Notes under the pieces: model-generated
Database searches by the model: none
What the model was told of the DNA's origin: nothing
Seen by the model: the letters and a program-made list of their open reading frames with translations, nothing else
Shown: positions 1 through 64,000 of the stretch, in pieces
Numbering within the stretch: position 1 is the stretch's first letter
Layout: each line of letters opens with the position of its first letter
Assembly (NCBI GenBank): GCA_036785375.1
Contig: JAWMAR010000058.1
Location: 7,502,001 to 7,566,000, forward strand
DNA: 64,000 nucleotides
Reading direction: 5' to 3'
Origin: Leucoraja ocellata
Taxonomy: Eukaryota
Made by a program: the position numbers and the translations under genes

Positions 1-646
1 GGTGTGGAGGGGAGGGTGGGGAGGGGAGAGAGGGGGGTAGGAGAGGGGTGAGGAGGGGGAGAGGAGAGGGGGAGAGGGGGAGAGGGGGGAGGAGGAGAGG
101 GGGGGAGAGGAGAGGGGAGGGGGAGAGGAAAGGGGGGGGGAGAACCTAAAATACATTTTAGAACCAAAAAAGTCACATTCTGCAAGCATTGTAGAACCAA
201 AAAAGACACTTTTTGCAAACATTTTAGAACCAATAAACACTTTTTGCAAACATTTTAGAACCAATACACACATTCTGCAAGCGTTTTAGAACCACTAAGG
301 ACACTTACATTTGATTAGACATGTGTTCAGTGTTATTCACAGCTCAGAGAAACGTGACCCTCTGCCTTCCTCCAGCTTGCAGACACTGATTGAGGCACAC
401 CACTTCCTGGTTTTATAGTCCCTCCCCCCTGCCGCCAGCGGGGGCAGCAGAGAGAATGGGGAATTTTGTAAAATCATTAATATCTCTGTCATTTTTCATC
501 GACGGGAAAAATCCTTGGCACACCTGTGGCGGAGGGGGGCTCTGAGCAAGGTGGCCAAAAATGACGGCCGTAGGTAGTGGCATTCTCTCGGAAATCACAG
601 CACAGATGACCAAAACCGGTCAAGAACACACTTTTAGTAATATAGA
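1..646 (-). mobile_element. Non-autonomous Helitron-like element, 5' part, with an internal ~37-bp tandem repeat and a GA-rich tract
   Basis: The minus strand begins A|TCTATATTACTAAAAG at 646, similar to the 5' end of the 4424 element. About 4 copies of cattttagaaccaa at 150-300; G/A low-complexity at 1-140. Confidence 0.5.
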
Positions 647-647
647 T

Positions 648-1072
648 TTCCCCTCTCACCTTAAACCTATGTACTCTGGTCCTTCACTCCCCTACTCTGG
701 GTAAAAGACTCTGAATAGGCATTCACCCTATCTATCCTCTCATGATTTTATACACCTCTATAACGTGTGTACAAACCCTCAGCTTCCTGCATTCCAAGGA
801 ATAAAGTCCGAGCCTGCCCAACTTTTCCCTATAGCTCAGCCTCTTGAATCCTGGCAACATCCTCGTAAATCTTCTCTTCGCTCTTTCCAGCTTAATGACA
901 GCCTTTCTATAACAGAGTGACCAAAACTGAACATGAGACTCCAAATGTGGCATCACCAATGTGCTGTGCAACTGTAACGTAACATCACAACTTCTATACT
1001 CAATGCTCTGACTGATGAAGGCCATTGTAAGCCTTCTTGCCCACTCTATTTCCTGTGACATCACTTACAGGG
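648..1072 (-). mobile_element. CR1-type LINE 3' fragment (RT C-terminus)
   Basis: ORF 732..1064 contains PHLESHVQFWS...RRFTRMLPG...LGLYSLE, the decayed CR1 ORF2 C-terminus. Confidence 0.85.
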
Positions 1073-1810
1073 AACCATCCCTCAGCCCACTTGCCCAGCT
1101 GATCAAGTGATTTTTAATAACCATCTTCAATGTCTACCATTCCCTTCTTTAATATAATGCTCCACTGTCGACATCTCTGTTGTCTGTATTTGTCTTCAGA
1201 TATTTTTTTCAAAATAAAGCATATGCTGATACTATTGCAAGGTAATACATAGAAGGAATACATCTTTAAGTAGCTAAAAAAGAGGCTGCTGAGGATCACC
1301 AGATTTCAAGGTTTCACAGAGGTCTGATAACTGGACAGTATGATATGTTGTTTATGAAATAAAATGATAACAGACTGTCAGGTGTAGAGGGAGCTGCTAT
1401 TCTACTCTTGTTTAGTAATTGCTTAATGCTCATTGTACAGCATTCTTTGGGATTGAGTCACATTTAAAAAATCTTTTCTGCTCCCATCCTTTTGGCACAG
1501 GGATTGGTAGGGTAGATTCAGAAATAATATTTCCTTTAGCAGCGATATCTCAAACCAAATCTCAGTATTTACCCAGAGAGTGGTGAACCCGTGGAGTTCC
1601 CTATCTTTGGTCTGGAGGCCTGGTTTCTGGCCTCGGGAATGCATGAACGGATAAGGGGAAAACAGAGAGATAGTGTTGGCAATAAAGGATCAGCCATGAT
1701 TGTATTGAGCTGAGGCTGGAAGGATTTATTGTCCTACCCCTTCACCTATTTTGCGATATTTCTCCCAGTATCAGTAATAGAGTATCTGGGATGTTGTCAC
1801 TTATGATGCT

Positions 1811-2160
1811 CATAAGTGATAGGAGCAGAATTAGGCCATTCGGCCCATCATCTCCTCCATTCAGTCATGGCTGATCTTTCCCTCTGAACCCCATTCTCCT
1901 GCCTTCTCACCATAACCCATGACACCCATACTAATCAAGAAGCTATCTATCTCTGCCTTAAAAATAGCCATTTACGGCCTCCACACCCTTCCACAGATTC
2001 ACCACCCTCAAACTGAAGAAATTCCCTCTCATCTCTGGAGAAAAGTAATAGGTGACATTTCAGGTTGAAACCCTTCTTCAAACTGAGGCTATGACCTCGG
2101 GTCCTAGACTCTCCCACCAGTGGAAACATTCTTTCCACATGCACTCTATCCAGGCCTGTG
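1811..2160 (-). mobile_element. CR1-type LINE 3' end with a nested Penelope pLTR fragment (~2030-2085)
   Basis: aggccattcggccc 3' tail motif; ORF 1947..2192 has [24 protein letters not shown]. Confidence 0.75.
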
Positions 2161-2384
2161 AACTGTGAAGCTCTATTAACTTTTGGATACAAGAGAATCC
2201 CCTAGCTGTTGTTTGCAGAGATGTTAGACAGGTACATGGATAGGAGGTTTTAGAGGGATCTGGGCCAAAAACAGGCAAATGGAAGGCTACTTGTTTGACA
2301 TAGACAAGTTGAGTCAAAGGGCCTGTTTCCATTCTGTATAACTCATTGACTAAAAATTCTATGCTTATTTTGTTCTTCTTTCAG

Positions 2385-2481
2385 ATCTGCAAGTTCTTCA
2401 CGTGGAGAGAGTTCAGTTGATCGATGCAGTTCTGAATCTCTGCACTTATCATCACCCTGAAAACATTCAGCTGCCACCAGG
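2385..2481 (+). CDS. INTS1: INTS1 coding exon w1 ([33 protein letters not shown])
   Basis: Polypyrimidine tract plus tcag| acceptor, |gtttgt donor; 97 nt. Confidence 0.93.
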
Positions 2482-5400
2482 GTTTGTCTGCACTCTTTCA
2501 CCTATCCACAATGAAGCATATTTTGCTAGATTTTAAAATGCAAAAACAGCTTATGGGAGGATACTTCTTAAATCTATTTTAAGGTTGATAATTTCTACTG
2601 TCTAAGCCTCACGAGCTACAGCACAGTAAGAGGCCATTCAGGTAATTATTAACTGTGCTGGGCTTTTGATAGAGCTATGCTATTAATCCTACCCCTCCCT
2701 CAAATCTTCGGCTCCCCTTTTCTCCATTTAACAGGGTTGTTCTTTTATTTTAATTTTAGAAGATTCTACGGTATGCTTCCACTTCCCCATCTGACACTGC
2801 AATGCCCAGCATTATTTAAAAAAAACCTTTTATCCCTATTGTGGCTCTTCAGAACAATCATCCTGCAGTAGCATGGAGAAGTGTCTGCCTGTTTTTGGCA
2901 ATTAATTCATTGATTGTCACTGAAAAAGTGCATATGTAGACTCCGCAGTTCCACAGGGTATTGCTGGGTACAAGCTCATGCATGGAAACTGCTAGTGTGG
3001 TGACATTTGTGGTGTATTGCCGATTATGTATTTTGCCCCTAACCACCACTTGCAACTCATCCTTGGTGAGGGAATTTGGGTACCTCCAGAGACATGGCTG
3101 GGGAATGTGAGCTCGCCTGCAATCAATCTGCATAACTCCAGAATAATATAAAATATATAATTTGTATAGGATGTATAGGATGGAATTGCGGATGCTGATT
3201 TACACCAACGATAGACACAAAATGCTGGAGTAATTCAACGGGTCAGGCAGCATCTCTGGATGGAAGAAATGGGTGACATCAGTTTGAAGAAGAGTTTCGA
3301 CCTATTACTTTTCTCCAGAGATGCTGCCTGACCCACTGAGTTACTCCAGCATTTTGTGTCTATATATGTGATTTGTAGGTTGATTATGCATTTATATATT
3401 TTGTACACAGCATTTTATTTCATACGTTAAATAGCACATTATTTCATTGTAATCAAATATCATTGATATAGATACAATGTTCATTGCTTTCCCAAATGCT
3501 GTCTGAATCTTTGAATGGTCTCGCCAAAAAAATGATTTGAGCCATTCCTCTTGTAACCTTCAGTGAAGTCCATATACAGTGTCATCACTGAACTATGCCA
3601 GTTTTGTTTGTGATGACATGTGATGTCCCCCATGATGTTTGATTTGAACGGATATTTTCTTCATCATTCAGGTACCAGCCTCCTGCCCTGGCCATCTCAT
3701 CTTTATACTGGAAGGCTTGGCTGTTATTGTTAGTTGTAAATGCCTTCAATCCGCAAAATATTGGTGAGTTTCTAAGTGACCTGCAAATATTGATTTTCAC
3801 AAAGTACATTTTCACAAAATCTTTATGTCCCATGTGGTTCAGTAACTGTAAATGAAGCAAATTACAAAAACCTTTATATTAATGTTAGTTAGATTTGTTA
3901 ATATTCATTGTATTCACCTTTGCAAACTGTCCCTGTTGCATGAAAAAGCAGAATGTTTTCACCTTAGTTTTTGGAGCAAGTGACACAGCGCAGAAATTTC
4001 CAAGTTTGACTTGGAATTTCTCCAAGTCATGTCCTAACATACTCCAAGTATGTTAGAAGCTCTTGAGGTGCAGCAACTGGAGGAGAGACGATTTGCCTTG
4101 GAGCTTGGGGAGAGAAGTTGCAGTTACGACTGTCAAAATTAGTGATCGGTGGTATGTAATGCACTTTGCGTGCAAACATCAGCTGAGGGTGGAATCCAGC
4201 TTGTCTCTGGCACCATCTAGAGTCAAATAGCCAGATTCAAGACATTCCTTGTCTTGAATGATACACAAAGTCGCCATCTGGATGAGTTCTCAGGTTGCGC
4301 AATTGCATACCTGTGGGAGTGATAAAGGGAATGATGAAGAGAGTAATAAGCAGCTGTTGATTGGAAGTGTACACCCCAAATATTAGTGCCAACTTAGACA
4401 GGCTCATGAAAGAGCTATTGATATCTATAACAAAAGCTCTCATCTTGTTTATGATTCTGTGTGCGTGCGTGCTCCCAGAACTACGCCAAAACGTTACACG
4501 ATAGCGCTACAATCTTTCGACCACTTTACTTACAGTTGTCTTGTGGTGTGTTTTTTATCAAGTTTTGTTCAGATTGATGTTATATTTTACAAGTTATTCA
4601 CATTTTTAACTTTAGAAAATCTAGTTTGAGAAAGAATCACTTGAACTTGCAGTGGCAGTTACAGGTATGATGTCACAATGGGATCTAATTTACATAAACT
4701 GCCTATCAACAGTGTTCCACCCAGGGCAATGAGAGATTAGTTACATTGTTTTAGGGGAGGGGAGGAGGAGAAGTGTCATTTAAACATTGTGTTTAGTGGG
4801 GGTGTACGATGGGTGAGGAGTGAGAGAGGTAGGGAGGGGAGAGGGGTTATGGAGGGAGCGAGTGACTGAGGGTAGGGAGTGACTGAGGGTAGGTGAAAGG
4901 AGAGGGAGGAAGAGGTGAGGGAGGGAGTGGAGGAGGGGTGGATGTGAGGGGAATAGGTGAATGGTGGAAACGGGTAGCATTGGGGGAACGGGTGAGTGGT
5001 GCAATATTGCGTTTGGGGAACGAGTCACAACGGGTCCCACTTGGTCTAGTATTGTTCTAAAATCATCTCAGTTGCTTAAGCAAGGCTCTCACAAGGTTTT
5101 AACAAAAGTGAGAGACTCAGCTTGTGATCCCTTGTCTGCAAACTTACCTGCATCATGTAAAAGGCATCCTTTCCCCTGGCAAAAGCATCAGCTGCTGAGA
5201 GGTTCCCCACCCTCCACTTCTCAGAAATTGGTAAGTCCATATTTCCAATTCCAATTCCAATCCAGTTCCAAGGTTTTGACTTGCTAACAGAACTGGCACA
5301 AGCAATTGACATTGGTTTAGTATTGATTTGTTATTGTCACGTGTACTGACATATGGTGAAAAATGTGTGTGCTATCCAGTCAAATCAAACCATACGCAAG

Positions 5401-8400
5401 TATAATCAAGCCATTACTCTAGTCCAATAGGTAGTGCAAAGAGAAAATACCCGAGTTCAGAATGTAGTGTTATTTTTAGGCCTCCTTCGGTTGTGGCTAA
5501 CCATGGGTGTCTCCAGAGTTCTATTCCCTATATGGTGGACGCCTGTGCGTGACTTTATTTAACGTGGGGAGACTGGTGCACAGACAACCACCCCACGGTC
5601 CTTGACAGATCTGGGTCAGGATCCAGTGGCATGGAATCCAAGATGACCGGAGACCCTTTAATGCTGCAGCCTTCATCCGCCTTCCCAGCCGTTGCGATGC
5701 TCCACTAAGGTCAGCCATCGTCTTTCGCCTGTTCCACCGTTGAGGTCTTGGTTACTCTTTGTCAGAGACCTCCCCCTCGATCTTACGCCATGGGTGGCCC
5801 TACCAGGAACACAGCTCCAGACAGCATCGCTCTCAGGATATCAGGTCCACACATTGTGGTAACAGAGGCAGTGTAGGCCGTAATGTGGTAGGTTGGGAGA
5901 TCAGGATTACATCCTTAGCCTATGAAACTATCCTGATAATAGCGGGGAAGAAGCTGTTCCCGAATCTGGTGGTATGTACTTTCAAGCTTTTATATCTTCT
6001 GCCTATTGGGAAAGGGGGAAAAGAGGGAATGACTGGGGAGTAAATGGTCCTTGATTGTGTTGGCTGCTTTTCGGATGGTGTGTGATTTAAAAAAAAAATC
6101 TGAATAGTTTTATTTTGATGTAGAGAATGCTGATGAAATGTGTTTGTCTGCAGGACTGGCTGCATGGGAAGGTTACCCTACTCTGAAGATGTTGATGGAA
6201 ATGGTGATGACAAAGTGAGTTATTTTACCATGGAATAAACATTTCTTACAGGAGATTTGATCTGGGCACTTCTTTCCCTGGTGAAGTGTTGTTGTTGTGT
6301 GTGAGGAAATCCAAGTAGTGAATCTTTAGCATTTCCTACGCTCTGGGTGAAATAATTTTGTATCTCAGATCTGAATTACTCATTCTTATTGTGTTATTGT
6401 GTCCCCTGGTTACAGACAGCACATTCAGTGGAAACATCAATGCTACATTTAGCCCCATGAGTGTTTTGACAAGATCTGCTCTCATCCTTCTAAACTCAAT
6501 ACAGTTTCTCCTCCTACAACAAACCAACCACCCCATATTTTAAAATGCTTTTTCTACCTCCAAAGTAACGCTTCTACTCATGAAGACCATCAACACTTTG
6601 TTCCTCTGATCAGAATCATGTACACGGATGCATGTGTGCAAAGTGTTTACATGTGACATAATATTTATCCTCCTGTTGAAAGAAAAGGTACACAGCTGAA
6701 GTTCTTTGTTGATATTAATTGGCCAACTGCATATTTGCCTGTTCCTAGCTCTTGAAAAGGGATGAGAGGAAGCTGACGTCCAACATAAATACTGAAATAA
6801 CCATTTGGTTTCAGTAGACAGCTTCTGTACAGTGCCTCTCACATAGTTGTGTAATCTGCACAGGTGAGCAACTGGTGCCTAATCTACTCTGCATATCTCT
6901 AACATCAAAACCGCAAAAGTTGGAGGTAGTTATCAGATCGGGCAGCATTTGCAGAGAGGGAAGGAGAGTTAATATCTCAAGCCAATGACCTTGCATCAAA
7001 AGGCTCTGATGACGTGATCAACCTGAAATGTTAACTGCTTCTCTGTCCTCAGATGCTGCCTGACATGCTGAGTATCTCCAGCATTTCATCGAGTCATAGA
7101 GCTATCCAGCATGGAAACGGGCACTTTGGCCCACCATGTTCATCCCAACCAAGTTGGCGAGTGCCATTTTCTTGCATTTGCCCAATAACACTCTAAAACA
7201 CTTCCTATCCCTATATCTGTCCAAATGTGAAAGTCGTAACTATTCACTTCTATAGCCTCCTTTTATAGCTCATTCCAGATATGGACCTTCCTCTGTATGA
7301 AACAGTTGCCCTTGACGTCCCTCTTTAATCCCTCGCCTTAACCATATCCCCTTTGGTTGTAGAATCCTCTACCCTGGGTAAAAGACTGAGTTTTCACATT
7401 ATTCATGTTCTTCATGGTCTCTACACCTCAATAAGGTCACACCCCAACCCCCTACGCTTCATAGAAAAAAAAAACATATTCAGCCGCTCCCTATAACTCA
7501 AGCAAGCAAGTCCAGGTAATGACCAAGTGAATCGCTTCTGCACCCTTTCCAACCTAATGACATTGAACCTATAGCTGATCGACCAAAACCGCACACATCA
7601 CTCCAAATGCAGTCTCACTGATGACCTGTTCAGCTGCATCATGATTTCCCAACATTTTTACTCGATACTCTTCCCTCCTCACCATGCTATCCACCTGACA
7701 TGCTACTTTCAGGGAACCATGCATTTATGCACTAAGATCTCTTTGGTCTACAATAATCTCCAAGGCTCTATCATTTATATTCTGTAAGTCCTGTTCAGTT
7801 TTCCAGCATCTGCAGTTTTTCTTATTTATCAATTAATGTTGGTGACACCTTGCTACATTTGTCCATGAGACATGGCAGAATTACGAAGGGGACCAAGTAT
7901 ATGAAAACACCTGATTGTGTTCATGACTGTATAATACTTTTGCTTTTCTACTTTCAGCAACTTCTCCTACCCTCAGTGCACTGTGACTGATGAGGAAACC
8001 AGAAATGAAATGATCACTCGGGAGCTGCAGATGTCACAGAGAGAAAAGCAGGAGATTTTGGCTTTCGAAAGCCATCTAGCTGCTGCATCGACAAAGCAGA
8101 CCATCACCGAAAGCAACAGCCTGCTGCTATCGCAGCTGACCAGCCTCGACCCTCAGTGAGTGTGTGGGGAGGGGCGGCAACATTGATGTCCTCCCATGAA
8201 TATGAGAGTGTATCCTGGTCAATGACCTTGTATCACTGCTTCTCATTCTCTTCTGGTACTTACTCCTCATCTCACAAATAGCAACACCAGCAAATGTGAT
8301 GCACTTGAGAGTGCATGAGAGCTCCATCTATTTATTTGATGGATTGTCAAGCCACTCAATGTCCTGATCATTATTTTACTTCATCACCCTCTAATATAAG

Positions 8401-11400
8401 ACTGTTTATGACAGTTACGCCAATGCATTTATTACATTTTTCTAACACTTCCATTGGATATAGCATTTGTTGCTCATCTGGAATTGTCTGTCAGGAGGCA
8501 GTCATGAGCCATCTGAACAATTGCAATCTGCAGAAGTAATGCTCCAGTGCTGCTATTTGGGGAGTTACAGTGTTTAAACTCAGAGAAAATAACAAAAGAG
8601 CATATTTGCAGGTCAAGATGGCATGCGACTTATAAGGGAACTTAAAGCCGGTGAAGTTCCCACAAACAGTATCTACAAGCCTTGGCCTGGATTGTAATGG
8701 TCGGGTGGTTTGGAGATGTTGAATTTTGTGCAAGTTGCTGCAGTTGGTCTACACTTATTCCATGGAGCTTCAATGATTGTGGCAATGATGGTTGAAGCGA
8801 CAAATGTGGGCTCCATGTTTTTGTATACTCCTTAACATTAGGGTTTGAATGTGTCGAGGTACGTACAACCAATGTCAGATGCTTGGTGTTAGTGACTAAG
8901 GATTCATTTTTTTACCCCCTTTCTGTTGACTACGTTTTATTTGGTGTCTGATTTACTGACTGAGATCTCCTCCTCTCCAGGGGCCCCCCTCGCCGGCCAC
9001 CTTCACAAGTTCTCGAGCAGCTAAAGAGCTTGAATCAGTCTCTTCGCTTGGGCCACCTGCTGTGTCGCAGTCGTCATCCTGACTTCCTGCTGAACATCAT
9101 TCAGAGGCAGGTGAGTGAGCTCAGTTTTGTCTGGAGGTAGCAATCATTGACAAATGGATAGAACCTGTCTGTAAGTAACACTCTTCACATCCTTAGCACT
9201 TAATAAAGTGCATCACAGCCAAATAATTACTTTTCAAGTGTTGCCACAGATGGAAGAATCTCAACCGAAGGTGACATAGTAACAAGATTTGGAAGGATTC
9301 ACTTATAAATTAAGTGCACAGGAACTTCCCGCAGCGAGTGGTAACTCTCTAGAATTCACTACTCCACAGGGTTATAGAGGCTGGATCATCAGGGACATTT
9401 GACAAGAAGGTAGATGAATTTTTGAAAAATCAAAGGTTGAAGGCACAAAATAAACCCGAGGTTCAGAGTGGCCTGGTCTGCTGCTGTATTTTTAGGTTCT
9501 AATGTACATAACCACATAGAGTAATACAGCATGGAAACAGGCCTATCGGCCCAATGCATCCATGACAGCCAGGATGCCCATCTAATCTAATCCCTTTTGC
9601 CCATGTATGGTCCATAATCCCTTTAAACTGTTGTCAAAATATATTTTAAATGTTATTATTGCACGTACCTCAACCACATTCTCGGGCAGCTCGTTCCATA
9701 TACACAGCTTCCATAAATTTACAGAGACTACTGCAACCTTTGTAATAAGTAATCCAGGAAAGGTCCAGAAAAGTGAATGGGTAATTCTGAAATGGAGCTG
9801 GGACAAGCACAAATATAATAGGCATATTCAGACAAAGGACTTGGCAATGGGTTAATGGCATTTACCTACAAATCTGGTAATCCACAGGTGCTACATGGCC
9901 ATTGCAGTATTTTTGAAGCAGAGTCAATGTTGTAATGAAGGAAATTGCAGCAAGATTTCACAAGCAGCAGTGAAATTGTATGCTTTAATTATCGGGGTCG
10001 AAATATAAATGCTGGTCAGATAATTGGAAACAACCATCCTGCTCCTTTACAAACCACTGAACGGGGATCATCTACTTTTCACGCTCAGTTTAATATCTCA
10101 TCCACAAGACAGCTCCTCAGACAGCGCCTTTCCTTTCTATGACATCAATTGTACTGAAGTGTCAGCCTTGATTATGTGCTAAATTATTTGGAGTACAGAT
10201 TGAAGTCGTGACCTTCTGAGTCAGAAGTGAGACTGCTACCCTCTGAGCCAAAGCATCTGCTGTGCCCTATTGTAAACACCTGCCCCGACGACCTCCACAG
10301 AGTGCTATAATGTCTCATTTAGTACTAAGTGTGGCAATGTGGAACTATAGGTGGCAAATTTATTTCATTGCTCTCTGGTACAGTGTGTCAGAATTTATTG
10401 TATTGGCAATATGTGGCAGTAAGACATTCATTGAGGGGTTTTATGTTGGCTTAATTTCTTAGTTTAGACTGAGAACTTAGGACATTAACCCCAAATATAT
10501 ACGGCTCTGATAGTGTTGGAGATAGTATGAGGAAAAACTTGCCTTTCGTTGAGCTTGTGCTTTGCGGATGATTCTCTACCCCTCTGAGGGAGCTGTGTCT
10601 GAGGTGGCCAAAAGAAGTTGCACTGTTTGAAGCATTGCTTGAAGCATTGCTTGAAGCATTCGGCCGAACGCACTATGGGAACTTCACTCGACCCCCTGCA
10701 GGAACTATACAACAGGACGTGCAACTCCAGAGCAAATAAAATCATGGGAGACCCCTTCCACCCATGCAATGGACAGTTCCAGCTACTACGGTCAGGCAAA
10801 CGCCGTTGCCATGCAGTGAGAACGGAGAGGTTGAGAAGGCCTCTTCCCAGAGGCCATTCGGACTGTAAACTTCCATCTCACCAGGGACTAACTTTACTGA
10901 AGTTTTTCCTTCCAATATTTAATATGGAAAAGAATATGTGTGTGTTTATGATTGTGTTTATAATTTGTTTGGTTGTTTGTTTGTCTTTTTGCACTAAGTC
11001 CGCGAGCATTGCCACTTTCATTTCACTGCACATCTCGTATGTGTATGTGACGAATAAACTTGACTTGATTAAAGCAGGTGATTCTGAGAGGTCGAAGACC
11101 CCTTTGCCCCAGGCACATTGCACCTAAACTGTGTCTTTTGTTGTTCTTGCTGTTTGGATTTGTACCAAGGAATCAAATTCTTGGATCGCTGTGCTTCTTT
11201 TTGAAGGAACTTTCTAATTAGTTCCTCTCTCCCACGCTTTTTTTTCATAGCTCTAGATATTTTTCTTTTAAATATAACTATCTGGTTTTCTTTTGAAATT
11301 ATCTATCTCCACTGTTTTTTTTTCAGGCAGCATATTCCTGATTATCAATTTGGTGCATGAAAGAAGTTTTATCAGTTCCTGGGCTTTTTTATCTGTTATC

Positions 11401-14400
11401 TTAAATCTATGTTCTTTCGTTACTGATCCTCCAGCCATCCAGGAAATGTTATATTAATCAAAAGATATGTTTGAAATCTAAAGCGACTGATAAATTGTCC
11501 TTTCCTCCAGGCCTCGTCTCAATCCATGCCCTGGTTAGCAGATCTGGTACAGTCGAGTGAAGGGTCCTTGGATGTGCTGCCCGTCCAGTGCTTGTGCGAG
11601 TTCCTGCTTCACGATGCAGCTGACGAGGTGGCCACCACAGAGGAGGAAGACGAGGGAGAGAGCAAAGAGCAGCGGGCCAAGAAGCGGCAGGTAAGACTGT
11701 ATCTCATCAAGTGCACAGATATGATGAATGGTTGTAAATCGCTGAAAAAGCCTTGTTTACTCAGCATATGGTATTTTTATTGTTTTTATTTGGGTGGTGA
11801 GGCAACTTCTTGAACTGCTGCCGTACTTCTAGAGTTGGCATTTCCAAAATGGTTTTCAACTGATGGTGGAGAATATAGACTTGGAGTCAGTGAAGCAACA
11901 GTGATGAATTTCTAAAGATGATGAGGAACAGGGGTCTGAGGTCCTGAAGTCCTCATCCTACATGATAGTAAGTGTCGCTGACTTGGGAGATGCTTCTGGA
12001 GTAGCTGGGCAGGTCACTGCAGTGCATTCTGTGGATGGTCCACACTAGGCCACTGTGGAGTGAAGATTGATTTCTTTGGGATGGCGCCAAACACTTCAGC
12101 AGCACGGAAGAATGTTGATGTCCAGTCAAAATATGATTGTGAGAAAAATGGATATCCTGTTTTGGTGATGCCATTTAGCCACACGTGGACAGAACTCACT
12201 TGGTCTTGAAACAGAGCTGTGAGATCTTATATGTTTGCTGAGACAGCATCAGTCTAACATTTGAATCAAAAGTTGGCATCGCCGATACAAATACTGGGAG
12301 CCCGGGTTTACACTCACAATCTGGAGTGGTAGTTGAACCCAGATGGGTGGCATGGTTAGGCCAGTTTGCTTCCTAATTTTAACTTGCTAATTTACTCATG
12401 ATTACAGAGACAACAGAAGCAGCGGCAGCTGCTGGGGCGTCTGCAGGACCTCCTGTTGGGCAGCAAAGCTGATGAACAGACAACCTGCGAAGTGCTGGAT
12501 TACTTCTTGAGGCGCCTGAGCTCTCCACAGGTGGCCTCCCGTGTTCTGGCCATGAAGGTGTGTTGGAGTGATGTGCATCTTTTAAACGTCCTGTAGATGG
12601 GTATGGTTTTATTTTGATGTTCATGGGCATCATTGCCTTGTTACCTTTAAGCTGTCTGTGGTGAAGTACTCTCATTAACCACTGTAATTCCTGTACTCTC
12701 ACTGTGACATTAGATTTCACCCGTGGAAGAGTCACAAACTAGAGGACATAGTTACAAGATAAGGGGCATTGTTACCAGATAAGAGTCATTTAAAACTGAG
12801 GTGTATCAGCATTTCTTCTCTCAGAGGACTGTGAATCTCTGAAATTCTGTGCCCCTGATGGAGGTGGAGGCTGGATTATTCAACATATTTAAGGTGGAGA
12901 TTGATAGATATTTGAAACATCAATGCATTGTTGATATGGGGAACTGGCATAGAACAGGAGTTAAGGCCAGCATAGATGTGCCATGATCTTACTGAATGGT
13001 GATACAGAGGGAAAAGATCAAAAAGGGACCTGAGAGCCGCTTGCCTCTACCACTTCCACCGAGAAGGTGGTGGGTATGTCGAATGAGCGGCCAGAGCAAA
13101 TGTTGGAGGTGGGTGTAATTACAACATTTAAACAACACTGGGATAGATACATGGATAAGAAAGGTTTAGAGTGATATGGGACAAATGCAAGCAAGTGGGA
13201 CTCAAGTAGGCGACTTGGTCAACAAGTGAGGCTGAAGGGCCCGGTACCGTGCTGTATAACTGCTCTCCTCCTACTATTTTCTTGAGTTGTGTTGTGGGAG
13301 ACAAAGGATGTTGACTGAGTAACTTTAATGGAACAGCATGTTTCAGGATGGTGTGTGATCTGGAAGATGGTGCTTTTCCCCACAACCCTTTTCCCCACAT
13401 ACCTTTTCCCCACGTCCTTCTAGGCAGTAGTAGTCATGGTTTTGGGAGTTTCTGCTATGCATCTTATCAATGTTGTAAGCCAAGATGTGTGGTACTCGAT
13501 TGGATGCCAGTTGAGAAGCTTTTTTTACCTGAATGTTGCTGAGCTAATTGCACTCAACTTGTGGAGAATATTCACCACATTTCTGGCTTGTGTCTTACGG
13601 AATGGCTTTGGGTTGTTCGGAGCAGAGTCACTCACTGGAAGTTACTCAGTCTTTGTCCAGCTCGTGTAGTAACTGCAGTGTTTTTATAGCTGGTATTTTT
13701 CCAAGCTCTTGTGAATTATGACACCTAGGATGTTGAAAGCAAACGTTTTGGAGGGTGGCAATTCACATTTTGGGGTAACACCAAAATGTAGTGCAGGTGA
13801 GATCTGCGATTTTACCTGGAACTATTACCTGGAACTGCTACTTTCCATTCTCTGTGTGTGAACATGAGGCCAGATAGGACAAATCAGTGGATTATTTGGC
13901 TGCATTGCTAAATTTGGCACAATACTGTTTTTTAGTGTCACATGTGCCTCCTCCACTCCATTTGTCTCCGGTGATTCATGAGTTTTACAATGTCAGATGA
14001 GGAGGGGTGCAGAGGGAGTGTTGTAAAATAGGTGCCCTTCTGCTTTGATATTGTGAAATAAATAAACATTTTTATGGTTTTGATTTGATGCCACGTTCAA
14101 AAGACCCCTCATATGCTGGGGATCTAACGTGGCATGAACATTAAACTTTATCCTTTGCTGCAGGGCTTGTGCCTGGTGCTGACGGACTCTGAGAGCAGTC
14201 TGCGGGAAATGGAGGAGCGAGAACAGATGATGGAAGAGGAGTCAAGTGATGGTGAACCACTCCATAGATATCAGTGGCTGCTGCGAGATCTTCCCAATCT
14301 GCCCCTCTTCAGCAGTGTCTGTAAGATGACTTCCTTGGCACTGCAGCAGGTGAGCTTTACAAACAATGTGGATGGAGTGGCTGGGTGTTAATGTTTTATA

Positions 14401-17400
14401 TGGAGCCATACAGCATTGGCAGAGGCCTTGGCCCACTGCATTATTGAAGAAAAAATATAGTAAAAGAACACAGGTCGGGTGAAAAAGGGGGAAAGCAAAC
14501 TGGAGTAGCTTGAGTATTCTATAATGTGGCTGAAATAAAATGCATTTATGGGTGGAGGGTTTAATGCCTTCATATACTCATGCAATAAATTATAAATGCA
14601 ACAAAATTTGTGGATTTTTATCATGCCTTTACAGAATAGTATCCCGTCATTCAAATACACTGAAGCTTAATCACTATTGTAATGTCAGAAAGATAGCACC
14701 AATTACCAAGAGCAAGTTTCCACAAGCAGCAATATGGTTAACGCCCGATAATCTGTACTTTTAATTATGCTGGCTGTGGGATAAATATTCCACAGGGCAC
14801 TGCAGATCCCCTATCTCTTCAACAAAATGATGCTCAGGGATCATATTTGTGAGTAAGATGGGACTTTTGTTTATTATTGTGAAAATGCAAAGTTCAACAG
14901 CGAGGTAGTATCATTATATTGCACTGACTTGTCAGCTTAGGTAATGTACTCGAGTTTCTGGAGGGGTTTTGAATTATCTAAATGAATGATCACAGTCAGT
15001 GCACAGCAGTCTTTGCACCCTTGCACTTGCTGCGTGGGCTGTGGCAGCATTTCCTCCAAGAGCAGGGCTTTTCACCACTTGGTGGCGCTGGATTCCAGTT
15101 TTTGTGCACCTTCTCAGGAGTGAATCCTGTGCTGATCTGTTACTGGGTCTGGTGTGTTAAACTATTGAGGATTTAACCAGATTGGGGAATGGTGTGGTAC
15201 ATAGCCAAAAGAGGGAGAAAAGACTAGGAACATACAAGAGATAAAATGCTGACATGAAAATGTTGCCGTTTATTTGAGTTGTTTCATTTTTAAACAATTT
15301 ACTTATTAATTTTGATTTGCAGGCAATTCATGTGGAGACCGATCCCCAGACCATCAGTGCCTATGTTATTTATTTGTCACAGCACGCACCAGTAGAGGAG
15401 CAGGTTCAGCACAACGACCTTGCCTTGGTAGGAATAATGTGACGGGTTTGAATGGTGTGGAAGCAAGAATAAAATAATTGAATAGTGTCAGAGCATGGTC
15501 TGCTGATTCACCCAGCAGTATATTTAATAAGATGCCACATAATAGGTTTTGACGGCGCATTAGGCTGAGGGTGTAATATTACTGTGGATAGTGGAATGGT
15601 TAACATCCAAGAGGCATAAATGAGTAAACTGGAACCAGGGGTTGGAAGTTGACTGCTTAAAACTGAGATGAATGGGAAATTCTACTGAGAGTTCTGAATC
15701 TTTGAAATTCAGTATCCTGGAGTGTTGTGGAAATTGTGTCATTAAGCACGTTCAAGACTGGGTTAGGCTTTTGGATTGCTGGGAATCGAGAAGTAAAGTC
15801 GGGCATGACAAAATAACAGAACAGGCTCGAAGGGCCGAATGGCTGCCAGCTTCTTTCTCTTATGTTTTTGTGGGTTGTGAGACAAGCAGACCTATTTCCT
15901 CTCTGAATGACCTACAGCTAAACACCGATTATACACTACCTGAATATACATAAATCCCAGTTGTTTGGCATCTTGTTATTTCCGGCCTGTTTCTCATGCT
16001 CCTGTTAAACTCAGCGGGGGCTCATTTACCATGCTTCCTTTAAACTTACCAGAGCTCTGGTTCAGTTGCTTTCTTTAAAAACAGAATGATCCTACTTTCT
16101 GCGTTCCTTTAGGCTTATCTGGGATCGGTTTCTCATGCTCTCCTTAAACACACCATGCTCTATTTCCCTTTAATGTCACTGGGCCTTCATTTCCTGCACT
16201 TCTTTAAGCACATCGAGGTTCTGTTCACCAATGTCCTGTTCTCTGATTAAACATACAGGGTTCCCTTTAAACTAACCAGTGTCCTATTTTTCTTGCTACT
16301 TCTACGTGCATTGTGTTTAACTGGAAAAAAATTATGTTAAAGTGTAACAACTTTGAAGAATTGAATTTGAATTGTGTTGGGGTACTAATATGATTAACAT
16401 ACAATATAGTCTGAAAGCTCTGTATAAGAAGGAACTGCAGATGCTGGTTTAAATCGAAGATAGACACTAAATGCTGGAGTAACTTTGCGGGACAGGCAGC
16501 ATCTCTGGAGAGAAGGAATGGGTTTCGGATTGAGACCCTTTTTCAGACTGATTCTTCAATCTGAAGAAGGTCTCGATCTAAAACGTCACCCATTCCTTCT
16601 CTCCAAAGATGCTGCCTGTCCCGCTGAGTTACTCCAGCATTTTGTGTTTATCTTTAGCCTGAAAGCTCTACTAGGTTAAGAGCAAAGATCCTATAGCAGA
16701 GCTCTCTGCTATAGGATCTTTGGTTAAGAGAGTTTTGCTGCACTGCATGTTCCATTGTGTTAATTAGTTGAGCACCTTGTCTCATCGACCTCCTTTTATA
16801 TGCAAATTTAACCAAAACAGTAGAAGTGCTGCTAATGGGAAAGGTGGGTAACGAAACACCATACTTTCCCTTGTTGTAATGATGTATATTTTTTGTGACC
16901 CATCATTTTGATCACTCAGGATGTTGCTCGCTTGATTGTCGAGAGGTCCACCATCATGACTCACCTCTTCGCCAAACACTCCTACAGATCGGAGTGCGAG
17001 TCAGTGTTGGTGGCGCTCATCGCCATCTTCTCCCGATACGTGAAGCGGATGCGGAAGACGAAGGAGGACGAGGAGGTGTACAGCTGGGTGAGTGGGTCCC
17101 CTCAGTACACTGGCTGGTTACACAGGCTCAATCTCCCGCGGTGGTGCTGACCACATGGAGCTGGTGGAGCACGTTACCGACAACTCTGTCACTGGATTCA
17201 TGAACTACTCGATGATGTGTGTTGTCAATTGGGTGTCCTGGTGTCTGCTGGGGATCATGCCACATCTCCATTCTCTTCATAGTCCATTATCCAAGTGAAG
17301 AATCTCATTCAGAGTTTGTGAGAAAATAGGAGATTCGTATGATTGAAGGAAATCTAAAACCAAAGGTGTAATTGTTTTCTTTAAAGTAGAGATGTTTAAA

Positions 17401-20400
17401 ATTATAATTGAACAGCATGGAAATAGGCCTTTCAGCCCATCAAATCAATGCTGACCATAAACACCCATTTACAGTAATCCTGCACCATTCCCATTTTATT
17501 ATTTCCACTTTCCCATTCATTTCTCCACGTTCCACCATCCACCTATGCACGAGTAGCAATGTACAGTTGCCAGTTAACCCACTTGCACATGTTTGAGATG
17601 TAAGGGGGAAAGTGAAAAGTCTACATAGGTAACATTAAAGGTCAGGATTGATCCCATGTTGCTGGAGCTGTGAGGAAGCAGCTCTTCTAGCTGTGGCACT
17701 GTGAAGATTTAATCCAGGCATTGACAGTGGGAGAGATAGAGCATGAAGATGGTGGTGTTGCAGAACATCAGTCATAATGTTGTTGAATGGTGGAGCAGGC
17801 TCGAGGGGTGGAGTGGCCTGCTCCTGGTTCCTATGTTCTTCATTTACTTCAAAGAGGCGCAGAAGCCCTCATATTTGAATGTGCCTTTCTATAAATTGAG
17901 TGTCCTATGAGAAAGATTAAATGGGTCAGTCAGTGGTGAGGTTGTACCATCTCTAAAAATTCTCATTCAATCTTTTTGCACAGAAGAAAGCTATCTTGTC
18001 GACTGCTCATGTGTTTTTTTTCAAAGGCTAAGCAATTTGTTCTGTTCTCCCTTCCCAACAACTCTTCAATGTTTTCCTAATTCTGTTTAGAAAGTTACTG
18101 CTAAGATCAATGCTTAGGATTCTAACATAGAACTTTATTCTAAGAATGTGAATGCTGCAGGGAGAACTAACTATTTTATTTCTTTTTTCTATTGCACAGT
18201 CTGAGTCCCAGGACCAGGTCTTCCTGCGTTGGACCACTGGGGAGACAGCTACCATGCATATTCTGGTAGTTCACGCCATGGTCATTCTTCTGACGTTGGG
18301 TCCGCCTCAAGGTATAAACGTGGGAGTAGGACGCAGGAGATTTAAACGGTTGTGCTTTAAAGAAATATCCCTGTGTGTGTAAGTTGGGATGGTGCAGGTG
18401 GGTAGGTTGATACTAAAATAATTAACATTGCAGGTGTATGCTGCAATGAGTGGTCTGACCGATATCGTAGGGAATTTACTCTGTTACTTAAGCACTCAAT
18501 GCCTAGTCTTAAAACTGTAATAAACATTTCTGCTAAAAGGAAAAAAAAAAATGTCCATTTCCATGCCCCTCATAGTTTTGCACCCCTAATGTACACATGA
18601 CCCCCCCCCCCCCAGCCTTCACTGAAAGGAAAACAAACACAGCACATCCAGTCTCTCTTAACTGAAAAATGAATGTCCCAGGCCACATTCTAGTGAATCT
18701 CCTTTTCACCATCTCCAGCACCATCATATCTTTCTTATAATGTGGCGTTCAGAACTGCACCCCGTGCTCCAGTTGCAGCCTATGATGATTTGTATTGTTT
18801 TATCAGAACCTCCTTGCTATTATAATATTTTCCCATAGGTCTTCCTAATCACATTATCTGCCTGCACTGTTGCCTGCTTGGATATGTACACCAAGGTCCT
18901 CCAATTACCTTGTGGTGGCAGGGAGGTCATTAATGAAGCAGTTGAAGATGGTCAGGTCTGAAATACTGCCCTGAGGGATTCCTGCAAAGTTCTAAGGCTG
19001 ATACCCTATAATCACAACCATCTTTCTCTGTCCCAGTCACTGCTGTGATTTTCCATTGATGCCCATTGGTTGCAGTCTTACCACAGTTGCATAGAAACAT
19101 AGAAAATAGGTGCAGGAGTAGGCCATTCGGCCCTTCGAGCCTGCACCGCCATTCAATATGATCATGGCTGATTATTCAACTCAGTATCCTGTACCTGCCT
19201 TCTCTCCATACTCCCTGATACTACCCCATTTCCCCATGTTGATGCTACCCCATTTCAAATTCTGCTTTGATGTCATTCTCACCTCTGGAATTTAGCTCTT
19301 TGTGCCTGGCTGTGATGTGGTTTGAAGGTGAGTGGTCCTGGGAGTAGATTATTGATGAGTAATGCTTTTAGCCAACCTTGTCTATGACAGCTTCTGTCAT
19401 TCTGCTGATGATTGAGTAAACTGATAGTAGCTAGCTAAGTTAGATTTTTCTTGATTTTGTGAACATGATTTAGCTGAGTAATGTTCCACATTGTGGCTTG
19501 ATGCCAGGCTGTAACTGTACTGGAGCAGTGACGGTTCTGGAGTGCAGGCCTTCAGCACTATAGTAGGGGGTTTTTGGCTCCCATTGCCTTTTCTGGACCA
19601 GGTATTTCATGATATCAAATGGAGTGGAAATAAATTGGCTGGAGGCTGGCTCTAGTGGAGGCAAGAATCTCAGGTGAAGAGAGATAGATCGTCCACCTGT
19701 TGCAAACATCTCAATTTGTGCTATTCTTTAGCACTGACAATTCGCCCCTGTCATCTTTGAGGATGTTATGTTCTTGAAGTTTCTGCATCCTTTAGCTGTT
19801 TAATTGTCCACCACGAATTCAAGACTATATGTGATAGGACTTAATCTGATTCATTGATTGTGAAATCATTTAGCTCTATCTGATGGTAGAGTGATGGTTC
19901 GTGCTGGACCCTGAGCATAGATTGTGAGGGTGAACATCTGATGGTCCGCAGTGTTAACGTATGCCCAGCTTTGAGCTTCCTGATCTGTTCCAAATCTATC
20001 CCATATACCACCTTTCTAATACACCACATTACGATGGAGGCTATCAGTTTCTATCTAATTGCAGTTTGTTATGACGTTCGACACAACTTGGCTGCTCACT
20101 ACATTGTTAAGACTACAGTTCAAAATTTTAACGTCTGTGTCTTGGTTCTTTATTTCTTTGAATTTTTGGAAAAAAACAATAATTCTCAGAATGTTTTTCT
20201 CCAATGCAATATATATGTATCTTAAAAAGTGGGTTTATTATTGTATCAAGGGAATAACTTGGATTCTATTCCTTTTCCAACATATTTAGTTAACATTTAT
20301 TTATTTGCAGGAACTACTTGCTGAACTTGGTTTTCATCTTGTTCACCTCTCACCACTAGCTTAAACCTGAGCTAGTTCCTCCTCTCTTGTCACAAAGGCA

Positions 20401-23400
20401 TTTCAGGACGTCAGTCCCCATTCGTTCTGAAGCTGCGAGAATTGGTTGTGGAAAGTTGCTCAAGTTTGATATAATTAGCAACTTCTCTTGGATAATACGA
20501 AAATGGAAAGTGTGGGCAATGTAATGAGAATCCTGTTCTGAAATTGTTGGAGAGTTTTGGAAAGTATACTTTGGTCCTAGTGTAGCTAACGTGAGGTGCT
20601 TTTGAGATTGGTTATGAATAATAGAATGTACTATTTTCTCAAACACCTCACCATGATAAATTGAAGGCTTTGTGGGTTGATCACATGTTAAAGAATGTGG
20701 TGCTGCACTAAAGTGTCTGTATGACAAGGCTATTTATTCATGGCTGAGAGAGAAGGCCACTTGTAGCATTGCACCACAAGAATGTGGTTTAGTGCAGGAG
20801 CATTTCCATTACATTGCCTGTGCCATCTTCTATGCCCTCTGGGGTTGAGTGTTTAGATACATAGATACATAGAAAATAGGTGCAAGAGTAGGCCATTTGG
20901 CCCTTCGAGCCTGCAGCTCCATTCAATATGATCATGGCTGATCATCCAACTCAGTATCCCGTACCTGCCTTCTCTCCATACCCCCTGATCCCTTTAGCCA
21001 AAAGTGCCACATCTAGCTCCCTCCTAAATATAGCCAATAAACTGGCCTCAACTACCCTCTGTGGCAGAGAGTTCCAGAGATTCACCACTCTCTGTGTGAA
21101 AAATGTTTTTCTCATCTCGATCTTAAAGGATTTCCCCCTTATCCTTAAGCTGTGACCCCTTGTCCTGGACTTCCCCAACATCGGGAACAATCTTCCTGCA
21201 TCTTGCCTGTCCAATCCCTTAAGAATTTTGTAAGTTTCTATAAGATCCCCCCTCAATCTCCTAAATTCTAGGGAGTACAAACCGAGTCTATCCAGTCTTT
21301 CTTCATAAGAAAGTCCTGACATCCCAGGAATCAGTCTGGTGAACCTTCTCTGCACTCCCTCTATGGCAATAATGTCCTTCCTCAGATTTGGAGACCAAAA
21401 CTGTACGCAATACTCCAGGTGTGGTCTCACCAAGACCTTGTACAACTGCAGTAGAACCTCCCTGCTCCTATACTCAAATCCTTTTGCTATGAAAACTAAC
21501 ATACCATTCGCTTTCTTCACTGCCTGCTGCACCTGCATGCCTACTTTCAATGACTGGTGTACCATGACACCCAGGTCTCGTTGCATCTCCCCTTTTCCTA
21601 ATCGGCCACCATTTAGACAATTGTCTGCTTTCCTGTTTTTGCCACCAAAGTGGATAACCTCACATTTATCCACATTATACAGCATCTGCCATACATTTGC
21701 CCACTCACCCAGCCTATCCAAGTTACCTTGCAGCCTCCTAGCATCCTCCTCACAGCTAACACTGCCCCCCAGCTTAGTGTCATCTGCAAACTTGCAGATG
21801 TTGCCTTCAATTCCCTCGTCCAAATCATTAATATATATTGTAAATAGCTGGGGTCCCAGCATTGAGCCTTGCCGTACCCCACTAGTCACTGCCTGCCATT
21901 GTGAAAAGGACCCGTTTACTCCTACTCTTTGCTTCCTGTTTGCCAGCCAGTTCTGTATCCACATCAATACTGAATCCCCAATACCGTGTGCTCCAAATTT
22001 GCATACCAATCTCTTATGTATTTTTGTATTATTGAGACAACACCCATCAGATTAAAACTTTTACTTCCTCCATTATTTGTGCATAGTGACTGCAATTTGT
22101 ATCATTTACAAGGTGTACTGCACCAATTTGTCAATACTACTTTGTAGTATCCTCTAACTCTGAAACTGTACTGCTGAGATGGAGAAGGATGATGGCCACA
22201 TGAGAACATTACCTGCAAGTTTTCTTCCTAAGTCCTACATCATCTTGCCTTTGCATATTATCATTGACCGATCATTATTGATCAGTCCATATTCCCGATC
22301 TCCCAAACAACACTGTTGTTTTGTCACGTGAACTTAAGCAGTTTACAGAGGTGGTCCACCATCTCAAAGACAAATAACATGGGGTTATAAGTTGTGGTCT
22401 TGCTATGTCCTAAGAATAAGTTCATCTGTCCAACATATGTAGAAAGAGAGAGTTCTGCTGTTAATGTCTGTAGAGTGATGCTGCTTGATCTCAAACTCTG
22501 AATTGAAGTAACATTGAATTTTCATGCCAATAACATGATACTTCAGCTCATGTAAGTGTTTTCTTGATATCTTTTTCCAGAAATCTCTCTCGAAAATCTT
22601 ACAAATGTTGCTGGTATGTAATTGTTTTTGAATTGTGTGTTTTCAGGAGACAGTGATTTCTACCACCTTCTCGACGTGTGGTTTCCGGACAAGAAGCCTC
22701 TCCCAACGGCATTCCTAGTCGACACTTCAGAAGAAGCACTGCTTCTCCCTGACTGGCTGAAACTCCGCATGATTCGCTCAGAAGTATCTAGATTGGTGGA
22801 TGCAGGTGAGTAAATACACTTCTTTATGAGATCCAAGTTGACACCATTCTGTATATTTTACCAGGTAAAATAATCTTTCATGTTTAACGAGTTCAGACTG
22901 TTTTCACTTGATACTGCTTTGATTCCGGTGAGTCACCTTTTAAAATTTTGGCTCCAAATTCATCCAGGCTAGAGAAGAGTCTCCTTGATATTAGGTGTAA
23001 TGAAAGTGGCTACAGTGACATGAAGCAATGTGGTCACAAAAGATTTTTAAAGAGGATGGGACCAAGCTGATTTAGAGCATGATAGATGCATGAAGGTGAT
23101 GAGCGTGGCTGTGATACAGTTGACCCCACTGAACACTACAAGACAAGATATCAAAACTTGTGTCTGTTATGATGGGCATAACAATATGAGATTATTGAGA
23201 TTTATTTGTACCTTTTTATGCTATCTGACCCGTTGAGTTACTCCAGCACTTTGTATCTTTTGCTGATTTTCTTTCCTTGTTTAGAAATGTGAAAAGCAAG
23301 GTTTTCTGACCTATAGCCTATAGACATTATAGAATAAGACCTCCCAGTCAGATGATGGGGACCGGGAGGTTGGGAAACCGATGGGTTTCATTTGAGGTCA

Positions 23401-26400
23401 TCTTGGTCTTTGTGGTCTTTCCATGAAACCACCAGAGAACCGTGACAGGTTTACTGTCAATATACTTTCAGAATATTGGCTTTGAACAATGTGCTGGTTT
23501 ACTTGTAGATAAAGGTTTAGAAAGTGGTGCATTTCTGTTATGTTCTGTCTCGGTGGTTAATCTGAGTCACAGCAAGTCAGCAACATGGAGCTCACTGACA
23601 GAAACGGATGCTCAATAAAAGCTGAATAAAGCTACGTTCGGAAGTTGATTACTTATATAATTAGATGTCCTGGAGTGATTTCAAGCCTTGGCGTTAAGTT
23701 GACAGTTCTAATAAACCACTTGAGGTTCACTGTCAGGGTTTATGGTGTCATCTGTACTTTGTGAATTAAATTGCAATCTTGTAATCCCTTCCAGGTGTTT
23801 ATTTTTTAATTATGGTACTGGAGGTGGGTTTGTCTCTGTTGCTTGACTTCACCAATGGTGGAATGAACCAGTGAAAATTGCAGATAAATCGAGCAGTAAT
23901 TGTTAGGTATGTTAAGCTCATGTTTTTAAAACATTGGATTATGTCAGAGGGAGATGGCAAGAAGAGGGAATTGTAATCTGCTGTTATGGGGCAAGGAAAG
24001 ACGAGCTAGAACAGGAGAAATGTGATCCAGTTAAGTTATTTTCTGTTGTTGCCTCGCAGGATCAGGAACTGAAGTGGGAAGAGTTTGCACTGAGCTCTGA
24101 ACGGCGTGCATGTTCTCATTTAGCTTTTCTCTCCCACAGCTCTCCAAGATTTGGAGCCGCAGCAGCTGATCCTGTTTGTCCAGTCCTTCGGAATCCCAGT
24201 CTCAAGTATGAGCAAACTCCTGCAATACCTGGATCAGGCGGTGTCCCACGATCCACAGACACTCGAACAGAATATAATGGACAAAAGTAGGTGTTTTTGT
24301 AACAATAATGGGTGAGAATCTTTTGAACTGGGGCTATATCTCAGTGGTTCAAGATGGATGGGGGCAAGTTCCGCACATGTCATCAACAGCAGAGCAAACT
24401 TCATAGATGTTTGGCGAATAAAACAGTACAGCACAAGAACAGGTCCTTCGGAACCATAATGTCTGTGCATAATATAATGCCAATACCATCTCTTACCTGC
24501 TTGACATAATCCATATCCCTCCATCCCCTGCATATCCATTTGCCTATCCACAAATCTCTAAAATGACACTATCATATCTCCTTCTGTTCCAGGCACTCAC
24601 CACCCTATATGTTAAAAAAAACTTGCACCGCAAATCTCCTTTAAACTTTGCCCCTCTTATCTTAAATTTATGCCCTTTAGTATTTAATGTTTCGAACCCG
24701 GGAAAACATTTCTGACTGTCTATTCTATCTATGCCAAAGTATTTACTTCCATCGTCTTCCTGCAACCTTCAGCAATCCAGAGAATACAATCCAAGTCTGT
24801 CCAACACTGGCTGTTTGAGGGAATCCAGAGCAAAAAAGTTCTGAAAATGCTGGAAATACTCAGCACGTCAGGCAGCATCAGAGAGAGAGATAAAAAAAAG
24901 TTAATGTTTCAGGTTGATGTCCTTTCACCATAATTAGAAAAAGTAAAAAAAAACAAAAAACAATGGGGGCAGCACAGTGGCGCAATAGTAGAGTAGCTGC
25001 CTTACAGTGCCAGAGATTCGACTTTGATCTTGGTACAGGTACTGTCTGTACAGGATTTGTATATTCCCCTGTGACTGTGATTGTAATATGCATTAATGAT
25101 TTGGATGTAAATGTAGGAGGTATTATCATTAATTTCACAGACCACACAAAGGTTGACCAGATTTTCTGCAGGTGCTCCGGTTTCCTCCCATATAGAAACA
25201 TAGAAAATAGGTGCAGGAGTAGGCCATTCGGCCCTTCGAGCCTGCACCGCCATTCAATATGATCATGGCTGATCATCCAACTCAGTATCCTGTATCTGCC
25301 TTCTCTCCATACCCCCGATACCTTTAGCCACAAGGGCCACATCTAACTCTCTCTTAAATATAGCCAATGAACTGGCCTCAACTACCTTCTGTGGCAGAGA
25401 ATTCCAGAGATTCACCACTCTCTGTGTGAAAAATGTTTTCCTCATCTCGGTCCTAAAAGATTTCCCCCTTATCCTTAAACTGTGACCCCAGTTCCAGAGT
25501 TGTGCAGGTTTGTGGGTTAATTGGCTTCTGTAAATTGTCCCGAGTGTGTAGGATAAAACTAGTATACGGGTGATGATTGGTCGGGGCAGACTCGGTGGAC
25601 TGAAGGGCCTGTTTCCGCAGTGTATCGCTAAACTAAACTAAACTAAATAACTTGTTTTCAGTTGCGGTGAGCCAAAAATGTTGCTTACACTGCTGTGTAT
25701 TCCCGGCAATTTATTTCGGGGTTCCGGCGTCTGCATCCAGTGCACCAACAGCTGTTTACACATGGCAAGCTATGACAAACAATCATGAGTTATTGATAGT
25801 TTGCTTATGTGATGTTGGGTGAAGCATAAACATTGGCTGGAACAACATTCCTTTTCAAATAGTGGTTATGAGATTGTTGACTTCTCAGAGGGCAAAGGAG
25901 GCCTTGTTCTAGTGGCTCAACTTCCTAGAAGTGAAGTACTACATCACAGTGTTGGCCTGGATTATGTGCTCATCTGGGGAGTGGGATTGAACCCATGACC
26001 TTCTGGCTCGGGTAAGAACACGGTGCACTAAGCCAAGGCCTGATCTTGTCTCTCCCAATGACAGCGGAGACATTTATCCACCAGGGTTCACCCGACCAGA
26101 GACTTGGAGAAGTGATTCTGGCTGCATTCATTATTAAGTCTCCCTACTGCTTTGCTTTAAGAGGCTGCAGAGGCTGCAGACGTGTATAGACCCTCAACTT
26201 GCTGAGGTTAGGAGACTGTATTTCAAATGGTGCTTGTTGTGAATTGGCTGTTGTTCATTCCACTTTCCGTGTATCAGGCCAGAATTAGCAGGGGATTGCG
26301 TGGGCCTCTCAGTAATCCATCTTGGACCATCTGCTGCACCTAGCATAGTCATTGTGATTAAATTAGATGGAGTTACTGAATGGATAGTTGTAATAAGCAG

Positions 26401-29400
26401 ACGACACAGGGGAGTGGATGATTGCAATGTTCTAATTCAAAATAATGGATGGTAATTAAAAATGAAGGATGAATGATTCAGAAGTGGAAAATTACAAATT
26501 TATTGCGGTGTTCTTTATGATATTGAAACATGAATTATATTTTTTTAATTCCCGATTATTTAACATGCTATTATTTCTGGTCATGCAATGCTGATTGTTT
26601 GCATCGATACCCAGAGGCAATGTTCACTGTTTATCTGGCGTTAAGTGACTTGTGTTTGTTTTATTTATTTACGATTGTTCTAATTTTCAGACTGCGTTTC
26701 ATACAAGGCGCCTAGTTTTCAAGGGAATGAATTTGCCAGGTTTTCTTTGTTGACAATAGATTTGTGTTAGTATGGTGATTCAACAAATAATCATGATGCT
26801 ATAAAAATAAGAACGGCGTTTTGTTTAAATTAGTGTAACATTATAAAATTCAATGAAACCAAGGAGGCCACATTTGAATCTTCCTCTTCTTGGAAGACCG
26901 AGGGCTACAAATGATATGAGCTCTGTCCCATTGCCATCTCATTATCGTCCCTGGAGCAAAGGGAGGCCATTTGACGTCCCTGTGCTGGCTCTTTGAGCTT
27001 TTTATCCATTGTGCCATTTACCCCCACTGCACCATAGATAGTTCCATCTCAGCTATTTGAAAGGTATTATAGAATCTGCTTTTGCCACCAATTCATGGTA
27101 GAATGCTGCCTTGACTTCCCTCCGGCTATTTTGGACAATCACTTCAAATCTTTGTTCTTTTTCGGTAATCCCTTGGGATCGAGGATGACTTGTTTCCACT
27201 CTGGTTTTGTAACTTTTGAGTTGGGATACGAGGCCAGTGTGGGAACTGCAGACTCAACACGAGGAGTGGGTGGTGACTGACAAGATTAGATAGGCGGATA
27301 GCTTGGGAAGTGGTGGGCTTGTTCTACCACCTATGAAGGCTTCTCTGTTCTAATGAATGGCCTCGAGATTCTGAATACCATCCCCAATGCTAAATGTCTG
27401 CTCCACTTTCAGCAGCCATGGGCCAGATATTCCCAGACATCAGGGTGCATATCCTTCAATCTTTCTCTATCTTTCCGGTAGGCGGCGCGGCTCTGGCCAG
27501 CAGCGGCCTCTGCAGCCTGTCCGCGTTTTTATTATTTTTTGTCTGTGTTTTAATGTAGTTTTTGTTATTTTATGTTGGGGTGTGTGTGTGTGGGGGGGTG
27601 GGGGTGGGGCGGGAGGGGGGGGGAAACTTTTTGAATCTCTCCCTGCACTGGAGCCCGACCTTTTCTCGTCGGGTCTCAGTCGTCGTTGAGGCCGCAACGA
27701 GGAGCGGCCTCCAACAGGAAGAAGCCGGGGACTCAGGTGTCGACTCACCGTTGCCGTCGCGGAGCTGGCCGAGTCCGGAGCGGGTGGAGCGGTGGAAGAG
27801 CGCTGCTGCTGCTGCTGCTGCTGCTACCGGAGAGTCGGAGGCTCCAACGACGGGTCTGTGGACGACGGCGCCGGGAGCCCACGGCTCCCTGGAGGGAGAC
27901 CGCTTTTCGGGGCTCCTGCAACGGCGACTTCTCCCGCCCGAGTTGCGGGGTTGAAGAGCTCCTGGAGCGGGGCCTACATCACTGCCCCGCGCGGCTGGAA
28001 TGGCCGCGGAACAGTGCGAGCGCACACCGGGGGCTCCAACACCAAGACCCGGTGTGCGACCTCGCACCACCCGGCGTGGCTTTAATGGCCGCGGGACAAT
28101 CGCCATCGCCAGCCGGGGGCTATGACTTTGACTCTGACATCGGGGGGGGGAGAGTGCAGTGGAGAGATAAGTTTATTTGGCCTTCCATCACAGCTATGTG
28201 ATGGATGTTTGTGTTAAATGTAATTATGTTGTGTCTGGGGTCTAATTGTGTGTAATGTATGGCTGCAGAAACGGCATTTCGTTTGGACCTCCAGGGGTCC
28301 AAATGACAATTAAATTGACTCTGATAGAGTTGGTCTCTCCAGAGATGCTGCCTGTCCCACTGAGTTACGCCACATTTTGTGTCTGTCTTCGATTTAAACC
28401 AGCATTTGCAGTTCTTTCCTACACATTGCGTCCTTCCTATATTGTGCCTGCCTCGTAATCTCCTCCCAGGGCAGAGTTTGGACTTTCCCTTCATTTTACT
28501 CAAAATGGTGCGCTTTCCTTCAGAGCGGGTAGCCCCAATAAACAGTGCATCTGAGCTAATTGGTATCCCGGATGCTCCCTTTGGTTTAACCACCCTGGGC
28601 TCAAGAGTTGAGAGGGTTTCAAGTCCCTGCTGCTGCACGTTGTCCCCTGGAATTAATCGTTTGTAAGATGGTGTTAACGGTGGCTCAGTGGATGCTACTT
28701 CTACCACCAGTGTATCACCATATATTTCTTGCAATGGATTTGTGTGTTTTGTGCAAACATGTCCTAACTCTGATTTGTCCCTGCAGATTACATGGCTCAC
28801 CTGGTGGAAGTGCAGCACGAGAGGGGAGCGACTGGTGGCCACACCTTCCACACGCTGCTCACTACCTCCCTGCCTCCAAGCAGAGGTACCACTAGCAACC
28901 TTCAGTTTTGCTGCATTTTACTCACCATCAAAGTCTTGTTGGCAGTTTCCACTGGAGAATTTGGGACAGCACATTGGCGCAGCTGGTAGACTTGCTGCCT
29001 CACAGCTCCAGAGATCCGGGTTCGATCTTGAGTTTGGGTGCTTTCTGAGTTCGCATTTTCTCCCTGTGACCACGTGGGTTTCCTCCAGGTGCTCAGTTTT
29101 TCTCCCACATCCCAAGACATGCTGGTTTTTAGTGTTAATTGGCCTCTAAATTGCCCCGAATGTGGAGGGAGTGAATGAGAAAGTGGGATGACATAGAACT
29201 AGTGTGAACAGGTGATTGATGGTTGGCGTGGACTCAGTGCGCAAAGGGCCTGTTTCCATGCTGTTTTTAATGGATCTTGTGTCACGAAGCAACATTACAT
29301 TGTGATCAATGGGAATGTAGTTTGGAATGGGAAGTCAGTGGATCGTGACTGAGAATTCATTGAGGGACTTTAGAGAGGGTGGGTCAGGACTCGCTGCACA

Positions 29401-32400
29401 GTAACTGGAGGGAAATGATGAGAGCACGATGAGTCGTAACAGGTATGGTGTGTAGGGGTGGATTAAATAAACACTAAACAACCCAGCTGGTGAAAATATT
29501 CTGTCCTTGTTTCAGTGCAAATAATTGATGCTAATGATTTGAATTCACTGCATTTTTATAGTTATTAAAACATAGCTTTCTTGTAATCCTAGATAACATA
29601 GACCTCAACAGGCAGAACTCCAGCAACACAGCACCACTGTGTCCCATCCGTATTAGGGGGCCAACGCAGATTCCTGTAATTGGACCAGATGAAGATTTGG
29701 CTGGGCTTTTCCTTCAGGTACACACAGGGAAGATGTTTGCCCTTCACATTAAATACAGCAGTACTACTAAAACACTGACCATATGATCACTTGTGCTGGT
29801 ATCATTTATCTAGGAGTTCAGTGAGAGCCTTTTTCTCCCTTCTTGGCACTGAGTGCTCTTCCCTTTTTTTTCTTTTTGCCTCTTCTAGTATATCATATGT
29901 TGATGGTGGTTTTGCATGCTGTTTAATTCTGTTGTGGCAGGATTAATGGACTAGCTGGAAATGAGGATCTGCAGATGCTGGTGTACGAAAGAAGACACAA
30001 AGTGCTCCAGTAACTCAGTGGATCAGGCAGCATCTCTGGAGAACATGGATAGGTGATAGAATGAATCTTGAGTCTGAAGAAGGGTCCCAACCTGAAACTC
30101 CACCTATCCATGTTCTCCAGAGATACTGCCTGACTTGCTGAGTTACTCCAGCAATTTGTTTCTTTCAATGAACTAGCTGTTTTTCCTGCTAATCTTATGT
30201 ATAGCAAGATGCATTTTAAAAGATTCTTTAATGTAGAAAACATCAGGATGCTTCAAACTGAGATAAGAAAAAACGTTTTCACCCTGAGAGTTGTGAATTT
30301 ATGGAATTCTCTGCCACAGAAGGCGGTAGTGGCCAATTCACTGGATGAATTTAAAAGAGAGTTAGATAGAGCTCCTGGGGCTAGCGGAATCACGGGATAA
30401 GGGGAGAAGGCAGGCACGGGTTACTGATTGTGGATGATTAGCCATGATCACAATGAATGGCAATGCTGGCTCGAAAGGGCCAAATGGCCTCCTCCTGCAC
30501 CTATTTTCAATGTTTCTAAGGAAAGTGCACCCCTGAAGTTTTGGTCAAAGGGTTCTTGCAGGAATGTTAAATATCCACGTACAACTTGGCCTGTTATCAA
30601 ATCTTTAATAATATCATAATCATGAATCTTTTCCTTGCAGCTTTTCCCCATGAATCCTGACCCAAGGTGGAAGAACACAAGCAGCCGCTCAGTCTCACTA
30701 ATGCTGCAACACACACTGGCTCAGGAGGTGCGTCACGCCCGCCTGGGCAAGGCCGAGGACACCGGGATTGCTGTCCGTCTGCTCCAAGCCATCTCTACAC
30801 TACTGAACTCACCACACGGCAGGGCCTTTGTCTTGTCCATGCAGAGGAATTATGTCATCTCCTGTCCTCTAATGAGACAACTGTATCAATATCAGGTATG
30901 GATGTAAATGTGTTGGGATTGTGAAAGAAGTGTCCATGCAGCAAGCATTTATCCACATTGGCGTTTATGTTGCCATGTGAGAGGGATAGAAACAGAAACA
31001 TCAAAATTAGGTGCAGGAGTAGGCCATTCGGCCCTTCGAGCCTGCACCGCCATTCAATATGATGATGGCTGATCCTCCAACTCAGTATCCTGTACCTGCC
31101 TTCTCTCCATACCCCCTGATCCCTTTAGCCACAAGGGCCACATCTAACTCCCTCTTAAATATTGCCAATGAACTGGCCTCAACTACCCTCTGTGGCAGAG
31201 AGTTCCAGAGATTCACCACTCTCTGTTTGAAAAATTTCTATGAGTTTATTATTAAATGTGGAAGTCTGAGACATCTTGCCAGATGACTAATGGCGCATGT
31301 GTCAGTACACTCCATCGCCAGGCTCCATGTGGCTGAGCTCAGTCTTGCTGGTGATCTCTAGCATTCTCTTGGGAAATGGCCGCTTAAATCCTGTGCCGGT
31401 CAGACCTGGTATGGAATTTGAAACGTCACTGTGTAAAATTGGGATTCTCGGCTCAAGGACTAAGGGGCAAAGGGAACGGTAACAAAACGGAAAATGCTGG
31501 GAATACTTAGCTGTTCAGGCAGCTTCTGTGGCGACATGGTGTTAATGTTTCCGTTTGAAACCACTTCGGCATGGAAAAGGGAAGGTGAATAGTTTTTGAA
31601 TTGTGTTCTTTAATTATAATAGTTTGGACATCACTCCGACCCTCCACTCTTTGTCGGCCACCAATTAACCGTGGCACACAGTCGTCAAATACCATTGTCC
31701 TCCTGTACCTGCTTGTGCTGCTTCAATCAGGTTATCAAGTGTGAACGGGCTTTTGAAATCAGGGCTTCCTGAAGGGATCGATGCTGCATTATCCAGCTTC
31801 CACCTGTGGGTGTTCTCTGACAAGAGCAGTTGAAATGGTCTGTTATTGACTTTACCAATCTGGATCCACACCTGGCCACCTTTTATTACCAAGCATTTAT
31901 GTTTTTGTAGAATGTCTGAGATTTAACCAGTTCAGTGCCAACCTCAAGTGTACTCGGGTCATGGCCAATATTGGGGGGGGGGGGGGGGAACTTGGTTGGC
32001 AGTGAACAGGTTAACTTATGTATTTCGCGGTGGGTGACAGCTTGTTTTGTGTTGTGATTTCACAGAAAAGTGGGTCTCAGGACTCTGTTGCCGTGTCCCT
32101 GTTCTACAACATGGTGATGCAGCTGCGGACGTGGTTGGAGAGCTCTGCGACAGAAGATGGTCCTCTTCGAGCGCTTCTGAAGTCCCTGGCTGCTCAGTGT
32201 TCACTCAAGCACAGGACAGGCGACGGTACTTTACTAATTATGTGTGACTGGCTGAAAATACACGTTAATGTCTTTAAACCTCAAGCTGATGAAGGAACGC
32301 TTAACCAGCCTTGATTCAGCTTTCAACCTTGTTCTCATTACATCGCAAAGCTCTAATAGAAAAAAGAAGTGCAGATGATGTATGGTCTCTTTTGTAGAGT

Positions 32401-35400
32401 AGAAAACACAGTGGCCAATTTGTACACACATACCAAATGTACATACCCCAGTTCTGGAAATAAAATGCTGGAAATACTTAGCATTAGTAAGACAGAGAGA
32501 GTAGCCAAGATTAATATTTGCGCCAATGATCTTTCATCAAAACTGAAAGGTGTGAAGAAGCAAAGAACACACATTACTGTGACAGAGGGGTGTGTAGACA
32601 CACAGGTCTGTGATGGAGACAGGCAGACACACAGGACTGTGACAGGCAAATACATGGGTCTCTGATGGAGTGGTGGGCAGGAGGGATGAAGTCACAAAAG
32701 GCATGACTTAGTACTGTGGGAAAAGGTGACAGGGCAGCAGTGCGGCACTGAAAGAGTGTAATGGAAGTATAAACATGAGAAAATGAATAAATATTCGGAA
32801 TTATAGTTGGTTTAAAAAAAAATCTTACAAATGCTGGAATTTTGATATGGAGACTGGAATAGCTGTTTTTTTTTAATTGGTGTACTCTGCTTCCACAAGG
32901 CTATAATGTAAAGTTGATGAAATTTCTCTTGAGCTTACACGAAGTTTTGTGAGACCGTATAGGTAGACGAGAAAGGGCAGAGAAGGATTAGGTTGGCGAA
33001 TTACTGACAGACAGCTAAATGTTTTGGATCATTCTTGTGGATTGAATGGAAGTATTCTGAACAGCTGTTTCCACATTTTCTCACGTTCAAACAAATATGG
33101 ACTAAGTGCTGGATGATGGAGTTATTATGGATGGGTGCCCACTGATTGGTGTAATGGAGTTGAGTAGAAGGGCCTGTTCCTATGCTGTATAATTCTATGA
33201 TATATGATATATTTCTTAGTAATGTTGGTTGATTAATAAATCCCAGCCAGGACATTGGAAAGAATCGCCCTCCATTTCTGAAAAATAGTAACCATGGTTT
33301 ATTTTATGTCCATCGGAGGCGTGACAAGTGGATGGTATCTTCTGTGCTGTCCAGTACCTTGTCCTCTCTGGAGAAAAGCTTAGGTGATCCTTTTCTGGAT
33401 AAGAGGAACATTAAAAGCAGAGAATTCTTCACTTATCTCCTGGTAATCCTGAGAGGAGCCTGCTCTCTCTCTCTGCTGCCCTGAAGAATCGTGACCAAGA
33501 TTATTGAAGGAGATAGGAATAATTTAATAAGAGGTTTTCATCATTCTTCTTTCCTTCCCCCTCCCCCCACCATCACCAACAGACCCCAGGAGAATTAAAC
33601 TGAAATCAGCTTACTGTTCAGTATCTCTCCTTAAGCAGTCTGCTGGAGCCTGCCAGCTAATTCTTTGCTTTCTATCAGCCTTGTAAAATGCCACAATAGT
33701 AAGCAACACTGAAAGGGAATTTTGACATTTGGTGCCACTGGTCATTCTCTGAGACTGTCCTTGGTCAGGGTGAGTTAGATGCTGCATTGTGATCACACTG
33801 CTGTCACAAGCTAATAGGCCTCTATTTTACAATTGGTTGGGCTCAAAGTCCATTTCTCATCGTAAGTGAATCTGTGCTATCGGCCCAGTATACGTACATA
33901 AGTTCATTAATTTATGTATCAGGAGCAGAATTAGGCCATTCGGCCCATCGTGTCTATTTTGCCATTCAATCATGGCTGATCTATCTTCCCCTCTCAATCC
34001 CATTCTCCTGCCTTTTCCCCGTAACCTTTCACGCCCTTACTTATCAAGAACCTGACAATCTCCGCTTTAAAAATACCCAATGACTTGGCCTCCACAGCCG
34101 TCTCTGTCAATGAATTCCACAGATTCACCACCCTCTGACTAAAGAAATTCCTCCTCGTCTCCTTTCTAAAGGTATGTCCTTTTGTTCTGAGGCTGTGCAC
34201 TGTGGTCCTAGACTCTACCACTATTGGAAACATCCCCTCCACCTCCACTCTATCCAGGCCATTAACTATTCGGTAAGTTTCTATGTCCCCCTCATCCTTC
34301 TAAACTCCAGCAAGTACAGGCCCAGAGCCGTCAATGCTCGTCATATGCTAACCCAGCCATCCTGGGATCATTCTTGTAAACATCCTTTGGACCTTCCCCA
34401 TTACCACCACATCCATCCTCAGATATAGGGCCCAAAACTGCCTCCTGTATTCCCAATACGGTCTGACCAATGCCTTGTAAAGCCACAGCATTACATCTCT
34501 GCTTTTATATTCTAGTCCTCTCAAATGGAAATCTAACGTTGAATTTGCCTTCCTTACTACCAGTTCGACGCATATTAACCTTTTGGGAATCCTGCTCCCA
34601 TTTCTGAATCTTCTCGCAATTTAAAATACAGTCTGCGCCTTTACCCTGCTACCAAAATGTATGGCCGCTCACTTTCATAAAATCATAAGTGATAGGAGTA
34701 GAATTCGGCCATTCGGCCCATCAAGTCTATTCCGCCATTCAATCATGGCTGATCTTTCTCTCCCTAATAACCCCATTTGTTACGTTGTTCTGTCTTCTAG
34801 ACCCAAGGCTCTTTGATGCAAGTATCAAAGAGTGTTTTTTATAATTGTTTCATCTCCCAAACCTGGCCCCTGAAAGACTTGACTCGTGTTTGTGTGAGGC
34901 TAGACAGAGGTTGACTACATAAGACCTGCACTGCTACAGTGTTTTTCATTACTCTCATCAATTATGTACTTATGAAGATTTGTCACTGCTGTAATGTAGG
35001 AAATATGACATTAATTCACCCTTCCTAAATTTCCACAAACATCAATATTGCTCGGGTACCTGTGAAAACTGTTATTTGAAATAATGCCATGGGATTCATC
35101 ACGTTCATGTAAGAAAATGGATGAGGCTGTGTTTAAGATCTCATCTCCAGCTGTACAGCACTTCATCAGTAGTGAACTGGGAGTCTTGGCCTAGATTTTA
35201 TTTTAAACTAAAACTCTCTCACCAAAGTGAAAATGCTACCCTTTGGCTCATGACTGACTGTGCTGAATGTCCTGAATTCAAAAGACTAAACAATTCTTTA
35301 TTGAGTGTTAAATTAACATTTTCACACTAGGTTCAACACGCAAAAGATTTTTGTCAAAGATCATGTTGGTCATTTGGCTTAACTAATTAATCAATTTCCC

Positions 35401-38400
35401 GCTCATGTTGCAAATTGATCTCTAGATACATTTCTAACCACATTACTGTGTTACATCTAGATTTTCTAGATTTTCTGAATATCTTCTCAGTGATTCCTGG
35501 AGGATCTGCCAGATTTTGGTTGAGGATTAACATAGAATATGCATATCTAAGGATCTGCATATCTATATTCTATCTAATGATAATTAATTTTTGAGAGTTC
35601 AGATGTAATGTTGGTTAGCCTGGATCATCCTGTATGCGATATTGTGAAAGGTGTCAGCAAGGATCTGAAATTTAATCCCCCTAAGGATTGATGGATATTG
35701 TTTCAGTTGCATGAAATGTTGGTCTTTAACTCTGTTCTCATCCTTTACTACTAGTCTATCGTACTGCAAATGCAAGCAGGTCATCTCTAGCTTATCCACA
35801 CGGTCAAGTCGTTATGCATTTACATGCGTTGCTGTATGGCCATCTTACCCTAAGGAGGAAAACAGGATCCTGCACAGTTGATATTCTACTGCGTACAGTT
35901 CTGTAGCATGTTAGTGGTTAAATGGCCTGGAGTTGGTTTTGCTCTCTCTCTTATTCCCCATCTTTTTCTCACTTACACTTGGAAGTGTTTGCACGCAGAG
36001 GGACCGACCTTCACAAAAGTGCATGTACAAGCAGGCAGTCACACACAGCGGCATGCACACACAGATAGGCATGTACAGAGACACCTGCAGGGATGGACAG
36101 GCATGCGCAAATAGACACGAGCACACACAGACACGCACATGCAGAGATACAGACACATTTAAGCGCCTGTCCCACTTATGCGACTTTTTCGGCGACGGCC
36201 AGCACCCGTCATAGGTCGTCGCAGGTTTAAATATATTAAAAATTAAGCGGCGACCAGAAAGACGCTACGACTCTTTGGGTGACGGAGGAGACGGCTCACG
36301 ACCATACAGGCGGCACTCTGGCGACATGTCACGGGGTGAAGCCTGTATGGTCGTGAGTAGTCACCCAAAGAGTCGTACCTTGTTCTGGATTTTCAACATG
36401 TTGAAAATTTCCGGTGACCTGTAACGACCTATGACGGATTACGGCAGTCGCCGAAAAAGTCGCGTAAGTGGGACAGGCCCTCTAGGCACACACGTTTGCC
36501 AATTACGTGAGAGAGGCGGAGAGCATGTTGGGATGAGGATATTTGGACTTTGCTAAAGAATATAGATAGGTTGAGAGTGGGCGAAAACTTGGCAAATGGA
36601 GTTTAATGTAGAAAGGTGTGAGATCAGTCACTTTGGTAAGTGGACTGTAAAGGTAGGTTATTAACTAAATTGAGCAATCTTGTAGATGAGTGAAGTACAA
36701 AGCTCTTCTCAGGCATGAATCACAAACATTAGCAGGCAGGCACAGCAAGTGATTGCAAGTTGGTCTTTAGTGTAACAGGGTTGGAATTTAGAAATCGGGA
36801 ATATTATTACCATAGTATAGGGTACTGGTTGGTTACACCAGGAGAAATGTGCACAGTATTTGTCCCCTTATTTAAGAAAAGATATATTGGCATTGGGATG
36901 AGAGGGTTGTCTTGTGATACGTGACAGAAGTCCAATGTCATCAGTGGGATAGAGGTGAGTCAAACAGTCCCCTAGCTTATGGAAGGACCGTTCAGAAGCC
37001 CGATAACGGATGGGAAAATGCGTTTCCTGAGTCTGGTAGTGCACATTTTCAAGCTTCTGTATCTTCTGACAGACTAGAGCAGAGGGAAGAAGTATTTGAT
37101 TATGTTCTTATGTTCACATACGTACTCAGCCATCATTTGCACACATGCACCCACTTTCCCCCACATACAATTCATCCAAACAACAACCTACTTCCCTCAA
37201 TCCATGTTAAGCATAAGAGCTTTGCCATTTGTAGCATCCTATTGCTCTCCCAGCTGGGATCAATTAATGCACAACAGCTTGGGAATGCATTTGAAACTGT
37301 CTCAGCCCTTGTGGTCAGAACTCTTTTTAGGTGGCTTTTTAAACCCAATTAACCACCAGTGAATTCATTAGAAGTTATTTTAAATAAGAAAATAATGGAT
37401 TCTGAAGCTGTTCTGCAAAATTTAGATAATGCCTTACTCGAGGAGCCAAGTTAGCATGGTTTGAACAAATGTGATCCTTCAGGTCACGGTTTCAAAACGT
37501 ATGCCTGGGATGTTGATTTTTTTTACATTTATTGGATTTTGCTTGTATCTTTGTGAGTTCCTCAGAGCAGCTGCTGGACCACTGATCTATCACGCCATAC
37601 ACTGAATAATTTAAAATGACAACACTTATATCAATGTTGTAAATAATTGGGGTCGCATATAAAGTACATCACACAAATTCTCAATTCAGACCAAATTGTG
37701 TTTATATGAGCCTCTTCCCAAACTACTTTATTTAATCCTGTTTGGGATAATGGCTCGTTGATGTCTAAAGCCCAGCCTAAGTGAAGGTGTTATCTTATTC
37801 GATGAGCAAGTGTATACCACGTAGCTTGGACTTCTCATAACCTTCTCTTGATACTTTCTATACTATGATGCCAGATTTTTTACACAGCTTGGAATATATT
37901 ATGTTTTCACAGTAAGAGCTAACTTCATGCTCCTGGCAGAACAGCTGAGCTATCGGCAAGACCAGGAGTTGATCGACTCAGCAGTACAAGCAATAATGAC
38001 GGCTCTGAAAGCTGGGGAGGCAAGCAACGTGGAGCCAGAATTGATGGAAAGAGGTATGTAGCCTCAATAAAACACTGCAACCACATCCTACTTAGTTCTG
38101 AATTAGTTACTGGGTTGATGGAAGAAAAAATATTTTGTAAACTATTGATGGAAACATGTTGCCTACTGTAGAACTATTAATGATACTCTGAAGATAGACA
38201 CAAAAAGCTGGAGTAACTCAGCGGGTCAGACAGCATCTCTGGAGAAAAGGAATAGGTGAGGTTTCGAGTCGAGACCCTTCTTCAGACTGAAGAAGGATTT
38301 CGACCTAAAATGTAACTTATTCCTTTTCTCCAGAGATGATGTCTGACCCGCTGAGTTACTCCAGCTTTTTGTGTCTATCTTTTGTTTAAACCTACATCTG

Positions 38401-41400
38401 CAGTTCCTTCCTACATATTCATGATATTCTGTTGCTGAGTTAGCTTGTCTTGAGAAGGATCATATATTTGATGCTGTGATTTTAATAGCCACAGCATGTC
38501 CTACAGTGAGGTTTTCCACTATAGTCGTTAGCGTTGAATCTGCAGCAACCAAGTACTACATATCATTCTACAGGAAGGATATAATAGCACTAGAGAGATC
38601 GCAGAGGAAGTTTATGAAAATAATACCAAAGTTAGAGAATTATAATCAGGGAGAGCTGGCACGGCTTGAGCTTTTTCAGGCATAAAGGAGGCAATGTGGA
38701 GATTTAATCGAGATGCATCATCCTGTGCAGCCTAGTCATGATGACCAAGAAGGACCTATTTTAACTATCAGGGTAGATAATAATTGAAATGATGGTGGAA
38801 GGAATAGTGGGGGAAGGCGGTTGAGGAGGTTTTTCACCCATAAAATGCTTGTTGGTTGTTAGCTAGAAAGCCATACAGCACGAAAGCAGGCTCTTCGGCC
38901 CAACTGATCCAAGTTCTGAAACGCAAGTCCCACTTGCCTGCATTTAACTGAGTCTTGAACTCGGTGCTTGATGTGGAAACCTGCACATTTAAAAATCAGG
39001 TGAATGACTATCTAATGTGTTGTAATTTATCGAAGTATAGATGAGGAGCTGGGAAATTGAATTGGCCAAAATAGCACTTTTTGTTTTCCTGACATGGACA
39101 TAATGGCCTCTGGTGCGATAGATTTTTATGATTGTGTAAATACCAAACAGCAAGATCCCACAAATAGCAATGATTGGATACCTATTGCTGTGTTGTTTGA
39201 GACTTGAGTATTGGGAACTGCCTTCATTTTCTTTAACAGTGGTCAGTGGTGGAACCTATAGGCCTTTTATAGTGGTTTATGAGCTACCTTTACGAGTATA
39301 CAAGTTGATCGTACTGGTGCACAACTGAACAAAGTGGGGAAAGCAAGATATCCTTCCTTAAAGGACATTAGGAACCAATAGGTAGACAAAAGGTCTGGAG
39401 AAACTCAGTGGGTGCAGCAGCATCTATGGAGCGAAGGAAATGGGCAACGTTTCAGGCCGAAACCCTTCTTCAGACTAATGGAGGGTTGGGGGGGGGGGAA
39501 GAGAAGAAAGGGAAAAGGAAGAGGAGGAGCCTGAGGGCTGAGGGAGAGCTAGGAAGGGGAGGAGACAGCAAGGGCTATGGGAAATAGGAGAATTCAATGT
39601 TTATGCTACAAGGGTGCAGACTGCCTAAGTGGAATATGATGTGCTGTTCCTCCAATTTCCGGTGGTGCTCACTCTGGCCATGGAGGAGGCCCAGGACAGA
39701 GAGGTCAGATACGGAATGGGAGGGAGAGTTGAAGTGCTGAGCCACCGGGAGGTCAGGCTGGTTAATGCGGACTGAGTGGAGGTGTTCGGCGAAACGATCG
39801 TCAAGCCTCCGCTTGGTCTCACCGATGTAGATCAGCTGGCATCTAGAGCAGCGGAAGCAATATATGAGGTTGGAGGAGATGCAGGTGAACCTCTGTCTGA
39901 ATATTTTTAATGACTCCGTATCTTCAACTCTCTGGGGCAGAGAATTTCGAAGACTCATATCCCTTAAAGAGAAGACATTTTTATTCATGTCAGTCATAGA
40001 TGGTCAAACCTTTTTCTAGAGATCATACCTTCAGGTTTACAATCCCCTACCAGAGCTTGATTGTGAGATAAAGGTTTAAATGTTCAATATTTAACTGTGT
40101 GGGGACAGGTTTGTGCATGTGTGAGGTAATCCAAAACTGCAAAGATCAGGATGAATGAAAATTACATTTATCAATAAAATCAAAGAATGTTGTATGGAAT
40201 ACTAAGTACCTGGAAGTACCTAAGTACCTGGATACCTTATCCTACGGGTTAGTAGTGCAAAGGGCATTTTCTTTGTTTTTGTGGACATCTGTTCTGTTCA
40301 AGATCATCACTAAATTTCTCTCAATCTCACAGTATTGAAGGGGTTAATTGAGATGCGGTCTCCCTACCTGGAGGAACTGTTGACACTTGTGCTCACTACC
40401 AGCCCAGAAGTGGCCACGCAGCAGACAACCATGGATCCAGTAGCTCTAATAACCACACTTCTTCATCAGGAAGGAGAAGACTCGGTGGTAAAGATGGAGG
40501 TCGATGGCGACAGGTATTTTTGGGGTATCATTGGGGGATTTTTCGTGAAAGGTCGTTGTGAGGAGGTTATGCCCAAATAACCTGTGCAGTAAATTAATCT
40601 GAGGGTGTATAATGAGCAATCATTGGGACTGAGCGATGACAGTAGACACCATAAGGAATGGAAGTATGGAGCATATTACTGTCCAAAATGTCAAGTAAAC
40701 TGGCAGCTAGGTAATGACTGTCACAAGTAGCATACCTACCCAGTATCCTGATCAGGTAATGGTTTGCATTTGAGGTTCTGGTTTGCATTTGAGGTTCTGA
40801 TATCCACAACAGTGACTCCAGTAGTCTTAATAAGCTGTCAATGATGTGTGACCCTCATGTCAGCAGACTGCTCCTTGGGCTATTTGCACTATGATTAAAA
40901 AATCATCTCAGATTCATGAAATGAAAGTACGTCTCTCCTGTCCCTTACCACGCCACAGAATCCTTTGACCTGAGGAAGATCAGATGAGAAGCTTAGACAC
41001 TAAATGCTGGAGTAACTCAGCTGTTTAGGCAACATCACTGGAGAAAAGGAATAGGTGACGTTTTGGGTCGAGACCTCTGATGAAGGGTCTCGTTCCAAAA
41101 TGTAACTCTAGCATTTTTTGTCTATCGTCGGTGTAAACCAGAATCTGCAGTTCCTTGTTACACAGATGAGAAGCTTGTTGAATATCTAATTTTGAGTAGA
41201 AGGCCCCCAGTCTTGAGGTTCAGGAGCAGTAGTATTTAACACTGGAAGTGCACTGGAGGTATATGAAGCGTGGAAACTCATGAGAACATACGACCATCTA
41301 ACCATCATCTGCAGTTCTTTCCTAAAAAATATGAATGATGAAGTTCCATGGCAATTATTAACTTCCTTGTATTCCTGGATTTACAAAACAGCTCAAGAAT

Positions 41401-44400
41401 GTTGATAAAATAACTAAGCATTTTAAATACCAACATAATTAAATGAAATAATAAAACAGCATTTTTATTAACAATCAAACCTTAAATTAAAATAACAGGA
41501 GCATACATGTATTTCTTTTCAATATTGTGACCTAATAAAATATACAAGATCCTGACGGGTCTTGATAGGTTTTTACATCCTCCTGTAGGAAAATCTAGAA
41601 CTTGGGGGGGTCATTGCAGGGGCTAACCCATTTAAGACTAAAATGAGGTGAAATATTGTTACTTATAGGGCCATCAATCTTTGAATATTCTTCCTCAGTA
41701 GCTGAACTAGAATCTATGAGGCAGATTCTTGATAAATAAGAGGGTGAAAGATTAAATGCTGGATCAAGCTTGAGGTGGCCCACTGCTAATTCATGATGGC
41801 TTTGCAGGGTTGGGTGAGGTAAGGAGAAGGCAGAGTTGTCATTGGTGTTTGAATGATAGTGATATCATACTGGTAAATTTGAGCTGCTTGAGCTTTGCGA
41901 CGTTGACAGCGGAAGTTCTTTCTGTGACTGTACCTGGATGTTGAGCGTTTGACGGCTCTGGGCCTGTAGTCGCTTGAGTTTAGAAGAATGAGGGGGGACC
42001 TCATTGAAACGTACAGAATAGTGAAAGGCTTGGATAGAGTGGATGTGGAGACGATGTTTCCATTAATGGGAGAGTCTAGGTCTAGAGGTCTTAAGTTCAG
42101 AATTAAAGGATGTTCTTTTGAGAAGGAGATGAGGAGAATTTCTTTAGTCTGAGGGTGGTGAATCTGTCTATGCCACAGAAAGCTGTGGAGGCCGTGGTGG
42201 ATATTTTTAAGGCCGAGATAGATAGATTCTTGATTAGCACCTGTGACAGAGGTTATGGGGAGAAGGCAGAAGAATGGGGTTAGGATAGATCAGCCATGAT
42301 TGAATGACTGAGTAGACGACGGGCCGAATGGCCTAATTCTGCTCCTATCACTCATGATCTTATGATTGCTTAGAAAAAAGGCTTAAAAGGCCTTAATGAT
42401 ATCTAGATAGCTCCCTTTATATCTGGTTAAAAACCCTTCTAGCAAAGCTAGAAGTATAGCATAGTATTTCCTACCATGTGGTCATATCTAATGCTGTGCT
42501 TCACAGAGGGGTTGTTTTCCTTGGGACTGGCCATTGCTCTCTTGAGGTAGTTGAACGCCTTTTCATAATGAGTCGCTGTGGCGGTACAGTGCCAATGGAA
42601 ACTTGATCTTTTTGTGTTCTCTGTTGCTCAGGCTGTAACAAATCCTTTGTTTGTATCCTGGTGTACTTCATCAACCCAGCCTAAATTGGACATTATTTTC
42701 TAAGAGATTTTTAAGATTTGTAAAACCCATTGGAGCAATGCACACATTCAACCAGTAATTTATTCCATGCACAATTCATTATTGCATGTGTTACATCATC
42801 TCATATTTTCTATTGGTAGCAACCAAAGGGGAGGGATATAGAGCAGAAAATTGGCAAAGTTGTTAGAGAAAAATATGGTATACATTTCTAAAGGTGAGAA
42901 ACCAAAGAGAAATAGGTATTTTTGTACACGGTGTTGTTGCATGGTTGAAGAAAACATTTTACTGGATATTATAAATATAGGCAAAGGTTATAAAAGTGAG
43001 GGGTTTGACTCGCTGTGAAACTCTGATTTGACATAATTAGATTATTCAGTGCAATTCTCGTCTCTATATTGTAAAAAGATGTAACTGCCCAAGAGAAAGA
43101 GTGCAGAAAAGATTGATAAGTGTGATACCAGGTACGGGAGATTCAGCTAAGTGGATAAATTGAAGAAGTTGAGATTATTTTCCTGAGAGCAGAGAAAGTT
43201 GAGAAGTTGTTAAAATCAAAAAAAATTTAGACAAAATGAATAAGGAAGATTGTTTTTCTATTGCTGCAAGGGTTGAGAATTAGCAGACTTAAATTTAAGG
43301 TGATTGATAAAAAGAGCCAACGGGTGACAGGAATAAAAGGTTTTTTATGCAGTCACTGATCTGGAATTCACTGCCTGCAGGATGGTGAAAGTAGACGATT
43401 ATTTCTTTCAAAGGGAAATTGCATTGATATTTGAAGGAAGAAAAAAAAGGCAAGAGGCGGAGCAAGGGATTGGGACTGACTCGATTGCAGTTACAGAGGA
43501 CTGTTGCAGGCTTTCTTGGTTGACTGGCCTTTTTCCATGCTGTGATGATTCTAGATGTAGCAGTCTCTTAGTTCCTTTACATATTATCACCATCTCTGTT
43601 TTTCTCCTGGTTGCTGAAGTGTGGAGCAGCTGAAGCCTGTTTCAGCATCTGGGCTCCTTATTGACTGGTCTGAGCTGCTGGATCCTGAAGTAATTTCCCA
43701 ATGCCCTGACCAACAACAGAGGCTCCTGTTTGCTGACCCAAAGGTAAGGATTATTTAAACACCTCAAAACTTCAAGTGAATACTGCATGTGTCCAGAGTT
43801 TGAAGTGGGGGAAGTAGCTTTTATCTTTGTTAGCCGGTGAAGGTTTGAATGTCAATTGGGATTTTTGCATCTTGGCTACAAGAGCATGTGGTCAACACAT
43901 TTGTTTTGGAGATTTTCCTGTTGCTTCAAACTACCGAGTATGCAACATAGTAAATTGAGTCAGATTCCACAGTAAAATTATAGATATAACCTGCTCTAAA
44001 AACAGCAACTGAATAAACTTGTTCACTATGAAGTAGTTCTGAGAGATGTGATAAGCTGTTGTGTTTATTTCAATACTTGGGGGAATGTGGGCAGCATTTA
44101 TTGCCATTGAGAAGGTACTGATGAGCTGCTGTGTTGAACCCCAACATACATATGGTAAACGTGCTCCCTGGTGTACAACATTAATTGATAACGCTGATTG
44201 ACATACTTACTATTTCACAGTGCACTTAAGAGTCAACAATCTTGCTGTAGGTCTGAGAGTCACATAGGCCATTCTGCATAAGGACTGCGTCTTTCTATTA
44301 CTGAAGATATAGCTGAACCAGATGGTTCTTTGCAACAGTCCACTGGCTTCATGCCCTCTTCACTAATTCAATACCGATTAATTAATAAATTTATGTTTCC

Positions 44401-47400
44401 TATCTGCCGTTATGGGATTTGAACTTGTCTCTATGGATGTTAGCCCAATTTGTAAATTGCTGGGCCAGTAGCATGATGATTGTGGTTGCCAAAGCCCTGT
44501 CTTTTCTCTGTAAGAGCCGAAATAGAAAGACCAGCGTTTATTTCGGAAGTAAGTGCAGTTTTGATTTAATAGGCATACATTAAAAAAATAGTTCCTCTGA
44601 TGGGGAAATTCGTGTATAAAGGACGCAAGCCTAAAATTAGTGGATGACCATTTAATAGGGTAATCAAAAAACACTTGTTTGCTGTCAGGGAGAAATACTG
44701 TGGAATTCTGTCTCCCTGGAGCCTGGGGATTCTGGGGACAGACGGAAATTTTAAGGCTGAATCATTTCTAAGATAAGAGTATTAAAAGATTCACGGTGAC
44801 CATGATGCAATTAAATGGTGAAACAGCTTTGGGAGGATAAATGGTCCTTTCTGTTTATTTTTGTATTTCAAAATATCTATGTCAATTTGTGTATCTTTAT
44901 CTTTTGAAAAAGCTAATAGAATAGGGATCAATGTGTAAATCAGTACGTTTAAAATTCTGATCTTGTTCGGTAGTGGTTTGGATGGATTGTCTTTGATTCT
45001 TGTGTTAATCAGACGGTTCTTATATCCAGATTGCAGGTCAGCAAAGAATGCAGCTGCTTTCATTCCGACCCTGTCTTCTGGCGGTTCTCACTCACCAGTC
45101 AAACTGGACGACACTGCATCGGTGCATCGGCATACTGTTGAGTAACCAAGGGGGGCTCAGGTGAGTTGCAAACCAACAGCACAGGCTACAAATATAAGGC
45201 AACTTGCTCACGAACATTTCAAGCAGTTACAAAGGAAGTCTTGTCTAGGGAAGAACTGCAGATGCTTGTTTATACCAAAGATAGATACATAATGATGGCG
45301 TAACTCAGCGGGTCAGGCAGCATCTCTGGAGAAAAGGAATAGGTGACATTTTGGATCGGAACCCATCTTTAGACTGAAAGATAGAGAAGGCCAGAACAAA
45401 ACAGAAGACCTCGGGAAGGGTGGAATCTATAATGCCCCATTGTTGCATGGGGAAGATGTGCGAACAACAGGGAAACAAGGATGCAAACAGTGGAACTATT
45501 AGGAAGACTTGGGTTGGGGACATACATATCTGCACTGTAGCTTCTCATGGCTGTGCTCTTTACCAAACTACCTTCTGCTGCTATGCTAATGACCTTTCTA
45601 TCCTAAAGTTAGGAATGTTAAAGAGGTTGTTGATCTGTTTACACTATGTTCAGTTCAATTTGCATGTAGCAAGCACAATTTATGACACAAAAGTGCCATG
45701 CAATAACCAACACGTGGAAATCCTCTTATCTCTTCCAGAACAGGGTCTTCCACTCTCTTTGGGTCTGGTATTCATGATCTATTTCCTTTATTTTATTTGT
45801 AGGCTTGACCCTCCTGCAGCCCTGGATTTTCTTTGGGCCTGTACACGCATTCCTCGGATCTGGCAAGGACGTGACCAAAGAACTCCGCAGGTAGGATTGC
45901 AAATCAGTTGGCAAAGTGGAACTACCAGTTGTTGAGTCATTGAGAGAATGAAAATGTAAGACGCTTGGTTCTCTGAAGCATAAATTTACTTGAATATCCG
46001 GATAAGTGGACATTATCTGAAGCCTAAGATTTTAGAAATAGCCACCAGGCACTTTGTGTCCGTTCCACATTCTCCAAATACATGGCTGATCTTCTGCCTT
46101 GGTGCTGTTTTCTGTCATGATCCCCACCATAGCACCTTCTGATCTCGGTTTTGGATGAATTCAGTGACTGAACCCCCACAATTTTCTGGGCTAGAGAATT
46201 CCAGAGATTCACCAAATGCTGATTGAAAAACGTTCACCTCCTTTTGATAGAATGCAGGCCACACACAGAATTCAGGCCCAAATGTGGTCCCTTTCCTTTG
46301 AAGGAATGTAACATTGGAGACGGTCTAAACGAAATTCATCGAGATAATTCCTGGGATTAGAGGATTGTTCCATTAAGAGAGGCAAAACTGGTTTGGTCTG
46401 GAATCTTTGGAGTTAAGAGGAATGAAGGATGACCTTATTCAAGTGTGTAATGGATCGAAAGGGGCATGACAGCAGAGATGCTGAGATGTTTGCACTATTG
46501 GGAGAGCCTTGAAAGTGGGGACATAGATAAGGTAAGGGGCCAGTCATTTAATACTGAGGTATGTAGAAATTTCTATTTTCAAAGGTTGGCGAATCTCAGA
46601 CAGACAGAAATGGAAGCTGGATGATTCAAAGTGTTTAACATGGAGGTCAATATTTTATTGATTGAGAGGGTTGTGGGGATCAAGCACAGAAGCGGAGATG
46701 AGGTCTGGGGTTGATCAGCTGTGATCACAAGAAGTCAGGAGGTGCTGCATACTCCTGCCCTGGTTTTCGTGTGTTCATGTTCCTGATTTGCATTTCCTTG
46801 CTTTTGTACAACTTGATCTTGACTCAGCCCTCAGTGAAATCAAATCTGCAACTCCCTGTTTCCTTGCAAAGTTGCAGGGGTATTTGAAATCCAGCAGAAA
46901 TAGTGCAACATCTGCAACAGTTGCCTGCAGGAGCAGAGAATGAACATGACAGTGATGTAGAGTGTAAAGATTAGTCATTCAGCCTCTATGCTGCCTGGTG
47001 ATATCACAGCTTCTTTATCCAAACACCTTCCAACTATATAGGGCATCCTTAAGAACACATCCACCAAAAATCTAATCAGACATCATCTAGTGTGCCGCAC
47101 GCTTTATTTCAGTTAAGATACAAATTACTTAACTAAATGATAGAACATGATTCTTGTAGTGTGTTGGTAATTCCTGCCCTCTGGTCGGTGACTGTGCATG
47201 AATCCAACTGATTCAATGCTGCTGAATAAAGACTTTGTGTGTTAATATTCCTGAGTGCCTTAACCCATCAGAACTCTAAATAACAATGCAGGTTATCGAA
47301 AACTGCAAATAATTAGCTGGAGTAGTAGAACTGAAAAGAGAAGGTTAAATTTGAAAGTCTAATAGTGCGAATGTTGGAAGTCTGAAATAAAAAGAGAAAG

Positions 47401-50400
47401 TACTGGAAACATTCAGTAGCTCAGGCGGCATCTTGAAAAGAGAAATTGAGTTAATGTTTCAGGTTGCAGACTCCTTTGGGTTTTGCCTGGAGTGTTTCCA
47501 GCAATTTCTGTTCTTACCTCCGTATCGAAACCTGCAGCCATTGAAGTACGAAGTGTAATGTGGGCAGTGTGTGAGTCAGTTTGCAATCACCAGGCTCGCA
47601 CTATCAACTCTGCCCTTGATGGTCAACTGGCAATGCATCACGGTTGGGATTGAGACGGTAGCTACCGAGAGTGTCCTTTGCCTTTGTAGAAACACACTAA
47701 GGAGTATGTCCTGTGTTTGAAGAAGAGTGAGCTCATCAGCCTGGTGGACATCATTCTTTTGGAGTCTGAAGCCAAGGTCCACGTTGGGACTCCCATCAAG
47801 AAACCCTCTGAGGACGTCACTGGCACCCTCATCCGATCTCGAATTCCCTTGTTGCTCAGCTGCTGCCATGGCAATTTGGATAACATCAAGAAAGTGACAG
47901 AGTATCTGATCAGTTGCATCAAGCAAGGGGGTGAAAGGTAAACAAAACAAAAGCATTTATTCATGTTTTGTCTTGGGGTGCACAGAAATTAACGCCCCAT
48001 TTGCTAGATAAGGGCGGCATGGTGGCGCAGCGGGAGAGTTGCCGGCTTACAAGGCCAGAGACCTGGGTTCGATCCTGACCACGGGTGCTGTCTGTATGGA
48101 GTTTGTACGTTCTCCCATTGACCGGCATGGGTTTTCTCTGAGATCTTTGGTTTCCTCCCACACTCTAAAGACGTACAGGTTTGTAGGTTAATTGGCTTGG
48201 TATAAAAATGTAAATTATCCCTTGTGTGTGTCGGATAGTGTTGGTGTGCGGGGATCGCTGGTCAGGGCGGACTTAGTGGGTCGGAAGCCAAACTTTAGTT
48301 TAGACCATTTATCAGGAGCAATGTACTAACTACTAGAATGGTTTTGTTTTATTTTATTGATATACAATGTGAAAAGACATAAAATGTGGATCTGAATGCA
48401 CAAAGCTTAGTGTTCTATGTAGTAAGAATAAATATTTTGTAATTTCCTAGATGCTAGGCAGATACTGAGGGCACAGGAAACTGGATGCTGGAATCTTGAG
48501 CAAACAAGAACGTTTCCTTCTTCTTTTCTCTCCTGCTTTCTCATTCTTTTTCTCTCGCTCTTTCTCTTGTCTTCCTGGCTGAAACTGCCGTATATTAAGG
48601 AGGAGGGTGATGGACTGATCCAAAAACAGCTAATTGGACACCGCTCTTGTTCCTTTGGTTGTGGCCTCAGCTCAGTCCACAACACCGTCCAGGGTACTAG
48701 GTGTGTTCTGGCAGCCAGGCACTGTCCACTGTGTTGGTATTCCGCTCATCCTGGCCTGTCTGCTGTTAGCAAGCATCAGAGCGCCACACAAGGGAAGAGA
48801 TGACACCACAATACATATAAAATCTCTTTGGATTCTCCTTAATGTTAACTGCCAGTGAGATCTCATGCCCCATTTTTGCTCTCTTAATTTTCTTCTTATG
48901 TGTACTCCTCAATCTCCTGTACTCCAGAGATGCATTTGATGCCAGCTGCCTATTCCCGACTCATGCCTCCTTTTTCTTAACCAGAGCCTCAATGTCTCTC
49001 ATCATCCAAGGTTCCTTGCCCTTGTCCTTCACTATTGCAGGACCACCCATACCTTGAACTCTCGCCATCACACTGTTAAAAGCTTCCCATTTTACGAAAA
49101 GTCCCTTTGCCCGCAAACAACTATTGCAATTTCCCGTCTTATATAAAGTTGGCCTTGGCCAGTTTAGAACTTTAACATAGACCAGGCTTCTCCATTTTCC
49201 ATAACTATTTATTTACTGCTTATAGAAATGTGGTCGCTGGTCCCAAATGTCTTGCCCACTAGTACATCACTCACTTGCCAATTCCCTAAAAGTAGGTCAA
49301 GCTTTGCCCTTCCCTTGGAGGGCCCTCTCTCTACATGTTGCCCGAGATAAAATTCCTGAACACACTTGACAAATTCCACCCCATCTAAGACCTTGACACT
49401 ATGGCAATCCCAGTCTAAATTGGAAAAGATGAAATCCCCTACTATGACAACCTCATTAATATTGCAACTGTCTGCAATCTTCCAGCATATTTGTTCCTCT
49501 CGATCCTGTTGACTATTTGGGGGCCTATAGTACAATCCCAACAAAGGTGCTCACCCCCTTTCTATTTCTCATTTCCACACATCTTGCCTCAGTGGGTGAT
49601 CTTTCTGTAATGTTATCTTGGACTACAGGTGGTTTATTCTCCTTAAAGAGTGCAGCAGGACATCCTCCTCTGTTATGCCCACCTCTACCTTGCATACTAC
49701 ACATGGACCCTAGAACATTAAGCTGTCAGTGCTGTCCCTTAATTAGGTTTTTGTAATAACTATAACGTCCCAATCCCACAATCCCATCCCTGCCCTAAGT
49801 TAATTGGATTTACATGTCAGGCATCTTATATTGAAATAAATGCAATTTAATCCAACTGCTGTTCCTTGCTCTCTGCTGCGCTTCTCCCTATCATGTCCAT
49901 TGAACTTGCTGTCAATGATATTTGTACCAACATCCAGTCACTCACCTTTCTCACAACTGCATTTCATCCTGTCCTCTGGCTGTCCTTAGTTTAGACCCTG
50001 TTGAGTAGCGATAGCAATCATTCTTGTTTCTGGGATTACTGCAGACTGGAATCTGACGTCTATTATTTAGAAATCCCAGTGGTTCAACATTTGACTTGCC
50101 GGTGATGTTTCGTGTACTCCCTTCAAATTTATCAGGACTGCCATTTCCATGCTCGTGTTAAGTACACGGGAGCCCAGTTTCCCACCATTTCTTTAAGCAC
50201 AGTGTCCCGTTTCCTTTGCTCCTTTGAAAAGTCACTAAGGCTGTCTTTCCAACGCCCTTCCAAGTCACTCAGCTCAGTGGCAAATTTAATAGCATCTTTT
50301 TGTGAATTAAAAGTCTATTGGAGTATTAACAGGAATAACCTATAACAGTGCAGAATATCTGCCAGTACGGCACCACCAATGTGCCTAATTAATTGAGTTT

Positions 50401-53400
50401 TACAGTGTAGCTTCCGTTAGTATTTTGTAAAAGTACAAACACTTGCTTGCTGAAACTTCTGCTATGGCTCCTTCCTGAATTCGATTTTGTCATTCTCTCT
50501 TCAGCAGTGTGATGGGCAAGTGTTGTCAGAACCTTTTGCTTCAGATTTACTTTGAGGTCCCAGAGGTTATCCGCCATGTCAACCTCCCAGAGTGTGTGCT
50601 AAGCAGTGAAGGCACCAGCAACGGAAGCACATGCAAGGTTTGAAGTTTTCATGAATAGTTTCAGACTCATTGCTACGTCAGTTGAAGTGGGTGGAACCAG
50701 TGCCATTATAGTGTCAGTCTTTTAGTGTATAGTGTTCATTTTGCCTATCTCGGCTCCTTGAAAGAAAGAAAATAAGTACATATTCATGCCTGCAGGAACA
50801 CCTATAGTCAAAGAAGTACAGCACAGGAGAAGGCCAACTAGGTCATTATGCCCGAGTCAGTATATAGAACAAACCAATTAATGTCAATATTTCTTCTCTT
50901 TCCCCATTATCCACAAATATTTGCCTCAAATACATATCCAGTTCCCTTTAGAAAGCTACAATTGAATGAACTTCTGCTACTCTTGAATGGCAGTTTAATG
51001 TAACTTGCCTAACAAAATGAGCAACAACTGCATTTGTTTATATTAGACACTTCCAAGGATACATTGCATTTTTCATATAAAATCCCGATATTTATTGCTT
51101 TTCAAATGGTGCATTTAAAAAAGGTATGGAACACACTGTGTGATACTTTCCTTTGAGCAAACTGCATCAATGGCAGGCTTCATAGGAAATATTCCATAAA
51201 TGTACCACACTTAGAATACAGTGTATTTGTGCAACTATTACAAAGTTTTGGATGTAGCACACCATGTAAGCACATTCTTCCATATGTAATATATTTAATA
51301 TTGCCTAAATGATATGATATATCCATTTGAAAGAGTCACCTTCAGGGCAAAGTGCTTATATTGAGGCATTGACTATGTCTCTTAGGCTTGGGCCATGTGT
51401 AATAGGTCACATGACTGAATATGATAATTATTACTCCCATTGAATGATGCGGACCATCAGCGCTGTTGTACCTGTGTAAATATGAAGTAAAGATTCTCTT
51501 TTGTTCAGCTCTTTCCCATCCGTTGAGGATCTAGCCATCAAGAGATGAGAATTGGAGGAGTGCTCATACCTCAGAGGTTGTAGTCAGAGGAGATTATAGA
51601 GGAAAAACAGACAAAACTATGGAAGGATCTGAAAATAGAGATAAGAATGTCCAATGCTTAATTGGGCACTGACTGCCCACAAACATAGGATGTGGCTGAT
51701 CAGGAAGTGAGGGTTAGGGGATGGACAACAGTTGTTGCCTAATCCTATGGAGAGGGTATGGGTCAAACAGACAAATGGGCCTTGCATAGATGGGCAACTT
51801 GGCCAGCGTGGCAAGTTGGGCTGATGGGTCTATTTCCGAGTTGTATAACTCTATGATTCTATGACACTAGTGGAATGTGGAAGGTCAGCTGGAAATGCAT
51901 TGAAATACACAAATCAAAATCCACCGTAGTCCTAGGTCAAGCTAACGGTGCAGATGAACAGAGGAGTGAACAGCATCGGGCAATGTTATGCCGCAGGGAA
52001 CAGGTTTTCTTGGTGATTGTGGGGATCTGTGATCAGAAGTTCTTCACCACTCTCTCTCTTTTCCAGCTGGATGCACTAGTGCATCGGTTGCTAATGTTAC
52101 TTGCAGACACCAGTGACACAAGGACATCGGAGAACCGCACTGCTGATGCCAACATGGCCTGCCGAAAGTTGGCCGTTGCACACCCGGTTTTATTGCTCAG
52201 GTATTAACGAGTTTACTTTTGAAAACATTTCATAATGATTAAATTCCTTGTTTCAAAATTTCTATGATGAACCTATTGCTCTGAATCAGTATCGCTTCAA
52301 GCCACCTACCTTCTTGTTTTTTTTTATCTACCCTACTGTAATCATTCCTTCTCAGAGCTCTCTTGGGTGGTAGAGGCTGGTTTCCCCATGTATTAGGTAA
52401 ATGGGGAGCAATACCCAGAGTGTGTGCTAAGCTGGAAATGAATAAGAGGCATGAATCAATTGTGGAATAGCAGAACCAATATTGGTTTCCCAAGTGGGTG
52501 GGTGAGGATTTTTTCTAGTTGAATGTTTTCCTAGTGAAGATGGTGGATGTATGATAGTTTACATGTTGTGAGAGTGGGTGACTGATTTCCTGGAGGAGGA
52601 GGTGCTGGGATAATGATAGTCAGATCTTGCTCCTGGCATTTATCGGTAGGGCTTTTGGTTTCTTGCTGAAAGCCAAACACATCCTTTATGTGGGTGAGAA
52701 AAGGTATCAACCAGCTGATTTTCTAATATTCCAAACCTGACCATCCACCATTGTGTTATCATCACTGCTACAATCATGTTTTAAATGAGTTTATTGATAA
52801 ATTATTTGAACAAGAAAATGCATCTTGGCATAAAAAGAGATGTAGTGAAGCGAACCGTGCTCTTTTTGTGTGTTAGATAAACTGGGAACTACAGTTGGGG
52901 AGGGGGAGAGGGGTGGAAGAGGAATAGGATAGAGCAACACATGCTAAACAATGAAGGTAAATAGAGTTGAGGTGCAGCAGTCATATTGAATGTATGATGC
53001 AAAATATATAGTTACCTCTTACACCTGTGTATCTGCACTGAGCCATTATCCTTGATGTTTTGCAGTGATTTGTTTTCATTTGCTTACTCTTCAGACATTT
53101 GCCAATGATTGCCGCCCTGTTGCATGGACGAGTCCACTTGAATTTCCAGGAGTTCCGTCAGCAGAACCATTTGACTTTCTTCCTGCATGTTCTGGGGATC
53201 TTGGAGCTACTACAGCCATATTTATTTCAGAGCGAACACCAGGGGGCAATGCAGGACTGTCTGCTCTCCTTCATTCTACTGTTGGAGGTGAGTGAGAGTC
53301 AGTCAAGAATATTGGAAGTTTCATTTCTAGGTTATTCAGAATATGGGACAATATTGGAGAACAGGAAGCTTTAGACATTAATTCAACTGGGGAAAACTTT

Positions 53401-56400
53401 GCCCTGGTAAGAAATTCTGCCATACTAACCTGACAGATGCCTGGTGCACTATTCACTAACTTGTCTGGTCTCAGATGGAGCCTGTGGTGTCAGGGGGAGA
53501 ATGAGTCTGCTAGAAACTGAGAACCTGCCCCCATCTGAATAGATCATGGTTGAAATGCGTCATAATTCCCATTTACCTGCATTGCAGTGAGGGTTTCTCC
53601 TCCTCTGCCGTCTCGGGTTTTGAGCTTCAAACCCCCAATTACTCTTGAGGTGATAACAAAATTCTGCGGTCTCTCTCCAATCCTACCATTAACAAATTTA
53701 GTTTTCTCTTGGCTATTGCCTCACAGTTCCAGAGACCCGGGTTCTAATCTGATCTCTGGTGCTGCCTGTGGGAAGTTTGCACGTTCTCTCTGTAATCACA
53801 GTTTTCTTCAACAATGCAGGTTGGTGGTTTAATTCGATAATTGCCCCTAGTGTAGATAAGTGGTTGAATCTAGGGGGAGTTGCTGGGAATGAGGGAAGAA
53901 TGAAATGGGATGAGTGTTGGATTAGTGTAAATGAGTGATTGACGGTCTGTACGGACTGAGTAAGCTGAAGGAAATCCCAGATTTTTGGGGGAAATAGTTT
54001 CAACTGATCCAGGTACCCTCTACGCCTCAATCATATCTCCCTTAAACCTCTCTGTTCCAAAGTAATCAACACAAACCCATTCCGTTCTCCTGGTAATTAT
54101 AACTCTCCAACACCCCTGTGAGCTTCCTGTGCACCCTCTCAAGTGCCATTGCATCCTTTCCTTTAGAACACTGACAAAACAAAAATTGTTAGTTTGAGAT
54201 TGGAAGTTTGAAATTGACACCACAGTTTCAACAGCTTTTTCGGTGAGAATGTACCATATTTTTCCACCTGTGTTGCGACACACTTACTCCAGGTTATTTT
54301 AAGGTTATACTACCTGTTTCTTGACTCTCTCCACTTGAGCAAATCGTGTGAAGAGAGGGGCTTTAATTGTTTTAAACACTCTTTACCCTTCTGTGCTGAA
54401 CAAGTAGGTTTCACCAGTTAAATAGTCAGAGGGCACAGGCTGTCACCATTCAGGCTATCAATCACATTACTGTAAAATGGGCATGTCCTGTGAAACAGCA
54501 CCTCAGCATGAAAACAGAACTGGTGGGGGATTAATCATGAGGTACTGCAACAGGCCTCAGCTGGAATGCAGGTTATAAAACATAATTCTATGTTTTTTAT
54601 TTAAACAGAACTATGGAAAATACTCCAGACTGCTTGCTTCCTTCATCAATAAGTTTGTGCATTTTATTCACAAGTTTATAACGTTCAATGCAACAGCAGC
54701 TGTGCCGTTCCTTCAGAAGCATTCAGATGTTCTCCAGTAAGTAGCCAATATGATGTGTTGTAGAGTAAGTGGCCCTCTTAATGAGGGTTAAGATAATTAA
54801 TGACTGTTATTTATCAAGATTACCCCCTTACCCAATCCCACAGGGGGCGGTGCGGTGGCACAGCGATAGAGTTGTTGCCTTACAGCACCAAAGAACCGGG
54901 TTCAATCCTAGCTATGGGTGCTGTCTTCAGAGTTTGTATGTTCTCCCTATAACCACGTGGGTTTTCGCCAGGTGCTCCGGTTTCCTCCCACACTCCAAAG
55001 ATGTACAGATTTGTAGGTTAATTGGCTTTGGTTAAATTGTAAATTGTCCCTGGTGTGCAAGATAGAGCTAGTGTACAGGGTGATCGCTGATCATCGCTGT
55101 AACTCTAAACTAAAACTAAAAAGAACTCGGTGCGCTGATGGGCCTGTTTCCGCACTGTTTCTCAAAAGTCTAAAAATGCACTCAGTTCTTGGATCGTAAG
55201 GTGAATCGGCTTTCAGTTAGTCACTGGTGCCTGAAGAACAATAGTTTATAATTTTATCTTGCTTTGTACCGGTAACAATTAATATATGGAATGCAGGTTC
55301 AATGTGTTGGGGCTGGTCCAAATACCTGGGAAGGGACCAGGTTGCGAGCCAGGTAAATTTAGTTTAGAGATACAGCATGGAAACAGTGCCTTCGGCCACC
55401 GGCTCTGCACTGACCAGTGATCCCCGCACATTAACACAATCCTTAATCCACAAGGAACAATTTTTACATTTACCAAGCCAATTAACCTGTGCGTCTTTGG
55501 AGTGTGGGAGGAATCCGAAGATCTCAGAAAAAACCCACGCAGATCACGGGGAGAACGTACAAATTCCATAGAGACAGCACCCGTAGTCAGGATCGAAACC
55601 GGGTCTCCGGTACTGCATTCGCTGTGAGGCAGGAACTCTACTGCTGCACCACCGTGACCGTGCGTGGCAGCTTTCCCTGGTGTAATATCCAAAGAGTTGC
55701 TGCACAGATCCAGAGGTGCAGTTTAGACATTCACAGGAGCTGAATGATGCCCACATTGGCACTCCTGAAATGATTGGTAAATGGGCAAGGGTTGTAATTT
55801 CATATAGCATTGTTCAGGATCCTGAACGCAGTCAGAATCTTTGCTTGGACTGGAAATAATTTTCTAATTTTCTCCCAACAAAACAATAATAATTAACAAC
55901 TTGCAGCAGCAGTGGCTGGTTGTGAGGCTGCTTCTCCTCTGTGTCTTGGAGGTGTGCCTACTAATATATGGTAGGCAGCATATTGCAAGATAAGGCTGCC
56001 TGAAGGAGTCTGGTTGTGGTGGACAGTATGTCATTCAATCCAGAGTGCAGGTCCTCCCCAGTTTACGTCTTACGGACATCCACATAGATTCAAGCGAATG
56101 ATTTTTGGGAGACCAGTGGGATGGATTACGGCTGCAGGCATCTTCAGCCGCGTGGGTTACGGCTGCAGGCATCTTCAGCCGGCTTTTCTGTTTGCCGTCT
56201 CTCCCCACGCCGCCCTGAGCTGCAACAATCAGGGGTTTGGGTTGAGCTGAGCTTATTCTCCTACTCACTCACTGCGTCAGTGAGGACAGTTAGCAGCCGC
56301 TCCCCCACGCCTGCTCGCTCTCCCATCTCGCCTGTTTCTGTATCTTTTCCCAAACACTATTTTGGTGTAGGTTACACAGAAAAGCTGGAGAAACTCAGCG

Positions 56401-59400
56401 GGTGCAGCAGCATCTATGGAGCGAAGGAAATAGGCAACGTTTCGGGCCGAAACCCTGTTTCGGCCCGAAACGTTGCCTATTTCCTTCGCTCCATAGATGC
56501 TGCTGCACCCGCTGAGTTTCTCCAGCTTTTCTGTGTAACCTTCGATTCTCCAGCATCTGCAGTTCCCTCTTAAACACTATTTTGGTGTATTTCTGACATG
56601 AACAGTTCAGGTTACGAGCAGTTCTCTGGAATGGAATCTTGTTGTAACCTGGGGTCTACTATCTTTTTTTATGAAATCCTACCTCTTACAAATCAATATC
56701 GGGACAAGTTGGGGTGGGGGGGGGGGGTGGGGGGGGGGGGGGGGGGGGGGGGGGGAGGGGTGGAGGTGTCAAACGCATTTAGCCCAAAAGTGTATAAATG
56801 GTCATTTGTGACACGAGAGAAACCAATGTGCCCCTTATCAAGCAAAGCTAATGGTCCTTTGAAAAATAAAGATTTGCAATTATTTGGATCATTATGTTCA
56901 TCAGGGAAGGAAATCTGCTGCTCTTAAGTTGGTTTGACCTATTAATGGCTCCATGTGGCTTAGTAAGCATTCACTTGTAACAAGAGTTACTCTATTAAAA
57001 GAGAACAAGAATAAAAGAAGCTTGACTAACCATTAGCAGCCTGAATTCAGGCAGAGCAGAGCAGTTAACCTTACCCTTGTTTACATCTGGGTCCATGTGC
57101 CTAAATTGGAAAAGCTGACTCACCGTCTAGTCAAGCAAATGCTAAACATGCACACTGAGAATGAGATGGTATCTTACAGGCAGGGTTCCAGACTCCCCCA
57201 CCACAGTACATGGAACAGTTCTGTGTCACCCGAAGGGCAGACCGTGGTAATAAAATAGTTGTACTGTGGCTACAGGAGTAGGTCAGAGGACTGGAATCCT
57301 GCGGAGTAACTAGCCTCCAAATTCCTCAAAGCCTGTTCACCATCCGCCAGGAATGTGGTGGAATACTCTCCATTTGCACAGATGAGTGCAGTTTTAATAA
57401 CACTCAAGATGCTCAACACCACACAAAATATTGAAGTCCGCTTGATAGGCATCTCATCCACAACCAATCACTCACTCCATCACTGATGCACAGTAGCAAC
57501 AGTTTGTACCATCTAATAATGTACAACGGCAATTTTACTGATTGCAAGGATTAGGGTCGCAAAAGCATGGGAACACCACCTCCTGAAAGTTGCCCTCCAA
57601 GCCACTCACCACCTGACTTGAACATATATTGTCGTTGCTTCACCGTCATTGGGTCAAAATCCTGGAACTCCCTCCCCAACAGCATTGTGGCTCTACCGAC
57701 AACTCGAGGACTTCATTGGTTAAATAAGGCAGCTCACTGCCTCTATCTCAAGGGCAATTAAATGTATCTTCAGCAGGGACCAGACCCAATGAGGGCTCAT
57801 GGCATCAGGTCATATGTGGATAAGCAAACCACCTACTGATACCACCTGCAGTCCTGCATCAACTAATGAAGTGCAGAGAATAGAGTGGGAGATGTCAGTG
57901 TCCATTATAAGCAGCTTGGGGTCACAACCATAGTCTTGGTTGCCTGAACCTTGAAATATGTGGTAGTCAGACTGGTTCTGTGGTAATGTTGAGTGAACCA
58001 TTGTGATAATTGAACCCACTGGACTTCATCCTGACCAGTCACAGAATGATTACAGCACAGAAAGAGGCCATTTGGCCTATTGAGTCTGTAGCATCTCTAA
58101 TTAGTCCCACTCCACTGCCTTCCTCCTTTAGCCGTACAAATTATTTTAAAATATCTCTGTAATTTCTGTTTGAAGATCTGTCTGACCATACCTGTATTGG
58201 TGGGAGTGATCATTGCACAGTCCTTGTGAAGACAAAATCTGCCTTCACACTATTGGGTTCCGTGGCATGACTCTTATGGTCAATGGAATAATCTTGGATC
58301 AGAAATGGGAATCCTTGAGCCATCTTTAGTCGGGAGAATTATCCATTCTCAGCTTCCTCTTGAAGCCTTCAGCATCACAGAAGCCAGTTTGTGGGCAATT
58401 TTGTTCACTCCTGTGTCAAAAAAAGTAAATAAGAGCACATGACAATGGGCAACGGGACCAAGCATCATCCTGGCTGCGGTGCTGGAAATGTAAGCTTCAT
58501 GGTAACCGTGGGGACAGTACCACAGTCACTAATCAGAGCAAACTGTAGGCCTGAGTTCCCACCATGGCAACTGGACATAGCAAATAAAACAGAAACCCTT
58601 GGAAGGTCAGGCAGCACGTACAAAAAGAAACAGCTTTAATGGTTCATCTTCATGATCCTTCCTGAGAACTGTTAGTTTTGTATGTTTTTATTTCAGATTT
58701 CCAGAATCTGCAAGGTTCTTTTGATATTCAACAGTAGATTAATAATTTTTTACGGGTATTAGATTGTTGTGAACACCCATCCAGTTTACCAGTGTCTACG
58801 AGGGAAGGAAATCTGATGTCCTTCTCTTGTTTGATCTATATCTGACTCCAGATGTATAGTAATTTGGGCATTTTTTTTAAATGGCTCTGTAATCCACTCT
58901 GTTCAGTGGAGAGTGAACAATAAATTCTGACCTTGGCAGCAACACACACACAGCCCAAAAAATTAGTAGATTATTTTTTTTAAACTGTACAAATTAGCCA
59001 AGCTATCCTAACATTAACAGTCCACCTGAAAATGTGTGTAAAATTGCACAAGTATTTAAAAAAAGAAAACAGGACAAATTTAATCCAGCTGACTACAGGT
59101 CCTCTCAGGTTATGTATGCCCAAATTATGTACAGCTCAGACATGCAATCAAATGTTCCAGAGACTGGCTGGATGAATTTACCAGCTGCTGTTGGCATCTT
59201 CTGCCATCTGGGAACTCCGTTCATTTTGCCCTTCGTTGGCCTATATTTTTACTTATTTATTTGCCAGGTAGTTGCATTTCCAATTTGTTGAACTGTTAAA
59301 TTTACAATAGTTCTCATGAATGAATCGCTGCCCCCTGGGGAAGCCCCGGACTGCCCAGTCAGTCAAGTGTCAAGTTACAGAGGGACTTGCCAACAGTGCT

Positions 59401-62400
59401 ACCAAACATTGTTTGCTCTCCGACAACTTGTTTAATGGTTTGAGTTTTGTAAAGATTATTTTCCCTGGATCTTGTCTAAATATGGACCAAAAAGCTGAAC
59501 TTTAGAGGGTAAGAATTACCTCCCTCACTGTTAACCAAGAAGCTAAAATGGAAGTGAGGAGTAGACACTCCACTGACTGGAATCACTAACAGAAAAACTG
59601 CTCTGGTTGTTGGAAGTTGATCAACTCAGCCTCAGGACTTAATGCAGCATCCTACATTCCAAACCTGCCCTTGAAAACTCTCTCTTGAAAAACATCAAGT
59701 GAATTGGCCTCCACTGCCTTTTGTGGCGGGGAATTCCACAGATTCACAACTCTGGGTGAAAATGTTCTTCCTCATCTCAGTCCTAAATGGCCTATCCCTT
59801 ATCCTTAAACTGTAACCCTTGGTTCTGGACACCCCCACATCGGGAACATTTTTCTTGCATCTAGCCTGTCCAATCCTTTAAGAATTTTATGTTTCGATAA
59901 GATCCTCTCACATCGTTCTAACTTCCAGTGAATACAAGCCCAGTCGACCCATTCTTTCATCATATGTCAGTCCCGCCATCCCGGGAATCAACTTGGTGAA
60001 CCTATGCTGCACTCCCTCAATAACAATAATGTCCTTCCCAAAATTAAGAGACCAAAATTGCACACAATACTCCAAGTGTGGTCTCACCATGTCCCTGCAC
60101 AACTGCAGTAGGACCTCCTTGCTCCAAAAATCAAATCCTCTCGCAATGACGACCAACACGCCTTTAACTTTCTTCACTGCCTGCTGTACCTGCATGCTTA
60201 CTTTCAGCATGTACAAGCACACCCAGGCCAGTTGGAAGCTCCATACCCTCCAGGACAAAGCAGCCCTTCAAGCAAAACTTTGACTGACATCCAATTTACC
60301 ACCATAAACATTCATTCCCTCTACCACAGCTTTGTCATGGCTGCAATGTGCATTGTCTGCAAAATACACTTGTTTACCATAAATACTACAACACCTGCCA
60401 AATCACAATATGTGGCACCAAATTAGTCAGGAGATGGGAATATCACCACCCATAAATTCTTCTTCCAAGTCAGTCGCCACCTTAACTTGGATCACTTCAT
60501 GGGCCACTAAGTCTAAATGTTCGACCCCCCTTCCTTCACAACACCACACTGACCGCAGTTACTCAAAAGAAGGCTGTGTCACCTTCTCCTGGGCACTTGG
60601 AGAAGAATAATAAATGATGCGCTTGCAAGTAATGCGCACATCCCACAAATAAATAAAAACCAGTAAATGTCACGGAGCAGCAAGACATTGTCATGAGTTC
60701 AGTGCCTTTCCCTTCAAACTGCTTCAAGAAATAAGAGTGAGTGCTTGATAATATCAAAATTGATCATCTTTAACGCTCGGTGAGCATTATAATTTATTGT
60801 ATGGTAAAAACATTCCCTTTATTTTGATGTGCCCCCCAGTTACTTGTCGCGGGAGTACCCGGAGATGGCCCTACTTAAATCTTTGCTGGCTGGTTTAACC
60901 CTCCCAACTCGGACTGGACTCATCGAGGAGAATGTAGAGGATGAGGATGGGGGTGAGTAGATATTCTACCAGTCAATATTCCGACCAAATTGATGTAGTC
61001 AAGCCATTGTGAATAATGCAGGAGAGGGAATTGAAGATTTTGTGATCAGATTATTTATTTTGTTTTTATCTGCTCTGCTGTTGTAAATCCAGCTTCCTTT
61101 CAAAATGCTGCACGATATCAGCATGCCTGTACTGCCTGAATACTTGCATTTATATGGGGCCTTTCATTCCCTCAAAATGTTTGGGGGAAAAAAACTTCAC
61201 AGCCAACTTGGCATTTCTTGAAACTTGGTCACTGTTTTTGGTCACTGAAAACACAACAGTTGATATGCTTTTGATAGCAGTGTAATAACAGATAACGGCC
61301 AGCTCATCCTTCCCTTTTGCACCATTTCCCTCTGCTGGGCAGCTGGAGGGTGGGTTTCAGCAAATCAGGAAAACAGTTCACTGCAATTCTAACTTTAAAA
61401 GATGTAATTATGACCTGCCAAAAAATGAAAAGATTGCATGAGTATAGAAAACACTGGGAATATTCATCTGAGAAGAAAATTAATGGTCAGGGTAATGTAC
61501 TTCTATCGGTTCAGGAGGGTCATCCATTTGAAATCTTGCTTTATTCCCCATAGTTGTTTTTGATTCATGGAGTATTTCTGGCATTTTGTACATTTATACC
61601 CACTTAAATGCTATTGACNNNNNNNNNNNNNNNNNNNNNNNNNNNNNNNNNNNNNNNNNNNNNNNNNNNNNNNNNNNNNNNNNNNNNNNNNNNNNNNNNN
61701 NNNNNNNNNNNNNNNNNNNNNNNNNNNNNNNNNNNNNNNNNNNNNNNNNNNNNNNNNNNNNNNNNNNNNNNCTGTCTGGCACTCTCTCNNNNNNNNNNNN
61801 NNNNNNNNNNNNNNNNNNNNNNNNNNNNNNNNNNNNNNNNNNNNNNNNNNNNNNNNNNNNNNNNNNNNNNNNNNNNNNNNNNNNNNNNNNNNNNNNNNNN
61901 NNNNNNNNNNNNNNNNNNNNNNNNNNNNNNNNNNNNNNNNNNNNNNNNNNNNNNNNNNNCACTCTGACTGACTCTCTGTCTGACTGTCTGTCTGTCTCTC
62001 TCTCTATCTCTGTCTCTCTCTCTGTCTCTCTCCCCCTTACACACACTCTCTCTCTGTGTCCCAACCCCCTTCTATCTCCGCTTCCTCTTTCAAAGAAGAA
62101 GAAACAACAAGCTCACTGCCATTGGTCACTTTCTCGCCCACTACACCTTTGACTTCAGCCGAAGTGGCACCGTTCCTTCAGAAAATTGCAAGGGCACGTG
62201 CTCTGGAAGGTAAGGTAGCAGAGGACTTAAACAGAGCCTCTGCCGCAAAGCAATGGGACCTGAGGTGTAGTAAACTGAACACATAAGGAATGATGGAATA
62301 GAAAGTTATGCCGAGTGTTTTATTGCTACCATTTATGGAGTAGTGTAGTAAACAAATCAACAAAGCAGTACCTTGGTGGAACACGCGAGGGATTACTGGC

Positions 62401-62974
62401 ATATGGGGACTTTCATAATAGATAGAATACAATGGTTTAAATGAAGACAAAATCAAAGATGGTTCTGAGTGATTGACAGATAAGAAGCTATTTCACAGAA
62501 CAAGGGTGCATTTTATTAGGATAAGGGACAGGCAGCATCTCTGGAGAGAAGGAATGGGTGATGTTTTGGGTCGAGACCTTCAGACACAATGATCATCCAT
62601 GATGCCATCATGTTAAATTGTGAGGTTTAAGGAATGTTAAAGAAGAGAATCAAACTGACAATAGTAAATAATTTAGAAAGGGTAGAGTCATTGAAGTAGG
62701 GATACACAAGGAGCCAGCTAGGAAAAGCAGATAACTTGGAAGCTTCCAGTGAGAGATTATGTCAGAGAGCAAGCTGAATCCATTGAGGCATTTGTTAACA
62801 AAGAAGATCATTTTAGTTTTGATGATGTCTTGCTGGGGCCTCATGTATGTCAATGATTATTCTGAATGGTTGATGCCTTATGTGTCCTCATTTACCGGCA
62901 CAGACACTCTGGAAGTCCTGAACGATATTGATGAGATGTCAAAGCGTCGAATTGAGATCCTCCCTTTCTATGCT
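2385..62974 (+). CDS. INTS1: INTS1 (Integrator complex subunit 1), partial multi-exon gene: 30 coding exons in window, 5' and 3' ends outside
   Basis: 30 AG/GT-bounded exons with compatible phases splice into a stop-free 4220-nt frame. Peptides such as [68 protein letters not shown] and [12 protein letters not shown] match vertebrate INTS1 in the expected order (recalled, not aligned by tool). Confidence 0.97.
3172..3362 (-). mobile_element. Fold-back Penelope-like (pLTR) insert, decayed
   Basis: Inverted arms atagacacaaaatgctggagtaa...gcagcatctctgga / tccagagatgctgc...ttactccagcattttgtgtctat. Confidence 0.75.
3672..3763 (+). CDS. INTS1: INTS1 coding exon w2 ([30 protein letters not shown])
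   Basis: ttcag| ... |gtgagt; 92 nt; phase fits w1. Confidence 0.95.
4424..5049 (+). mobile_element. Non-autonomous Helitron
   Basis: Starts A|TC, ends CTAG|T (aacgggtcccacttggtctag), with a decayed subterminal hairpin, no TSD and an internal GA-rich tract. Confidence 0.65.
5472..5853 (-). mobile_element. RTE/BovB-related non-autonomous element (SINE-like)
   Basis: The minus strand has gagagcgatgctg...ggtagggccacccatggc...ggaggtctctgacaaag, resembling RTE/Bov-A 5' heads, and a ccatgg...ccgaaggaggcctaa end resembling RTE 3' tails (recalled consensus). Confidence 0.5.
5860..6080 (-). mobile_element. Rex1/Babar-like LINE 3' fragment
   Basis: ORF 5920..6165 has [26 protein letters not shown], matching the LPSGRRYRS...RxxNSFFP motif. 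Confidence 0.7.
6154..6214 (+). CDS. INTS1: INTS1 coding exon w3 ([20 protein letters not shown])
   Basis: ctgcag| ... |gtgagt; 61 nt. Confidence 0.95.
7958..8155 (+). CDS. INTS1: INTS1 coding exon w4 ([24 protein letters not shown]...[11 protein letters not shown])
   Basis: ctttcag| ... |gtgagt; 198 nt. Confidence 0.95.
8981..9110 (+). CDS. INTS1: INTS1 coding exon w5 ([43 protein letters not shown])
   Basis: ctctccag| ... |gtgagt; 130 nt. Confidence 0.95.
9940..10253 (-). mobile_element. DeuSINE/SacSINE1-like tRNA-derived SINE (old)
   Basis: The minus strand reads tggctcagagggtagcagtctcacttctgactcagaaggtcacgacttcaa...gcacataatcaaggctgacacttcagtacaa. Similar decayed copies at ~14700-14980, 25770-26036, 33230-33330 and 35030-35250. 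Confidence 0.6.
10659..11068 (+). mobile_element. Rex1/Babar-like LINE 3' end
   Basis: ORF 10618..11127 has SAERTMG...[24 protein letters not shown]; tail atttcactg...gtgacgaataaa(cttga)2. Confidence 0.8.
11511..11690 (+). CDS. INTS1: INTS1 coding exon w6 ([35 protein letters not shown]...RAKKRQ)
   Basis: cctccag| ... |gtaaga; 180 nt; overlaps ORF 11526..11813. Confidence 0.96.
12408..12557 (+). CDS. INTS1: INTS1 coding exon w7 ([50 protein letters not shown])
   Basis: attacag| ... |gtgtgt; 150 nt. Confidence 0.95.
14164..14349 (+). CDS. INTS1: INTS1 coding exon w8 ([18 protein letters not shown]...[27 protein letters not shown])
   Basis: ctgcag| ... |gtgagc; 186 nt. Confidence 0.95.
15323..15427 (+). 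CDS. INTS1: INTS1 coding exon w9 ([35 protein letters not shown])
   Basis: ttgcag| ... |gtagga; 105 nt. Confidence 0.95.
15985..16295. repeat. Degenerate minisatellite, ~35-bp units with a yctttaaac core
   Basis: Recurrent ttcctttaaac / ctccttaaac / ttctttaagc motifs; tttctcatgctc occurs twice. Confidence 0.5.
16422..16654 (-). mobile_element. Fold-back Penelope-like insert with 15-bp TSD
   Basis: Inverted arms around 16547-16560, flanked by tagtctgaaagctct (16407-16421) and tagcctgaaagctct (16655-16669). Confidence 0.8.
16683..16722. mobile_element. 40-bp TIR-only MITE (CA...TG ends, 8-bp TSD; P or hAT superfamily)
   Basis: gttaagag | caaagatcctatagcagag ct ctctgctataggatctttg | gttaagag: perfect 19-bp TIRs and a perfect 8-bp TSD. 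Confidence 0.8.
16920..17087 (+). CDS. INTS1: INTS1 coding exon w10 ([19 protein letters not shown]...EDEEVYSW)
   Basis: cactcag| ... |gtgagt; 168 nt. Confidence 0.95.
17400..17702 (-). mobile_element. HE1-type tRNA SINE, decayed
   Basis: acagcatggaaataggcctttcagccca tail and gtcaggattgatcccatgttgctggagctgtgagg head, read in reverse. Confidence 0.55.
18200..18311 (+). CDS. INTS1: INTS1 coding exon w11 ([37 protein letters not shown])
   Basis: gcacag| ... |gtataa; 112 nt. Confidence 0.95.
19090..19220 (-). mobile_element. Young CR1 3' terminus
   Basis: catagaaacatagaaaataggtgcaggagtaggccattcggcccttcgagcc; near-identical to the copies at 20854, 25193 and 30987. Confidence 0.8.
20854..22019 (-). 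mobile_element. Young 5'-truncated CR1-type LINE with an open RT C-terminal ORF (352 aa, 20951..22009)
   Basis: [22 protein letters not shown]...[10 protein letters not shown]...[13 protein letters not shown]; 8-bp repeat 3' tail (tagatacatagatacatagaaa). Confidence 0.95.
22647..22805 (+). CDS. INTS1: INTS1 coding exon w12 ([53 protein letters not shown])
   Basis: tttcag| ... |gtgagt; 159 nt. Confidence 0.96.
24140..24286 (+). CDS. INTS1: INTS1 coding exon w13 ([49 protein letters not shown])
   Basis: cccacag| ... |gtaggt; 147 nt. Confidence 0.96.
24966..25647 (+). mobile_element. HE1-type tRNA SINE interrupted by a CR1 RT fragment (~25080-25160) and a minus-strand CR1 3' end (25193-25488)
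   Basis: gggggcagcacagtggcgcaatagtagag head and (ctaaa)n tail; the nested inserts are visible in the sequence. Confidence 0.75.
27473..28324 (+). mobile_element. Young CpG-rich non-autonomous retroelement with a Rex1/Babar-style 3' tail
   Basis: Sharp GC/CpG-rich island with a (gct)n tract and a 3' end atttcgtttggacc...ggtccaaatgacaattaaattgactctga. Its tail architecture resembles that of the 10659 element. No coherent ORF. Confidence 0.55.
28787..28885 (+). CDS. INTS1: INTS1 coding exon w14 ([33 protein letters not shown])
   Basis: ccctgcag| ... |gtacca; 99 nt. Confidence 0.94.
28962..29265 (+). mobile_element. HE1-type tRNA SINE
   Basis: A-box tggcgcagctgg, B-box ggttcgatct; tail aagggcctgtttccatgctgt. 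Confidence 0.75.
29593..29717 (+). CDS. INTS1: INTS1 coding exon w15 ([42 protein letters not shown])
   Basis: cctag| ... |gtacac; 125 nt; the C-terminal [12 protein letters not shown] resembles human GPEDDLAGMFLQ. Confidence 0.9.
29958..30166 (-). mobile_element. Fold-back Penelope-like insert with 13-bp TSD
   Basis: Flanked by aatggactagctg (29945-29957) and aatgaactagctg (30167-30179); ctgaagaagggtcccaacctgaaac at the centre. Confidence 0.78.
30255..30518 (+). mobile_element. CR1 3' end
   Basis: [24 protein letters not shown]...; tail ggcctcctcctgcacctattttcaatgtttcta. Confidence 0.85.
30641..30895 (+). CDS. INTS1: INTS1 coding exon w16 ([20 protein letters not shown]...[11 protein letters not shown])
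   Basis: ccttgcag| ... |gtatgg; 255 nt, phase 0-0. Confidence 0.94.
30987..31230 (-). mobile_element. Young CR1 3' end
   Basis: Near-identical to 20860-21100. Confidence 0.85.
32066..32225 (+). CDS. INTS1: INTS1 coding exon w17 ([44 protein letters not shown]...)
   Basis: ttcacag| ... |gtactt; 160 nt. Confidence 0.9.
33897..34775 (-). mobile_element. CR1 3' fragments (two tails)
   Basis: ORF 33994..34248 has [16 protein letters not shown]; a second tail starts at ~34685. Confidence 0.8.
36162..36481. mobile_element. PIF/Harbinger-like fold-back MITE (320 bp)
   Basis: TIRs agcgcctgtcccacttatgcgactttttcggcgac / gtcgccgaaaaagtcgcgtaagtgggacaggccct, flanked by tta / cta (3-bp TWA-type TSD, one mismatch). 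The internal arms are also inverted. Confidence 0.8.
37913..38053 (+). CDS. INTS1: INTS1 coding exon w18 ([47 protein letters not shown])
   Basis: ttttcacag| ... |gtatgt; 141 nt; not in the ORF track. Confidence 0.9.
38191..38415 (+). mobile_element. Fold-back Penelope-like insert with head-to-head hammerhead motifs and a 16-bp decayed TSD
   Basis: Centre cccttcttcag-a-ctgaagaagg; flanks tattaatgatactctg (38175-38190) and tattcatgatattctg (38416-38431). Confidence 0.82.
39381..39898 (-). mobile_element. 5'-truncated Penelope-like retroelement: GIY-YIG endonuclease C-terminus plus pLTR
   Basis: ORF 39575..39997 encodes [40 protein letters not shown]...PVAQHFN...[23 protein letters not shown] (IY-CxxC-YIG and the EH/HF motifs of PLE endonucleases). 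The ORF start derives from an adjacent CR1 fragment. Confidence 0.9.
39446..39473 (-). ncRNA. Minimal hammerhead ribozyme motif in a Penelope pLTR
   Basis: Minus strand CUGAAGA-A-GGGU[UUCG]GCCU-GAAA-C-GUU: conserved core, UUCG-capped helix II, palindromic ACGU helix III, NUH site. Confidence 0.65.
40333..40513 (+). CDS. INTS1: INTS1 coding exon w19 ([23 protein letters not shown]...MEVDGD)
   Basis: ctcacag| ... |gtattt; 181 nt. Confidence 0.92.
40995..41162 (+). mobile_element. Fold-back Penelope-like insert (internally deleted) with a perfect 14-bp TSD
   Basis: cagatgagaagctt at 40981-40994 and 41163-41176; ctgatgaagggtctcg at the centre. Confidence 0.8.
41935..42365 (+). mobile_element. 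CR1 3' fragment
   Basis: gagtttagaagaatgaggggggacctcattgaaac...gggccgaatggcctaattctgctcc. Confidence 0.8.
43620..43743 (+). CDS. INTS1: INTS1 coding exon w20 ([42 protein letters not shown])
   Basis: The in-frame acceptor is an atypical gctgaag|; donor |gtaagg; 124 nt. Confidence 0.88.
45030..45160 (+). CDS. INTS1: INTS1 coding exon w21 ([43 protein letters not shown])
   Basis: atccag| ... |gtgagt; 131 nt. The 5' boundary is less certain because in-frame AGs also precede 45042 and 45054. Confidence 0.85.
45248..45500 (-). mobile_element. Penelope-like 3' fragment (pLTR with decayed hammerhead)
   Basis: gaactgcagatgct...taactcagcgggtcaggcagcatctctggagaaaaggaataggtgacattttgg. Confidence 0.7.
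45803..45890 (+). CDS. INTS1: INTS1 coding exon w22 ([29 protein letters not shown])
   Basis: ttgtag| ... |gtagga; 88 nt. Confidence 0.95.
47690..47937 (+). CDS. INTS1: INTS1 coding exon w23 ([27 protein letters not shown]...[15 protein letters not shown]...CIKQGGE)
   Basis: ctttgtag| ... |gtaaac; 248 nt. Confidence 0.93.
48012..48290 (+). mobile_element. HE1-type tRNA SINE
   Basis: Pol III A-box tggcgcagcgg (48023-48033) and B-box ggttcgatcc (48066-48075), followed by the body ggagtttgtacgttctccc...ggtttcctcccacac. Confidence 0.8.
48820..49830 (-). mobile_element. CR1 ORF2 AP-endonuclease fragment (old)
   Basis: ORF 49209..49544 has YYRPPNS...VIVGDF...LDLLL...TSDH. Confidence 0.8.
50508..50637 (+). 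CDS. INTS1: INTS1 coding exon w24 ([44 protein letters not shown])
   Basis: Tandem cagcag acceptor (start 50505 or 50508), donor |gtttga; phase fits both neighbours. Confidence 0.87.
52067..52200 (+). CDS. INTS1: INTS1 coding exon w25 ([44 protein letters not shown])
   Basis: ttccag| ... |gtatta; 134 nt. Confidence 0.95.
53095..53287 (+). CDS. INTS1: INTS1 coding exon w26 ([26 protein letters not shown]...[11 protein letters not shown])
   Basis: cttcag| ... |gtgagt; 193 nt. Confidence 0.96.
53715..53972 (+). mobile_element. HE1-type SINE, decayed
   Basis: ttgcctcacagttccagagacccgggttctaatctga...agtttgcacgttctc. Confidence 0.6.
54609..54736 (+). CDS. INTS1: INTS1 coding exon w27 ([42 protein letters not shown])
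   Basis: aaacag| ... |gtaagt; 128 nt. Confidence 0.94.
54844..55175 (+). mobile_element. HE1-type tRNA SINE
   Basis: ggggcggtgcggtggcacagcgatagag head; B-box gggttcaatcc. Confidence 0.78.
55358..55660 (-). mobile_element. HE1-type tRNA SINE
   Basis: Reverse-complement head cggtggtgcagcagtagag, B-box ggtttcgatcc; (ctaaa) tail. Confidence 0.78.
56122..56181. repeat. 31-bp tandem duplication; each unit holds a cggctg...cagccg hairpin
   Basis: tgg[a/g]ttacggctgcaggcatcttcagccg occurs twice. Confidence 0.85.
56370..56571 (+). mobile_element. Very young fold-back Penelope-like insert: perfect 85-bp inverted repeat, 18-bp direct repeat
   Basis: Arms 56369-56453 and 56457-56541 are exact reverse complements (loop cct); aaacactattttggtgta at 56352-56369 and 56572-56589. 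Confidence 0.9.
56711..56760 (+). repeat. Poly-G tract
   Basis: About 50 nt, almost pure G. Confidence 0.9.
59690..60208 (-). mobile_element. CR1 RT C-terminal fragment
   Basis: ORF 59908..60258 has QVQQAVKK...[12 protein letters not shown]...LGLYSLE. Confidence 0.88.
60840..60952 (+). CDS. INTS1: INTS1 coding exon w28 ([37 protein letters not shown])
   Basis: ccccag| ... |gtgagt; 113 nt; contains the LKSLLAGL motif. Confidence 0.92.
61619..62055. other. Two N runs (61619-61771, 61789-61959) within a (TC)n/(TCTG)n microsatellite
   Basis: Seen directly; the resolved flanks are TC-rich. Confidence 0.95.
62096..62209 (+). CDS. INTS1: INTS1 coding exon w29 ([38 protein letters not shown])
   Basis: Pyrimidine tract plus aagaagaag tandem acceptors (start 62096, 62099 or 62102), donor |gtaagg. 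Confidence 0.88.
62904..62974 (+). CDS. INTS1: INTS1 coding exon w30 ([24 protein letters not shown])
   Basis: gcacag| ... |gtaagt; 71 nt. Confidence 0.93.
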
Positions 62975-64000
62975 GTAAGTAGAAAACAAACTAATTGTGT
63001 CTCAAAGCAAACAAGACTTGGCCTCTGTTTGCCTGCGGCATTTAATTAGCACCAAAACTGTATAATGCCCTGCACTCTGCTAACAAGTGGAACGGACGGA
63101 TTTTGATTGCAGCTAACAATGTCTCTAGCTGTGAATTGTTTGTAGGCAGCCTTTGAGAAAAGGCTATTGTAAATATTGAACCTGACGGATTTGCCTTGGC
63201 AGCAATGGTGAGATGTAGATGAAGCTCAGTATTGCCTTTGAAAAAGCAATTCTGAACCACAGTTAGTATTGGAGAACTATTACAGTGCAGAAGAGGTCAT
63301 TCCTCCCACTGTGTCTACACAAACGTCTAATAGAACAGCCCGTCTCTTTTCCCTCCACAGGCCTGATTTACCTGTTATTCCCACCACAGACTATATTTAT
63401 TCCACAGTAAATATGTACCCATTTCCTTTAAATCTAACTCCAGAATAACTATTTCACTTTTGCCCAGCATCCCACCACCCCAAATCTTTTGGCGCCACTT
63501 TAATCCATTCCTCTGGTTGCTGACTCATTGATAGTGGAAATAGATTTTGTTGACCCTACTTAAATTTGTCATGATTTTGACTGTCTATTAAATCCCCTCT
63601 TAGACATCTTTGCTGCAGGGAAAAAACTCTATCTATCCTTGTAGGTAGAATGGCTCATCCCAGACCATTGGAGCTAACAGACCCTGGTGGTGAAGGCCAG
63701 TGTCACTCACCATTTTCCTGGTTTTATGCAAGCTTAAATGGTTCTATCTATATTCTCAGAGTAGTAGTAAGGGTTTGGATGCTGAGGTGAATCGTATATT
63801 AAAGGGACTCTTGTAGCATTCTGCCGTCATCAGATTCTTAGCTTGGAGTGTGCTAGATGTGGTTGCACATTAATGACATTTAAAGTGGGTTTAATCTAAC
63901 TCCATGTAACCAGAACACGGTTGCCTTGGGTTGAGGACTGCATGGCTGTGAGCCTGTGGAGAGCCTAATGGCTATGTAGAGTTTAATCAACTTTGAAATG

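Follow-up and report, generated by a model that had tools for sequence, protein, structure and literature searches.

Insertions of Penelope-like elements (PLEs) are described as having an inverted pseudo-LTR (pLTR), a one-sided tail and a target site duplication (TSD) (PMC3846280, PMC8557442), and the relevant passages of PMC8557442 and PMC11167929 state that how pseudo-LTRs and inverted ends form has yet to be settled. A Cys-rich linker that lies between reverse transcriptase (RT) and endonuclease (EN) is given as a criterion for EN+ Neptune-type PLEs (PMC3846280), and Nematis is likewise reported to have one (PMC8557442). The PAc protein of the anole is reported to cut and extend both strands, with two RT starts bounding the tail, and is predicted to be a dimer (PMC11167929).

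We analysed a window of 64,000 nucleotides from the skate Leucoraja ocellata (contig JAWMAR010000058.1), for which a preliminary description had listed at least six short fold-back inserts of Penelope origin. The six given by position are all present where it had placed them, at lengths of 168-233 bp (Table 1). Each is an insertion, truncated very severely at the 5' end, of a PLE of the skate that is probably of Neptune type, and their layout of an inverted copy plus a tail is the published, already known PLE arrangement. We consider the observation mostly ordinary, with a hotspot of 5' ends as its useful mechanistic lead. Throughout, the C of CTGA(A/T)GA (CUGA in RNA) is numbered +1 and the preceding T -1, which puts the predicted hammerhead cut site after +28.

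Table 1. PLE-derived copies in the window. Positions of inserts 2 to 6 include the target duplication; direct repeats are given as length/mismatches.
Feature	Position	Strand	Arms and arm starts	Direct repeat	Remarks
Insert 1 (3172)	3172..3361		tailed 3172-3279 (-), start +24; tail-less 3278-3361 (+), start -6		12-nt deletion within the hammerhead of the tail-less arm; arms disagree at 5 of 11 positions, +32 to +42
Insert 2 (16422)	16407..16669		tailed 16422-16551 (-), start -5; tail-less 16552-16654 (+), start about -5 to -9	15 bp/1	duplication copies 16407-16421 and 16655-16669
Insert 3 (29958)	29945..30179		tailed 29958-30056 (-), start +27; tail-less 30071-30166 (+), start -3	13 bp/1	14-nt unassigned spacer between arms
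Insert 4 (38191)	38175..38431		tail-less 38191-38285 (-), start -1; tailed 38287-38415 (+), start +1	16 bp/2	centre 38286; sole symmetric hairpin among the six
Insert 5 (40995)	40981..41176		tail-less 40995-41075 (-), start +10; tailed 41076-41162 (+), start -1	14 bp/0	about 43-nt internal deletion in tailed arm
Insert 6 (56370)	56352..56589		tail-less 56370-56456 (-), start +8; tailed 56457-56571 (+), start +11	18 bp/0	youngest; 85-bp arms 100% complementary; blunt junction, CTGAAGA absent
Parent fragment	39373..39895	-	single arm, tail-less		GIY-YIG end, stop, pyrimidine-rich spacer, hammerhead, pLTR end; endonuclease 39578-39892 (-), hammerhead 39473-39446, ~100 nt between
Single-arm tailed copy	45244..45500	-		11 bp/1	5' end inferred from this repeat; upstream of hammerhead, ~128 nt that are presumably native
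Single-arm tailed copy	28334..28425	+	start about +41
Single-arm fragment	62524..62585	-	start -2		3' end lost
Short tail-less fragment	23218..23260	+	start about +50
Patch in CR1-type LINE	2029..2086	-	covers -5 to +52		microhomology at both ends
Older diverged relative, old hairpin	6914..7087	.			CTGATGA core; centre near hammerhead start
Older relative, possible decayed hairpin	47388..47545	.			27-nt arms, weak
Older relative, old single-arm copy	24844..24935	-

A repeat search returned inverted-repeat pairs of 64-95 nt with 86-100% identity in five of the six inserts; 40995 was missed by the repeat finders because of the deletion in its tailed arm, and is recognisable in the alignment. In 6/6 hairpins a tail of ~35 nt is present on one arm and absent from the other, such that tailed arms end at +126 to +129 and tail-less arms at +90 to +95. 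At least four sequence variants were found in place of the two subfamilies first proposed. The 13-18 bp direct repeats reported for five inserts do adjoin both ends in 5/6, giving the duplication of variable length that is a criterion for EN+ PLEs, and insert 3172 has no abutting direct repeat. Among 300 random window pairs used as a control only three score at least 10, one of which, scoring 18, is probably the 56370 element itself. The patch at 2029..2086 was left out as an independent insertion because it has private variants in common with the tail-less arm of insert 1.

The Penelope identity holds, since an endonuclease fragment lies directly upstream of the same pLTR in the parent fragment, linking a C-terminal GIY-YIG domain to the pLTR as expected of an EN+ Penelope-like element. 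Pfam GIY-YIG matches at E 1.6e-4 and 22.3 bits, just below the cut-off of 22.6, and the fragment is 72-81% identical to Leucoraja proteins. Eight homologs were found among 68 candidates; in the longer ones, which are 49-58% identical where aligned, RT motifs occur together with GIY-YIG and a Cys-rich linker, whereas no RT is seen in the window itself. The linker is seen in P0002 (72% identical), P0004, P0006 and P0008, and the window fragment begins downstream of it.

A putative minimal hammerhead motif in the pLTR was recognised by eye and by folding of stem II; the core, stem II and a palindromic ACGT are directly visible. Stem II folds in five of six copies tried, one of the six slices being shifted by one base. 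A search with Rfam yielded no hammerhead that reached gathering level across the window, nor any at E<=10 in 38100-41300, and its MIR2118 match (45 bits against a cut-off of 85) was rejected as mere hairpin shape; hairpins of this kind can score as microRNA precursors or pass for MITEs. The stability of the single-arm RNA fold is not unusual (z 0.40). At the junction region the family majority reads TCAG-T-CTGA, a palindrome, which a palindrome scan did not see in two single copies because both are mutated there. Two pattern scans of viral contigs returned no relatives; scans of metagenomes (0, then 15 loci) and of prokaryote genomes (10 loci) gave 25 loci that were dropped as chance, matching over 21-35 nt only.

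The turning point had been thought fixed at the ribozyme. The junctions do cluster there, all 12 arm ends (starts read by eye from the alignment) falling within the hammerhead footprint at -9 to +27, but they are not fixed: 6/6 differ, with three different junctions in the commonest sequence variant alone. The centre of 38191 at 38286 reads cttcag-a-ctgaag, as described. Over +30 to +91, the closest match of 7 of the 10 arms with a full partner is that partner, which is joint-best for an eighth, and a tree of 13 rows (four short or deleted rows omitted) pairs arms by locus for 29958, 38191 and 56370, leaving the remainder unresolved. In the arm-phylogeny comparison proposed earlier, then, left arms do not cluster with left arms and arms mostly pair within a locus. 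Both arms are of the same variant in 4/5 hairpins where both are readable, and those of 38191 have a private letter in common at +80. Each hairpin has its own junction and was therefore likely made anew at insertion. The tail-less end point also occurs in the single-arm copy 39373, and so is not a by-product of fold-back. The arms of insert 1 carry differing variant letters, as expected of two templates, in this one case.

In the window, 8 of 17 placeable 5' ends lie in -6..+1 (P 3e-7), as does at least one end of 6 of 11 insertions (P 1e-4), against a best-case expectation of 4.5% per end under geometric truncation. Among independent single-arm copies one of five begins in this interval (P 0.21), so that the window alone does not reveal the hotspot in single-arm copies. 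The family has about 66,000 matching contigs per run, and reads were compared with one 660-bp reference, a non-hairpin copy of one variant. The commonest 5'-side loose ends fall at -3 and -2 (338/222 contigs in X1, 396/256 contigs in X4, 2050/1177 reads in X24), which is 2-3 nt upstream of CUGA and precedes the cut site of the ribozyme by ~30 nt; the best 24 of 2397 loose-end rows do not include positions +28 to +30. The loose letters at -3/-2 agree just 0.32-0.33, pointing to unrelated flanks, and contain no G-run in X1, X4 and X24, whereas the native continuation in X22 has one. At -4 the reference carries a minority letter (another letter makes up 97% of the depth in X1), so that a pile at -3 collects ends from -3 to about -6 as well as other-variant copies that continue natively. 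The pile at -2 cannot stem from this mismatch. If the true ends were at -1, ~79% of them would appear at -1 and 15% at -2; observed ends at -2 outnumber those at -1 by at least 3.1-fold in X1, 2.3-fold in X4 and 1.4-fold in X24, assuming that unlisted rows lie below listed ones. The upstream pyrimidine tract aligns badly (X24 depth ~75-310 per bin, compared with ~2600 in the endonuclease region), and the drop in depth alone therefore proves nothing. The hotspot appears to belong to the whole family and not to fold-backs, and the many family copies that start at -3/-2 may mark the start of the copied RNA. A comparable 5'-end pile was not found described in searches of open-licence papers.

Among the best 15 of 138 joints, the sole labelled opposite-strand joint inside the pLTR connects +37 with -2 (1-3 contigs; contigs cannot display perfect hairpins), and none has RNA-read support in the oligo-dT and single-cell libraries. 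Of the best 12 of 118 joints in which letters intervene, nine place a side at -1 to -7, and for seven of these nine the opposite side lies at +30 to +43; the kind of joint is given for few of the 12, and the rest may be tandem go-backs. No sites where many molecules begin or end were listed, a matter on which fragmented libraries say little, and the run search listed no RNA holder. A 3' splice site, composed of the pyrimidine tract and the CAG before -1, was judged less likely as a cause of the hotspot in view of the excess of -2 over -1 ends. The intron of Drosophila Penelope ends at helix I (PMC4209133); among the rows listed here there is no common upstream exon or GT-AG skip.

Our preferred reading, at a probability of roughly 0.55, is that the inserts are stubs of a Neptune-type PLE, each with its own junction, built at insertion from two cDNAs joined head-to-head. 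A staggered target cut would allow both strands to prime one cDNA each. By analogy with the anole protein, which belongs to the Poseidon clade and not to Neptune, the arm ends at +90 to +95 and +126 to +129 would be two internal RT start sites, making each arm a separate cDNA. Each cDNA would extend back only 95-135 nt and end preferentially immediately ahead of CUGA or within the ribozyme; the two cDNA 3' ends would then be joined bluntly or via short inverted homology (TCAG-T-CTGA), and fill-in would produce the target duplication. The stubs would be dead ends because the sequence downstream of the RT starts is absent. Judging from a putative initiator-like TCAGT, the stop at -3/-2 may be the 5' end of the RNA, which we put forward tentatively at a little below even odds; a block to the RT at the ribozyme or pyrimidine tract is a possible but weaker candidate. 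We regard as unlikely, on the whole, a broader 'strong-stop' DNA reading with an RNA start 3 nt before the hammerhead and LTR-like strand transfer in PLEs. There, internal RT priming 95 or 130 nt downstream would run off at the cap, and the product would jump to the RNA 3' end that the ribozyme creates by cleaving the downstream pLTR, yielding pLTR-ORF-pLTR; where the jump fails, a single stub would remain, and a head-to-head pair would result if both target strands prime. If true, one rule would explain pseudo-LTRs, tails and inverted ends.

Fold-back of a single cDNA would give the second arm differently, the cDNA end snapping back on a local palindrome near the hammerhead and extending itself up to the tail boundary, where the second arm stops or is cut, possibly through the endonuclease of the element itself. 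The same-variant arms in four of five readable hairpins agree with this, the private letter on both arms of 38191 fits it equally well, the symmetric 38286 centre lies on the family palindrome, and the tail has been ascribed to endonuclease-mediated resolution in the account given by PMC8557442. However, the 56370 junction is blunt without microhomology, 38286 would require a 1-nt loop, and the tail-less arms of 3172 and 29958 extend ~30 nt further upstream than the tailed ones, which demands a second template; the arms of 3172 also differ in variant letters, and simple fold-back leaves unexplained a family-typical tail-less end that single-arm 39373 has too. Where stalling at the ribozyme is invoked, the hotspot is not at the cut site and occurs mainly in records continuing into unrelated sequence. 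All told, fold-back seems rather unlikely. Ribozyme cleavage might instead set the turning point, the template beginning at +29 and the run-off cDNA being joined to a second product, in keeping with tailed arms at +24 and +27 and the seven of 12 listed joints with a side at +30 to +43. Yet the start of 10 of 12 arms lies at +11 or upstream of it, so that their template was uncut RNA; loose ends pile mainly at -3/-2 with +28 to +30 outside the top rows listed, and the anole element is reported not to need cleavage in vitro (PMC11167929). As a full account it is improbable, but the two-cDNA explanation may include it as a minor second route.

The proposal in the preliminary description of a non-autonomous hairpin mobilised as a unit (a master, one per subfamily, transcribed and moved whole by the PLE enzyme) would suit the common design and size and the target duplications that enclose the entire unit. 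It is contradicted by the six distinct junctions, three of them within the commonest variant, and by the lack of left-arm or right-arm groups; strand-switch joints have no RNA-read support among the 15 of 138 listed, and the anole protein, as described in PMC11167929, requires sequence downstream of the RT starts that the stubs are missing. It is largely refuted here, and we hold it to be very improbable. We give least credence of all to an inverted arm arising by post-insertion DNA repair or gene conversion, the hotspot then being an artefact of alignment along the border of the pyrimidine tract: a local repair-type patch does exist at 2029-2086 and the tract is poorly aligned, but target duplications enclose both arms in 5/6 inserts, the loose letters of X1, X4 and X24 contain no G-run and the -2 pile is not due to the -4 mismatch.

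It is the mechanism, rather than the already published layout, that could matter. With its many matching contigs, 3' end points fixed at two positions and one favoured 5' end, the skate family provides a large natural data set, and two-cDNA priming, fold-back and strand transfer predict different, countable outcomes in it.

As far as the published descriptions go, the inserts resemble the canonical EN+ PLE unit in the head-to-head inverted copy, the one-armed tail (30-40 bp in the canonical unit), the TSD around the unit and 5' truncation (PMC8557442, PMC3846280, PMC2377424), and also in short palindromes at the pLTR 5' end. They differ from the units described there in that the skate arms are minimal, at 80-130 nt with no ORF between, the 5' ends pile at one spot and the TSDs are 13-18 bp compared with 8-10 bp in the rotifer examples. 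Known minimal hammerhead motifs have the same core CUGA(A/U)GA, an additional base ahead of stem II, a closing G-C pair and GAAA, the same palindromic 15.2-16.2 and likewise no helix III; however, published pairs on opposite strands are ~100-700 bp apart whereas the skate pairs abut or overlap, and most skate motifs are partly removed or mutated, with a helix I drawable for ~2 bp only. The anole Poseidon element PAc, as reported by Frangieh et al. 2024, similarly places a hammerhead ~100-150 nt upstream of two tail-bounding 3' end points, although PAc is of the Poseidon clade and the skate element probably of Neptune type; the relevant passages on PAc deal with neither inverted copies nor a 5' end at a fixed place. 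Metazoan non-LTR retrozymes are also short, non-coding, hammerhead-bearing and PLE-related, but are described as direct repeats in tandem whose hammerheads are canonical and which have circular RNAs, in contrast to the inverted pairs and broken minimal motifs of the skate (PMC7229834; bioRxiv 10.64898/2026.07.22.740005). No direct tandem array in which every unit has a full hammerhead was found, the window copies being inverted pairs or singles. In L1 twin priming both target-cut strands prime cDNA and end-joining occurs within the TSD. The L1 arms come from different, non-overlapping parts of the RNA, whereas the skate arms cover the same segment; the skate inserts may resemble twin priming in how they arise while having another structure.

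All six short Penelope hairpins were found in the window (named by their starts: 3172, 16422, 29958, 38191, 40995 and 56370), five of them as inverted-repeat pairs of 64–95 nt with 86–100% complementarity; in 40995 ~43 nt are missing from one arm, and the insert was visible in BLAST and alignment only. A separate hairpin scan of the window gave ten peaks: five correspond to inserts of this set, one to an older hairpin around 7000 and one to an unrelated inverted element around 36320, and three are weak. Counting from the C of CTGA(A/T)GA as +1 and the preceding T as -1, in every insert one arm extends to between +126 and +129 and the other to between +90 and +95, a one-sided extension of ~35 nt which distinguishes the tailed from the tail-less arm. 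As previously described, direct repeats of 13–18 bp bracket and abut five inserts, and among 300 randomly drawn window pairs only three attained a score of 10; for 3172 the best direct repeat fails to abut the right end. At 7799-7817 and 41300-41332, short stretches standing by themselves match only the tail; they could be what is left of additional copies, or chance similarities.

The turning point of these hairpins is a zone rather than a point. All 12 arm starts, taken by eye from alignments with an accuracy of a few bases, fall inside the hammerhead footprint, and ten begin at +11 or further upstream and therefore span the predicted cut site after +28. The inserts and their repeats thus stand as in the preliminary description, but its single fixed turning point does not, since all six junctions differ, only 38191 is symmetric and 56370 lacks CTGAAGA; its two sequence subfamilies become at least four variants plus one older relative. 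The centre of 16422 (16539-16565) holds two tandem 13-nt near-copies with the central base in each orientation, as if both cDNA tips had been retained.

Features of the window. Arm starts are tailed/tail-less; direct repeats abut both insert ends.
Feature	Position	Arm starts	Direct repeat	Remarks
Insert 3172	3172	+24/-6		
Insert 16422	16422	-5/-5 to -9	15 bp, 1 mismatch	
Insert 29958	29958	+27/-3	13 bp, 1 mismatch	14 spacer bases between arms
Insert 38191	38191	+1/-1	16 bp, 2 mismatches	
Insert 40995	40995	-1/+10	14 bp, 0 mismatches	
Insert 56370	56370	+11/+8	18 bp, 0 mismatches	
Same pLTR after GIY-YIG endonuclease end	39373-39895 (-)			Pfam E 1.6e-4, slightly below curated cut-off
320-bp element	36162-36481			65-bp terminal inverted repeats (86%), inner inverted repeats; TTAA on left
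RT	20954-22051			Pfam RVT_1, E 2.5e-13
LINE endonuclease	49212-49550			

Penelope identity is borne out by the same pLTR adjoining a GIY-YIG endonuclease end, whose longer relatives carry RT motifs and a Cys-rich linker in addition to the endonuclease, an arrangement that PMC3846280 describes for Neptune-like elements. The homologue search for this end gave 8 matches among 68 candidates, the nearest being Leucoraja erinacea proteins (81% and 72%), followed by Chiloscyllium (56–60%), which marks the host as a cartilaginous fish and probably a skate. The hammerhead of the inserts fits the minimal type as outlined in PMC4209133, and stem II folds in five of the six copies tried; an Rfam search for the hammerhead returned no match.

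Over +30 to +91, the best match of an arm was its own partner for seven of the ten arms with a full partner, and tied best for one more. In a tree of 13 rows, omitting the 40995 tailed arm and three short single copies, 29958 (87/89), 38191 (84/90) and 56370 (identical) pair by locus, the remainder is unresolved, and neither a tailed-arm nor a tail-less-arm group forms. The comparison of arms with partners proposed earlier thus favours own partners, but with three locus pairs only and the rest of the tree open. Because of the own-partner matches, the locus pairs, the lack of arm groups and the six different junctions, the sequences argue for hairpins formed at insertion; of the earlier interpretation, the parent Penelope-like element (PLE) and minimal hammerhead are retained, but the non-autonomous hairpin moved as a unit is not supported by those junctions and ungrouped arms. 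The arms of 3172 differ at +32, +36, +40, +41 and +42, its tailed arm carrying C32 and C40 as in the 16422 variant, which points, as weak evidence from one old copy, to two templates.

Eight of 17 placeable ends, and at least one end in six of 11 insertions, lie within -6 to +1 in the window, itself picked for showing the pattern. A geometric truncation model tuned in favour of this interval gives 4.5% per end (P 3e-7 for ends, 1e-4 for insertions); among single-arm copies only one of five starts there (P 0.21). These counts omit 2029-2086, a 58-bp Penelope-end piece that takes the place of ~25 bp in a CR1-type LINE and has short homologous stretches at either end; two of its private letters recur in the arm 3278-3361, 1.2 kb off, and it is likely a locally templated repair patch.

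As a genome-wide proxy, four of 24 listed runs were aligned at 80% likeness to the non-hairpin copy 39290-39949, placing ~66,000 contigs per contig run (X1, X4) and 18,082 and 31,605 reads in the two RNA runs. The strongest 5′-side loose ends lie at -3 and -2 (338 and 222 contigs in X1, possibly of the same source as the window; 396 and 256 in X4; 2050 and 1177 reads in X24), the smallest rows listed being 72, 111 and 852, with other positions presumably lower. Their loose letters are AT-rich with an agreement of 0.32–0.33, as unrelated flanks would give. X22 has 3030 reads at -3, whose agreement of 0.46 with a G-run indicates native continuation; these single-cell reads are strongly biased to one direction over the element, and some of them continue natively past the hammerhead on its upstream side. 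The reference departs from the majority letter at -4, so that the -3 pile also collects ends at -4 to -6 and natively continuing other variants; the mismatch cannot produce ends at -2, making that pile the cleaner signal. The pyrimidine tract aligns poorly (X24 depth 7924 at +20, 676 at -4, 146 at -14 and ~2600 in the endonuclease region). Among the 15 joints listed of 138, two are labelled opposite-strand (+37/-2, and +7 to the endonuclease region) and none has RNA-read support. Perfect hairpins are invisible in contigs. In nine of the 12 between-letter rows listed (of 118) one side falls between -1 and -7, and in seven of these the other falls between +30 and +43, the kind of joint being unlabelled.

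PMC11167929 describes an anole PLE protein that cuts and extends both strands, reverse transcribes from two internal sites bounding the tail, is a predicted dimer and can dispense with ribozyme cleavage in vitro. The two arm ends here would be two such start sites, which would also explain the tail-less end in single-arm copy 39373. Each 3′-OH of a 13–18 bp staggered cut would prime one cDNA, both extending back ~95–135 nt before joining head-to-head, bluntly in 56370 and via the family palindrome TCAG-T-CTGA in 38191. Self-copying fold-back of a single cDNA cannot give the tail-less arms of 3172 and 29958, which extend 30 nt past the tailed arms.

For the stop at -3/-2, our first choice is the RNA start (probability roughly 0.45), preferred because TCAGT there resembles the initiator consensus. 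An initiator-like TCACT is reported in a rotifer pLTR (PMC3846280), and an internal promoter is described for Drosophila Penelope. The second choice, somewhat less probable, is that reverse transcription is halted at the ribozyme or at the pyrimidine tract. A splice acceptor would suit the sequence, yet it should put the ends at -1, and these were not the top rows. If the RNA start is correct, the stubs could be strong-stop DNA of a PLE, cDNA run off the RNA 5′ start, though we consider this unlikely.

Elsewhere, the element at 36162-36481, unrelated to the Penelope hairpins, resembles a non-autonomous DNA transposon of Kolobok or piggyBac type. Numerous LINE fragments (20951-22051, 59676-60283, 49209-49550 and others) are CR1-like. 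When translated in one plus frame, 47650-47935 resembles a coding exon or the decayed remains of a gene; the GC-rich, CpG-island-like 27400-28100, with a GCT/CAG repeat, is probably a host gene start; two assembly gaps (61619-61959, 324 N in total) lie beside simple repeats.

The main point of interest in the inserts is the 5′-end hotspot, which is testable. Searches of open-licence papers turned up neither an account of a favoured 5′ end at the hammerhead nor a strong-stop model of PLEs. In the tests applied, the inserts fit neither a master hairpin family nor retrozymes. PLE insertions often show an adjacent inverted 5′-truncated copy and a one-sided 30–40 bp tail (PMC8557442), one from a rotifer combines pLTRs in direct and inverted orientation with a tail of 31 bp and a TSD of 9 bp (PMC3846280), and hammerhead pairs on opposite strands were reported in 2014 (PMC4209133). 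The inserts belong to and behave like such canonical PLE insertion units, cut down to their ends.
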